This document shows positions 1 through 64,000 of a stretch of 64,000 nucleotides of DNA, piece by piece. The notes beneath the pieces are model-generated. The model ran no database searches. It was not told the DNA's origin and saw nothing but the letters and a program-made list of their open reading frames with translations. This DNA is from Carcharhinus amblyrhynchos. Its lineage: Eukaryota. Made by a program: the position numbers and the translations under genes. The stretch is from assembly GCA_965287045.1 (NCBI GenBank), contig OZ336882.1, positions 74,028,001-74,092,000 on the forward strand, given 5' to 3'. Every line of letters begins with the position of its first letter. The first letter of the stretch is position 1.

Positions 1-850
1 AATGGTGACCAAACCTTGGCTTACGAGGGAAGTTAGAGACACTATTATATACAAGGGACAGGCCTATACATTGGCCAAGAAGAAGAACAGAACGGTGGAC
101 AATGGAAACAGTTTACAATTCAATAGCGGTCCAAGGGACTCATTAAGAAGGAAAATAGAATAGAAGAGTAAACTTGCAGAGAATACAATGACTGATCGCA
201 TAACATTTTTATCGGTTTGCGAGAGAAACAAAAACAAAGGTTTGATGGAGAAAAATGGAGGTCCCTTCCAGTTAGAAAAAGAAACATTAATAATTTGGAA
301 AAAAAATGCTGACCAACTGAATACAAACATTTTTTTCTGACCGCAAAGAAGCATAGCAATAAGATACCAGAAATACTGGGGAACATAAAGTTTGGTGTGA
401 GGGAGGGACTTGAGTAGGTCAATATTAATAGCGAAATTATGTAGGGGCAACTGAGGGGATTGAAGGCTACTAAGTACCCAATGTCTGACAATCTACATCA
501 CAGAATGGTCAGATAAAAAGTGGAAGTATTGTTGGTCATCTTCCAGGATTCTACATTTTGTAAAGAATGGAGGGTAGCTAAGGTATTTGTAATGTTTAAA
601 CATGAAGGTAGAGAGAAAATAGGGAATGATAGACAAGACAGTATCATGTCGGAATTAAGAAACAATAGACAATTATTTCCAAAAGATTTTACAGCAAAGC
701 ACTCGGAAAGCAGTGGCAGGATCAGACAGTCAGCATGGATTATGAAAGGGAGTTCATGTCTGGAAAATCTACTGGAATTCTTCCACCATATAGCAGAGTT
801 GATGCCGGAGAGCCTGTGCATCTGGGTTACATAGACTTTCATAAATGAAT
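1..850 (+). mobile_element. Degraded CR1 LINE ORF2 fragment (EN-RT linker and start of RT)
   Basis: LLVIFQDS...WRVAKV...GREKIGN...IRQSAW..KGSSCLENLLEFF matches CR1 ORF2; many stops and frameshifts. Confidence 0.75.
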
Positions 851-1412
851 GTTGATGTGGTTTAGACAAAAAAAAATGACACAGATACACTCCTTTTCCA
901 CGTAAAACGTCGGCAAGATATGTTCCTGATTGTTAATAATTATTATTTTCCTTGGTCTGTAGCGTGGCCTGGGAATGGAATCGCCAAGAACAGAAAATGT
1001 TGCAAAAATTCGGCTGGTCACGCGCCTTCTCTGACGAGAAAGACAGAGTGAAATCTTCGACTCCGTAGTAATGTTTTACGAGACTCAGAACGAGGTTCAA
1101 GACCGATGTTTTGTTTTAGAAAGAAATGAATTGGGGAGTCACATGTAGAACAGAGTGGAATAACAGAACCACAGTTTTTGTGAGTGTATGTGTGTTGGTT
1201 TTGCATGCAGAATAAGGCCGTTCATCCCAGTGCATCTATGCTGATTCAATGATTGACCGTTGCGACTTCGTAATATTCTTCAGGTTTTTCCCCGTATCCT
1301 TGCCCAATATTCCCGCTCAAGTAGCCATGTAATCTCTTCTTGAATGGCGTGATAGAGCAAGCCACTGCACTTCCGGGCAGTGCATTCTCGTCCCGAACAA
1401 CGTGTCGTGTGA
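1..1412. repeat. Inverted segmental duplication, copy A (partner 40775-42150); may extend beyond the window start
   Basis: 1-100 (aatggtgaccaaaccttgg...ggcctatacattggccaagaagaag) is the reverse complement of about 42060-42150. ORF-track pairs 64..450(-)/41699..41953(+), 498..890(-)/41312..41656(+) and 1018..1206(-)/40955..41215(+) give near-identical peptides. Confidence 0.95.
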
Positions 1413-2732
1413 GGTTGTCCCCTTTCCATCACTTTCTGATCTGATAAAAGTGTCTGGGAAGGTGTTGACTGTTCTACTGTAATATTTAGACGTTAATTAA
1501 CAGAAAGACATGCCACTCGCTTTCATTGAATAATTAGCAAGTTGTTTTATTTAACTAACTGCAACTTTAAGCAAGTAGCAATTTAATTAAAGGAAATGTC
1601 GACTGAAAAGCTTTTGAAATTAACACAAGGACAATTTAATATCAAAACAGTCATAGCAGAATGTTCGTCAATTTCAAAAATGCCTACAGTTGCGTTTAAT
1701 AACGTTCGGAAGCTTTAGGATTTTGTCTGGTGATTTCTTTGTCTGTAAGATCTTTTTGACTTGATGTCCTGTTGTTAGATAGATGGAAAATTCTCCTCAG
1801 AGATAACTCGTTTAGCAGGATGGAGGTCTGCTCTAGCGATGGTCTTTTTTGTGCTGGTTCTCCGTTGAACTCAGAAACTGAACTAAATTCACTGAAGGCA
1901 GTTGAGTTCCTGGTTATACACCTGGTGATCTACCCATTCCCTATAATCAGGTTAATCAGAGTGTGCCAAAAACTGTAAAATTCAAATTTGATATTGTCCT
2001 GTTAGCTGAGTGTTTTCTTTAACCTCATAGGCTAAAACAAATACAAACACCAGCATACTTATTACCAAGGCAACTCTGACGTGTTGATCTCTCTAACAAA
2101 TGTTTGCCATCTGAATATCTCAGCACTGAACCTCATACCAGCATTTTGAAATGGACCAGGCACATCTGATAGTCTCTGCCCTAATTTGTAACACTTTGGC
2201 GACATGTGAACTCGACTTTATCCTCGCTCTTTCGCCTTACTACTATTTCCCCACCCCCACACCCACACTCCCCCTCCCTCTCCATCCCACCACCCCACCC
2301 CCACACCCACACTTTGCAGCAAGTTTTCCCCTCAACACCAGTTGAAACCCAACTGTAGTCTGTAACCACTTTAAGGAGATCCACAATGTTGATTTGTTGG
2401 AGTACGCAGTAATGGCGTGCCCAATCAGGGAGCGCTGCATGTGCGCATAATGTGAAGTGTAAGGGTGCAGGAGTTAATATTCCGCAGGGGGATGTATGAG
2501 TTCTGCTTACCAGCTAATTAAATCAAGTTTGGTGAAATGACACCTACTTCGGACGAGTTATTCCACCGTCACCACATTGAAGAAAGCACATTTACCGCAT
2601 CCTTTCATGAAAAAAAATCATATTATCCCAATTTCCAGTTGCCAAGGACAACACAGGAACAGAACGGCGTAGATAGAAACAGAATTAGCGTTTCCAAACA
2701 ATAGTCTATTCCACTCGTTGCGCTGATTAGAT

Positions 2733-3180
2733 CATAAGAACATAAGAAATAGGAACAGGAGTAGGCCGTCTCGCCCTTCGAGCCTGCCCCGCCATTAAAT
2801 AAGATCATGGCTAATCTGAAGTGGATCAGTTCCACTTTCCCGCTCTCTCCCCATAACCCTTAATTCCCCTGTTTATCAGAAACCTAACTACCCGTGACTT
2901 AAATATATTTAGCGAAGTAGCCTCCACCACTTCAACGGGCAGAGAAGTCCAAAGATTCACCACCCTTTGAGTGAAGAGGTTCCTCCTTAACTCTGATCTA
3001 AACTGCGCCCGCCCCCCCCACCCCCCAACCCCGCATCTTGAGGCTGTGCCCTCTAGTTCTGCTATCCTTTCTAAGCGGGAAGTATCTCACTACGTCAACC
3101 CTATCTATCCCCTTCATTATCTTATACGTCTCTATAAGATCCCCCGTCAGCCTTCTAAACTCCAACGGGTACAGACCCAG
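2733..3180 (-). mobile_element. Young 5'-truncated CR1 LINE 3' end
   Basis: Tail cataagaacataagaa at 2733, conserved 3' UTR, and the ORF2 C-terminal GHSLK...FRSELRRN.F segment on the minus strand. Confidence 0.92.
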
Positions 3181-3189
3181 ATTGCCACG

Positions 3190-3247
3190 TGGATAGACTG
3201 TGCCGTTAATAACGCTAAAGTCGCTGGTTCGTTCCCTGCACTTGTCA
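3190..3247 (+). pseudogene. tRNA-Ile(AAT)-derived relic, 3' 58 nt; probable 5' piece at 2722-2734
   Basis: tggatagactgtgccgttaataacgctaaagtcgctggttcgttccctgcacttgtca aligns without gaps to vertebrate tRNA-Ile(AAT) TGGTTAGAGCGTGGTGCTAATAACGCCAAGGTCGCGGGTTCGATCCCCGTACTGGCCA; many substitutions. Confidence 0.7.
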
Positions 3248-3899
3248 ATAAAGCTTGCACGTTCTTAGCCAACCAAGATAACGCTGTTACCATTGGTTCT
3301 TGCACTTTTTACAAAAAAAACTCGCACTCTAGTTGTAGTTGCTTTTCGCAGGCAGTTATGTCGGAGCTGTATAAAGCGCTGGTTGGACCAAACATTCTGT
3401 CTCCTCACAGATATTTCAGGTTTTTGTTGCCCTCTGAGACGCGCTTTGTCTCTTTGGCAAAGTATTTCCTCATAATTGAATGATTAATTTGAAACAGAGG
3501 AACATAGGATTGGACAAGCAATTTGAAGCCGTGTCTGAGAGAAACACGCCGAGGTAGCAGATTCTAATTCAGGGTCACTTTTTTTTATTAGAAAGACGCA
3601 TTCATTCACTAACACGGCGTCATTTAACAAAAAAAATTATAAGCGTATTATTTGAAATCGTATCCCTCTTTTTTTTTCTGCAGCGTTACTGGGAACTCTT
3701 CGTCTGTGTGACAGCGAGAATTGACAATTATTGAGGCGAAACCTTCAGCCCGGAAATTCTTGAATGCTTGAAAACTCTATGATCTGACTGCTCTGATTTC
3801 TCATGATACTACAGACATTACTCAGTGGAAATACGAAGATAAGATAGGAATGTTTCTCCAGTGAGACTCCGGAGATTTTTAAAATGAGTTTCAGATCTC

Positions 3900-5010
3900 A
3901 CATTCCATTATCCTAGAATTGTGCAATTATATAATGTGTGCAGAACAAAAGCAGTCCAAGAATGCGAATAACTTATCGGAACCAACGTATCTACTAGTAC
4001 ATTTTTAAAATATCCCGTGGTATGATGAATTGCGCTACTGTGTCGGGCAGATTTATTTTCATTTAAGGGAGGGCAGGTTCGAAAGGTCCATTGGTTTTGT
4101 GAAAAAGGCTGATAAGGGATATTCACACGAGGACAAAGAAGATCTAATTGTTGTTTTGCGGTAGAAAGATTCTATTAGAACCTCTATAGTCATTCTTTCA
4201 CCCTATAAACAGACCACAAGTCATTGGGAATTCTTTTATGTGAGTCCAAATGCATTCTTCCCATTGCCAGCCAATCAGGACGATGTTGTGCACAGAACAG
4301 GGGAAAACAACGAGACTGTGAATGTGTTGAGTCATCTCCCTTTCTTGGATTTGCCATTCAAGGCATTGTGTGTTCCCATGGTACTTGTTTTTTTTTACTG
4401 GAAGCGTTTATTGCAATCTCCGAAACAGATTAAGCAGTTGACGGAAAGAGACTCTGTTCTGTCACAAGGTAATCAATTTGTGTTGCAAAGATAGACAACT
4501 ATCGTAGAGGATGCTGAGTTGGGATGAGTTATGTATGCAGGGTGTATGCGTACTGTGGGGGTCGCGGACGGTCGTTTCGATCCTGTTTGGGAGCAGAATT
4601 CACGATTAATATTACAACTACTGTTAACGTGAGAAGCTACATCAAATATTTGCAACTCAAGATCTACATGATGCGTCTGTTTCGGATAATGGAACGACGT
4701 ACACAATGTTTTTTTTTAATAATTTATGCAAAACAATGGCATATGCCATTTGCGCACTTCACTATTTCATATGATTTCACAGATTTGGCAGAGCTCTGAA
4801 GTAGGGATTGAGACAAAAAAGTGGTAGATGATTCCTTGGGTACAAAGATCGGAAGATTTTTATTCCAGTATTGTTTCACACTACAGTCGAAAACTGGGTT
4901 ATCTCCAGCGGAACTACTGCTAGGTGGAAGGCCGAAGAGTCCCCTCGATTTGCTACGTGGAAATCTCATAGCAAAAGAGTACAAGAACAAGAGAAGCAGA
5001 AACAATTAGG
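3900..5010 (+). mobile_element. Degraded Gypsy/Ty3 LTR retrotransposon pol (RNase H and integrase)
   Basis: TDHKSLGI near 4210, SVSDNGTTYT and FMQNNGICHLRT near 4675-4760, and KIGRFLFQY..T..SKTGLSPAELLLGGRPKSPLDLL (ORF 4821..5009). Confidence 0.8.
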
Positions 5011-5274
5011 GAGGACAAATTACTACTGATTCTCCATTTGAGTTCAGTATGTTCCTAAATGGTTTTAGTCCATGGCAATTGTTTTACTGGTGTTGATGGT
5101 TTTAAGCATGTGTGAGCTTTGATGTGTTTTCTTTTTTATCTACAAAGTGTGGTCTAGAAACAAAGAGAGAGAGAGAAAAAAAGAGGCATAATTACAGGAA
5201 GACAGACAAATAGGCAGACAGATCGTTTCCGGGAAGTTGTGTTTGACAAATTTATTGGATTTCTATGAGTGCGG

Positions 5275-6510
5275 TAGACAGACGGGAACCGGTGGATGTG
5301 GTGTTTGTAGATTTCCAAAAGGCGTTTGATAAGGGGCATCATAAAACGTTGCTACAGAAGGTTACCGTGCACGGAGTTGGGGGTAAGGTGTTAGCGTGGA
5401 TAGAGGATTGGCTGTCTAATAGGAAGTAGAGAGTTGGTATCAATGGGTGCTATTCTGATTGGCGGTTGGTGACTAGTGGAGTGCCGCAGGGATCGGTGCT
5501 GGGGTCTCAGCTATTTACCATTTATATAGATGATCTGGACGAGAGGGCTGAGTGTAGGGTGACGAAATTTGCTGATGACACGAAGATGAGTGGTAAAGCA
5601 AATTGTGTGGAGGGTGTGGAAAGTCTGCAGAGGGATCTGGATAGGCTGAGCAAGTGTTCGAGGACCTGGCAGATGGAGTATAATGTTAGCAAGTGTGAGG
5701 TTATCCACTTTGGCAGAAATAATAGTAGGAGGGATTACTATTTGAAGGGCGAAAAGCTGCAGCGTGTTATGGTGCAGAGCGACCTGGGGGTCCTTGTGCA
5801 TGAGTCACAAAAACCCAGTCTGCAGGTGCAGCAGGTGATCAAGAAGGCAAATGGAATGCTAGCCTTCATAGCGAGGGGGATAGAATATAAAAGCAGGGAG
5901 GTCTTGCTGCAACTGTACAGGGTACTGGTGAGGCCGCAGCTGGAGTAACTGTGTGCAGTTTTGGTCGCCGCACTTGCGCAAGGATATTTTGGCCTTGGAG
6001 GGATTGCAGAGGAGGTTTACTAGGCTGATACCGGAGATGAGGGGGTTGGACTATGAAGAGAGACTGGGTCTGTGCTCGTTCAAGTTTAGAAGGATGAGGG
6101 GGGATCTTATAGAGACGTATAAGATAATGAAAGGGATGGGTAGGGTAGAGGTAGAGAGATTTTTCCTGCTTAGAAAGGATAGCAGGACTAGAGGGCACAG
6201 CCTCAAGATAAGGGGTGGGGGGGGGGGGGGTGGTGGTGCAGTTTAGATCGGAGTTGAAGAGGAACTTCTTCACTCAAAGGGTGGTGAATCTCTGGAATTC
6301 TCTGCCCCTTGATGTGGTGGAGGCTTCCTCACTAAACATATTTAAGTCACGGGTAGATAGGTTTTTGACAGACAAGGGAATTAATGGTTATGGGGAGAAA
6401 GCGGGAAAGTGGAACTGATCCACTTCAGATCAGCCATGATCTTATTGAATGGCGGAGCAGGCTCGAAGTGCTAGATGGCCTACTCCTGCTCCTATTTCTT
6501 ATGTTCTTAT
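5275..6510 (+). mobile_element. Young 5'-truncated CR1 LINE (RT C-terminal half, 3' UTR, tail)
   Basis: VTSGVPQGSVLG, KFADDTK and QFWSPHLRKDI motifs; ends in cttatgttcttat; flanked by GACA-rich simple sequence. Confidence 0.95.
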
Positions 6511-6712
6511 AGGCAGAGGAATGGATGGAGAGACAGATAAACAAAAAGGCAGACAGACAGATAGACAAACTGGCATACAGGCAGGCAGACTGCCAGACAG
6601 TCAGGTTGACAGATACACAGACATATAAATAGATAGATAACCGGACCGACGGACGGAGGGACAGGCGAGTGATGGATGGATAGATGGATGACAGACAGAG
6701 AGACAGACAGAA
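6511..6712. repeat. Degenerate (GACA/GATA/GATG)n purine-rich simple repeat
   Basis: Visible tetranucleotide units; similar tracts at 5160-5290 and 55490-55630. Confidence 0.75.
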
Positions 6713-7092
6713 AACCTCCCGTTATTTCCTTCTCATCATCTGCATATCACCAATAGCCATTCTGCTGCGTCACTTTGGTATGCCTGATTCCATCTGCACA
6801 GTTCCTACAAATCACCCAAACTTCTCCCGTGTGTTTATCGATCCGTTTGTTGTTTTGGCTTTTTTTTCACTCATCTTTTTTTTTCTTCAGTCCGTGAATT
6901 GGTTGTTGTTTCTCCTGGGTCATGGACTTATTCTGTATAATTTACCTGCTGCCATTTTGTTTCCCATCCTGCCTCTATTGCCTCCTGGCCCATCATTAAT
7001 AGTGCTTTCAGGTTTCTGCCCTTCCAAATACTTTACTTCCTGTTCTCTGAAGGCCAACTATTGCAGCATAACGCTATGTCAGTGAACTGCTT

Positions 7093-7988
7093 TCATTGTT
7101 TCGTTTTGCTAATTAATTTAATAATTGATGTAGCAGGATATTTCACTGCTTCCTTTAACTGCTCTCTGAATTTTGACTGAGTTGCTACATAAATAAATGT
7201 GTTTGTGCAGCAACTTAAATTACGCAGCATATATGCAATGTTTTCAAATATATAAAATGAACGATCATCTAAGCTATTTGGAACATTAAAGAAATATAAC
7301 ATGTACACCAACCACAGAAATATAAAGCTGCCGGATATGGTAAATAGTAAAACTATAGATTTCCTTCTATTCTCCATCTCTGGATCGTTGCAATGATCTG
7401 TCTTTTTCTGACCCCTCAATCCCTTGCGGACTCGACTGGCCACTAAAATATGTCTGACTGTCAGAGCGTTGAGCAACAGAATTAACCCGAATGGTATCAA
7501 AGGGGTTAAAATCTTTTCAAACTTTCTAAATCCAATCCATCTAGGGTCAGTGAAATAGCTTCGCTTATTGGAACAGCGCCATGGTATATTGTCGACAATC
7601 CTTCTAGGTTGAAATCTAAAATAGATGGGGACATTTTTTAAGCAGAAGAAAATACTGGTTGTTCCTAGAACTATGGACGCAGTTTTCTTGGTGCAATATT
7701 TTGATATTAGCCTGTGGCAACAAATGGCAACAAATCTATCAAAAGTGAAAGCGACGGTAAACCAGACAGAACAGTCTGTGGCTGCACGGAGCAGGACATA
7801 GCGAACACTACATACAGGTGTAATTTCGAGGAAATTCAGTGGGAAATAATAATCGTTGATTCGGTTGAGAACGACCTCAGTAATAATGACCAGTAGATCC
7901 GCTATGGCCATTGCCATCAGGTAGTACGTGGTTGAACTGGAAAGGCCGCATTTTCCGTTGGACAGAATGACGATTGCCACTGAGTTAA
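7093..7988 (-). CDS. GPR139-like class A GPCR, gene 1, exon 2 (spliced product 320 aa)
   Basis: 7TM pattern: LMAMAIADLLV (TM2), CSVWFTVAFTFDRFVAIC (TM3, DRF), ENRRKSIVLLF (TM6), CCTNTFIYVATQSKFREQL (TM7/H8). Acceptor tttttgcag|TTAAC at 7988, phase 1; stop at 7093. Confidence 0.93.
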
Positions 7989-8569
7989 CTGCAAAAAAAT
8001 AGGAGGAACATATATCATAAGCCACCAAGAAGCACCTTCCCTCTCTGCACATAGCGTGCATTTTTTTTTGCAGCAGTAACGCATGCATGGGGATTCGGAC
8101 GTTTCCAGATTCCCTTGCAAACTCAAAACACTTCCGCAAACGGAGAACATGATTCGTCTCGGGCCATTCCCTGGATGATGGAGCAGAGCTTTGGTGTTTC
8201 AGTGACTTGCATTCCGAAAAATAATAATGTGAATATTCAAGCATAATCAAAGCACAAGATTAATTTCTACATAGAAGGTTACTAAATTAAGAGACGTTGT
8301 GTTATTTTTGGTGAGACACCCTTTGACTCTTATTTGTGTTCCTATCTTCAGCTGAAATATAAGTTTTTTTTTAGCAGATGTATTATTACGGAAACCACAC
8401 CAAAACTGTGGAGGTGTGGGTGAACTAAAAATAACATGTCTCTGCTATGTGGACACGAGAAGGATAAACATTTACGCAATAGAAGAATTTGAATTTTTCG
8501 AGGGGGGTTGAGATTTTGAATGTGGATACCATATTTGTAACACCGATGAGGCAGTGCAAACCTCAGCTT

Positions 8570-9130
8570 CATCAAAACTAGGTGAAACGATTTATGAGTG
8601 GTGTAAAGGTGCAATTGCTACTACATAGAATCAAAGAGTACTTACAGTAGAGGGGACCTTTCAGCACAGTATATAGGAACTGGCTCTCTGAAAGAACATT
8701 CAACCTATTAACACAAGCATGACCTATCCACGCAACATTACACATTATTGATTTTAGTTTGCATGCCGATTTCATTTCAATGCCTTGAAAGGATATTCCT
8801 CCATTTTTTTTGTGGAAATTCAATCCAGGTTCCATCAACAGTCTAGGTGAAAATAAACTCACATTCTCTTTCAAATGGTGTGTCTATTATGTTGTATCTC
8901 TTCTCTAGTTCTTGATTCTCTCTTGATTGGGAGCAGTTTCTCATTATTTAGTCTATTTGTGGTCCTCAAGATCTTGAATAACCACATCAAGTGGCGCCTC
9001 AGCCATATTTTCTCCACAGAAGATAGACTCATACTCTCCAATCCATCCACATAGCTACAGTTCGTTTTTGCCTGAAATCGGTCTTCTGAATTTCCTCTAT
9101 ACACTTTCCAAAGTCTTCACATCCTTCTCA
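8570..9130 (-). mobile_element. Old degraded CR1 3' region in the gene 1 intron
   Basis: SLSSVEKIWLRRHL..LFKILR..NR.N.EKLLP resembles the CR1 ORF2 C-terminus; atagaatc-type tail near 8625. Confidence 0.6.
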
Positions 9131-10630
9131 AGTATAGTTACATACATACACGGAGTTTATTTAAAATGTCTATGAAATGTTAGAAATGTTCACAGCGTGA
9201 GTTTTCACTGTGGCGAGGAAAGAATGGAGATTTGACCAGCTGTAATAGAGATAGTCTGAGGCCAAAATAAAGATTGAAGCAAACCAGTTGGGGACAGTTT
9301 CCACGTTTTAAGATCTGAAACGTGAGTATTACATGGTCATTGATATCATGATTTATTTCATAACATTCGTACAGATAACCACGTAAAACACTGCGCCCAG
9401 GGCCTAATGATTATCAGGACCACACTTGGGGAACAAGATCAATCGTTGCAAGACAATGCGGTCATTGGCTTTCCTTAGTATGAGTGAAGCTTCTTCCCAG
9501 ACTGAATTGTGTTGTGCATTTTCAATTGTTTGTCTATAATCCAGTTACTAACACAAACACAAGGTTATTTTAGTTTGATAAAACAAAACTATTTCTTTTC
9601 AGTGCTGAAGTCAGATGCTATATTCCAATTGGTCACCATATTCAGTTTTACTTATGTCAACTCATCGCCTTGGAAATTCGTGTCCCTGATTCCACCCCTC
9701 CCCCCAACACCGCCCCCCCCCCCCCCCCCCCCCCCCCCCGATGTTTGATTAAACAGAAACAATATTGCACTGAATCCAACAAATTATTGTCATGGGTGAG
9801 CAAGAAATAGTTCGTGCTAAGCAATGTGACTGCAAGAAGAATTCAGGAAATTTATTTCCTCCAAATTCGTTGCTTCATTAGAATGCAAATAATTATGTGA
9901 ATTCAATATAATGCAACATTATAAGAAAAAAAATATAGCAGAACAAGCTTATGTGCAAGCGGACAACAAATTTCTGAAGTTAGGTATATAATATGAAACA
10001 GACTAACTGCACTCTGAACCCCTCCATTAAAGATCACAAGGGAACAAATCCAGACAAGCAGGCAAAAGACATGCCTGCTAGGTCTAACAAGGTCCAACAC
10101 ACAAAGGAAACCGGACAGGATGGCACCAACAGAAACTAAATTAAAAGTACACCCTCATATAATCAAATCACCACCACTGACCTAATCAAGTGATATCAGG
10201 AAGGCTCTATAGAAGCTCCTAAGGAGAAGATTAGTATAACTAAGGAAGTCTTCTTGGCCTCAAAAGACTTTCTGAGATCAGCCAAACACCCATTGTTCAG
10301 GAAACTCCGGATATTCTAGACCATTGATAAACCCACCAGACAGAAACGATTGCCAATCTTAAAACATCGATACTGTACTTGAAAATATCGAAAAAGAATG
10401 GTCAGAGTCAAACACTGTAAACAAAACATTAACGTTCGAGTATAACTGTAGTCCATTGCGGCGGGCTTTCAGAGTGCTCTCGGGACAGTGCTGTTTGTAT
10501 GTCCTGATTGCACCTCCGTCGATGTTAAATAAAGCTGTACCGCTGTTGAACATGACTCTGAGTCCGTAGTGGTCGTGTTCGCCCACTCGCGCTAACAAGT
10601 TGCACTACACAATTTATTTTAGCTACTTAC

Positions 10631-10697
10631 CAGGAACACCAACGAAGGCAAGAATCAGATAGAATATTTTCCTGACCCATTGAATTGGTCGATGCAT
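10631..10697 (-). CDS. GPR139-like gene 1, exon 1 (MHRPIQWVRKIFYLILAFVGVP)
   Basis: ATG at 10697, 67 nt, donor CCTG|gtaagt; phase 1 joins exon 2 in frame (67+896=963 nt). Confidence 0.88.
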
Positions 10698-11059
10698 TTT
10701 CTGCGTGGATTGACTCTCTTCCTTTGTTTCGCAAGTTATTCCTCTGAATTAAAATCTGATGTCATGTGTCCCTGTTCACTAACCTTTATGCGTCCCCGAT
10801 ATCTCCACGGAGACACTGATGTTGCAAAAATGCTCAAAAATATGTTGTTCTTATAATAGAACAAATACCTTATGACAACGGGATAAATTCCCTGTGGATT
10901 GAACACACTAGATGCTGAGACTAAATTGAATCAACAACACTTGTTTCATTTACTTAGCAAGCGTCATTATATGCAATGCTTACTCATAATTGCAGGCAAT
11001 ATTAAATAGCTAACAAAACTGATATAATTATTCTGCAACAATCATGATTCCTATGCCTT

Positions 11060-14000
11060 AATCTCATGTCAATTCAATAGTAATGGGAGGACAAGGACTG
11101 GGAGTTCAATGTCCAAAGCTGCTCAATATTCTAAAAGGATATAAATGGTAGAACAGGAGGCGCAGTTACTTTACTGGTTAGATCATATAAAGCTGTATTA
11201 TGTATGTGTTTGTGTAGATATAATATAGATATATATAGGCATTAAGGACAAAAATATTGCTTCAATCAGGTGGAAATTAAAAAAAAGCACATCCTGGTAG
11301 GAGTAATTTGAGGGCTTTGAGCTTTAATTCCAACGTAGGGTATAACATAAAACAAGGGGAAAAAAAATGAATGCTCCTGAGAAAAGTGCAGCAGTAATCA
11401 CAGGTGATTTAAATATGTATATTGACAGGATTAATCAAATTCGCAAAGGGAATGTCTCTCTTAACAACACCAGTTATTCAGACAATATCTCCCACCTAAC
11501 TTTCACTGTTGTTGTTCTGGGCCAAATGTACTCTCATTCTATCGCTAGAGTTAATTAATCATGATTGAAATAATCCCTTGCCCTTCTGAATTGTCAACAT
11601 AAACCTAATGCACAACATTGTTATCTTTCAAATTTCTCTTTAGATGATAAGCTTATTGCCGTAAAATTACCCTGGACGCACTCTGGAAACTCTTGCCCGC
11701 TTCTGCCCTTTACAATGGTATTAGCACTCATGTGTAATCAAATAACTGAAATCTCAAAATATAACTATCACAGAAGCCACTCACATATGAGTAAACTCCT
11801 CATAAATGTGTTTATCTTTGTATTTCATACCAGCTGATGGCTTGGAAGCCGCACTGAGTGAAATGAATGGTGGAAATTGAAAAGGAGAGAAAAGGGCCTG
11901 AAGTATATTAGGGCCAAATAATCCAAGATTCATGCATCTGAGGCCTGCGGTTGAGAGGGTGCAGAGATACAGTACATATTACTTCTGAGATTCTGAGCTA
12001 ATCCAGATTCTGAAAATTTCAGTGCTTTGGAAAATGGCACCGTCACATGTCTGTTCATGAAATGAGGAAGACAAGCATCAGAAAATTCTACTACGATTGG
12101 CCTCATAACTGTCATTGGGCAAATACCTGAATTCATTAAAGGAACGAGCAGCAGGAAATTTAGAAAATCAGAATACCATCGAGATTAGGAAATATGGTTT
12201 CACGAAAGAACATTATGTTTTAAGGATTTACTAGAATGTTCTGAGGATTTAGCAGTCAGCTTAGGTAATAGACATCAAGTGATGTAATGTATTTATTCTA
12301 CGAAACAAAAGAGAATTTGTTAACGTGCCACCTAAAAGGTTGCAGCTCTCAGTGTTAATAGATTAGCATGGATATCGGATTAGTTCACAAATTGGAATCA
12401 TCGTATTGGGATAAACAGTTTATTTTGAGGTTTCTATAACGTAAGTATTGAATTCACAGGAATGAATCCTTCTGGCTCACTGACTTGCAATCAATATGAA
12501 TTAATTAAAGGCAGTCAATTATTCTGAAAATTCCAAGATAGGTAGAAAAGTACATAGTTATGAGGTGGGCGGGGGGGGGGGGGGGGGGGTGAGTTCCTGC
12601 ATCGATTAAACGAGGAGGCAAAGCTTGGACATATTGCATACGATGTGGGAAATTTGAGGTCGCCCACTTGGTTAGTAGAATACAAAAGAAGACCATTGTT
12701 CATATTGAAAACACTGCAGAATGCTGTGAAACAGAGGGACAAGGATGTTCTTGCGCACGAATGACAGTGTTATAGAGCCAAAGGGTCCACACAGTGCAGA
12801 ACAAGGTAATTCGGCCCATTGAGTCCGCATTGATTTTCTCACAGAGAAATGTACCCAGGTACACTACCCCACGCTTTCCTATGCCTAATCAATCCAAACT
12901 ATTCGCTGAAGTTGAGATAGGGAATTCTGGAAATGAAACGAAAGTGTTAGACACGAAAATACAAGTGAACATCAATTGGATGGGAAAAAAATGATCAAAG
13001 TGTGCAGCTCTGCGTGAAAGAAGGAAATGACAAAAATTGAATCTTGAATGTATCGAATAAAGGTATGAAAAGACAACGTAAGTGTACCAGAAACTAGCAA
13101 TGATAGAGGAAAATTTAAAACCAAACTATTTGAGTCCAAATCACCCAATACAGTTGTTAACGTGTATGGAATATTAGAGAAGGAGTAAAACACTAAGAAA
13201 AATAATGCATTGGTTAGAGACTTTGGTGACGTAGATTAGAGGGGGTAAAGCTGAGCTCCTAGAAAATAAAGATTAGATAAAATGCGGTAGACGATTTCAA
13301 AATCACAACCACGCGGATTGAAAAAAAAAGAACTCTTTTCATTGGCAAACACATCAGAATCCAAATGATACAGATTTAAACTGCTGCCAAGCGAATCGAC
13401 TCTTACTTTAGCCAGAAAATTATTATGATGTGAAATGAACTGGCAGAGAACGTGAAGTGTTAGTCAAATAGAAGCAATTCTGTTTGTAAAGGAAAATTGC
13501 AGAACACAGATGGGGAGAGAGGCCTGAGGATTGAGAACAGTTTGAAATTCAGCAAAGAAGGACCAAGGGATTGATTAAGAAGGGGGCCTTACAATACAAA
13601 AGTGAGTGCTTGCAGGGAACATGAAGATCGACACTAAGGGTTTCTATAGATACGTGAAAAGAAAGAGGTTGGTGAAAGTAAATGTAGACCCCTACAGACA
13701 GATACAGGGGAATGTGTAACAGGGGACAAAGAAATGGCCGAGCAACTAAATACATGCTTTTGTTCTGCCTTCACAAAAGAGGACACAAATCAAATGCCAG
13801 AAATGTTGCAGAATGCCAGATTTACTGAGAAAGAAAGACTGATAGATCAATATTCGCAGTGAAATTGTACAGGAAATTGTTGGGGTGGAAGGCAGATAAA
13901 ACCCCAGGCTTGATAATCTGTATCCCAGAGTAGTTAAGGAAGTGAATCTACACATACTGGATACCGGTGGTCATCTTCCAGGATTTTACCGACTCTGGAT

Positions 14001-14400
14001 CAGTTCCTGAAAATTGGCAGGGAACTAATGTAATTCCAGTATTCAGATAGGGGAGTAGAGAGAAAACAGGGAATTACAGGCCAGTAAGCTTAACATTGCT
14101 GGTAGGGGAAATTCTCTAATCAATTATCAAGGACTTTATAGCAGAGCATTTAAACAGAGTAGCAAGATCAGACAGAATCAGCATGCATTTATTAAAGGAA
14201 AATCATGGTTGACAAATATCTTGGAAATCTTTGAAGATGCAACTACTGGAGTTGACAAGGGGGACCGGTTGATGTGGTATACCAGGACTTTCAGAAACAT
14301 GTGACAAAGCCCCGCACAAGATATTATCATCCAAGATTAAAGCGCATGGGATTGGGGGTAGTTCATTGAGAACAACGGAAAATTGGTGGAAGAGAGTAGC
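11060..14400 (+). mobile_element. Series of old CR1 ORF2 fragments (endonuclease, RT, C-terminus)
   Basis: AVITGDLNMYID (EN), QHAFIKGKSWLTN/GDRLMWY-like RT segment near 14180-14300, GNYRPVSLT near 14070; heavily mutated. Confidence 0.7.
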
Positions 14401-14919
14401 ACTTAATGTTTGAATATTTACGATTAACACTGGGCTGCCTGCATTTTTTTTTGGCGGAAATTAAAGAGCAGAAACCTCGACGACTGGCGAGGAGAAAGAC
14501 GAGGAAGTGCATTCCAATGCCTGGCCTAACCAGCGTCTAGCTGTCAGCTCCATTACGACCTCGCATCTAAAATAAGCTGCAAGTGCAGCATGAGTCATTG
14601 GCAGAAAGTGCAATAGCCATTGGCAACTAAACTGAACAAAACTTACACAGAAAGTGCAATTGTATTAACAAGTGTAGGTAACGAACTTATTTTACGTCTT
14701 GCTGCCGTCGTTATAGAGATGAATCACGTAAACTGCATGGAAACAACTGTCGTTTATTCTGATTTCTCCCAAATGTTAATAGGATATTCTGTTAAGTTAC
14801 AGTTGTTTTCTGCCTTTGATGCATTTTGGCATTTTGTTCAGTTTCTAACCAGTATTATCTAATCGATCTGGATAAATTATTGGATTTTTACAAATAATCT
14901 CTAGATATATCATAACTTG

Positions 14920-15050
14920 GCATGATTCATGCTCTGGCCAAGACCGCTACAAAGGATTGTGAACGGAACCAGACCCTCACGCAAACTGTCCTTCTACCCA
15001 TTGACTCTGATTACACCTCACGCTGTTTGGAAAAAATCGGACCCCAGACA
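14920..15050 (+). mobile_element. Rex1/Babar-like LINE 3' fragment
   Basis: gcaaactgtccttctacccattgactctgattacacctcacgctgtttggaaaa resembles the Rex1 LP.IDS.YTSRC..K motif. Confidence 0.5.
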
Positions 15051-15683
15051 CAGTGGCGGATTAACTATCAACCGGATGTCTAGGCTAAGATTTAGTAAGG
15101 CTCCCTGACCTTCCCCACTGCCCTCCCGCTGCACCCTTCATTGAATAGAATAAAGTGACGTTAAGTGACGTTGGATAACATATCGTTGTGCTGTGTATAA
15201 TGTACTGCATGTATAATGTCATAAAGTTCTATGAATCAATTACAGCTCTTTTGTTCATTTATTTATCATTTTCTTTGTATTTGTGCTTTAAAAAACATCG
15301 CGTATTTTGGTTTACAGAAGTATCGATAACAGCGTGTAAATCAACAGATCGACCCACGTCTGATTCAATGAGCATGAGTTGCATATGACTAAGTTTCTCA
15401 TCGCTCAGTGTTGAGCGCAAATAGATTTTGATCCTCTTCAGTGCCAAAAATGAACGCTCACCTGAACAGTTAGTGATAATTATGGACAGATAAATTCTAA
15501 AGCAGACGTTTGCATTTAGATATCCCTCGGCAGTCGATCTCTTGCCAGAGCTCGATAAATCCCAGTGATAGTGTCATTTTCGGATTTTTCTTGAATGTAA
15601 TTCTGAAAGTGGACAAGCTTCATTTCCAACGAGAAAAAAAAGTATATGCGAAAGTACTGAAATATCATCCAAATAACTCACGT

Positions 15684-15994
15684 GCACAGCCTCAAGATAA
15701 GTGGGGGGCGGGGGGGGGGGACAGTTTAGGACAGAGTTGAGGAGGAACTTCTTCACTCAAAGGATGGTGAATCTCTGGAATTCTCTGCCCGTTGGAGTGG
15801 TGGAGGCTACCTCGCTAAATATATTTAAGACACGGGTAGATAGGTTTTTGGTAGGCAAGGGGATAAAGGGTTAAGGGGAGAAAGCGGGAAAGTGGAACTG
15901 AGCCACTCCGGATCAGCCATGATCTTATTGAATGGCGGGGCAGGGTCGAAGGGCTAGATGGCCTACTCCTGCTCGTATTTCTTATGTTCTTATG
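15684..15994 (+). mobile_element. Young CR1 3' end nested in the hAT relic
   Basis: gcacagcctcaagataag...cttatgttcttatg; same family as 5275-6510. Confidence 0.92.
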
Positions 15995-16022
15995 TACAAT
16001 TATTGTTTTTTTGGACGCTCAC

Positions 16023-16722
16023 AACCCCTCAAAGGGTAGAGAGACATAAATGTCGTCCATTGTGTTAAGGGTAAAGTGACATAAATATCGTTGTTCGGTC
16101 GGCTGACTTTGTGGTATCTGCATTGATTGATCAAACAAGATGCACCAACCGCTGTTCTACCAACGAGATGTCTTCTTTCTTCAGCTTCGTTATGTTGTCA
16201 TACACGTGTTATTAATGCATTTTCATAATAAATTAGAACTTTTGGCTGGTGAGTGGTGACAACAATCCTTTTGTCGCGTTGTAAACAACAATGGTGGCGC
16301 GCAAACCAAAGTCTGTTCTGACGTTTTGACAGTGGTAAATGTGCTCAACAACAGTTTTGACGATGGATAATGTAGTGATGATGGTGGGAGTGCTTCAGAT
16401 GCCGAGGATTTTGATCTTGATGTCGGTGAATTATCAGATGATGTTCGTGAATTTGATGATACGTTGATAGCACTGGAGGCAGTGGTGACAGTCATCGTGT
16501 GGGGCTGACACTATGTAAGGATGAATGTTGAAAAAAGTACTATATGTAAATAAGTATGCATCAAAATAAATATGTCTACGTGTTATAGCATGGCAATAAA
16601 CTTGTGCATTCATTTTATATTTATTTGCATACACAAATCCGGGAGGGTGAAATTCCTCTATTTGTTCAACTAATTCACCCACGGGCTATTGTTATTAAAA
16701 TGTATTCATCCTTAGAAGGGTA
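16023..16722. mobile_element. Possible piggyBac-like relic nested in the hAT element
   Basis: Imperfect CCC...GGG inverted ends (aacccctcaaaggg / ccttagaagggtaa) and an acidic SDDGGSASDAEDFDLDVGELSDD stretch of the kind found at the N-terminus of piggyBac transposases. Confidence 0.35.
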
Positions 16723-17454
16723 AAATCAGTTATTTTTTGCTCTTGCCACCACCGCCCCCCCCCCCCCCTTCACTTCCGGACTCCTAGGCTTAAGCCTACT
16801 CAGCCTAATGGTTAATCCGTCACTTCAACTATAATGATGGACAAAGTTAAAACAGCATACTATATGTAAAACAAAGTGACATCCCCTTTATGGCTATTCT
16901 GGCTAGATAAGAAACTAAGTGTGTGTGACTGCCTGTATCGAGGTGGGGCCGGGGGGGATACTGTAGGCGACATGGGGCGTGGGGGCTGGTGGTGTTAGTG
17001 GTGTTCGGGATCTCCTCTACAGTGATTTTGAGATTTTGGGCAAGATTCAAGTAATCAAGCGCATCGTTCACGTTATTATTTAAAATCATGGAATTAGCTG
17101 TCTGCAAGGCACACACATGCCAACACCAATTCCCCAAATTCCATTAACTAGTTTATTGATATCAGGTTGGCATTTGAGACATTGTGCCGACATAGTCCGT
17201 TCTTAGGAAAACTTGGAAGAGAGAAGCAGTGAATTCCATTAGTTGAGCAATGAAAAACCACAGGCCAGCAACACAATTATCTATGGAAAACAAGATTTAG
17301 AATTAATGATTTATAAACTCGTCACAGGCTGGGTGTCACATGCTAATATTTTGCACAGATGAATTATTTGAAAATTTTGCTGGAAAATAAACATGTGCGC
17401 AACAAAACAACACTCTGTGATATTGATCCAACGCACCGACTTTAGTGGAACGAT

Positions 17455-17645
17455 CTCAAAGAACAAAGAGCAACCTCCGCACAGGAAACAGACCCTTCGG
17501 CCCAACGAGCGCACGCCGCCATTTTAACATTATGAGTGCCCTCCTCTAACCATGACCTTTGTCTATACCTATTGGGGTAGATTGAGGGAAGGCTAATTTA
17601 GGGACAATTTGTTACACCAATCAGCCTAAGAGCACGTCCATTTCT
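17455..17645 (-). mobile_element. Short 3' tail of the CR1/SINE family seen at 25912-26110
   Basis: aaagaacaaag tail, cccttcggcccaacga and ttgttacacca.tcagcctaagagcac are shared with 25912-26110. Confidence 0.75.
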
Positions 17646-18263
17646 GGAAGTTAAATAGGACAACGTCTGGCTCGTCGGAATGGAATGTTTCACGGTTGTA
17701 TGTTATATTTTCCAAGGCTTACTGATAATGAAGTTAATATCTGGAAAATAAAATCGGAACTTACATTGACGAGTCAAGTTCCTGTTCTCTCCATTGTTAG
17801 ACACTAATTGGGAAAGGGGGAGTTCTTCAGTTGTGTCTGGGAATGATAGTGAGCAAAATCTGATGGGAGCATCAATAATATCGCATTTATATCAAGATTT
17901 AAGCATGGGCTCTAAAGACACAACACTTTAACATGCGCTTCCATTTTTTTTATTCTAAAAGTTTTGTGAATTAATTAATCATGGTGCATTATTCCTGTAT
18001 TTGAAGTGTCGGCTGCAAACACTCTCATACCATCTATCCCATATATGTACGTCAAGGATGGCTATTCCTTTGAACCTGTGGATGCTGATGTTGACTTTAA
18101 TTTGATCTGTTCAATCTTGGAGAGCAGCAAAAATCATGCACGTGATATTTACTTCAAGAAATGGTTTGAAAACAAAATATTTTCGTCCCTACGTGAATAT
18201 CGCCATTTGATAAAAAAAATCACGGATGTACTAGTGTTCTAACTACGGAGAGAAAGTTTGGTT

Positions 18264-19171
18264 TTAATTTTTCATATTTCTCCAAAATGACAAAACATAT
18301 ATCCAAGGAAATTTGAGGATGTTAAATAATTCTTTCCTGAACTTCGCTTGTGTCGCTACATAAATACATGTGTTTGCACATGACTTCAACTGTGTGAGCA
18401 TGTATCCGGTTTCAGTGGCAATATATGCAGCAGATGTATAACCAGGTCTGATATGAACAACCAGGCTGTTAGTCCAATGAGTCACCATCGATGTCAGACT
18501 CAACAATATAAAGTTGGCCGACACAGCAAACAACAAAACAATGGATTTCCTTCGGCTCTCCATTTCTTGATCACGCTGATTCTCAATGCTGGGAGTCCGG
18601 AGTCTCCTGCGAGCAATATTCGTCACTACAATTCGCCTCACTGTTACGCAATTGAACAGCAATATCAAAGCAAATGGAATCAATGAGAATAAAACACTTT
18701 GCAACTTGAAGTATGTTCTACCTGCAGGCGATGTGAAAAAGGCCACACTTGGGCGGAAACCCCATTGCATACCGTTCACGATTTGTGTATGTTCATGTGA
18801 AAACCAAAACGGGATGTTCTCTAAACACATTGACACAGAAATAATGATTATGACATTGGATGCGGTTCTCACGGTGCAATATTTGGTTTTCAGTTTCTGA
18901 GAACATATGGCTACACACCGGTCAAATGTGAAGCCAACTGTAAACCACACCGACAACCCCACATTGGTGCAAGTCAAGTACGTCATTAGCTTGCAAACCA
19001 CAGTGTAGGACAGAAATGAATATGGGAAGCGTTTTCTGAGAATTTGAAATGCGATTCTTTGGACGACTGTGACCAGTAGATCTGCGGCTCCCATGGCAAC
19101 CATATAGATGGACATACATTTGGAAATGCCACAGTTTCCTCGGCAGAGTGTTACTATTATCAATAAGTTCA
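18264..19171 (-). CDS. GPR139-like class A GPCR, gene 2, exon 2 (spliced product 325 aa)
   Basis: RGNCGISKC (ICL1), MVAMGAADLLV, LSVWFTVGFTFDRCVAIC, ESRRKSIVLLF, AYIATETG, NTCIYVATQAKFRKEL. Acceptor ttacag|TGAAC at 19171. Confidence 0.93.
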
Positions 19172-19809
19172 CTGTAAGAGGCAGAAAAGATCATTAAGAG
19201 TCATGCTCAGCAACATCTCTATATGTATTGCGGCACAGTGTACAAGATGTGTTCTTACTTAAATTTGGGATCATGATTTCCTTTTACAATATTAGAAAAG
19301 CATTGGTGACATTATTTCCCAATCATTCAGTTTGAGCACTGCACATCCTTCATGCTTATTTCTTTCGAAAGCAACAAATGCAGTTCGAATTCAGGATGAT
19401 GAATCGAAAAAAAAAACACGGCACACCAACACATGGAAACACATACGCTCAACTCTCAAAGAAAGGCGGGCGGATAGGGCATTGACGTGGATGATCACGT
19501 GGAGTCACTCGTCAGTATTTAGTCATTTTCTCCCCAAACTTGATTCCGAAAGTGGACACCATTAAATTGTCGCGCCAGATGTCAAAGGAGCATTAATGGT
19601 CCTAAAATTTCGGTCGTGCCCACGATGATTCACGCAGGGTCCCGAGCTCAAAATTTAACTTGTTTGCAACTGAAGAAAGGGGAGCTTAGGAAACTGCAGC
19701 TTAGATTTATCTCTCGACTTAATCGAATGTACCATACTAAGGTTCTTCAGGGAAGGGTTATTTTCTTTTCAAAATTAGACATAAAATCACCTAAGGAGAT
19801 TTTGGAAAG

Positions 19810-20460
19810 GTAGTTCAAGTTTCGGTGAAAGACGAGACGTCTTCAGCTTTGAAGGAGTTTCTTTGAGAAGAAAATTTGGAGAAGCAGTGCAGTTTGCAAA
19901 GAACGATGACAATTTTGTAGTGGAGGCACTGTTTTGGCGGAAGATGGCGGAGGACAGCGGGCAGTAACGTACAATGTGAACAGATTGTTTTGAAAAATGT
20001 CATGGATTATAGATATTTGGATGTCTTCAAGTATATACGAGTGAAGGTGGGTGGCCGGACAGGTTTGACTTAGCATAGTCCAGAGATAGCACATATTTGA
20101 ATGAGTGTTTCAGCAGCAGAACCAAGCAATGTCGGCGACAATGGCGGACTTAGTGCAGGTGTAAGTATGTAGTTAGAAGATCATCTTGTGGTCAAATATT
20201 AGACTGAATTTCAACACATTTCGGTTGCATTTCTTAACATTACTTGGCAGAGGTAAGAGGCAATAGTTCGATAACCAAGAATGAAGCAGGTGCCAGATAG
20301 AATGGCTTCCTCCTTCCCGATATTGAAAGGGATTAAATATCAGATCATCCAAGAGAATATATCAAATAAACGGACTGATGATTTATTGACAGTGGGGGAA
20401 TCGAGTGAGGGGGCTGTGTGGCAGAACTCGCTTTCATCGGTGGACAGGTGAAATGAGTTA
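19810..20460 (-). mobile_element. Old L2/CR1-group LINE fragment (similar relics at about 21790-22320, 23950-24500, 53100-53500, 54620-55030)
   Basis: Purine-rich plus strand with antisense RT/3' fragments typical of L2; too degraded to give a continuous frame. Confidence 0.45.
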
Positions 20461-20689
20461 TGTTTTTGTTTGATGTTATGTTAATGTAAATAGGATAGAG
20501 TTAATGAAAAAAAACATTGGCTTGGTTTTTATCATTGGCGTAGAAATGGGACGATAAGCGATTGCAATTTGATTTTCTGATTTGATTAAATAAATAACAA
20601 TCATATAATTGACCTGGCGCAGAAGGAAGCAATTTGGCCTTTCGTGTCTGTATAGTTCTCCCAATCAGTAAAACCTAGTCCGACTCCGG

Positions 20690-21170
20690 ATTGTTTTAAC
20701 TAAAAATCTGCCCAATCTTTCTGATCAGACACTGGTCTGAAGCCCATTAAAATTAATAAAATTGTTCCCCCTGCGCCATATTCTCAGACAGCGTAATGAA
20801 CATTTGCTGCATGAAAACAACGTTTCTCTTCGTATTTGTTTTCCCCAGATACTCTTTTAAATCTGTGAAATCTTGTTCTCGATATTTTAACGATTGAGAA
20901 AGTTTCTCCCTTTCTACTCTGTCACAACCTCTTATAGTTTTGAATGTCTCTGTCAATTTTTCAATGAGTTGCCTTTTCTTTCAGGTTAGCAGTCGAAACG
21001 TCTCCAAATTATCTTCAGAGCTGAAGCTAATCAGCCCAGGAAGCTTTTCTGAATCTTTTCGACACTGTCTCTACTGTCTTTATATCCTCCCTAATGTGTT
21101 GCCATACTAATGGGATGTGAAATTGTTACTTAAACACGTCGTACATATCTCCTTTACTCTGCATTGTCCT
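20690..21170 (-). mobile_element. Old CR1 3' fragment
   Basis: ETFKTIRGCDRVEREKL resembles the CR1 ORF2 C-terminus. Confidence 0.6.
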
Positions 21171-21192
21171 ATTATTAAAGCTAAATATGTTG

Positions 21193-21233
<41 letters not shown>
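21193..21233. repeat. (ATT)n microsatellite
   Basis: Perfect trinucleotide run. Confidence 0.95.
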
Positions 21234-23207
21234 CCGTTCTCTCAACCAGTCCTGCCACTTGCACGGGCGTGAAGGTCTACATTATGAATATCGGTCAGAA
21301 AAAAAAAATCACAACGTTAACCCTGTTAACCTCTCGACAAATCGTCCCCACGCATGAAAGAATACATTAAAAATCATTATCATTCCTGTCACTCAATCGA
21401 TCTCTGATCGCAGTCCAACTCTCATTTTAATTCCTTGAGCTCGAATCCTGCTCAGAATTCCAAGTGTGCAGCATTGTATCAATTGGCGTTTGGAGGTTTA
21501 TATGCACCATATTAAGAACAATACCGTCACCAATCCCTTTGTGCTCTGTTCCCAACATGAGAACGAAACGCACCAATGCCAGGAACCATGTGACTGTCGT
21601 CAGCTACAACGCAATGCAGCGCGTAAGAAACGCAACACCTGTTAACTCTGCCAACGGCTACAGCGAGGCAGAGTGGTGTGAGCACACGTTGTTACGATCA
21701 TGCAGAATATTAATTGTTACTTTGAATAAAGCCATGTTGGTACTCTATCCGATGTTGAAACTCTTTGGATCGATTTGAGGATGTACTTCTGACTAATGTG
21801 GACACACGTTGGAGAGGAAACAATTGTTCAAGAACATTCTTTATAAGAAATGAAGTTCGGAGATGGAAAATATTTTAAATGGATCATGGGTTCAAGTGTT
21901 GAGTTCGGTGGAGTTAAGAGGCAAAACGCATCTTCAAATGAGTGATCTAGGTCACCTGAAATAAAGCACAACCATTGATAGCATGAACTGATACGGGGAG
22001 GAGACGAACAAGGAGTTTCGTGGTCAGTAATTTAGTTCGATTGGGATCTAGGAAGCCAGGAGGTGGGTCTCATGGGCAAGGTGACTTTTGAGCATGGAAT
22101 GATGAGGACATTGGAGGAACTAGACAAATCTTTGAGTTACGGAAATGGCAATAGCATTTACTTTAGGTGTCTTTGAATTGCGAATTTCATTTAATCCGGC
22201 ATGGCTGATGGCGTCCAACTAAAATTGATGCAACTAAAGAATGAGGCAAGGAATTGATCAGAGATGGATTCCATTGCGATTTGGACGAGTGGCATCATAT
22301 GATGCGAGAACCGAAGCAGAAAAATGCATTAATAAATGGACAGTTCAATGATTGTTAATCTTCAGCAACAACACATCTATATTTTATTACATGTAACAGT
22401 TTGTTATGCTGAGCGTTAAAAGAAGTCATCTCAACACAAAGCTTGTGCGCACAATCTACCCACGTTTCTGAGTTACCGGTGCAGGTTCATTGTGTAATTA
22501 ATGTGATTGTACATTTCGTCCCTGCCATTTACTTGAAACCAGAATCAGGGGAACAAATATCATTCCGTATAATTCCTAAACCATAATTCTAAATAAACCA
22601 AATCAAATAAAACAGTCAATTGAGATAAAGAGGCCAAAATGCATTACAAAAATCCATATTCGAACAATGTTAATGGGCGCAAGGAAGCTTCTAAGGAGTT
22701 GAACGGGAGCTGGTGGAAGCGTAATGTTTCTTTCCAGTTGAGAGTTTACGATATTTTTTCTAAAAATGGATTTCAAAATCCCCAATGATTATACGCATCA
22801 GCAGTAAAACAAAAACAACTATACAGGGATCAAGGATGCAAAATGAATGATAGAAAGTCATCAGAACATTCACGAGCACAATAAAGGGTGGACAATGCAT
22901 ACTAGCGTACGCATTTCGTGAAATCATGAATAAAACACTTCCTTCAGCTGGGCATTGAACCAACTAGACCGTTGAAAAATCCGTTTCGCCAGCTGTATTA
23001 TATTGACTGAAGCTGAGTCGGAGTCTAACACTCTACCAACCAGGAGAGACTCTGCCCGGTTACCTGACCTTCTGAATTTTCTTCTTATTTTCACGACTTC
23101 TCTGCGGCATAAATGATTCTGCAAGCAAGAGTGTCTCATTCTGCCATATAACCATCAACACTAAAATATTCAACATTGATTTAAAAAAAATATATATCAC
23201 TAATTAC

Positions 23208-23277
23208 CGGGAGTACCAACGGCTACCAACACTGGATAATAAATGTCGATTATCTGTCGGATCACTGGTCTTTCCAT
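23208..23277 (-). CDS. GPR139-like gene 2, exon 1 (MERPVIRQIIDIYYPVLVAVGTP)
   Basis: ATG at 23277, 70 nt, donor CCCG|gtaatt; phase 1 in frame with exon 2 (70+908=978 nt); homologous to gene 3 exon 1. Confidence 0.88.
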
Positions 23278-24639
23278 TCTTTAGAAGGATGCTTGTTCAC
23301 TATTGTGTTTTCCAGCTCCCATCAAAATGTAAGCGCTTTTAAGCTCTCCCCTTAATAAGGGAAAAAAAAATCTACGCCCAGTTGAGTAAATCAGCTTACG
23401 CAACAGCTGACTTTAGTTATCGTCACTGAATAAGAAAACAATCCATTCCACTTCCGTGAATTCAGAGTGACAATGGCGAAACTGCAGCCAGCAGTCCACA
23501 CAATGCTGCCAATGAAGTGTATCGACAGGAAGAAATCTGAAAGGAAATGTGCCGTATTCATGCAGCTCATGACATATACACAAGCAAGTTTTGTAAATTC
23601 GTATTTCGATGGGCACAAAAGGGAACAATCGATATCAGATCTCATTGTCCATACTAAGAACATTTTAAGTAATAATGTTACGCTTTGTAATTTTAGTGAC
23701 GTTGTCAAATTTAGACTTGGTGATTAATTCATGATGACTATAGACAAGCAAATGTTTCGAATAAAACAAATATAATGTTAAAATTAGTAATTTAATTCGA
23801 GAGACAAACGAGTCACAGAAGGTAATGATTCAGGTATGAATAGAAAGGTCTCTGGAAGTTACGAAATTAATGCCTTACTAGATATTAACCATCAGGCATT
23901 CTTAAAGTTTCGAAAAATATAGTCTTTTTTTATGGATAGAGCAAAAGATAATCAATTATTACACAAGTTTGTGGCGTAAAACAGTCTATAAAGTTTGTGT
24001 ACAGTCTGTAACGCGATGAAAAAGAAACACATGTGAATAGACGTTGACACGTTAGTCAAAGAGAGAGGTGAAACTGTAATTGGCAGAGAGAAAACAATGC
24101 GGAAGTACCATGAAATGCAACGTCTGACGAAAGTAGGGAGCGTGTATGTATCAGTATCAGGATTTGAAAACAAAAATAATACTGGTGAGAGTCAGGGAAC
24201 TGGTGGGTGTCTGGACTTGCCTTTGAAAGGTTTAAAAAGAGAGATGAATTTGAAGTTGGCAGATGTGATAGACATGATACTTCAGAATCAAATTTAGCAT
24301 TGAATGGTTGGGGAGGTGGTAAGGTAGGGGAGGGCTGTATAAATGGGACAAATAAATAGCAGCGAGATAAATATTCGTGCTAGGCAAAATGTTCACAACT
24401 GCCATTAAGTGCCTGAGAAAAAATAGAGTTGGAAAGTCATACAATTATTCAGTGAAATCAATAAAGAAGTGGAATTGACTCTGAAAAATGAAATAGTTAA
24501 AGGTCAGATTGCCTCTCAGCCCATTTTGTCTTTGCAGGTTGTCCTGAGAAGCAGTTTATGCATCGCCAGTACTATCCTTTCTCTTCTCATCCCAGTACAT
24601 TCCTGATTATCACACATTTACAAAACATAGCAATCTTGA

Positions 24640-25760
24640 CGGAACAGAAAGAGGTTACTTAGCTTACTTTACAGAAGCGGAAAACAACAATATTGGGCCT
24701 ATCGATGTTGTGTTTTCCAAAACGCTCCGTGTCCATTGAAGTTAGAACACTTCAGATGCTTATCTTATACCTTTTGAATGGCTTGAAGATTTGTGTCTTA
24801 GTCAATATTTCAATCGGCGACTTCCAGAGTTCTACCACCAACTGTGTGAAAAAAAAGCTCACACTTGTCCTTCAGTCAACTGCTTATCCAAATCAATGAT
24901 CTCTCAAGTCAGGAATATAGATCCTTCCATATCACTCCACTAACGCCCTTCAAAATCTTCGAAGACACAATCAAGTGTACTATCACCATCCTCCGTTCAA
25001 GAAAATGACCGCAGCCTTTCAAAACTTTACACATAACTGCAATTTTCCAATACGGGAAATATAATCGTCAATGTCACATGCGCCCTTTCAAGTTCAATTG
25101 CATCCTTTCAGAAATGAGGTGACCAGAACATTATACAGTAACCAAGTTATGCCCAAAATTAAATTAATGAATTGCACAGCTCCAGCATAATCTCCCTGCC
25201 TTGAACATCAAACAAATCGATTCAATATTTCTCCTTAGTGCCCATATCAACCGATTACATTCAAGGATCCGTGAGCAATGCTCCGATTTTATTTTAGTTT
25301 TGCATTTCCACTACACCTTTCAGCATTCTCGCATTTATAGAAGCTGCATTTCCTTTCTCTGATGTCCGAAAATGTACCACCTCAAACTTTTCCGGTTTGA
25401 GTTCCATTTGCCGCCCTTCTTCCCATTGAACCAGTTCTTTGATGCGGCCCCACATTCTGCAACGGTTCTCCTCAGAATACAAGTGGCCGTATTTCACTTT
25501 GGGTGCAAATTTCATGATCATGCCTTCTTCATTAAAGTCAAAATCATAAACATGTAGGCAACAAGCAGCAAACCTCGTACTGAAATATGTGGAGCTCACT
25601 GGAAACCACCTCCCAGTCACAAAAAAAGGACATTCGCCAAGCGCCACATTTTTTTTGTAATTTTCCCTGCAGCTGAGACAAAGTTGTATCCAGCTTGCTA
25701 CACTCCTCAGGGTTATATGTGGGACCTTGTCAAAATGTTTGCAAAAAATAGTGTACACGA
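24640..25760 (-). mobile_element. Old degraded CR1 RT-to-tail fragment
   Basis: FDKVPH, VASWIQ, MKFA, QMELKPEKFEVVHF in ORF 25294..25758. Confidence 0.75.
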
Positions 25761-25911
25761 CAACAAATTACTATCCTTGCATATCATCCTTTTGTTTTCC
25801 TGAAACAGTTTAATCATGTTCGTTGGGACAAGCCCGCGTTCGACTAATTTGGTGGAATCCTTTGAGGACATTACATGTGGAGTGGATAATGAGGAACCTT
25901 TGAATGTGGTA

Positions 25912-27810
25912 CAAAGAACAAAGAACAAAGAACAACCCAGCACGGGAAACAGGCCCTTCGGCCCAACGATCCCGCGCCGCCATTTCAACAAAGCATTTTC
26001 CTACACCTACCCTGCCCCGGGTGTATGTGAATGGTACCCCTAATGTAGCCAGATTCAGGGGAGAATAGTGTAGGGTCAATTTGTTACACCAGTCAGCCTA
26101 AGAGCACATCTTTAGGGTGTGGGAGGAAACCGGAGCACCCGGAGGAAACCCATGCAACCACAGGGAGAATGCACAAACACCCACAGACACAGGCCCAAAT
26201 CCATGTATCCGCACAGCTAGCAGTGATAGTCACTGATCTGTTGTGGTGCCCGTCTGCTGGTCCAGGATTAAGCACACACAATGACATGAAGTACTAGGCC
26301 ACTCTCGAAACCTCCAAGAGCAGCCCACGCACGACCCACCGTGTGCATGCCCCTCGTTTGACAATAAGGTGGACCGACACCTGTGGATTAAAAGAGACAA
26401 AACATTAACATGTAATATTACATTTCCAGTGTCGTCCCGAGGCTCTGACCCTTTTTAATACCATCTGCTATAACCCTCCATCCCCGTTTCGCTCATGTGT
26501 CTATCTAAGTAAACCTTAAACAAGTCCAACATGCCTGCCTCCACCACCTTACTTGGTAGCGCGTTCCATACCCCCGCGACCCTCTGCGTGAAAAACCTTC
26601 CTCTAGTATCCAAATTATACTTCTCCCCCCTCACCCTTAGATCGTGACCTCTCATAATAGTTGTCCCCAATCTAGGGAAAAGCCTACCACTGACTCTATC
26701 TATTCCCTTCATTATTTTATACACCTCTATCAGATCCCCCCTTAATCTCCGTCTTTTAAGGTGAAGAGCCCCACTTTCTCCAATCTTTCCTCGTAACTCA
26801 GTCCTTTCATGCCAGGCAACATCCTGGTAAACCTCCTCTGCACCCTCTCCAGGGTCTCCACGTCCTTCCGGTAGTAAGGTGACCAGAAATGGACGCAGTA
26901 CTCCAAATGCGGTCTAACCAATGTTCTGTACAACTGAAGCATTAGAGGACAGCTCTTATACTCTATACCCCTTCCTATAAAGGCTAGCATTCCGTAAGCT
27001 TTCTTCACAACCTTCTCTACCTGTGTTGACACCTTCAGAGACTTGTGCACCTGCACTCCCAGGTTCCTCTGTATTTCTATACTCTTAATCAGTCTACCTT
27101 TTATCATGTAACTCCTCCCTGCATTATTCCTTCCAAAATGCATCACCTCGCATTTATCAGGATTAAATTCCATCTGCCATCTATCTGCCCAATATACCAA
27201 CCTATCTATATCCTGCTGTGTCACCTGACAATCTTCCTCAGCATCCGCCAATCCTGCCATCTTGGTGTCATCTGCAAACTTGCTGATCACACCACGTACG
27301 ACCTCTTCCAAGTTGTTTATATATATTACATAGAGGAGAACTCCCAGTACTGAGCCCTGCGGCACACCACTGGTGACTGACTTCCAGCCAGAAAAGGACC
27401 CTTCCACTACTACTCTCTGTCTCCTATTGCCCAGCCAGTTTTCAATCCATCTAGCTACCTGTCCTTGTATCCCATGTGCCTTAACCTTTTCTACCAGCCT
27501 ACCGTGAGGGGCTTTGTGAAATGCCTTACTGAAATCCATATAGATGACATCAACGGCTTGCCCATCGTCAACCGTTTTTGTCACCTCCTCAAAAAATTCT
27601 ACCAGATTCGTAAGGCAAGACCTCCCCTGAACAAAGCCATGTTGTGTATCCCTAATCAGATCGCAATGCTCCAAATGCTCATACATCCTATCTCTGAGAA
27701 TTTTTTCCAATAATTTTCCTACCACCGATGTCAAACTCACTGGTCCATAATTACCAGGGTTATCCCTACTACCCTTTTTAAACAGCGGTACCACATTAGC
27801 TACCCAACTG
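25912..27810 (-). mobile_element. Young CR1 of a second subfamily (long open RT region) with an extended 3' region containing a V-SINE-like core and a (GTTCTTT)n tail
   Basis: ORF 26742..27854: QHGFVQGRSCLTNL, YMDFSKAF, GVPQGSVLG, KFADDTK. The segment gggtttcctccgggtgctccggtttcctcccaca near 26120-26150 is the V-SINE/HE1-type core. Tail repeats at 25912-25932. Confidence 0.92.
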
Positions 27811-28987
27811 GGTATCTGGGTTTCCAGAAGGCATTTGACAAAGTGCCACAACAAAGACTGCTACATAAGATACAGGTGCATGGTGTTAGAGGTAATGCAG
27901 TAGCATGGATAGAAGTTTGGTTAAATAACAGAAAGCAAAGAGTGGCGGTAAATGGGGGTTTCCTTTTTTGTTGTTTCTTGTTGGCGGTCAGTGACTAGTG
28001 GTGTGCCTCAGGTATCAGTGTTGGAATCGGAGTTATTTACGATTTACACAGCTGATTTGGACATGGGAACCAAGTGCAGTGTGACAAAATTCGCAGATGA
28101 CACTATGATGGGTGGAAGAGCAAATTGTGCAAAGGACACCGAAAGTCTGCAGAGGGATATAGATAGCCTAAGTGAGTGGGCGAGGGTCTGGCACATGGAG
28201 AACAACGTCAGTTAATGTGAGGTTATCCACTTTGTTAGGAATAACAGTAAACTGAACTATTATTTACATGGGAAAAATACAGCATGCTGCTGTGCTGATG
28301 GACCTGGGTGCCCTTTTGCAGGAATCTCAAGGAGTTGGTTTGCAGGTGCAACAGGTAATTAAGAAGGCAAATAGAATTGTGCCCTTTACTGCTAGAAGGA
28401 TGGGGTTAAAAAAAAACAGTGAGATTATGTTGCAGCTTTATACTGTGCTAGTGAGGCCGCACCTGGAGTATTGGGTGCAGTTTTGGCCTCCACACCTGAG
28501 AAAGGATATACTGGCACTGGAGGGGATACAGAGTAGGTTCACTTGGTTGATTCCAGAGTTGAGAGTGTTGGTTTATGAGGAGTGAGTCAGTAGACTGAGG
28601 CTCTACTTATTCGAATTCAGAAGAAAGAGACGAGATCTCAGAGAAACAGGTAAGATAATGAAGGGAACAGATAAGATAGAAGCAGGAAATTTGTTTCCAC
28701 TGACTGGTGAAACTAGAAGTAGGGGACATAGCCTCAAAATAAGAGGAAGCAGATGTAGGACTAAGTTGAGGAAGAACTTCTTCACACAACTGGTTGTGAA
28801 TCTGTCGAATTCTCTACCCAGTGAAGCAGTTGAGGCTACCTCATTGAATATTTTTAAGGCAAGGCTAGATCCATTTTTGAACAGTAAAGGAATTAAGGCT
28901 TATGGTGTGCGGGCGGGTAAGTGGAGCTGTGCCCACAAAAATCAGCCATGATCTTCTTGAATGGTGGAACAGGCTCGAGGGGCCAGA

Positions 28988-29137
28988 TAAGAACATAAGA
29001 AATAGGAGCAGGAGTAGGCCATCCAGCCCTTCGAGCCTGCCCCGCCATTCAATAAGATCATGGCTGATCTGTCGCTGCTCAGTTCCACTTTCCCGCCCTC
29101 TCCCCATAACCCTTAATCCCCTCTCCTATCAAAAAAT
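28988..29137 (-). mobile_element. Young CR1 3' tail inserted antisense into the 3' UTR of another CR1
   Basis: taagaacataagaaataggagcagg... interrupts the host UTR between gccagat and actcctgctcctag. Confidence 0.85.
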
Positions 29138-30599
29138 ACTCCTGCTCCTAGTTCGTGTGTTATTGTACTCTTATTAAGCTAACTCTTAAGAAATTCATGA
29201 TTCCAGATTACTGATTTTTTTTCTGAATGACAATCTATCCTATTCAAAGGAATTAATTCCAATAATTTGGTCACTGACGTAGTTAGACCACTGATATATG
29301 TAATATGATCTATCCTGACTGTCTATCTTTAAACAAAGTTAAACATTAGCGGTCCTCCAAAGGACTTGGCCAACACCCCTATATCGGGCGTGGAAACTTA
29401 AAGGATTGCCAAACATTCTTCTGGCATTTACTCCCTAGTTTATTTTTACAGTTTGGTGTATGTTTCCTTTGGCTTTGAGGTAATACACATTTTCAAAAAT
29501 GCTAATCCAATTAATCTTTCGTCTCTGTTTCGATTTAACATTTACAATATTTTACTCACTCCTATATATCTGCATTACCTCTTTCATAAAACAAAACAGA
29601 CTCAGAACAATCATCATCCACCTCCAGCGCCTCTGTACATAGTCTGCTTTTTAACTTTCTTCAGGGGCCCTACTCTTCCTCCTTTTTCTCTATATTACCT
29701 CGGATGTATTAACACATCATTTTCGGGGTCCCCTTGATTTTGCATGACAATATTCTGCATACTTTGATTTTCTAACGCCCTTTTGGATTTTACACTTCCA
29801 GTTTCTGTGCTCCTCCTGACCACTGGCTCATACTGTCTTGCTGTATTTTTTTTAAAATTATTGCCATGCTTTTTAGGCCCCTGATGATTTTCAATTTCCC
29901 AGTTAACGGTGCCACCAATCTCCCCTCAAAGAAATTATATCCCAATCCGTCCAATTTTTTTCCATCTTTGTGCAGCCCTGCCAACATCTTCTGGAGGATT
30001 AATAACATTAACCAAAGTTTAGTGAGGATGTTTAACTCACAGTCTCAGGGATCACTTTACGGTTATGGTTAGGGAAATATTTAATGGTATAGGGATTAGC
30101 AATATATTTTGATCGCGTCAGATGGAGAGAGGCCCGTGTGGAACATCAGCACCATCTGCAACAGATATTCTGAATCGTCTGTTCCTTCCTCTGCTTCCTC
30201 TCGCTGTCAAAACCGTTTGCATTGTCTTCAGGTAGCACTTTCAAGATTAGAATAACTCAACGTGTAAAAATCAAGTCACCTCATCTCTTCTCTCGTTGTC
30301 ACCTGTGCCAATTATTGCCAAGAGCTTGAGGGTGATGTTGTGATGGACAAATTGTTTTATCAATCTTATATCTTCCCATAACGCTGCAATCATTCTGTAG
30401 CTTGAAGATCGGTGACAGAACGAAGTGATGAGATGATGCGGGAAAATACTCAACACACATTGCATATATTATGTGTTAGTTACGTGGATTATTGCGTTTC
30501 CGGGGATGGGGTTCGCTGGAGTAAAAAAGTCAGTGCAGACTCGATGGACTCCTTCTGCATTGCAGAGATACTGTATTTAACTATTCTTATTTGGTGAAC

Positions 30600-33500
30600 A
30601 CAGGGAATATCAGGTCACAGCTCACTGGACAGGTCATGACTTGGCCTTCTGTAGCTTTCTCTGACCTGCATCTCTGTTTTATTTGACTTGACCAAAATTC
30701 CTACTGTGTTTGATTTCCGTTGTCATTGGTGCCTTTGCAGTTTACCATCCAGCCGTAATCCTTCTTGATGATCCCGGAACGTTAAAAGAATTGGACCACA
30801 AACTATGACCAAGTTCACTGTCACTAACAATTATTAAGATATCAGTCAAACTAACTATTCAGGTATTACCTTTTTATTTCATCTTTATGTGTAATCTTTT
30901 TTCATCTCTGCGACATAATTGCATTTTTAACTGTTACATTCTTTCTTTTACATTTAACGAATTCAATCGTACATAGCATCAAACTAAAGTGCTCAATATT
31001 GTTAACACAGCAACATGTGACATGAAAGTAGTCCATGGTTGAATTTGCCCGTTTGTACATCAACTACAGAAATCATGTTGTTTTTTTCATAGCGTTAATG
31101 TCCCTTTTATCTTTTGTATTGTTTGGACGACTTTGGTAAATGTTCGATGAATATTAAATGACTTCTCTTTAATTTGTTTTAGTTTCCTTGGTAAAAGATT
31201 AAAAGTAGCGTCATTTTACTTTGCAAAGTAGTTAGCAACGCCTCTTTCAATTCATCTATAACACTGAAATATATTTCATATTTTATGTATATCAGTTAAA
31301 TCTGTATGTTTATTCTAGCTAGTACTTGATACTTAAAACAAAACGTGTTAATATTATATATCGATGTGCCATATTGATAAACATTCAGTGAGGCAGTAAC
31401 ACACATTTCCCATGACCCTTATAAGCTATACATGTAATGATCATATCAAGGCTTATAGCTTCTCTTGAACTATCGAAATCCACAACCATCTTAAAACCAA
31501 ACAAATAATGTTCCTTAGAATATGTTCGGCAAACATATATAATTGTATTATTTGTTTGTTGATATTTATTCAGATCAAACCTTCTCATCTACCCGTCTTC
31601 TCAACTGCATTAATGAAGACGTCATAAAATCCTCTCCACGTGGCATTTTCACGAATTCTTATAGTCCTTACTTCAGAAACTTTTGATTCAACTTCATCCA
31701 TTGGAATAGGTTGAACTCCCAATATTATTCCTTAGAACTGTCCTTGAGTGTCTCCACAATTGGTCTCAGAACAAACCCGAGTCAGCTGCCGAAATTCACA
31801 ACTTGCTATATTCGGACATCACTGTCCACCCTTCAAATGCTCGAATTGTTCATTGCTAATCATTGCTAATGGATCCTTTCACTGGGTAACTTATTGAAGA
31901 TACTTACAAAGATTTTCGGTCATCTGCAAACCATAAATTCTATTCTGCTGTTAACCATCATCTTACTTCCCCTTTAATAATTTGATTTATGGATCTAGCA
32001 TGACCTTCAACTCAGGTAATCATACATCTATCAGCTTGTTTTATCAGCTCCTCCTTAACTTACAGTTGGTCAATAGCATTTGCGTTGGTTGAATTTGTTT
32101 CATCTTTTTGCGTTAATTGCGAAATTAATTAATCAAATTGACTGGATCGAGTGCACAAATAATCGATATTATTGATTGATCAGAGAAAACCATTTTCAAA
32201 ATGTCCCGCACTCTGTGGAGTAAAACATAGCCCCACAACCACCTCCCCCCCCCCTCCCCCGCCTTTCAAAGGCAGTGTGTTGATCATCAAAGCAAGAAGA
32301 ACTCCATTTTCACTAGCACTGTGCCAGAAGCAAGATTGTACCAGCTATTATGAACGGATCATAATCAGTTCCCTATTTCGAACGACTTTACTTCCAGAAA
32401 TGGTTGCTCTCCAATTTTTACTCCTCTATGGAGACATTAACCATTAGATTTTGAACTTCTCTGATGACAAGATGCCCCGAGAAGACCAAGCCGTAGAAAA
32501 TTAAATCTTAGAAGGTTGGTGAACACCATAGCGGCAGCACGTGTAAACAAACCCTTGTCATAACCTGCAGACCTCCGCACCTGGAGACAAGCCATACTTC
32601 CAACCTACTTTAAACAATAAAATATGAAAGTCAGCAAGTTATTATCAGCAATTCAAGTATTAATGGGATTCAGTTATTTACCTGCAACATGGAAAATATT
32701 GTGGGGCGACAATAACTTCCCGGCACAGTGAAAGTATAGATTCAGCGACTAAATAACATTTCATCTATATGTGATGAAAAATGCGATCGATACAAAACCA
32801 GGTACGATCAAATTAATACTTGCGCATCCAAAACAATTTAATCCTGAGCGTTCTAGCGAACTGGTATCCTCTCATCATTTTCATTCAACGATTTCCTCGA
32901 CAAATTGCTTAATGTCTTGCTGAATTGTATTACTTTCTATCACACGTTCCTTGTTCTCAACCTCTGCACTCGCTACACATATTGTCTCACTATTTGTTTC
33001 CTCATTCTCACCTGAGTTTCTGACTAACTAATTGTTCATCTCGTACTCAACCTGACTTTGCTAAATGCTGTGGCCAGTTGGACCAGGTATCTGACAAACT
33101 TTCCATCCAACTGTCTGTTGGACTACCTCCACACATATCTGTAAAGCTGAGGTTAATGTAGAACTTGATGAGGAAGAGCTAGCAAAAGAGGAGTAGAATA
33201 AGCATATGTAGCATATACTTCCAAAATAACATGAGGTTGATGACTACAATGAACACAATATGCTTTGTTTTGATTTACATGTTCTGCCCCAGTCACTTCA
33301 GAAACATTAGAAGCTCAAACATATGTGCACTTACTTTATCTATAATAGTGAGAGGTCCAGATGACCTCGGAGTTAAGAACATACCGGGTTAACAAATTTG
33401 CAGCATGATCTGTTGTCCCACCATATACTGTATAGCATTCATTTTTCCAGCGAAATAAGCCTTACTTTTAATGCTTGTTTTGTACTATGTTAACAGCGCT

Positions 33501-34545
33501 TGAACATTGTCAAACAATTGCTATAATGTTTCTTGTAACTGAGGGCAATAATTTCAATTTCAGAAAATTTAAATCATAAAAAAAAATCAGTTTTAGACAT
33601 GGGACGTCCAGTCATCAAGATATGTGGATTAAATCCTGCTGGCCTTGAAATTACACTTGTCACTGTCATAACACAAGGGATAATACTACGTTCCATGAGA
33701 AATTGTTTTCCTGTACATGTTTGTGAAGCAGTGATTTTAAATTATAATTCAATCATTTCAACTATTCCACATGATCGAGGACGATAAACAACGCAATATT
33801 TCAGAGTGATCCAAATTCTTCATGACTTGAGCGGTAAAGTAAGTACTTTAATCTGATTCGATACTTAGTGGAAGCCCCAACCTGACATACACTTGTTGAA
33901 CCAAGATGTATGCTGCCACTTCCGCTGACTTACTGTCGGTCAGAAATGCTTCAGCCTATTTGCTGGAAGTGCCAATTATGACTAGTATATATTAATATCC
34001 TCCCTGAGATGGCTGTAAAGGACCATCATAACTACCTATAAATTAGTAGACTGTCCTTCAACTAGTGTGTCTCTAACTCCCCCTTACTTGCATACCTATC
34101 AGGTTTATTTTGAGCATATACTAAACATTTTTCTGCATTATGCTTTACATGCTTTTCCACATTTGACGATAACATATCCGTTGATTTGTCTACCAGTTGT
34201 TTCTGTTCCCCGATGGCCTTAAACATCACGAAACTGGTGAATGATTTGATACCATCTCGGATTAGCAGCACATACCATCCATTTTTACGAACAATTGCAT
34301 CCTGGAGTTGTAACTTATCTTTCCATTGATCATACGAAGCAGGATATACTCGGTTCTGTAACTGTTTAAAGTCATCATCAGGACGCTGCGGCTATTTGAG
34401 ATCTTCCATTTTAACCTGACCAAAACGAACAACATCTATCTGTTCACCCATTGGGGACTGCCATGCTTCCCCCTCTTGAGCACCCTGTTTTGCTGACGGT
34501 GCTTTTGTGAAGGGGTATTCCTGACACTTGTCCTGATTTTTGCCT
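30600..34545 (-). mobile_element. Degraded endogenous retrovirus-like provirus: RNase H end, integrase, GPY/F-like tail, env-like region, possible PPT and 3' LTR
   Basis: Minus-strand translation across stops and frameshifts: AKQGAQEGEAW (~34470-34495); DV*GHRGTETT...KCLVYAQN (zinc finger); GPLQPSQGGY*YILVII..SSK*AEAF; LGLPLSIESD*STYFT (~33835-33880); YRPRSCGIVE (~33757-33787); GFNPHILMTGRPM (~33598-33635); YMVGQQIML...LTPRSSGPLTIIDKVS...HVNQ.KAY. Env-like text lies at about 30900-32150. Confidence 0.8.
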
Positions 34546-34860
34546 ATGTGCAACCCACTGAGAGTCTCTTTAGGTGTGTGTACCTGTGTGTTTATCTATG
34601 TATTTTTGTATTGTATCTTGTGACATGTGTGCCAGCAGTATATCAGTGTAAGTTTACCTCGCTGTCTGACGTGTCTCTCTTGCTTTGTGTGTCGGTGCAA
34701 TTGCCTCGCTGTCTGTTTGCATGCGCTCCTCGTCGATGCCTCTGTGAATATTGCTTCGTATATGTGTACAAACCCATGGTTGCCTTTCTGCACATATGCT
34801 ACTTGATTGTGTGTCTCACTATACTTGTTTGAGCAACAACATGTGTGATCCACTCTCTGC
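34546..34860. repeat. GT-rich low-complexity tract at the truncated 5' end of the provirus relic
   Basis: Degenerate (GT/GTCT) units. Confidence 0.5.
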
Positions 34861-35294
34861 ATGTTTCATGGTACAATCCTCTCTGTTCATATATTTTCAT
34901 AGATGTCTCAATCACTTGCAACATTCGTTAGAAACTTTACAGTAAATAAACATATGCCAATGTACCAAATAGTGGAGGAGTGTGTTTCGGTGAAATACAT
35001 TTGTGTAGAGACCATAATAGCGCGATGGACTGAGCAGCACCGTCCTGTGCCCTAAAATTCGACGAGTGACTCTTCCCTTTATTAGTTTTTTTTTGCAATA
35101 TTTTAAATGCATGTCCAAGTACTTTAGATATGTAATGAGGGATTGTGTCCTCACCACCCTTTCAGGGTGAGTTTGGAGCACGGCTAACCTCTTGTCAGTA
35201 AAACTAATTTTCAATTGCTGATTGGGACGACTGTACGATTTCTTCTGACCATTGGCATATTGTTTTTTTTAGAATCAGCAATATGTGTAGACAT

Positions 35295-35450
35295 TTAGAA
35301 CAGAGAACCTAGAACAGTACAGCACAGTACAGGCCCTTCGGCCCTCAATGTTGTGCCGAGCTACGTCCAAACCCAACATCAAGCTGTCCCACTCCCTATC
35401 ATTCCAGTGTGCGCTGCGTGCCTATACAATAACCGCTTGAAAGTTCCTAA
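35295..35450 (-). mobile_element. CR1-type 3' tail
   Basis: tagaacagagaacctagaacagtacagcacagtacaggcccttcggccc tail and stem-loop. Confidence 0.75.
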
Positions 35451-36966
35451 AATAATTTGTCAAAGCCCATCACAGGGCGAACCTAAAACGTGAATAAATA
35501 TGCATAAAGTTTGTGCTTGTGTTTCCACACGCTAAGAGATTGAGAATTTCAAAGCTGAGTCTCATTGAGCTTAAGCATGAATTCTGTTTCCTCTCTACTG
35601 TGGGGTCTCATATGATTTTCCAACATTTAAGTTTCTTGGACGAAATGCGCTGAGTCTATTTGCAAAATTGTGACTTCAAGATTTGCCTCTATTGTCGAGG
35701 CTCCGGATTGGATACAGATTGAGGTCAGAATAAATTAGTTATTGGTGCCTTTTGGAACAATTCACAAATCCTCGCCGGAATGAGTTTCACAATAGTACAC
35801 CGTATTTTCAAAATATAATCTCAGAGTCAGGTTTATGATTTTTTTTAGGCTATATGTTACTATGCCCCCCACATCCCTACCACCAACCCCGGGGAATGCA
35901 AAACTGAATTAGGTTTGCAATCACAAGAACCATTGCATCAACAATTTCACAAAATAATCATTGATAATTGTGCAGTGCGAAGTACTGTATTTAACAGGAA
36001 TAGAATCAGCCATGGGAGAGGGGGAAAAACTTGTCATCTCTCCTATGCGTGTAGTACATCGGAGTAGGAGAGAAATAAGGTCATGTTAATTTTATGTTGA
36101 AGGGCACTTCAGGAGTCCGCTTCCATCTCCTGGAGAATCACAATTAATAACAGCAGAGGATGGCCCGCAAGGCAAACGGAATTTACTCACCTTTAGTTTA
36201 AGTGCAGCAGTCACAATTGTACAGTACTGAAGGGATTCAGTCACCACCAATGTTGCAGACCTTCCTTCATCACAACTATTCCTTTTCTCTGATTTACGTG
36301 AAGGCATACGTTCCTAGACGTGAGTTGACGACAGAGAAAAACAAAATGTTTACTGGGAAATCATCCTTGCCAGCCGTGTAGGGACTGAGTCGGCAACAGC
36401 CGTGGAATATTTCACCTCAGATTTATAAATAATGTTTTATTTATGTTTTTTCTACTAAAAAAAAACAAATTTCGATTTCAACATTTTCTCCCAAAGTGAT
36501 GCATCAAGCAGCAATAAAAACACAACTCACCACTTTTTTTTTGCTTCACAGGGTAATTTAGGTAATGTGCAATATGCCAGCTCTGAGCAGGAAGCTTTGG
36601 CTTTGAATCCCGCTCTGGGATTGTATGGTCACTGCACGAGAGAACTAAGATGGTGATCAATCTGGAAATATGTTGTACCATACTTTCATGGTAATTACTG
36701 CAAAAAAGGCGGATCTCTTGTCACCATTTGAGAGAAAGATAGTTGAAACCGCCATTGTAACTGTCCAAATATTTCAATTTTTCACTCCTTAAGTGAGCTG
36801 TATCATTAGCTTGTTTAATGACAGTCACTAATGCGAACTAGGTTTCAACATGTTTGTCTCCCTGCAGGATTGTTGTGTGTATAAATGTAAGTTGTCTGTC
36901 ATTGCCTTCTCCATAGATCAACTTTTTTTTCAGATCCTGCATTAGTTATCCACTCCTGAAAAGAAA

Positions 36967-37036
36967 ATGGGGCAGCCAAATATTCTGTTGGTAAAGGAGC
37001 TTTACTATCCAATTCTCGCAGCGGTTGGTGTCCCAG
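36967..37036 (+). CDS. GPR139-like gene 3, exon 1 (MGQPNILLVKELYYPILAAVGVP)
   Basis: ATG at 36967 in aaaATGg context, 70 nt, donor CCCAG|gtagtt; phase 1. Confidence 0.9.
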
Positions 37037-37449
37037 GTAGTTACTCGTTATCAATGTTAATATATGTCTACATCGGAAGGCAGCTCGTCGCTCTTGTGTC
37101 AGAATGGATAGTTAGTGAACCTGCTCATTGAGCCATATCAACACACTTGACTCATGCCATTTAATCCAATAACTTTATTGATGTTTCAATGTTTTTTTGA
37201 ATGTCCAATGCATGGGTTATAAATAATTAACTGCTCTGTTTGTGATCCTGCTCATTGTATGTACTGTAGCCACTTCAAAAACTGTTAGCACATTTCCAAG
37301 ATGATAGCTCCAATTTGATTTTTGTCGTCAAGTTGTTTTGATTTGATGGTTTTAACCAATAAATAAAGAAAAGTTGTAAAATGTGCACCATCTCCATAAA
37401 CGGTTCAATCTGTCACTGCAACATGACTAATGTCTTCTCTTCCTTACAG

Positions 37450-38357
37450 CGAACCTGCTGACAATTGTGATTCTCAACCGAGGAAACTGCGGACTTTCCA
37501 AATGTATCACCGTCTATATGTTGGCTATGGCAACTGCAGATCTACTGGTCATGATTGTCAATGTATTACTATATCATGTTTTCAGCTATCATTTTCTATT
37601 TTCATTCCTTACCCGCACCCCCGTCTGCAGGTTCATTCTGTACATGACTATTGTGACTTTCGACTTGTCTGTTTGGTTTACCGTTTCTTTCACATTTGAC
37701 CGCTTTGTAGCGCTCTGCTGTTCGAGGATTAACAGAAGATATTGCACACAGAGAACTGCCACCATAGTTATAACAGCGTTCTCTGTATTTAGTTTTTTGA
37801 AGGATATTATTTTTCTGTTTGCGTATGAAACTCAGCAAATAATTAACGATGAACATTGGGGCTGCCGGTCAAGTGTGGCTTTTTTCACCTCACGTTTAGG
37901 CACAGTGGCCGTCTGGTCTCACAGCACCTGGGTTGTTTGGCTTCCATTCATACTGATTGTTTTGTCTAATTCTTTAACGGTCCGGCGTATTTTAAAAGCT
38001 AATCGAACCCGCAGGAAATTGCAAGGTCACAAAAGTGAGGATCACAGCTGTTCAGAGTTGACAAGCAGAAGGAAATCCATTATTTTACTTTTCTCTATAT
38101 CTGGTAGCTTTATACTTTTGTGGCTGACAGCTGCCGTCAGCTTCGTAACGACACGGCTGTCAAATGCAGGTTATTATCGAGGCGACCGCACAGAACCTGC
38201 ATATATTGCTACTGAAACCGGAGCTTTCTTGAAGTTTCTGAGTTGCTTGCAAAATCCTTGTATTTATGCAGCTACGCAGGGAAAGTTTAGAGAAGAGCTG
38301 AAGAATGTGGTGAAATTTCCGTGGACGCTCACCCTGAGATTATCCAGAAAATTCTGA
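37450..38357 (+). CDS. GPR139-like class A GPCR, gene 3, exon 2 (spliced product 325 aa)
   Basis: Acceptor ccttacag|CGAAC; (A)NLLTIVILNRGNCGLSKC, LAMATADLLV, LSVWFTVSFTFDRFVALC, HWGCRSS, SRRKSIILLF, NPCIYAATQGKFREEL; 70+908=978 nt. Confidence 0.94.
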
Positions 38358-39229
38358 TTAAATACATGCAGTCAATGTAAGCGAATTCGTATTGCAAAAC
38401 GGTGAATTCTGCAGGAAAGACACAAACTTCGACAAACTTTATTTTCAAGGATCAAACATAGGTCTCATTCACGGCAGAAATAGATCATTTAGTGCACCAC
38501 GTCTGTACCCACTCTCCGAAGACCATCTGACCCACCACCCTTCTGACAGCAGCCTGCCCCCCAAGGGGATCCCTTGCTGAGCATTGTTTTTTATTTTGCT
38601 GTAATCGTTTCAATGATAACAATGCTGTAGCTCAGCAGTGGCGAGAAAGTAATGGGCACAAGAGAAATCCGCTAGCATAAGAACCCCCTGTATATATCGG
38701 TGAAAACAATCTAAAATGAATTAGTTGCTAAATGTTTGCCAGTGTGGGTTGCTGTCCATGAAGTTCCTTGTGAACCTGTCGGTGCCAGTGCCACGGTTAG
38801 TTATCATCACCAGTTGGAAGTTTGTTCACCTAAGGATTGATGTCGGAACGAAATCCACAGACTAAATTGGTATTTCAGATCGCTTGTACCAGTTGGATTC
38901 GACACTCCCCATTGTACTCCGACTGATGCCTGTCATATTCAGATCAGAAGGAGGCAGCCTGTACTTGCACTGTGCTGTAAGTGTTTGCAGAAATGCTATT
39001 GTTATTCAACCCTAAACGATCGCCCAAACGAAATGGTAAATGAATGAACCAAAAAAAAATGATTTTCATGTTAACTATTAAATTCGACATATTACATTTG
39101 TAATAATAAGACACTGTCCGAAATTCGCATAGCATTAAACGCACATTTCCCATTCTGTGTTCGTTCAACATTTTGCAGGTCTTCCAGCTTTGTGAGAAAA
39201 AAACGGAATATGAACATTTCAGAACGGAA

Positions 39230-40930
39230 TTGGAAATGGAATGAAGGGAAGGGAAGGGAAGAGGGATGTTGAGAAAACAAAAGTCTGGGACCCAACTTAA
39301 AAGGCAATTCGTAAGTCTCCCTTTAGCATACAAATTAGCAAGAGGAGTATGGGCGAATTGGGACTAAACAACAAATGTACACAGGGAGGCTGGGGGAATG
39401 GCAGAGTTGGGAAAGTAATAATTTGCAGCTCTCTTCATCAAGTAGGTAGATTCTAACGTAATCATTATGATATAACAGGAAGTCTTTTCCCTGGAAGGCT
39501 TCATATGGAACAGGCATGGAAACTTAATTTTAATAAAGCACTCGGACGAGATGAGATCCACATGGACACATTGAAGGCAGTGAGGTGGGAAGATGCAGGG
39601 ATACTAGGCATATTCATTCATTCTTTTGAAGTTTTGAGGAGGACTAGTAAAATGCACATGTTACGCCTCCGTGCAAAAAAAAAGTAGAAATTGCAAGACA
39701 GCCAGTTTAACTTCAGCAGTCTGGGATATTCGGGATAGAATTTTAGCTGCACGGTTAAAAAAAAGTGGGTTTATTAAGACAAGGCTGTATGCATTTTATA
39801 AGGGAGAAGTGGTTAAGTAACTTTTTTTCGAGAAGCATCACGATAAGTTTGCATACATTGATTTTATAAAGCATTATAGTGTTTCACAACAGACTTGCAA
39901 TAAAAGTAAAAGTTAATGAAAAAAAAAGACAGTTGCAAGGTGGGCACAACATTCAATGAGTAATATGAAATGACGAACAGAGATTAACTGACATTTTTCG
40001 CACTGTAGGAAGGTTTGTAGTGGCGTTCCTCAGTGGCCTATTTTTCGGAACTTTTCATGGAATATATTAATGAATCTATAGATCTTGGTGCACACTCAGG
40101 ACCATTTCGGTATTTGCAGATTACACAAAACTTGGAGCATTCTAAACTGTGACGAACAAAGTCTAGAACATCAAAAAGATAGAGACAGGTGGGTGGAGGG
40201 GCACAAAGCGTGAAGCATGCATTCAATCCAGATAATTGTGACTTGATTAATTTTAGTAAGAAGAATAAGAAGAGATAATAGACAAAGAAGATTACAACTC
40301 AAAAGATGGTGCAGGCAAAGGGGGACCTCGGTCTGTACGTACAGAAGTCGTTAGCATTCGCAGGGCATGTGGAAAGAACAATAAAGCATCCAAAATTTAG
40401 ATCTTGATTAATCGCTGCGTAGAATACAGGGACAAGAAGGTGATGCTAAAACTTTTCTGGAAATTATTTTAATTTCATTTGGCGTATCGCGTACTGTTCT
40501 GGGTGTCACACATTAGGAAGGTTGCAGATGCATTGGACAGTGTACAGAGGAGATGAACAGGTATGGTCACAGGAATGAAAGGTTTCAGTTCTGATGAATG
40601 ACACATGAGACTGGGACTTCAGGGAAGAAAACACAGAAGAGATTTCATAGAGAAATTTTACAAATCATGAGCGTGTTGGACAGAGTACATCGGGGCAAAT
40701 TGTTTCGACTCGTAAAATGATCACAAACGAGAGGGCATAGAAGAAGCAAATGTGAAGTGAGAAAAACATCGTTTTCACACGACATGTTGTTCGGGGCGAG
40801 AATGCACTGCCCGGAAGTGCAGTGGAGGCTTGCTCAATCAGGCCACACAAGAAGCGATTACATGGCTACTTGAGCGGGAATATTGGACAAGAATACGGGG
40901 AAAAGCCTGAAGAATATTACGAAGTCGCAA
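39230..40930 (+). mobile_element. Old degraded CR1 ORF2 to 3' end
   Basis: GVPQW, FADYTK, FWVSHIRKVADALDSVQRR-like remnants and RTRGH. Confidence 0.65.
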
Positions 40931-42150
40931 CGGTCAATCATTGAATCAGCATAGATGCACTGGGATAAACGGCCTTATTCTGCATGCAAAACAAACACAC
41001 ACACAACAACTGTGGTTCTGTTATTCCACTCTGCTCTACATGCGACTCCCCAATTCATTTCTTACCAAACAAAAATCGTTCTTGAACCTCGTTCTGAATC
41101 TCGTAAAACGTTATTATGGAGTCGAAGATTTCACTCTGTTCTTCAGCAGGTTTTGCAACAGTTTCTGTTCTTGGCGATTCCATTCCCACGCCACCCTCCA
41201 GACCAAGGGAAATAATAATTATTAACAATTAGGAACAAATCTTGGTGACATTTTACATGGAACGGGAGTGTATCTGTATCATTTTTTTAAAAATTACATC
41301 AACATTCATTTATGAAATTCTATCTATCCCAGATGCACAGGGTCTCCGGCATCAACTCTGCTATATCGTCGAAGAATTCCAGTAGATTTGCCAGACATGA
41401 AATGTGTTTCATAATCCATGCTGACTGTTCGGTCCTGCCACTGCTTTCCGAGTGCTTTGCTGTAAAATCTTTTGGAAATAATTGTCTATTGTTTCTTAAT
41501 TCCGACATGATAATGTCTATAATTCCCTGTTTTCTCTCTACCTTCATGCTTAAACAATACAAATACCTTAGCTACCCTCCACTCTTTACAAAATGTAGAA
41601 TCCTGGAAGGTGACCAACAATACTTCCACTTTTTATCTGAACATTCTGTGATGTAGATTATCAGACATTGGGTACTTAGTAGCCTTCAATCCCATCAGTT
41701 GCCCCAACATAATTTCGCTATTAATATTGACCTATTCGAGCCCCTCCCTCACACCAAACTTTATGTTCCCCAATATTTCTGGTATCTTATTGCTATGCTT
41801 CTTTGTGAAGTCAGAAAAAAAAGTTTGTATTCAGTTGGTCAGCACTTTTTTCCCCAAATTATTAATGTTTCTTTTTCTAACTGGAAGGGACCTCCATTTT
41901 TCTCCATCAAACTTCTTTTTTGTTTCTCTCGCAAACCGATAAAAATGTTGTGAAATCAGTTATTGCATTCTCTGCAAGTATACTCTTGTATTCTATTTCC
42001 CTTCTTAATCAATCCCTTTGACTGCTATTGAATTGTAAACTGTTTCCATTGTCCACCGTTCTGTTCTTCTTCTTGGCCAATGTATAGGCCTGTCCCTTGT
42101 ATATAAATGTGTCGCTAACTTCCCTCATAATCCAAGGTTTGGTCACCATT
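40775..42150. repeat. Inverted segmental duplication, copy B (partner 1-1412)
   Basis: Reverse complement of 1-1412, including the non-TE spacer (about 850-1250) and its junctions. Confidence 0.95.
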
Positions 42151-44538
42151 TATTTTTGTGTCAGTCAGGAAGAAGCAATTGCTGCCGTTCACCCATGTGC
42201 TCATAGAATGTGTGCATACCTATACTCCATCATCCCTTAAAGTGATATTCCCCCGTTTACCATCGCACTTTGTGCCTCATATCATCGCAGTTCACTTTAT
42301 TAAATTTCAAGACCCCATTCATAATGTCAACGTCACTCTGCATCTTAATAAAACGAATTGATCACATTATGATGGTGCATCTCCAAGAGGTCTTGCACAA
42401 CTAAATTGTGAATTGTCCACTTATCCTTATACAATACTCAAACTAGAATGACCTGCTCAGTTGGTTCCTCAACGTACTGGCTTTGAAAACAATCCCACAT
42501 GCACTCCAGGAACTCCTCTTCTAAGAATTTTGAGTAAATTATTTTTCCCAGTATATATGCTGATTAAAATCACCTATAATAGATGATCATTTATTGCATG
42601 TACCTCTAATTTTATGCCTAATGTAATTCCCAGTATCACGACTGTAGTCTATATACAATCCTTACCGTTATTCCATGTCCCTTGGTGTTTCTTCGCTATG
42701 GCTAGAGACATACCACGTCGTGGGAGCTAGTATTCTGCCTGATTACGGAATTAAGTTTCTCTTTAACCAGCAATGCAACCCCACTGTCTTTTTCTTTTTC
42801 GAAAGGTAACTAAATAAAAGTTACATTACAAAACTGAACACTTCTGGATGCACATTTCCTCCCTCTGGTCACCGTGCAGCTATTTCTCCATAATCCCGAC
42901 TGTATCATCCTCATTGACATCTATTTGCAGGATAAATCACTCCGACCATCTTTCGGCTTTTTTTTCGTTACTGATCGCGTTCCAATTTTATTTGGCTGAG
43001 ACCCTGTTTGATCCTAGTTTCTCTGCTTTGCTTGTTTCCCTTTCTGTCGTCGGTCTTTGCCCGTGATGTCCTATCCTCTGACTCCTTGTCTAAGCTCCTA
43101 TCTTCTTGCCATTTTATTTTCAAACTTCTCGAATCGCTGTAGCAAATATGTCCCCAGGATATCAGTCGTAATCCTGACCAGATGCCACCTGCACAGTTTA
43201 TACTGGTAAAACTTTTCCCCCAAGAACAGTCCCAATCCCTCAGAAACTGAAAACTCTTTTCGACCTTCACTTTCACCTTGGAATCATTTCCCCCATGATA
43301 TTCTTTTTTCTTCACATTTAGATCTTAACATAAATAATTCCTGTCAAGGGTTACACTGAGAGGGATGGAGAATCAATGAACATAGACGGGTGACAGAGTT
43401 GTTGGGTGTCCCGAACTTTGTTTACATCCCCACATGGGGGCAGAACACGGGACAATCATTATATTATGCAAACCCGCTCCCCACAATCAATCACAGACAG
43501 CACCCGACGTGGTGTTACATCCCGTGGACATCAAACACCGCACAATATTATGTCACAACTCGCTCCTCATGACAGCATTGACTTCCAGAGAACATCCACC
43601 CACATCTTATACAATGCAAGCCATAAATCATGAAGATAATGTAAAAACAAGTTTCTTTTGTTTTAACTGATGAAAACTCCCCTGCTTTTTTTTTAATTCA
43701 TACCGATAATAAAAGGCACCGAAAAAAGATACAGGTGCATAAATCACTTAGTTAGTCTTCTGTAAATGTTTAAAGCATGTCTGCATTTGATGAATTCACA
43801 CTTAAATGAACAATTCGATCCGCAAAAATACATTTAAGTTCACACGATTAATGACTGCTTAACTGCGTTAGTGCGTTTTTTTTTCAATTGATAAGAACAC
43901 GAGCGATCAATTGAACTTCAAGCCTCCCGGTTATCAGCATGATGTGAAGACGGCTACATTTATGAAAAAGTATGTCTTCAGTGAAGCAGAAATGTAACTG
44001 GCCAATGAGCAACCAGACGGAGAAATAACGTAATGGCGTGATTGCAGCACAGCACATGCCACTACAGCACTGAATGAACCAGAAGAGGACTATGGTAGGC
44101 AAAAATGTTCCAAACAAATGTAGTACAGTGATGAAAGTCCAATATCAACTGTTTTACTGGCAACTGTCTGGCAGGATTCCATTCTTTATACAAAAGGGGG
44201 TTGAGACCGACAGTTGCTCGTCGTTACTCAACAGTTCTATCTGTCGGCATGAGACAGCCACGATATCAGACCAAAGATTGGCCCCATTTGAAAAAAAAAC
44301 AAAATTTATACAAGTGAAAACGAAGGTGGGATCCATTTTACTAATATTTGATTACTCACCTTTTTGCAATCCACCAAAATTTAGATGGTTATTCTTCTGC
44401 ACTTTTTCTTCACAACTTCATGAATAACGTCATCATTAGTAAAATATTATACTGATGCATTTTAATCGTCAGTATTAATGAAAGTGGCAATAGCACCAGA
44501 TTATCACAGTGAAGATAATCCGTGAAAGGTTATCTTCA

Positions 44539-44790
44539 GGTTTCAGTCCTACCAATTCATTTGAAAGTAAACTCACAAGCTTTCCGGTTAGCCCCTTCGT
44601 CAGGTGAATGGAGAGTTCTGGCCTCAGACAGAGCATATAAAGCTTTATATGTCTGTGCTTTATATGCTCTGACGAAGGGGCTAACGGGAAAGCTTGTGAG
44701 TTTACTATTAAATAAATCGGTTGAACTAAAACCTGGTGTTATCAGACTTTTTACTGTGTTTACCCCAGTCCAACGCCGGCATATCCACAT
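44539..44790. mobile_element. Penelope-like pseudo-LTR fragment arranged as a palindrome, with a 14 bp TSD
   Basis: TSD aaaggttatcttca at 44525-44538 and 44791-44804; inverted arms around 44620-44670; ends in accccagtccaacgccggcatatccacat, like the element at 53741. Confidence 0.88.
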
Positions 44791-46449
44791 AAAGGTTATC
44801 TTCACAGATAACCTTTTTGATACAATGAAAGAATATTCACCAACCCACATGTGACTGACATTCTTAAGTGTATTTTCAGAATGTTTTCCACATTTGGTAA
44901 GATTTCTCGCAAACTATCATGTAAACGATTTTACAAATCAATTAATGATCTCAAATAACCCATCTCGCCATTGCTAATGAAATTATTGAGTTATTTCACT
45001 TCAGCTCCCCCAAAGAAATTATGTCTATGTCCTCCTGGTTGAATTTAGTTAATTTCTTACTTCAGTGGGTCTTAGGATTCTCATATAAACATTGGTCAAA
45101 AAGCTTGGAAATAATTTAACATTTTTCTTCAGTGTTTCATGTCCACTCTGCAATTGCACCATATGTAGTTAGAAATAACACTGACAGTCACAAAAATGAT
45201 CTTCGTTTTCGCTTTCCACATCGTTTCATTGTCTCTGGGTTCATCAAAAATAACTTTTTGCATCTTGGGCCCTTCTCATCATCAGAGGGACGAGCATTTT
45301 TTAATGATAAATTTTAGTGTCTTCGCGTCCGATGAGAGGAGATGCCTGCATGGATTATTGTACCCCTGGTGAAGGGTGGAAATAAGAACAAGGAAAGGTA
45401 TGTAATAGGGTGGAGGATAGCAAAGATTCCATGTACAAAATAACAATATCACAATAATGTTGCAAGTCCAGAGACAGAGGAAATAGGTTCAATAAATGAA
45501 GGAATGATTGGGGAATGAATTGTAGGTTCCTGTAATCTGCCGCACGAAAACAAAAAAAAAATTACAAGAGAAAATAGCATAGTGTTAGTGAGTCCAATGT
45601 AATTTATCCTGTCATGTTCAGGTCACGGTTTACAATGTTACATGTTTTTTTGTGAGGTTATTAATGCAATTGACTCTTTCTCATTACTAAATCAATATTT
45701 TGGTTTTGAGGTATGTTCTTCCTGCAAACTGCCCTGAATTCAAGCTATTAATTCACTTATTTTACAGAAATTCCAATTGAGACTAGTTTCGGGAAATAGA
45801 CACATTCTGAGTTCAGACACACACGGAAAGGTGATCTTGATGTTGGTGTCAGGGGTTCTTCCTCTTAGGGATTCTCATATTCAGGTATGTATGAATTAAA
45901 ACAAAAATATTCCTGATTCTACATATTTCTGATTATTGATGTTCACACACACCGACTGTTTCCAACACAACAAATACTTTTCACCTTTAAAGTCGACTTC
46001 CAAATCCATCTGCTTATTTTTATTATACTAACCCATCTGCCTGTGGAAGAATTTGACCCTGTTCTACCGCCCCACATTCAGGGATAGAGACAACAGTAAT
46101 AACAGGAGTGTTTTCGTTGGCAAAAAAATATAGACTGCAAGGTTTCCTTCAGAAATCAACAAATTAAAGAAAGGAAGTGCCAATCCCTTACTGAATCAAC
46201 CATTAACTAGAACTGAAGGGACTGCGTGATTTCTCTAGTCTAACCCCATATATATATATATGTATATATATACATATGTATATAAGGGTTAGGCTAGAGG
46301 AATGACTAGATAACTTCTCTGAGTGCTCTGATTGCTTTTCTGTCCATTAATGAGACATATTGACCCATAAATTTCCAAGAAGAAAAAAAAAACTGCAGAA
46401 ATTGAATTTTCTGATGATCTGTAAAATTTGCATCAAGTCATTGTTGTAT

Positions 46450-47435
46450 TGGTTTGCTCCACCATTCAATAAGATCATGGCTGATCCTTTTGTGGACTCA
46501 GCTCCATTTACCCTCCGCTCACCATAACCCTCAATTCCTTTACTGTTCAAACGTGTATCTACCCTTGCCTTAAAAATAACATTCAATGAGGCAGCCTCAG
46601 CTGTTTCACTGGGCAACGAATTCGTCAGCTTCACAACCCTTTATGTGAGGAAGTCCCCCCTCAACTCAGTCCTAAATTTGCTTCCCCTTATTTTGGAGGC
46701 TATGCCCCCTAGTTCTAGTTTCATCCGCAAGTGGGGACAATTTCCCTGCTTTTATCTCATATTTTCCCATCATAATCTTATATGTTTCTATAATATCTCC
46801 CGTCATTCTTCTGAATTCCAATGAGTATAGCCCCAGTCTACTCAGTGTCTCCTCATAAGCCAGCTCTCTCAGCTCCAGAATCAGCCTAGTAAATCTCCTC
46901 TTCACTCCCTCCACTGCTAATATATCCTTTCTCAAGAAAGGGGACCAAAACTGTACAAAGTACTAGACGTGTGGCCCCACCAGCACCCTGTACATTTGCA
47001 ATATAATCTCCCTGTTTTTTAAACTTCATCCCTCTAGCAATGAAGGACAAAGTTCTATTTGCTTTCTTAATTATATATTGCACCTGCAAACCAACTCCTT
47101 GTGATTCTTGTACAAGAAAACACTAGTCTTTTTTGCACAGCAGCATGCTGCAATGTTTTGCCTTTTAAATAACAATCCATTTTGCCGTTAATCCAACCAA
47201 AATGAATGGCCTCAGATTTGCCAACATTGTACACCTTCTGCCAGACCCGCGCGTACTGACTTAGACTATCTATATCCTTTTTCAGCGTCCTCTGCACACT
47301 TTACTTTTCAACCCTTCTTAGTCTCATCTGCGTATATTGACACATGGCACTTCGTCCCCTACCCCAAATCATCTATGTAAATCGCAACAAATTGCGGTCC
47401 CAACACTGATCTTTGAGGCACCCTACTAGTCACTA
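46450..47435 (-). mobile_element. CR1 RT-to-3' fragment
   Basis: RKDILAVEGVKRRFTRLI, RTRGHSL and the conserved 3' UTR. Confidence 0.88.
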
Positions 47436-47529
47436 ATACATGTGATGATAATAAAACAAATGAATTCAAATCAACAGTTCAGTCTGCTGGCTTCAGAGTC
47501 AACACTGAATTAAAGAAAAGAAACGGAAA

Positions 47530-48080
47530 TGGCACTTTATTAATAAGGCAAGTAAGCTGGAGTTTTTTCAACGGCTGAAAGGAACCCAGTGGAGGATTAT
47601 CATCTATTCCAGGCACGACATTTTAGGAAAGATGACATAGTGTTAGATATGTTGCGAAAGAGATTCACTAGAATATTACCAGAGATGTGAGATTACAGTT
47701 ATTTGAAGCAAGCAGGAAGCTGGACTGTTTTCCTTCAAGCAGCGAAAGTTAAAAGGATGTTTAATGGAACTGCTCAAAATGCTGAAGGCGCGATAAAGAA
47801 AATGAGAATAATGTGTCTCCATTGCCAGAAAATAAAGAGCATAATTGAAATATGAAGTTTTTTTTCATGCAGTGGATTTTGTTAATCTGGAATTCACTGC
47901 ATGAGAGGATGGAGGAAGCAGATTCAACAATAAACTTCAAAATGAAATTTAAAAAATCGTTAAGTTTGGCGTGCAATGTCATGGAGAAATTATGGAAGAG
48001 AACCAATAATTGTATAGTTCTTTCAGACAACCGGCACTGACAAAATGGACAGATTAGCCTCCTTCCGCGCTGCAATGTTA
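47530..48080 (+). mobile_element. Old CR1 3' fragment
   Basis: FRKDD..LD...KRFTRILP and FFMQWILLIWNSL remnants. Confidence 0.6.
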
Positions 48081-49909
48081 TATTATTACATGATATACCG
48101 AGGGTTGGAATCCTCCTGTTAACGACACAATACCCGCATTAATCCCACTGTTTGAGGTGCAAAAACGTTGCTGAATCGTTTATTCATTAGTGAATTCTTC
48201 CCACTTGGGGTTCTGTCCTGTTGTGATCTTACCAGTAAACCGATTTCGGAGTTTGGGTTATCAGCAATCAGGTCAGGCAGAGTTAAAATCTGGGAAACTG
48301 CGAAATTGGGGTAAACACGTTTCCGGGTAGAATGTGTCCTCGTAAAGAGTTCGGGAGCTTGACTATCAGGATCAAAACATCTGTGACAATCCATTTTGTT
48401 CACTGACTCCTCAGCTCTCTCACTGGCACAGCTTCCCCCAGTGCCATGATAGAGAGCAAATACTCTGCAGAGAATGATTCCATTCATTCTGCACAAAAGG
48501 AGACGATTCGAAACAAAAAAAATCGTTTTTTTCTTGTATTTCAGAAGAAGCATCCAGATGCTCCGAAAAAGGTTGACTTTCTCATTTAGAGTCTGATTTT
48601 TCCGATTTCTGTCAATGCTAGGACGTGTTTTTTTTTACATTTACGTTCCTGTTCACACTAACCACAACAATCCCTAATTATGTTTGCTAATCAAAAATAT
48701 AGATATTTATCTTAGAATGCATTAGAAGTACCTGCTTATGTACTTCTAAGAAAAAGAAGGCTATGACAACATGTAGGGAGGTGGGTCTGAGACCTGGGGG
48801 AGATCAGCTATAATATGATTGAATGGCGGGGCATAATCGAAGGGCAGAATTTGCCCACTTCTGCTCCTGATTCCTATGTTACTACGTTCCTATGCATTTT
48901 GCCACAGTGGACAATGTGGATGTGTGTTAAACCATTGCACGTTTGTCGCGTTATTTCTTCAAGACATGTATTTGAAGCAACTCCGATAAATGTGCGATTG
49001 ATTGGCAGTTTTGAGGAAGCATTTGATGAACCAATATGACGAAGCAGCGAAGCAGCAAATGTTGCCCAGCGGGAGCAGAATTAATTATTGCCGGGAGCAA
49101 GTGGGAGCTCACTCTGCCAAGGGAAAGATTGACTGAGGAATGTCAACACAGCTTCTTCAGAGACGAGAGGAGAAAGGCAAATGATGTGTTTTTTTTTAAT
49201 CCTGACCTTCAAATAACATTTCCCGTCACTCATTTCATTAAATTAAACCTTGTTTAATAGCTCTACTGATCTTTGTCCATGACACTGAATACACGGCCCT
49301 TAGTTCTCAACCCATAAAATGGATTATGTTTACGCTGTTTCGTCTCCTTAAACCTATCAACATCTCGAAAGCTATATTAGGTCAGCTAATCTCTCTTCTA
49401 AATCGAACAAACCAAACTCCCCAAATATTTTATTCGTGAAAACCTTCCAGTGAGCATACTCCTTCCCCGTTCTAATGTCCTTTGCAGAAGATTGTTGACC
49501 AGCGTTAACCTCAAGTCTACATGCTAAGATCAATGCACTGGTGTTACAGACGTAGCATGATCTCCCTTCTAACTTATAATATTTCTCGATTTATCAAACC
49601 AACAAACAAAGTCATTTTGGAATTAAGTGATGAATGCTGTGTATGAAGAGATCATTGTCACTCGGCACATCTGGGCTTTACAATAATCTCGAGTTTGCTG
49701 TGTCCTCATATTCCACATTTCCAATTTTGGTGTTCTTATATTGAGCTTTGTCTATGTTACTGAACAATTTTCTGAGCTGATTTCTGTTTCATTGAAAAAC
49801 TTCCTCGTTGTCATGTTCAACTAATAAAGAGAGAAAATTTCAATGTGCATCTCTGTTTTAAATTCTCTATCTGGCTCACTTTGAATATTTTGGAAATATT
49901 TTCTTACTT

Positions 49910-52265
49910 ATCTAGTGAGAGTGATGGAATGGAAGAGTGTGTGGAGGGCGGGAGAATGGCAGGTTAAAAGACTGTGGCGTGAAATATTGTTTCTTTGCAA
50001 GAACATGTGCAGTGAGTGTATGGGAGTTAAGTAAGTGTGGGAGGGTGAAATAGTTTGGAGTAGTGAGAGATTTGGGGGCTGCTTGAGTGTGCGTAAGGGG
50101 TTGCGGGGGAATGGGGGTCGTTGGAAGCGTGTGTCGGAGTGAGAATGTGGGCAGGAGTGAGAGTTGGAAAACATATTTTGCGTAGCTCAATCCCGTATCA
50201 GTTTTTTTTTCTGAACCTCACCCAAAGTGCCATATACTCCCATCCACATTCAGAGAAGGCGAAGATGTCGGTATGAGTACATTTAGTCTTTGAGTGAACT
50301 GAATGCTTACACGCTCACTTTACCGCAATCCAATACCGATACTTATGTTCTAAGTGTTTTTTTTTCTGTTGCTATGCAAGTTGTCTATTTCCAAGCATTT
50401 TTTTTAATTATTCGAGAGAGCTATGGCAAAATTTATTCATCAGATATTTGGGCTTTAGCCTATTGATTTAAAAAAATTGAAATGTGGCCCCTGACAAAAA
50501 CATATTTCAATGGCCTCGCATAGAACCTGCACAGAAAACATCTTATCGACTGTCAGGTTTCGAGCCAAGTCTAGGTTAACATCCGGAGTCTTGAAGAACG
50601 TTTGGGAAGTAGAAAAAGAGTAGAGTCGTCCACAGTGGCAAAAGCAATTGGATTTATTTTGTCAGTGTTAGTAACGTTTAATTGGGAATTTAATTCAGTG
50701 GATACGGTGGTTGTACTTCTGCAGTCGGATCAGCAGGAGTGTGAAGTGTTTTTTTTCCAAACTCCTGAAGAGTTCGGAGGCACTGGATTATCAGTGCTGC
50801 CTCACAGTTCCAGGGACTTGTGTTCGATTGCAGCTAGGGTCACCACCTGCGTAGATTCTGCATCTTTTGCCTGTGACTCCTCGTGTTCCTGCTTCCTCGT
50901 ACAGTCGAAGATGTGCGGGTTAGGTGGATTGTCCATTCTAATCTGCCAGGGCGACGAGCTAGATAAAATGTCTGGGGTTATGGGGATAGGGGCTGAGTGG
51001 GATTGTGGTTGGTGCAGAATCGATGGGCTTAATGACCTCCTTCTACACTGAAGGATCCTATGAATCTTTGAAATGGATGCGCAGTAACGCAGCATGCGAA
51101 ATTACTGGCATGGTAGGAAGGCACACTTTGGAAGTGAACAAATTTGCTTCTGGTTTGTACTATGCTTCTGTTGTAAGGTATGTTTCAGTCACATCCATTT
51201 TGATACCGTGAAGTTTCTTCAAGTGAATGCAGATACTGCAAAGTCTTATCTATTATAATGGGATACCATCGATAAGATGCAAGTTGGTAACTTCCTGCTG
51301 GTGTGAGTTCGAAAATAATGTTAATTTCACGATTCGAACATAATGTAGGTTTGGCAGAATGAACAACGGGAATGGAGGGATTAAAAGCAAATACTAAGCG
51401 GACAAAGCTAAATGACGATGAGTTTTCGAGTGGTGCGTCACCGTGATCAGAAGAATGAGGGATGTGGAGAAAAGAGCTAAGATAAAGGGGTGCGAGGCCG
51501 AATGGGGAGAAAAAATTGTATGCAACAGGGATGCAATGGAAGAAAGTGAAAGTACCCAGTAAGAGCAAGAGTGCAAAAGGGCTCTTGTGAGAGCAGGGTA
51601 GAGTGCTGACTTACGTGAAGAGGGAGCGGAGCAGGAGGGGAGGATGACAAAAAGGTGGGAGAGCAGTGGAATTGAGAAAAAAAAGCATATGCAGAGATTA
51701 AACTAAAGGGGCAGTGAAACAATAGGAAAGAGAAAGAGTGATCAAGACAAATAGAGAGAGTAAGGAACAAAGGGAGTCAGCGAGAAAAGAGAAGAGAGGA
51801 AGCGATTAAATAACGATCAGAAAATTACATGATGAGGTATCAGAGCAGAATTAGAGCATTTGGCTCTTGGGGTCCGCTTTGCCATTCCACCTTGGCTGAC
51901 AAGTTTCTCCACCACATTCTCCCGCCTTTTTCATAAAACGATTATTCCCATTTCCAATAAATAACACATCTATCTCTGCGTTAAGCCCCTCCAGTGACCT
52001 GGCCCCCACAACCTGCTGTGGCATTGACATTCGTGGAATCACCAACATCTGGCCGAAGAAATTCCTCCTCATCACAGTTATAAAGGATATCCCTTTACTC
52101 TGAGAGACTGCCCTCGTATCCTAATCTCTCCTACCAAGGGAAAATTATTCCCAACATTCACGCTTTCCAGACAGTTCAATATTCCATGTATTTCAGTGAG
52201 ATCCCCCTCACTCTTCTAAACTCCACTCAATGCAAGACCCTGATTCCTCAAACACATCAAACGTC
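49910..52265. repeat. Direct segmental duplication, copy A (partner about 61125-64000); short homologous blocks also at 45341-45429 vs 59474-59561 and 49111-49250 vs 59562-59700
   Basis: Collinear matches such as gaaatattgt..ctttgcaaga, aacctgcacagaaaacatcttatcgactgt, aaactcctgaagagttcggaggcactgg, and the shared antisense CR1. Confidence 0.92.
50770..51055 (+). mobile_element. Degraded tRNA-derived SINE (V-SINE/HE1-like); paralogous copy at 61960-62805
   Basis: agcactgctgcctcacag-like head, gatgtgcgggttaggtggattg core and a CR1-like 3' end. Confidence 0.65.
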
Positions 52266-52770
52266 ATCCTTTTCATTCCTGGGATAATTCCTGGCTCACA
52301 AGTCTAGATCCTGTCCAAGGTCTTCTTTAGATAAGGAACCCAAGATTTCTCGCAACTTTCCAAATGTCTTACCAAGGCCTTAAAAAGACTCAGCAATGCA
52401 TCTTTGTTTGTTTTTTGTATTCAAGTCCTTTCTAAATGAAAATGAACCTTGCATTCTTTCCTAAATAGCAAGTCAGCCTGCACGTTAGCCATACGATAAA
52501 CCTGAACGGACTCGGTCGTCCAACTTCTGAACTCCTAGTTTCGAAAATTGTGTACACCTCACTTTTTTTTTCCTGCAAAAGTAAATAATCTCACACTTTC
52601 TCACATTATCTTCCATCTGCCTCTAATTTTCCAACTCTCATAATCTGTCCAAATCATTTTCTAGCCTCCCCAACTGTTCAGTATTGCTTCTCGTTTCATC
52701 ATTATTTGTATCATCTGCGACAATAGCGGCAATCCGCTCAATTCCTTCCTCTCGATCATTGACGTATACA
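51850..52770 (-). mobile_element. Old CR1 3' fragment (paralogue at 63590-64000)
   Basis: MRRNFFGQ..V...SMPQQVV.A remnants. Confidence 0.7.
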
Positions 52771-53740
52771 TGAATTACAAAGGCAGGAATATCCGAACAA
52801 TGATGAAGAACCGTGGAGAAAGAAATTTTGAAGAAATAAACAGAAAGAAATTATTTTAAAGTTAGATTGAAAAAAAATGTACAGCAGAGAGCCTGGGAAC
52901 AGAAATACAAGAGGAAATAATCTTACAGAGCAAGTGGAAGACTGGGAGACTTATAAAGTAGCACATAGACAGCGAAAGAATGCAAGGGAAGCAGAGGCAC
53001 ACAGGCAGACAGAGATCATGAGATGCAACGTGCACATTTTGGGAATAGGCACAAGAGAAAGCCGGGGAGAGAGAAAGAAAGAGAGTTCAGACGGGGACAT
53101 TTGAAAACACCTTGTATTTATTTAACTCTTTTCTTGTAGGAAAATGTTCCAATGATCTTCACAGACAGGACAAATGGTAAAACATTTACACCAATCCAAG
53201 CAGATATTAGAAATGAGAGAAGGAATGACGCCGCATCGTGCATGAAAGAGAAATGAAGGACTAAGATTTTTACTGAAGGAATTCCAGAGGATTTTGCTTT
53301 GACAGTTGGAGATCAGTAGTGTTAAAGCGATTAAAAATGGCAAAATGGTTTATGATAGGAATTGGAAAAGAGTACAGGTATACAGAGAGTTTTGCTGGTT
53401 AAATGAGATTACAGAGATAAGACAAAAACTTTAGAGACTGGTGAAGAATAGAGAGATGGATGGACATCGGGACGGAGGAAGATAGAGAGATGGAGACGTT
53501 TGTAGTATTAGGTTAGCATACAAAGTTCCAGAAGGCTGCATTTTCTAATGGAGCTGGAAAAAAAAGTGTATTTCGTATTCAACGGAAGCAATAGTTTTTA
53601 AAAAAGTAACTAGAGAAATACAACATGCCACAATATTAGGGTGTCTTATTGGGACTGGAAAGGATTTCAAGCATTGATGGAATTTTGCTGCTGGGAAATG
53701 TGCCAGATTTAGGGAACGTTCTCTGAGCTAAAGAAGTGTA

Positions 53741-54600
53741 ATGATGGGGAGACGCCGGTGTTGGACTGGGGTAGACGCAGTAAGAAGTCTGACAACACCA
53801 GGTTTAAGTCAAACCGATTAATTTGATAGTAAACTCGCAAGCTTCTGGGGTTTGCCCCTTCGTCAGGTGAATGGAAAGTTCTGGCCTCAGGCATGAGCAT
53901 ATAATAGCACAGACAGTTTACAGATTATTGATTAGAATGCGAGTCTTTACACCTAACCTGCTATTCAAGTCTTAAAGTGGCTAACAGTGTGAGTGGAAGG
54001 GGCATTAAGCCCAGGTTAAAGAGATGTGTATTGTCTCCAGACAGTAAAGTAAGTGATGTTTGGCAAACCCAGGCAAGTCATGGAGGTTACAGATAGTGCG
54101 ACATGAACCCAAGATCCCTATTGAGACCGTCCTCATGTGCGCGGAACTTGGTTATTAGTCTCTGCTCAGCGACTCTGTGCTGTCATGTGTCGTGAAGGCC
54201 GCCTGGGAGAATGCTTATCCGAAGGTCAGAGGCCGAATGCCCGTGACCACTGAAGTGTTCCCCAACAGGAAGGGAACAATCTTGCCTGGTGATTCTCGAG
54301 TGATGTTCATTCATCCGTTGTCTTAGCGTCTGCATGGTCTCCCCAATGTACCATGCTTCGGGACATCCTTTCCTGCAGCATATTAATAATAACATTGTTG
54401 GCCTCTTTAAGACTTGAATAGCAGGTTAGTTGTAAAGGCTCGCATTCTAATCAGTAATCTGTAAACTGTGTGTGCTGTTATATGCTCTGTCTGAGGCCAG
54501 AACTCTCCATTCACCTGACGAAGGGGTAAACCCCGAAAGCTTGCGAATTTACTATCAAATAAATCGGTTGGACTTAAACCTGGTGTTGTCAGACTTCTTA
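53741..54600 (-). mobile_element. 5'-truncated Penelope-like element (GIY-YIG endonuclease C-terminus and pseudo-LTR) with an inverted pseudo-LTR copy and a 13 bp TSD
   Basis: ICCRKGCPEAWYIGETMQTLRQRMNEH...VGEHFSGHGH (54183..54395); about 200 bp inverted repeat 53779-53978 vs 54405-54602; TSD ctaaagaagtgta (53728) and ctaaagaagcgta (54601). Confidence 0.93.
54509..54549 (+). ncRNA. Minimal type I hammerhead ribozyme motif in the Penelope pseudo-LTR
   Basis: attcac-CTGACGA-a-GGGG taaa CCCC-GAAA-gctt-gcgaat: core CUGANGA and GAAA, perfect 4 bp stem II, stem I attcac/gcgaat, palindromic AAGCTT stem III. Confidence 0.8.
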
Positions 54601-55758
54601 CTAAAGAAGCGTACACAGTTTGTGCAAGGTCTAGAGACTGGAAGATCTTAAAGTGATCGTGAGCTCTACAGGGTCGAGATAATTAGTGAGTTCAGGAGGA
54701 ATCAGCAACTTTGAAACATGCAGGATTTTTAACTCAAGGTTTTGTTGGACAGAGAAATTGATAGGTCAGATTGCAAAAAGGATGATTTGCGTATGGGACT
54801 TTCTGTGATTGAGCCATAGATTTTGCAGAGGGTGTGTTATGGAGTGTGTAAAGTGAACATTTGACAGAATTGCTTTGGATTAATGATGTCTGGAAGAAGC
54901 AATTAAAAAGTCGACACATTGCGCAGATTCTAACAAAAGAAACAAGTCTGGTGAAATTTTGGATTGGAATAAATGTGAAGGAGTAGACAGGTGGTCAGTC
55001 ATGGGGGTCTGGTTTGACTTCTGCGGACTTGATTGGGAACAGGTTCCAGAGGGAGGCACGAAGGTGACCCACAACCACGAACCAAGATGAACTGGTTCGC
55101 AACCTCTCACCCATCGCCATCTCCAACCCGCACGCTCCTATCTTCTATCCCAGACACAGGCTCCGCATGTGATCACGCGGATACTATGTCACAGTCTATC
55201 CTGGGGAGGAGAGGTGGAAAAGAGAGATAGATGGTGAAATATAGGGATCACCGATTCCATATTTTTCTGGAATATTGCTGATAAGCGATGTGTAAAACTC
55301 AAATTCCACCAGCCAACCAATCAGTATTCTACTCTCATAAAGTAAACATTGTTTTTTTTCACCCGTCTTCCGATATTATTGCAAAAAATGCATATGACTG
55401 AAAGGCGGAAAGTTTTAACATTATGTTCCTTTCAGCAATAATCAAGGCCTGCACGACTGCAAAAGTAAATTCTTTCTATATGGAGGCAGGATGGGCGGAT
55501 AGATAAGTGGGTGGATAGACGGATGGCTGGACAGGTGGGCGGCAAAACAGATTGATGACATAGTAGATAGATGAATGGAGGAATGGAAGGAAGCAAAGAT
55601 GGAAAAAAAAGGAATGATGGTGGGATGGGTGTTTGTACAAACGTATCAATTGACTTTCCTGGCACTAACATCTTTTTGATGTTTTTAATCCTCAAGGATT
55701 TTTCCTTTGTGCCGCGGTGGTCAACCCTTGCATCAAAGCACTGAATCTACGAGCAGAT

Positions 55759-56650
55759 TCAAAAGTACTTGTTTATTAATTTAATAATTGATATAACAGG
55801 ATATTTCACAACATTCTTCACCTGCTCTCTGAATTTGTACTGAGTCGCCACATAAATAAATGTGTTCGTGCAACAGTTTAAATCCTTAGCATATACGCAA
55901 TTTCTTCAAAGTTATAAAAAGATTCAGCATCTAAACTATCAGCGACGTCAAAAAAGTATAAAACATACAACAGCCACAGAAGAAGGAAGCTGCCAGGAAT
56001 GGTGAACAGCAAAATTAATGACTTCGTTCTGTTCTCTATCTCTGGATCACGGTCATTCTCTGCCTTGCTCTAACCTCTCAGTCCTTCACGTGCTCGACTA
56101 CTTAGGAAAAGGTGTCTGACGGTCAGGGCGTTGAGAAACAGAATTACACCGAATGGTATCAATGGGGTTAAAATCTTTTCAAATTCTCTAAATTTAATCC
56201 GTCGGGGATCAGTGAAGTAGCTTCGCTTATTTAAACAGTGCCATGGTACATTATCGATGATTTCTCTCGGTTCAAATCTGAAGTAGATGGGAATATTTTT
56301 TAAACAAAGCAAAATGCCAATTGTAGATAGTATCAGCACCGCAGTTTTCCTGGTGCAATATTTAGTTTTCAGCCAAGGACAACAAATAGCAACGTATCGA
56401 TGAAAACTGAAAGCCACAGTAAACCAAACAGAGCAGTCTAGGGCTGCACGCAGAAGTGCATAGCGAACACTGCACACAGGGGTAATCCACAGGAAATTAA
56501 TTCTGAAATAATAGTAATTGATGCGCCTGAGAATGACCTCGGTAATAATGACCAAGAGATCCGCAATTGCCATTGCCACCAGGTATTGAGTGGTGCAGGT
56601 GGAGAGGCCACAATTGCCACGTAACAGAGTGACGATTGCAAGTCCGTTAA
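55759..56650 (-). pseudogene. GPR139-like gene 4 pseudogene, exon 2 (paralogue of gene 1)
   Basis: Acceptor ttacag|TTAAC at 56650; DRF changed to HRY; TAG at 56070-56072 where gene 1 has Gln (CAG); 1 nt deletion near 55882 (ATG CTA AGG A-T TTA); ancestral stop at 55759; no exon 1 found in the window. Confidence 0.9.
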
Positions 56651-57124
56651 CTGTAAGAGAAATAAGAGTCAAGGAACTAGAAATTATTAACATCCGTCTG
56701 CTACTCCCTAATACATGTGGTGTGATATTTAGCGTCAAAAACCGCGGATTAGGATCGATCAACAGCTGGTGAATCTCGAACTTGACAAGCTCCCACAATT
56801 GTGCCCGGATAACCACAGCGCATCTCCCTGCTCTGATTTTCTCACAAACATCCAGAGAAATATAGTTCTTCTGGCAAAATCAAACATTCACTGAGTCACT
56901 GATGAGGTACTGACTGCCCCGTTTTGCGACGGCGGTCAGACGCTTCAGTGTTTCACACTCAGGTGATGACCTTTTGTTTTCAGACTCTGTAGTGTCACAT
57001 TTCCGTTGAACTAACTTCTCGGTGGTGTGACCAGGCGACTTATTTCTTCCGCCAGTTACATAGACTGATATATAATGTTGTTGTTTTTGATAGGGATGAG
57101 TGGTTTTCGGAATTCATCGTGAAT

Positions 57125-58180
57125 GTTGCCTGTCTTTCTCCAGGGCCTCCATAAAGTCTGGGCTATGGATGTCTTGCGTCACAGCTGTCTCCTATCTGGA
57201 ATAGTGACTGCCATCAGGGAGCCGCTCCTCAGGAATTTGCTTCCCCTCTCAATTTATTTCCAGGGACTGCCGGAGAGATGGGGTGTGGATGCTGGGATGA
57301 CCAGGGTCAACGATATGGTGGGTGGCGGGGAATGGGCTGGATGATGCCCTACGAGTTGGCTCAATATTCGACAGTTGGCATCCAGCTCCTCATTGACGGT
57401 ATATCTCACCTCAACACAATAGTGCTTGGACCCAAGTTTACACAGCGTGTCGAGGAGACACACCAGTGTGGTGAAATCCCGTCCGACCATACCCCTGCTC
57501 GGATGGAAATCCACATTGTCCGTAAACCCAGAGCCGTTTCCCCAAGGATTGAACCCCGCAGTGTGAGAAACCTCACGGGAATGCTTCGGTGCCCTCTGCC
57601 AATGCAAAACGGGATTCTCTTTACGGGTACTGCTGCACAACTTCCACTTCTATGTTCTCGCCCCAAGATAGGATTTATTGCTGTCCAGCAATGGAGGACA
57701 CTCTATGGAGGGATCCTTCTCCTCTTCATCGGAACCTGGGGTGAAGACTAGTGCATGTAGCATTACATGTAACCGAAAATGGCACTGGTCCACAGGCTCC
57801 CATATAACCTGCCCTTTTTGTGATGCCTTGAACCACGTCTAGGTTACTTGTTTTAAACAGTATTCCCTTTCAGTTAGTAAAAAAAAATGTTTATTGATGG
57901 TTGGTTTGCAACTGGTTTACGGGCGGGGTCGGTAGGGAAGGCAGAAGATTGTCTCGTGCACCTGTTCTTCGGCCTGGCTCAGTATTTCAGCATATTACAT
58001 ATTTCAGCAGACAAACAAGAGTTTTCTTCATTCTGAGAGTCTGCCCGTCAACTGCAGCTCTATTCACAGCTGGGTGTCACTGGAGACGGAGCATGCGCCG
58101 TCAGACGTACCACTGAGGCCTTTCGTGATGGTTTGGGCATTGGAGGGATTGCCGTGTATTGACCCTGTTTAAGCACATTT
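57125..58180 (+). mobile_element. Degraded Tx1-clade (L1-like) non-LTR retrotransposon ORF2 C-terminal region
   Basis: WRTLYGGILLLFIG.LG*RLVH.A..CN, CPFC near 57810, and VSLETEHA...EAFRD near 58075-58130. Confidence 0.7.
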
Positions 58181-58549
58181 TGGACCAATGCATTAAATTC
58201 CGTTCTGGTTCACTGCTTGCTATTGGTGGTTTTCCTTCTTTTAATGGGGCTTTCCTTCCTGCTTTCTTATTGAGTTTAGTTGAGTCCGTTTAATTTTCTA
58301 TGGTTCTATGTGCCTATCTGTACCTTCTGGCGCTCTGTCCTATCCATCATGGTACTGATCTCATGAACTTTGAGTGACAAATGTATCCCTCCACTTCAGT
58401 CTTTGTTATGTTTTTGGCACTAACTTTCAATATAGAATTATTGGCCGACATGCCGAGCCATTATCTTACATTCTCTTTGAAGCATTCAACAAAACGTCTT
58501 CGTTTTGTTTGCCATATCATTGGGAGTGAATACGTTGGACCAAAGTCAA

Positions 58550-58622
58550 CATCTGGAAAGTGGCTTGAACCTTGGACTCTCTGATTAAACGTCTGTGGCT
58601 GTAACGACTGAGCTACCCAGGA
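58550..58622 (-). pseudogene. tRNA-Lys(TTT) pseudogene, full length 73 nt
   Basis: Reverse complement tcctgggtagctcagtcgttacagccacagacgtttaatcagagagtccaaggttcaagccactttccagatg aligns without gaps to tRNA-Lys(TTT); stems and position 33 are mutated. Confidence 0.82.
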
Positions 58623-59925
58623 TCGTTTTAGAGCTACGCCCAAGGTCTGATTAGAAGTATCACATTCCGATTGTCTGCACTTCATCAGTAATTCAACCAC
58701 GGCAAGCATCTCTCTCGGAGCCAGTCTTTTTTTTTTCCTACTTTTGTCTTCATTTCACAAATCCACTAACCTAAGCCATTACCATTCATTACCAGTGAAG
58801 TGTAATGTGAGTATTTACCCACGTATCTAACCTGAGCCTTTACAACGTTAAAGATTGTGTTTATTTTCGGGGGAGATGCTGAGTTGCAGTAATTGCAATA
58901 TGAAGCTACAACATAGACACAAATATAGATTTCACGAATGGCTCAGCTGTTCTGTCTGGTGGTTATTGCGGATGAATGTGTTCTCAAGATCAACTCATTG
59001 GGCTAACATCCTAAAGTGCCCGAGAAAACAAATTATATCGTTGTAATAGATTTGTCACCTCAACTTCTTCATCAAGAAACTCAAAATTTCGAGTATCCCA
59101 ACTCGATCCTGATAAGGTGTCATCACACAAAGACATAAATTCTTCCTCATAATGAACAAGGACAACAGCCAGAAAATGCCTCATGCATGACATTCCAAAG
59201 GCAACATGGGTGAATTTGAAATTGCCCACATGCATAAACTTCTCGAATTTACTGCTGAATCCGCTCGAGTTTTGGTTTAAAGCCGCACACTAACTGTGTT
59301 GAAGCTTTCTAAATGACAGATTACAATCCAGATTTTTTTTTCTGTTGTTCTGTTGGTATGTTAGACTTAAGTATCTCCCTGGAATGTAGGATCATACAGG
59401 AACTGATACTGTGGAACTGAAGAGCTGTCCCTGCTCCTGCGAGGGAAACTGTACCTTTTGTGTGTTAGAAGGAGATGCCTGCATTGATTATTGTACCTCT
59501 GGTGGAGGGTGGAAATAAGAACAAAGGGAGGTATGTGATGGGGTGGAGGATAACAAAGATTCAGTTTGCCAAGTGAAGGATTGACTGAGGAATGTCAACA
59601 CATCTCCAGAAAAGAGCGGAGAGAGACAAATGATGAAATGTTTTAAATCTTGAACTTGAAATGATATCTGCCTTTACCCATTTCATCAATTCAAATCTTT
59701 TTTTTCCACAACTGGCTGAGACGCAGCCCCGATTGATCAGTGGGAAAACTTGGTAAGATACCGGCTCAGTTTGAACTCTACGAGGAACTTAGTGTCTAAC
59801 GTAACAATTCCCTGCATAAACCTCGATCCTCTTCTTCGCTACTCAAGGAATAGAAAATGGACCAAATGCTGACAAGGGCGAGCGTGCAAAAGTAGGGGAA
59901 TACTAATTGCTGTGCAAAAATATTG

Positions 59926-60048
59926 CTGCTCAGTATGAGAGGAACAATAGGTTCAGAGATTTGGTGTTTATGCTTGGCTAAGGAGTTATTGTTGCGAAGC
60001 TACCATCTGAGGGTTTAGAACTGAACGACTGCAGTCAGAATCCTGCCT
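59926..60048 (+). pseudogene. 28S rRNA fragment (sarcin-ricin loop and downstream helices), degraded
   Basis: ctgctcagtatgagaggaac...ggttcagagatttggtgt...gcttggct.aggag...gcgaagctaccatctg...actgaacg...gtcagaatcc matches the conserved eukaryotic LSU domain VI. Confidence 0.88.
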
Positions 60049-61124
60049 AAAATAAATGAATGCCTTCAGGTGAATTGTTTTTTCTCAAAAAATGGGCAAA
60101 TTACTGCTTTTTTTATCAGACTATTACGTATATATACGGATAATTGCAGAGGTCTATGTTACTCAGTGACAGGGCACTACACAGCTCCGTTAAAAGCGCT
60201 GTATGAAATTCGTTTTTCTTCAAACAAGAGAACCCATACATAATATTCAAGCGCAAAACATACAACATGTTGGTGGATATAGAAGAGCATATTTCCAAAA
60301 CATTCAAAGTGACCCAGACAGAAAATTTTAAACAGAGATGCATGTTGAAATTATCTCCCTTAATTAGTTGAAAATGACAACGAGAAAGTTTTCTAGTGAA
60401 ACGGAAGTCAGCTCAGAAAATTGTTCAGAATGTAAGTTGTGAGAAGCAACTTAATTCGAAATGTGAAGTATGTGGACGCTACAAATTTCAGACAATTGTA
60501 AAGCCATTTTATGCGGCCACCACAGGCTATTTCTCACATGCAGGTCAAACAAGTAAGTGTGAATGGGAACAACTGCACAATTGAGCTCATGCAACCAGAT
60601 GCTCTTTATTACACCGTTGTGTTTTGAAGAGAGGCAGACTACAGGCATAGGGAGTCAAGGAGCAGCTAGGGAGCAGGGCCACCAGCGCTGAGTAGTGAGG
60701 TCAGAGGGTCCGGGGATCCATCTCGAGGAACGAAAAAGTTGGGCCCAGGAGCTGAGCGGTGGGAAGCGGAGGGGCGCAAAGCAAAGTGAGCAACATGAAG
60801 CCGGTCAGGGCTACGATCAAAGGTAATAGAACTGATTGTGCATTACTGGAGTCCAGGGAGCTAGGGACGAGTAGGGGGCTAGGGGGCTCAGGTACTAGGG
60901 GTCAGAGTCTGGGCATTCAGAGTGGGATCCAGGAGTTTGTAGCACTGGTTGGGCGTCCATAGTGGGGCGCGAGAGTGTGGGAGGGAATTGAGTGATTGTG
61001 CCTGATGTCAGAGTATGGGGTTAGAATGTGCCAGGGTTGGTGAACGAAAGTTGTTGGGAATGAACATTTCCGGGCATGAAATATTCGAGATGATAATGCG
61101 AGAGAAAGTGAACGAATGCCGGCG

Positions 61125-64000
61125 AGTGAGTGAGATTGATGGAATGGGAGAGTGTGTGCGAGGGTGGGAGAATGGGAGTTTAAACGACTGTCCGTGGAGT
61201 GAAATATTGTGGCTTTGCAAGAGCTTGTGCAGTGAGTGTATGGGAGTTAAGTAAGTTTGGGAGGATGAAATAGTTCGGGGTCGTGAGATATTTGGAAGTT
61301 GCTTGAGTGTGCGTGTGAGGTTGCGGGTAAATGGGGGTCGTTGGCAGTGTGTGTCAGAGTAAGAGTGTGGGCAGGAGCGAAGATGCAGAGTTGGAAAATT
61401 TATTTTACGTGGCTCAGTCCCGTATCAGGTTTCTCCCTCAACTTCACCCACCGTGCAATATACTCTCATCCAGATTCAGAATGGGCCAGAATATCGGTGT
61501 GAGTTCATTTAACCTGTGAGTGAACTGAAGGTTTACACGTTCACCTACCATAATCCAACACCGAAATTTCTGTATTTCGTGCCTTTTTTTCTGTTGCTCT
61601 GCAATTTCTATGCATCATTTTTTTTCTTAATTATTCGAGAGAGCTGTGCCAAATTTATTCATCAAATATCTGCTTTTTAGCCTATCGATTAAAAAAAAAC
61701 TTTGAAATACGCCCCGGCATGAACTTATAGGCCTCGCTTAAAACCTGCACAGAAAACATCTTATCGACTGTGAGGTTTAATGTCCAGAGTACTGAAAAAC
61801 TTTTGGGAAATAGAAAAGGAGTAGAGTCGCCCACACCTGCAAAGGTAATTTGATTTTTCTTTGTGTCTGCATTAGTAACGTTTAAGTGGGAACTTAATTC
61901 AATAAACACGCAGTCGGATCAGCACGAACGTGGAGTGTTTTCTTCCAAACTCCTGAAGAGTTCGGAGGCACTGGTTTGTCGCTGCTGCTTCACATCGCCA
62001 GTGCCTTGAGTTTGATTGTGATTTGGGTCACTATCTTTGTGGATTCTGCACATTCTACCCGTATCTTTGTGGGTTTCCTCCACGTGCTCCTGATTCTTTT
62101 TTCCCTACAGTCCCAGATTTGCGGGTTAGGCGGACTGCCTATGTGCAATTGCCAGGGCGACTGGATGGAGAAAATGTGTGGGGTTTTGGGCGCCGTACTT
62201 ACGCAAGGATATTTTGGCCTTGGAGGGAGTGCAGAGGAGGTTTACTAGGCTGATGCCAGAGTTGAGGGGGTTGAGCTATGAGGAGAGGCTGAATAAACTA
62301 GGCTTGTACTCGTTAGAGTTTAGAAGAATGAGGGGAGATCTCATTGAGACGTATAAGATGATGAATGGGATGGATAGGATAGAGGTGGAGAGAGTCTTCC
62401 CGCTCAGAAAGGATAATAGGAATAGGGGGGACAGCCTCAAGATAAAGGGGGGGGGGCGGTTTAGAACAGAGTTGAGGAGGAACTTCTTCACTCAAAGGGT
62501 GGTGAATCTCTGGAATTCTCTGCCCGTTGAAGTGGTGGAGGCTGCCTCGCTAAATATTTTTAAGAAGCGGGTTGATGGTTTTTGATAAGAGAGGGGATTA
62601 AGGGTTATGGGGAGAGGGCGGGAATGTGGAACTGAGCCACGACAGATCAGCCATGATCTTATTGAATGGCGGGGCAGGCTCGAAGGGCCAGATAGCCTAC
62701 TCATGCTCCTATTTCTTATGTTCTTATGTTATGGGGATAGGGGTTGAGTGGAATTGTGGTTGGTGCACAATCGATGGGCCCAATGAACTCCTCCTACACT
62801 GAAGGATCCTATGAATCTACGAAATGGATAATCAGTAACACAGCAAGTGGAATCCCTGGAATGGTAGGAAGGCACAGTTTGGAAGTGAACAAATTTGCCT
62901 GTGGTTACTCCTATGCTTCCGTAGTATGGTATGTTGCAGTCACATCCATGTCTGTACCATTAAGTTTCTTCAAGTGAATGCAGATATTGAAAAGTTTATA
63001 TCTGCCACGGCGGGATACCATCGATACGGTGCAAGTTGATAACTTCCTGCTGGTGTGAGTTTGAAAATAATGTTACTTTCAGAATTCGAACAGAATGTAT
63101 GGTTGGCAGAGAGAACAACCGTAAGAGAAGGATTAAAAAAAAACAAACGAAGCTAAATGACGATGAGATTTGGATTGGTGAGTGACAATGATCAGGAGAA
63201 TGAGGGATCGAGAGAAAACATATAAGGTGAGGGGATGCGACGGCGAATGGCAAAAAAAATGTGTTCAACAGAGATGGAATTGGGAGTTAGTGAGAGTATC
63301 CAGCAAGGCCAAGAGTGCAAAACGGCTTTTGTGTGAGTAGGGTAGAATGCTGATTAATATGAGGAGGGAGAGGAGAAAGAGGGGAGGATGACGAAAATGT
63401 GGGAGAGCAGTGGAATTGAGAGAAAAGTGTACGCAGGGATCATCCTAAAGAGAGAGGGGAACAACAAGAAAGGGAAAGAGTGTTGAAGACATGCAGAGAG
63501 AGTGAGGAACAAAGGGAGCTAGTGAGAAAAGAGAAGGGAGCGTTTAAAGAACGTTCAGAAGACAAGACGATGAGGTACAAGAGCAAAATTGGCTTTTGGG
63601 GTCTTTTTTGCCATTCTATCGCTGATAAGTTTCTCCACCACATTCTCCCGCTTTTTTCACATACGGTTTAAGCCCCTTCCCAATAATTGGCATATCTATC
63701 TCTGCCTTAAACACCTTCAATGACATGGCCTCCACAGCCTTCTGTGGCAATGAATCCCATGCAATCACCAACATCCGGCTGAAGAAATTCCCCCTCATCA
63801 CATCGATAAAGGAAGTCCCCTTAATCTGAGAGAATGCCCTCGGATCGTAACCTCTCCTACCAAGGAGAATATTCCAACATCCACGCTCTCCTGACAGTTC
63901 AGTATTCCATGAGCTTCAATGAGATTACACCTCACTCTTCCAAACTCTATCCAGTACAAGACTCCGATTCCTCAAACACCTCATACGTCAGGCTTTTCAT
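61125..64000. repeat. Direct segmental duplication, copy B (partner 49910-52265); continues past the window end
   Basis: Collinear with copy A apart from the CR1 insertion at 62183-62730. Confidence 0.92.
62183..62730 (+). mobile_element. Young 5'-truncated CR1 inserted after the duplication
   Basis: Open ORF2 C-terminus (62178..62585) and cttatgttcttatg tail; absent from copy A at about 50977. Confidence 0.95.

Follow-up and report, generated by a model that had tools for sequence, protein, structure and literature searches.

The sense of smell of cartilaginous fishes is famous. Published papers describe these fishes as GPCR-poor and olfactory-receptor-poor. The window considered here, that is the whole stretch of 64,000 nucleotides analysed from the grey reef shark (Carcharhinus amblyrhynchos), carries four clustered receptor genes which a first, sequence-only reading took to be GPR139-like and part of an expanded, possibly chemosensory repertoire. 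The locus raises the question of whether these genes are a few relatives of GPR139 or members of a much larger family, and what such a family would detect.

Receptor genes of the window and their duplicated surroundings

All four genes match the PF00001 (7tm_1) domain in a profile search, with 54-77 bits against a cut-off of 30.5 (4/4 genes), and the four paralogues proposed earlier are found to be three intact two-exon genes and one pseudogene:

7093..7988, minus strand: gene 1 exon 2, intact, from half of TM1 through the stop codon
10631..10697, minus strand: gene 1 exon 1, 22 codons, phase-1 GT donor
18264..19171, minus strand: gene 2 exon 2, intact, without the ECL2 cysteine
23208..23277, minus strand: gene 2 exon 1, 23 codons, phase-1 donor
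36967..37036, plus strand: gene 3 exon 1, 23 codons, phase-1 donor
37450..38357, plus strand: gene 3 exon 2, intact
55759..56650, minus strand: gene 4 exon 2, pseudogene with a TAG stop at 56072-56070 and a TM7 frameshift near 55885

Spliced from the window at GT-AG phase-1 introns, genes 1-3 give uninterrupted proteins of 320, 325 and 325 codons. Contigs from four sequencing runs span the gene 3 intron with no joint at the splice sites, which shows no more than conservation of the locus in those organisms; six sequencing runs are listed with gene 3, with no RNA run among those listed, and they are uninformative on expression. The decay of gene 4 extends to its DRY-like motif, where Asp is replaced by His, and to its exon 1, which was not found in 7.35 kb of the window and 2.5 kb beyond. 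The motifs cited for the genes (among them CSVRY.LLRA, KRSYFTDPR, S.AFFTS and AYIATETG) are all present, and the division into two subfamilies holds: genes 1 and 4 share 73% identity across the 192 codons ahead of the gene 4 stop, and genes 2 and 3 form a common subclade in the tree (support 100/100) despite an identity of only 48%, compared with 46% for genes 1 and 3. Gene 1 belongs to a young subfamily of about 43 copies with 83-89% identity, and gene 3 shares 79% identity with a cloudy catshark protein. No 26-base satellite was found upstream of the genes in the window.

The duplicated flanks proved to be genuine segmental duplications, represented by two features:

17847..25483, no strand assigned: gene 2 segment, with a copy of 70-75% identity about 180 kb downstream that carries a gene 2 paralogue
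40775..56160, no strand assigned: inverted segmental duplicate, about 90-93% identical, which takes in the 3' end of gene 4

Within the second of these, 42154-56160 is an inverted copy (about 90-93%) of the 10 kb preceding the window and 40775-42150 an inverted copy (about 90-93%) of window positions 1-1412. That the flanks are mere transposon copies was considered and rejected: window positions 300-900 have one local copy at 92%, the other genome-wide repeats being at 68-71%.

Size, turnover and ancestry of the family

A chance origin of the family is excluded because a 29-base motif from TM3 has 1,073 matches in the genome, against 0 for its reversed control; a second exact motif has 914 (control 0). 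Since 36 loci are common to the 100 and 95 loci listed for the two motifs in the same range, these counts suggest a family of about 2,500-2,800 loci, with at least 1,073 copies. The matches are spread over at least 34 contigs. Exon 1 was located in 114 of the 145 intact genes. Among the best 120 homologues 12 elasmobranch species are represented, and nearly all of these proteins go under the name 'probable G-protein coupled receptor 139' or another automatic name. The four window genes belong to a single clade of clustered class A GPCR genes with two exons, over 1,000 in number; the clade grows by tandem and segmental duplication and loses copies as pseudogenes. This agrees with the birth-and-death repertoire first proposed: the copies number over 1,000 instead of a few, and no one-to-one bony-vertebrate orthologue was found for the family. 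The idea of an expansion confined to one lineage had to be abandoned, as the family spans sharks and at least one ray.

Such growth could be passive: regions prone to duplication would have been amplified, most copies would have no function, and assembly duplication would account for part of the count. The large segmental duplications within and beside the window would fit, as would the many matches on small unplaced contigs and the 29 of 145 intact genes with a neighbour at 99% or more. Against it, none of the 145 has an identical neighbour, and they fall into 72 groups below 80% and 27 groups below 60% protein identity; exon 2 is open in 88 of 100 sampled motif-bearing loci, dN/dS lies below 1, other sharks have expansions of the family specific to their species, and the promoter motif described below is retained where fourfold sites are near saturation. 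As the whole explanation, passive amplification is largely refuted and we regard it as highly improbable.

Phylogenetic analysis with GPR139 and GPR142 (26 rows were left out, among them long-branched Ciona and acorn worm rows) places the family in a clade of its own (100/100). Its closest relatives, by profile score and by tree, are two vertebrate genes without a name, both single-copy: LA (coelacanth XP_005988539 is an example) and LB (anchovy XP_063078741 is one, and lamprey has it too). The three form a clade supported at 97/97, with amphioxus genes outside at 94/94. LA and LB have one orthologue each in the grey reef shark genome and carry the automatic label 'probable GPR139', under which two conserved vertebrate GPCR genes are here exposed. 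Matches to LA come from sharks, ray-finned fishes, amphibians, turtles and squamates; the best 120 include no mammal or bird by name. The best tree keeps the family apart from GPR139 and GPR142, but a tree in which they are forced into one clade is not rejected (p-AU 0.079).

The true GPR139 occupies a separate single locus in the genome, with 87% identity to the human protein, and GPR142 is present in other cartilaginous fishes. Family members show 27-30% identity to GPR139 (23-30% being the range for GPR139/GPR142). With the true orthologue at another locus and the family in a separate clade, the possibility that these genes are GPR139 orthologues is ruled out. The pocket of GPR139 for Trp and Phe is formed by E108, F109, H187, W241, R244 and N271 (PMC7318219). 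Of these residues W is kept in 92% of the family, H in 44% and F in 15%, and E, R and N are not among the four commonest residues; Glu 3.32, Arg 6.51 and Asn 7.39 are thus not kept. As a name for the family, 'GPR139-like' is only a loose database label. The loss of Arg 6.51 and Glu 3.32, which bind Trp and Phe in GPR139, also counts against a repertoire for use in reproduction or elsewhere inside the body (testis, sperm, gut endocrine cells), with sexual or dietary selection acting on it. GPR142, a sensor of amino acids in gut and pancreas, and the catshark v2r genes reported in testis and rectal gland speak for it; nothing in the promoter suggests testis, gut or pancreas, and we judge it very unlikely.

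GPR139 and GPR142 share with the family two coding exons, a phase-1 intron within TM1 before A-N-x-L, S-x-W-x-T-V ahead of the DRY position, Trp 6.48 and a non-canonical NPxxY, and they are its best sequence match in the PDB (E 4e-6). GPR139 lacks the TM3-ECL2 cysteine pair of the family, and its ECL2 and ICL3 are shorter. LA and LB have the short exon 1, the intron position, the cysteine pair and the RKS motif opening TM6 of the family, and differ from it in being single-copy and in having no promoter module, the LA pocket being fixed across vertebrates. The acceptor position is identical in shark GPR139, LA, LB and the family.

The RefSeq 'probable G-protein coupled receptor 139' models of sharks and rays are the same family, with names that are automatic only. 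We found no description in the published literature searched that counts, names or tests the expansion, and no family entry in the supplementary tables of PMC13188829 (8 files), PMC10529500 (1 file) and PMC8455134 (12 of 24 files); the only row found in the supplement of PMC13200729 is a one-to-one Gpr139 orthologue. Ten family protein clusters looked up have genome annotation as their only source, and the neighbours in the ESM Atlas bear automatic names only, together with invertebrate FMRFamide-receptor-like proteins.

Conserved and variable faces of the receptors

The residues N1.50, D2.50, R3.50, P5.50 and Y7.53 are 100% conserved in 72 representatives, and the structure predicted for the gene 3 homologue in catshark (pLDDT 84) has seven helices and helix 8, so that the assignment to class A rests on the 7tm_1 match above cut-off, the fold and the conserved residues together. 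The model resembles peptide receptors in Foldseek (TM 0.7-0.8), where many of them, including C3aR, FPR2 and CCR5, rank equally and no ligand class is singled out. The G-protein-facing surface is nearly fixed, and the ligand pocket and outer loops vary: mean entropy is 2.28 bits at 30 pocket positions versus 1.10 at 99 positions of the intracellular halves (p 1e-8). The asymmetry is absent in the single-copy relatives, whose pocket and intracellular-half values are 0.69/0.93 and 0.54/0.54. A conserved inner face under a variable ligand face, with an excess of divergence at pocket and loop positions, had been predicted and is borne out. Such a pattern marks any multi-ligand GPCR family, immune ones included.

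Under model M0, dN/dS ranges from 0.29 to 0.67 in five subfamilies, and is overall below 1 in all five. Site-wise analysis shows positive selection centred on the extracellular loops in the gene 1 subfamily: M2a against M1a gives an LRT of 87.7, with 11% of sites at dN/dS 4.3, and the loops have a dN/dS of 1.46 versus 0.31 for the intracellular halves. The signal persists in 3 of 4 segments with their own trees, and the LRT is higher than in every one of 14 simulations under a mosaic-tree null (maximum 14.3). Positive selection is significant in only 2 of 5 subfamilies, the second with an LRT of 22.6, and the recombination null was run for the gene 1 subfamily only.

Selection in the loops of a young array would fit an arms race, and with it a repertoire for host defence, carried on leukocytes or barrier epithelia and directed, like FPRs or MRGPRX, at microbial or parasite peptides. 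The fold matches include C3aR, FPR2 and CCR5, no better than other peptide receptors. The absence of a GPR139 entry from the nurse shark spleen supplement (PMC10529500, one file of 4,750 characters) counts against it and says little. The size of more than 1,000 also tells against this immune role, as we know of no precedent for a germline GPCR repertoire of that size in immunity.

Promoter module, likely role and known receptor systems

An unseeded motif search upstream of the genes returned TTGtCTCCcTGGAG as top motif, with a likelihood of 160 versus 60 in distal controls. Cross-validation recovers the promoter module in 29 of 48 diverged genes (p 4e-11), and these 48 differ at a median of 59% of fourfold sites. 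In the module, which diverged members have in common, a TATA box closely follows an O/E (EBF)-like site; two window genes carry it, none being scored at the usual place in gene 2:

10802..10819, minus strand: gene 1 promoter module, O/E (EBF)-like site with a TATA-like box about 12 bases on, matrix score 20.2
36851..36885, plus strand: gene 3 promoter module, O/E (EBF)-like site at 36851-36868 and TATA box at 36880-36885, matrix score 20.8

The published O/E consensus with at most one mismatch occurs in 21/48 proximal versus 9/96 distal windows, in its perfect form in 0/48 family promoters, and the module core agrees with the Ebf site of mouse OMP in 9 of 10 bases. Homeodomain evidence is weak: TAATT alone is not enriched (32/48 proximal versus 52/96 distal), and the site lies on the other side of the O/E site, or one base further from it, than in the single mouse composite probe compared. 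The module is absent from the three OR loci and from LA and LB. Shark V2R-type promoters, the positive control, were negative, reaching a module score of 9 or more in 1/20 loci, off the TATA spacing; GPR139 gives no control, because a search of 60 kb did not locate its exon 1. An exact promoter pattern has 79 matches genome-wide versus 15 for its control; family clusters account for only about 28 of the 79, and many of the rest look repeat-like, so that this count is no support. The enriched O/E-like site, a putative EBF target, recalls olfactory receptor promoters.

EBF acts in B cells and in other neurons as well. The literature names Ebf early-B-cell factor. That EBF1 drives B-cell genes and that a Forkhead-like site occurs in 24/48 proximal versus 13/96 distal windows would again suit an immune repertoire; the 48 promoters show no enrichment of consensus patterns for Octamer, ETS, RUNX, GATA, NF-kB and IRF, and we hold this role to be unlikely. 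Likewise unlikely is a somatosensory repertoire, carried by neurons of the cranial and spinal ganglia in place of the mammalian Mrgpr receptors: sensory ganglia do use EBF and homeodomain factors, and the peptide-receptor fold with a short N-terminus would be suitable, but Mrgpr families comprise tens of genes, not thousands. MAS1 and its relatives are reported absent from cartilaginous fishes, which also favours it. With an immune or somatosensory role, the family would have a size for which we know no counterpart among the germline GPCR repertoires of such systems.

A large clustered family with birth and death, in which a variable pocket and loops stand over a conserved signalling face, has the marks of a chemosensory repertoire, and it is likely that these receptors serve as one in sensory neurons. 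The olfactory epithelium is, tentatively, the most likely expression site; other surface chemosensory cells would come next, as an outside candidate. We infer this role from sequence; the promoter evidence favours it, and the absence of the module from V2R-type promoters speaks against it. EBF and homeodomain factors would bind the module, so that a cell would express one member or a few; each receptor would bind a different small peptide or amino-acid-like cue in a peptide-receptor-type pocket under the disulfide-tied ECL2 hairpin, and all members may signal via a common G protein.

The existence of over 1,000 constrained receptors in a family with no relation to OR, TAAR, V1R or V2R contradicts the GPCR-poor view whatever the tissue. 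Catshark olfaction is explained in print by V2Rs. If the family consists of chemical sensors, the view of sharks with very few smell-type receptors would be overturned, and expression in the nose would make it a further vertebrate odorant receptor family of independent origin. How sharks can smell with so few receptors is an old question, which becomes testable.

Like OR, TAAR and V1R genes, the family counts hundreds to thousands of small clustered genes with birth and death, a very short N-terminus, a variable pocket and O/E-like and homeodomain-like promoter sites. ORs have an N-terminal N-glycosylation site, unlike the family (0/114 exon 1 sequences), which also differs in its coding intron, its peptide-receptor ancestry and the lack of a Pfam 7tm_4 match. 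Only 3 OR matches were found in the genome (114/114 candidates scored), with no family locus among them, and the identification of the family as odorant receptors was rejected on these grounds. Another parallel is with nematode srw chemoreceptors. The Pfam model 7TM_GPCR_Srw gives GPR142 and LB scores above its cut-off; it has no match in the four window genes or in family member P0001, and the two expansions are independent. The srw genes arose by birth and death from the FMRFamide/myosuppressin receptor branch (PMC2576165), with which GPR139/142 have been grouped in print, and they provide a precedent for such an expansion from a peptide-receptor branch.

Receptor genes of the window and their expansion

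Four genes of the rhodopsin family lie in the window (Pfam 7tm_1, 54-77 bits), as a sequence-only reading had claimed, of which three are open and gene 4 is broken; every motif quoted in that reading was found in the sequence. The short first exons were placed with homologue N-termini and then checked at the base level. In window positions, the genes are:

Gene 1, minus strand, 10697-10631 and 7988-7093: intron of 2,642 bases, 320 residues
Gene 2, minus strand, 23277-23208 and 19171-18264: intron of 4,036 bases, 325 residues
Gene 3, plus strand, 36967-37036 and 37450-38357: intron of 413 bases, 325 residues
Gene 4, minus strand, 56650-55759: pseudogene with a stop at 56072-56070 and a frameshift in TM7; exon 1 not found in the 9.85 kb searched upstream

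The three introns are GT-AG and phase-1, and the spliced proteins of genes 1, 2 and 3 are open. The duplicated flanks that had been claimed are indeed segmental duplications: about 11 kb are repeated in inverted orientation at 90-93% identity between window 40775-56160 and a stretch ending at window 1412, and the gene 2 segment has a second copy of 7.6 kb.

Several other repeats were seen. An inverted copy of the 3' part and downstream flank of gene 1, 90% identical, lies 34 kb before this gene (locus L178, G000:C13:74001219) and is ended by a LINE fragment. LINE reverse transcriptase fragments occupy window 5312-6476, 26458-28989, 46455-47436 and 62130-62730, with RVT_1 matches at 5430-5945 and 26745-27860, and this LINE family is present in 85 of the 199 loci examined. 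A hAT transposase C-terminal dimerisation fragment lies at 15262-15573 on the minus strand (PF05699, E 7e-6). Two old copies (76-80%) of an unnamed repeat, whose longest frame had no Pfam match, lie at 49914-52276 and 61129-64000, with another before the window.

The genome (2.92 Gb, 1,520 contigs) holds many relatives, which together with genes 1-4 we call the family. The gene 3 protein had at least 128 matches (128 of 128 scored, from 3,285 first-look candidates), those listed being all near full length with E 2e-71 or better and four carrying stops; gene 1 had at least 131 (131 of 131 scored, from 3,446 candidates), with roughly 43 of those listed at 83-89% identity. Exact TM3 and TM6 motifs gave complete counts of 1,073 and 914 genome matches, respectively, versus none for either reversed control. 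Over the range covered for both motifs, the 100 TM3 loci and the 95 TM6 loci had 36 in common, from which about 1,600 loci would have at least one motif and capture-recapture gives 2,500-2,800 loci (resampling range 2,270-3,780); a second estimate, from the first motif being present in 47 of 106 protein matches, is about 2,400, all these values being drawn from the first-listed contigs, taken as typical. The genome-wide copy count proposed by the sequence-only reading thus came out in its favour. Among the first 100 motif sites, 88 had an AG acceptor with exon 2 open over at least 284 codons, and 12 were broken, the motif requirement favouring intact copies. Of 145 intact genes, 29 had a neighbour with at least 99% identity and none an identical one; haplotype duplicates may therefore have raised the count somewhat, but they do not account for it. 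These 145 genes form 94, 72, 27 and 12 groups at 90, 80, 60 and 50% identity. The family is real and large, and the expanded birth-and-death repertoire that had been proposed is upheld by more than 1,000 motif matches, by duplication and by the 12 broken copies in 100. In the same genome, odorant receptors gave three matches (114 of 114 candidates scored) and a class C first-exon motif gave 20, of which 16 form a cluster on a single contig.

Two arrays stood out. A young one extends over 3.7 Mb on contig C48 and C13:75.0-75.5 Mb of this genome (G000), and in it two subfamilies alternate, one with 83-89% and the other with 73-74% identity to gene 1; C48 may be part of the C13 cluster. On G000:C9:98.9-99.6 Mb, the motif and protein match lists indicate a regular two-gene repeat with a period of about 85 kb, in which one of the two genes has an in-frame TAA in several copies.

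Among the best 120 of 1,500 gene 3 homologues, 12 shark and ray species are represented, and nearly all of these 120 are automatically named "probable G-protein coupled receptor 139". Lineage-specific expansion is evident in sevengill shark, horn shark, sawshark and catsharks, where clusters at 90% identity hold 8-13 proteins. The subclade that contains genes 2 and 3 also includes a sawfish protein, so this subfamily predates the shark-ray split.

Relation to GPR139, GPR142 and two single-copy receptors

All protein representatives were searched with shark GPR139 and rescored with the family profile, which gave 195 bits for a coelacanth gene, 122-131 for amphioxus, 116 for anchovy and 96 for lamprey, and at most 78 for GPR139 orthologues. 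Two single-copy genes automatically labelled GPR139, each with one orthologue in this genome, were defined in this way:

LA, G000:C22:47735232-47736206 (locus L162, also L164): defined by the coelacanth gene; conserved in sharks, ray-finned fishes, amphibians, turtles and squamates
LB, G000:C7:106816704-106817636 (locus L163, also L167): defined by the anchovy and lamprey genes, with which it groups

The phylogeny with GPR139 and GPR142, also proposed by the sequence-only reading, was built carefully from 53 rows and 284 columns; it confirmed the family as one clade (100/100) with a long stem, nearest to LA and LB (97/97), with amphioxus joining at 94/94. LA as sister of the family reached only 86/62. 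The description of the genes as GPR139-like had to be corrected: the TM1 intron position is common to the family, LA, LB and GPR139, but true GPR139 is represented by one separate match, which lies on a different contig and has 87% identity to human GPR139, and GPR139 and GPR142 (the latter on record in chimaera, white shark and stingray) form their own clade in the best tree, while a forced clade with the family was not rejected (p-AU 0.079).

From sharks to squamates, LA has a fixed pocket (E2.61, R3.28, D3.29, Y3.33, R6.51, Q6.55, D7.36), and its ligand is likely one specific ligand. No named mammal or bird was found among its best 120 matches, some of its records are fused to TMEM183A models, and a D-R-N-D-Y-like ECL3 motif is common to LA and LB.

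Fixed signalling face and diversified pocket

An AlphaFold2 model of a catshark homologue of gene 3 (102 aligned rows, pLDDT 84) predicts seven helices, helix 8, an ECL2 beta-hairpin and four residues ahead of TM1; Foldseek placed CCK, orexin, GPR139, opioid and neurotensin receptors at about the same rank. Among 72 representatives below 80% identity, numbered by alignment with GPR139, N1.50, D2.50, F-T-F-D-R, P5.50, N7.49, Y7.53, T-Q-x-K-F-R and D-x-E...R-R-K-S-x-x-L-L-F show 75-100% conservation; of the two cysteines, that of TM3 occurs in 99% and that of ECL2 in 92%. Gene 2 (window 18264-19171) and a relative, L161, are without the ECL2 cysteine, so the TM3-ECL2 disulfide was apparently lost in one branch.

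Mean entropy was 2.28 bits over the 30 positions that we take to form the pocket and 1.10 over 99 positions of the intracellular halves (p 1e-8), which agrees with the conserved intracellular and variable ligand faces noticed earlier. LA (0.69/0.93, 44 representatives) and GPR139 (0.54/0.54, 19 orthologue representatives), unlike the family, have pockets no more variable than their intracellular halves. All members would couple to one common G protein, and their ligands could be many and different, peptide- or amino-acid-like. In the family, Tyr, Phe and other residues take the place of Arg 6.51, which is invariant in GPR139 and LA and belongs to the Trp/Phe site of GPR139 according to the available text of PMC7318219; the ancestral ligand has therefore probably not been retained.

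Selection was tested with our own codon models on exon 2. In the gene 1 subfamily (24 of 38 sequences, those more than 99% identical being left out), M0 dN/dS was 0.67 and M2a was favoured over M1a (LRT 87.7; 11% of sites at 4.3), with 1.46 in loops, 0.92 in the pocket and 0.31 in intracellular halves; three of four quarters with their own trees were significant, and the highest value in 14 null simulations, run on eight mosaic trees, was 14.3. Among four other subfamilies (M0 0.29-0.50; pocket 0.25-0.68), the test was significant in one (LRT 22.6) but not in the remaining three, which include that of gene 3. The site-wise dN/dS check suggested beforehand therefore gave a divided answer, positive in two of five subfamilies, and the M0 values below 1 with these mixed tests show mostly purifying selection with bursts at loops. 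Passive amplification of copies is hardly credible for this one clade, which has evolved by duplication and loss with a fixed signalling face, diversified pocket and loops and a common promoter module.

Promoter module and putative place of expression

In 114 of 145 intact genes an exon 1 carrying a start codon could be located (22 or 23 codons in 94), and none of the 114 has a glycosylation sequon. The promoter set comprised 48 genes below 80% protein identity, with a median of 59% of fourfold sites differing and barely alignable upstream DNA. Their 200 bases before the ATG have a common order: a Forkhead-like TGTTT (24/48 versus 13/96 distal windows), a CTCCCTGGAG-type site and, about 10-14 bases past it, a TATA box (26/48 versus 14/96). 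An unseeded motif search returned TTGtCTCCcTGGAG in its best runs (likelihood 160 versus 60 on distal DNA). With a matrix seeded by eye and six-fold cross-validated, 29 of the 48 scored higher than 95% of distal windows, and in 27 of these the site lay at -133 to -86. Site plus TATA occurred in 70 of 114 genes (partly in-sample) versus 0.0009 per equal window elsewhere, genes 1 and 3 having it and gene 2 lacking it.

The O/E (EBF), Forkhead and homeodomain names of these putative sites are assigned by resemblance. The published O/E consensus YCCCNNGGGR (PMC8213819, available text) matched 21/48 promoters versus 9/96 at one mismatch and none of the 48 perfectly; the site core equals the mouse OMP Ebf probe, as given in the accessible part of PMC5608512, at 9 of 10 bases. 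A TAATT-type site immediately precedes the O/E-like site in 9/48 versus 4/96; because the geometry differs from one composite probe, we did not name it a Greek Island composite. EBF and homeodomain factors might direct each cell to express one or a few members, and the cells would probably be chemosensory neurons; the olfactory epithelium is a quite possible, tentatively proposed site, and the absence of the module from 20 class C loci (identity by eye), three OR loci, LA and LB counts against it. Leukocyte-type patterns were not enriched in the 48 promoters, and expression in immune cells is unlikely; somatosensory ganglia look a distinctly unlikely site and a reproductive or gut role improbable.

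Some 110 bases ahead of the start codon, three V2R-type promoters (loci L189-L191) have TAATT...GGAG followed by a TATA box, loosely like the family module, with low matrix scores (4.8-6.1).

Beyond automatic annotation, the family is apparently undescribed: no paper on it was found in the literature on shark GPR139, amphioxus GPR139/142, cartilaginous fishes and shark gene-family expansion, with subscription papers and supplements thinly covered; the main text of the catshark sensory genome paper, as available, has no GPR name (PMC11979771), and no GPCR passage was found in the accessible part of PMC10620051. The accessible texts report 2 OR and 6 OR-like genes in catshark (PMC11979771), comparatively few GPCRs in cartilaginous fishes (whale shark paper, PMC8455134) and a shark nose explained by V2Rs (PMC10116579). 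Within the literature searched, the vertebrate origin from a GPR139/142-related branch, the family size and the promoter module are apparently new.

A birth-and-death GPCR repertoire is itself a known kind of system. In the portions available, a review groups GPR139/142 with MIP, FMRFamide, RGWamide, proctolin and myosuppressin receptors (PMC8514136), and nematode srw chemoreceptors are said to stem from the FMRFamide/myosuppressin receptor branch (PMC2576165), so that their reported source is the receptor branch in which GPR139/142 are placed.

Follow-up and report, generated by a model that had tools for sequence, protein, structure and literature searches.

The 3' half of a long-dead provirus, probably of a class III-type lineage, in the shark Carcharhinus amblyrhynchos

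In a 64,000-nucleotide stretch of the Carcharhinus amblyrhynchos genome (contig OZ336882.1; hereafter the window), the minus strand from 34493 to 30583 carries the 3' half of a long-dead, half-deleted provirus from an endogenous retrovirus (ERV) lineage that is frequent in this genome. The ancient and non-functional provirus most probably (probability about 0.8) belongs to a class III-type lineage, related in a broad sense to SnRV, which has invaded the shark genome repeatedly. SnRV-related and clade III ERVs have already been reported from cartilaginous fish, and the locus adds another such shark retrovirus, one with an apparently F-like Env. As one of dozens of dead copies, the locus is of little importance by itself.

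Extent and content of the remnant

Read on the minus strand, the locus consists of the tail of RNase H, a broken integrase, an internally deleted env, a polypurine tract (PPT) and an LTR remnant. The peptides quoted in the initial annotation all lie on this strand in the order given there, and collinear tblastn matches to a related element of the same genome (C1 112.669-112.680 Mb; the C1 element), which was used as the map for the window, place that arrangement far beyond chance. Five collinear pieces between 34493 and 33216 match residues 798 to 1236 of the C1 Pol at 35-56% identity (combined E about 1e-68). Another five between 32116 and 30982 match residues 301 to 689 of the C1 Env at 39-43% identity (combined E about 1e-42), which bears out the env remnant with heptads, Cys region and anchor that had been described. 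Stops within the matched pieces number 8 in Pol and 10 in Env.

The similarity to Pol begins at 34493, within the final helix of a retroviral-type RNase H (34470-34493). The RNase H end that had been proposed is therefore present, with only the final 8 or so residues in the window. The provirus is absent upstream of 34493, and none of the 53 other DNA matches to the locus starts before query position 53. In a relaxed search, the 64-kb window yielded nothing of gag, protease, RT or the RNase H body better than E 1.2. The integrase pseudogene (33216-34469) is spread over five frame pieces and comprises a linker, a decayed zinc domain, the core and an SH3-like C-terminal domain. Its core piece has a match to Pfam rve (E 2.4e-4) that is below the family cut-off, and the other five peptide pieces of the window have no useful Pfam match. 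Of the proposed D/SD/E core, the SD and E are kept and the first catalytic Asp is lost; the zinc finger is degenerate, as had been stated, with most zinc ligands gone.

The pol tail and the spacer between pol and env (32300-33215) are conserved at the DNA level, with 65-73% identity to copies on C8 and C21. A remnant of the env start (32190-32300) is recognized by its DNA match to the env start of the C8 copy. After it, about 190 codons have been deleted from env, a size inferred from the C8 DNA map and from the point, Env residue 301, at which protein similarity sets in. The missing stretch covers the head and, in the C1 relative, carries an RxKR cleavage site and the fusion peptide, such that the first heptad of the window's env is the segment directly after the missing fusion peptide. 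The env pseudogene proper (30982-32160, in five frame pieces) includes the first heptad, a Cys-rich core, the second heptad and the transmembrane anchor. A profile of the Env family matches the window at env with an iE of 1.4e-14, the best value elsewhere in the window being 0.58. The NAT and NNT sequons to which attention had been drawn are absent from the C1 relative and, not being kept there, carry no weight.

The decayed PPT suggested at 30760-30777 was substantiated, since it aligns with the purine tracts of copies on C21 and C22 and shares an identical GGATCAA-purine-run motif with the tract situated before the TG of the C1 element's LTR. Beyond it lies what is left of the 3' LTR, namely its 5' part on the U3 side (30583-30759), which matches both ends of a copy at C22 9.88 Mb and the upstream end of a copy on C13, and has at least 40 other matches in the genome at 70-82% identity. 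The proposed search for paired LTRs was thus successful in the C22 copy and not in the window, where neither a 5' LTR nor a second LTR copy was found within the 64 kb; no tRNA gene was found there either. After insertion, the 5' half and part of env would have been lost from the window copy, and neutral decay would have followed. No present function is evident, and nothing suggests co-option. Elsewhere in the window, positions 1-1363 and 40827-42150 form long inverted repeats of 90-95% identity about 40 kb apart, which probably represent a single young interspersed repeat present twice.

Copies and relatives in sharks

A DNA search of the genome (2.92 Gb, in which the window lies on contig C13) with 30600-34545 returned 54 matches including the locus itself, at 65-85% identity (40 of 118 candidates scored). 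In 11 copy regions, the order of integrase then env recurs wherever env is present. Ten of these regions keep upstream gag, protease, RT or RNase H and the eleventh keeps gag alone; all 11 copies are broken. Protein searches with sequences taken from these copies led to a related family of this genome whose frames are long and open (Pol of 1126-1424 aa, Env of 675-734 aa). Long Pol and Env frames like those of C1 also occur on C6, C41, C45 and C189.

The C1 element has a gag of 631 aa with a CCHC knuckle, an in-frame stop, a Pol of 1424 aa and then env. Its Pol is arranged as protease, RT, tether, RNase H and an integrase with an SH3-like end, where the tether and RNase H correspond to Pfam RT_RNaseH_2 (E 7.6e-25) and RNase_H (E 7.8e-18). 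This pair of domains identifies the related family as a retrovirus and not Gypsy. The element is flanked by a 4-bp target duplication and has a primer site matching the host tRNA-Asn and LTRs of 785 nt with TG...CA ends that are 100% identical, which suggests a very recent insertion of the C1 element in the genome. Based on general retrovirology, Pol would be made by readthrough of the stop, reverse transcription would be primed by tRNA-Asn and the plus strand by the PPT, insertion would be carried out by the integrase, and entry would likely involve a furin-cleaved class I fusion protein of F-like type. Past the integrase, residues 1235-1424 of the C1 Pol form a tail of about 190 low-complexity residues that differs in a copy on C14. 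No conserved accessory ORF was seen between pol and env in four copies.

Collinear gag-pol-env relatives, the dual RNase H and the PPT with its LTR remnant uphold the initial view of an old env-bearing ERV in a cartilaginous fish. The LTRs of one sister copy are 79% identical over 312 columns. A mammalian rate converts this into about 55 My, and the slower rate that Han (2015) assumed for sharks yields an age that is impossible. A cluster of at least six copies from the window's own family occupies 0.6 Mb of C22 (9.85-10.47 Mb), with 74-91% protein identity, a likeness close enough to suggest segmental duplication of host DNA; a fragment of an Ig-domain host gene lies near one of them. Among other sharks, named homologues include a Scyliorhinus Env piece (79%) and a Mustelus RT piece (71%), and Env-like proteins are also known from Mustelus, Heterodontus, Chiloscyllium and Pristiophorus. 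A homolog search with the integrase piece yielded nothing among 257 candidates. Annotated proteins of Mustelus, Heterodontus and Pristiophorus share 50-69% mutual identity over the N-terminal half of Env, and these could represent a co-opted env gene or another ERV family.

Env and F-like fusion proteins

The C1 Env begins with a signal-like segment and also shows an RSKR site, a hydrophobic region, heptads, an anchor and a core rich in Cys. It is likely that the Env of this family resembles the fusion (F) proteins of measles-type viruses, and sequence methods support the proposed relation to class I fusion proteins of the F type. Among 1.84 billion representatives searched, 58 Env homologues were retrieved, and eight of the ten that were looked up bear shark, frog or cyprinid names. 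The best PDB match of a profile built from 30 natural Env sequences is foamy Env 8rm1 (E 0.0045). In the ESM Atlas, clusters of F0 fusion glycoproteins are the top match for Env (score 0.93, 201 of 256 features shared), on a scale where 4-10 of 100 shuffled proteins reach 0.9 and which is uncalibrated for protein parts. None of the Env sequences examined matches Pfam PF00523 directly, and the C1 Env as a single sequence found nothing in the PDB at E 10 and nothing informative in Pfam. The head of the C1 Env also lacks a Pfam match. Two Env homologues have some connection with Ig domains: residues 25-96 at the N-terminus of P0172 match a V-set Ig domain weakly (E 0.045), and P0140 bears an Ig-like label in UniRef.

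When applied to viral genomes, the Env profile scored 38.9 bits with the Env of a 12,708-nt genome (WDSV, we presume from the genome length), 28.6 with a lokiretrovirus Env piece, 22.2 with foamy Env and 18.5 with SnRV. Background was at most 2.5 bits for 100 shuffles of each sequence and at most 1.2 for shuffles of the loki piece. Across 17 genomes, foamy Env scores lie between -0.4 and 22.2 bits, and no frame of gamma or beta type exceeds 5.8 bits, which is near background. Profile comparison with hhalign gave P 96.8 for the WDSV-size Env, P 94.6 (E 7e-8) for SnRV and P 46.6 (E 2e-4; 17% identity over 166 columns) for the loki piece. The matches span several hundred columns, at 5962-9648 of the WDSV-size genome and 6131-9502 of SnRV. 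As a single sequence, the C1 Env reaches E 0.04-0.06 against the SnRV, WDSV-size and loki Envs, which is not significant; the link comes via the profile because its frog and unnamed members are closer to those Envs.

Since the profile also finds foamy, snakehead and WDSV-size Envs, an F-like Env is not diagnostic of loki elements. The profile links the Envs of four deep retroviral lineages by sequence, which means that structure prediction could test what kind of Env is ancestral among retroviruses. A core common to foamy Env and F has been described (PMC11468914), and the WDSV Env has been characterized as distinct from the gamma type (PMC9967133). A search of the openly licensed literature found no paper calling the SnRV or WDSV Env F-like. 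A tentative suggestion, for which the odds are below even, is that the lineage of sharks, frogs and coelacanth is a distinct basal branch whose Env links an F-like family including those of loki, foamy, snakehead and walleye-type epsilon retroviruses, F-like being the ancestral retroviral Env. If so, gamma- and beta-type Envs would be later replacements, in keeping with scenarios 1 and 3 of Wang and Han (PMC7947760).

Phylogenetic placement and known systems

Because the window has no RT, its placement rests on the integrase and on the RTs of sister copies. Trees were inferred under LG+G4 without a mixture model from 47 integrase rows, 47 RT rows and, for a second RT tree, 49 rows. The rows were picked so as to remove near-duplicates from pools of 84 rows for integrase, 120 for RT and 43 RTs of viruses; the sets are without ERV-L, ERV-S and fish endogenous foamy references, and that of the integrase is without CGIN1. 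Rows of loki and SnRV were labelled by RT motifs matched to a published alignment, those of gamma, epsilon and Gypsy by source names together with motifs, and those of foamy and beta by search pattern.

In the integrase tree, the window row, two sister copies and the C1 family form one group with a support of 100/100. Lokiretroviruses are monophyletic without the shark rows (100/100), and Gypsy stands apart (100/99) with the window row outside it, not within the ordinary Gypsy clades. The RT trees, which include three old sister copies, unite the shark rows at 100/99-100, with the limit that RTs of old copies were excised with the C1 Pol as guide and may be pulled towards C1. The shark rows fall inside the non-loki retroviruses at 100/99 in the 47-row RT tree and 100/97 in the 49-row RT tree, and the loki rows are again monophyletic without them (100/100 and 98/99, respectively), as they are in a first RT tree from a quick search. 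An element of the Gypsy type bearing an env, like that of errantiviruses, is refuted by the dual RNase H of the related family and by the splitting off of the Gypsy rows at 100/99-100 in RT and integrase trees, even though Ty3 is the best PDB match of the Pol piece (E 1.4e-52) and F-type Envs are described as widespread among errantiviruses (10.1101/2023.10.26.564294).

Several comparisons point to SnRV and its relatives. Among 43 virus loci with an RT match, the best RT identity is to a 10,688-nt genome of SnRV type (46%, versus 38-40% for foamy), and RNase H scores are 45 bits for SnRV, 37 for the best foamy virus and 30 for the best lokiretrovirus. In the whole PDB, the RNase H is matched best by 2lsn (E 1.3e-9), which we take to be a foamy RNase H. 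In the best 49-row RT tree SnRV is sister to the shark clade at a support of just 43/24, and in the 47-row tree it lies with other retroviruses instead (85/82).

The low support for a sister relation with SnRV leaves some room for a separate, unnamed basal retrovirus lineage of sharks, frogs and coelacanth that is neither loki, foamy nor the SnRV clade proper. Within the protein collection, frogs and coelacanth supply the closest Pols, with 54-57% identity over RT and tether compared with 33-40% for loki Pols, and in the 49-row RT tree the shark rows and these sequences form one clade (87/96) in a basal polytomy. Such a lineage nevertheless appears fairly improbable as something apart. CmiERV lineage I of the elephant shark has been reported to cluster with SnRV (PMC4422223; Han 2015), and the shark sequences probably fall inside such SnRV-clustering ERVs or the broad clade Huo, which is described from all major vertebrate lineages (PMC6001957; Xu 2018), neither of which is represented in the present trees. 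In addition, 2843 clade III RT loci are given for six chondrichthyan genomes, where they form the majority (PMC11089739).

The initial annotation raised the possibility of a loki-like or spuma-related element, and a lokiretrovirus at this locus would be the first in cartilaginous fish. This reading is largely refuted and very improbable. In its favor are the match of the Env profile to the loki Env piece, an integrase identity of 36-39% to lokiretroviruses versus 29% to SnRV, and an AU test in which a clade of shark, frog and coelacanth rows placed with loki is not rejected (p 0.075). The Env match is, however, common to foamy, SnRV and WDSV-size genomes. The AU test rejects a grouping of shark with loki in both the 47-row (p 0.004) and 49-row (p 0.019) RT trees, as well as shark with foamy in the latter (p 0.013), so that neither assignment is supported. 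The RT motifs of the shark family, LPQGFHNSP and VQYVDD, differ from CPFGYxNSP and LIYVDD of lokiretroviruses. When the genome was queried with a loki RT, the best match was the related shark family (40%), and nothing exceeded 44% identity among the 100 matches listed (150 of 2064 candidates scored). Together with the trees and the AU tests, this result means that no extension of the loki host range to cartilaginous fish is shown. Lokiretroviruses are defined by RT, their Env is described as related to PF00523 (PMC7947760), and Fig. S1 of the supplement to that paper gives loki in 0 of 6 chondrichthyan genomes. The combination of an F-like env and a retroviral RNase H is not diagnostic of lokiretroviruses, and loki calls in shark genomes therefore need an RT tree.

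The class III-type, SnRV-related reading thus remains preferred, and the likeness to known systems is uneven. Lokiretroviruses share with the shark family the tether and RNase H and the LTR-gag-pol-env layout, and their Env seems similar in its predicted cleavage site, fusion peptide, heptads, anchor and relation to F; the shark RT and integrase nevertheless lie outside the loki clade, and lokiretroviruses score lowest for RNase H. Foamy viruses provide the best PDB match for the Env profile, whereas the shark RT is outside their clade. Foamy Gag is not known to carry a CCHC zinc knuckle. The Gag of the shark family possesses one, and, unlike in foamy viruses, the shark Pol is in frame after gag. 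The frog and coelacanth ERV Pols, which are nearest over RT and tether, are database predictions ('protein NYNRIN-like') that belong to no named family. SnRV is the best RT and RNase H match among the exogenous viruses tested and resembles the shark family in its gag-stop-pol layout (625/1398 aa versus 631/1424 aa) and in a homologous Env core, although its integrase is distant and its Env ORF exceeds 1120 aa compared with about 720 aa in the shark family. The SnRV clade (described, with the genome length of SnRV, in PMC12193657) and clade Huo include cartilaginous fish among their hosts, as does the shark family; further related literature is found in PMC10435555, PMC8278194, PMC10536682, PMC12583693, PMC12690878 and 10.1101/2021.11.23.469661.
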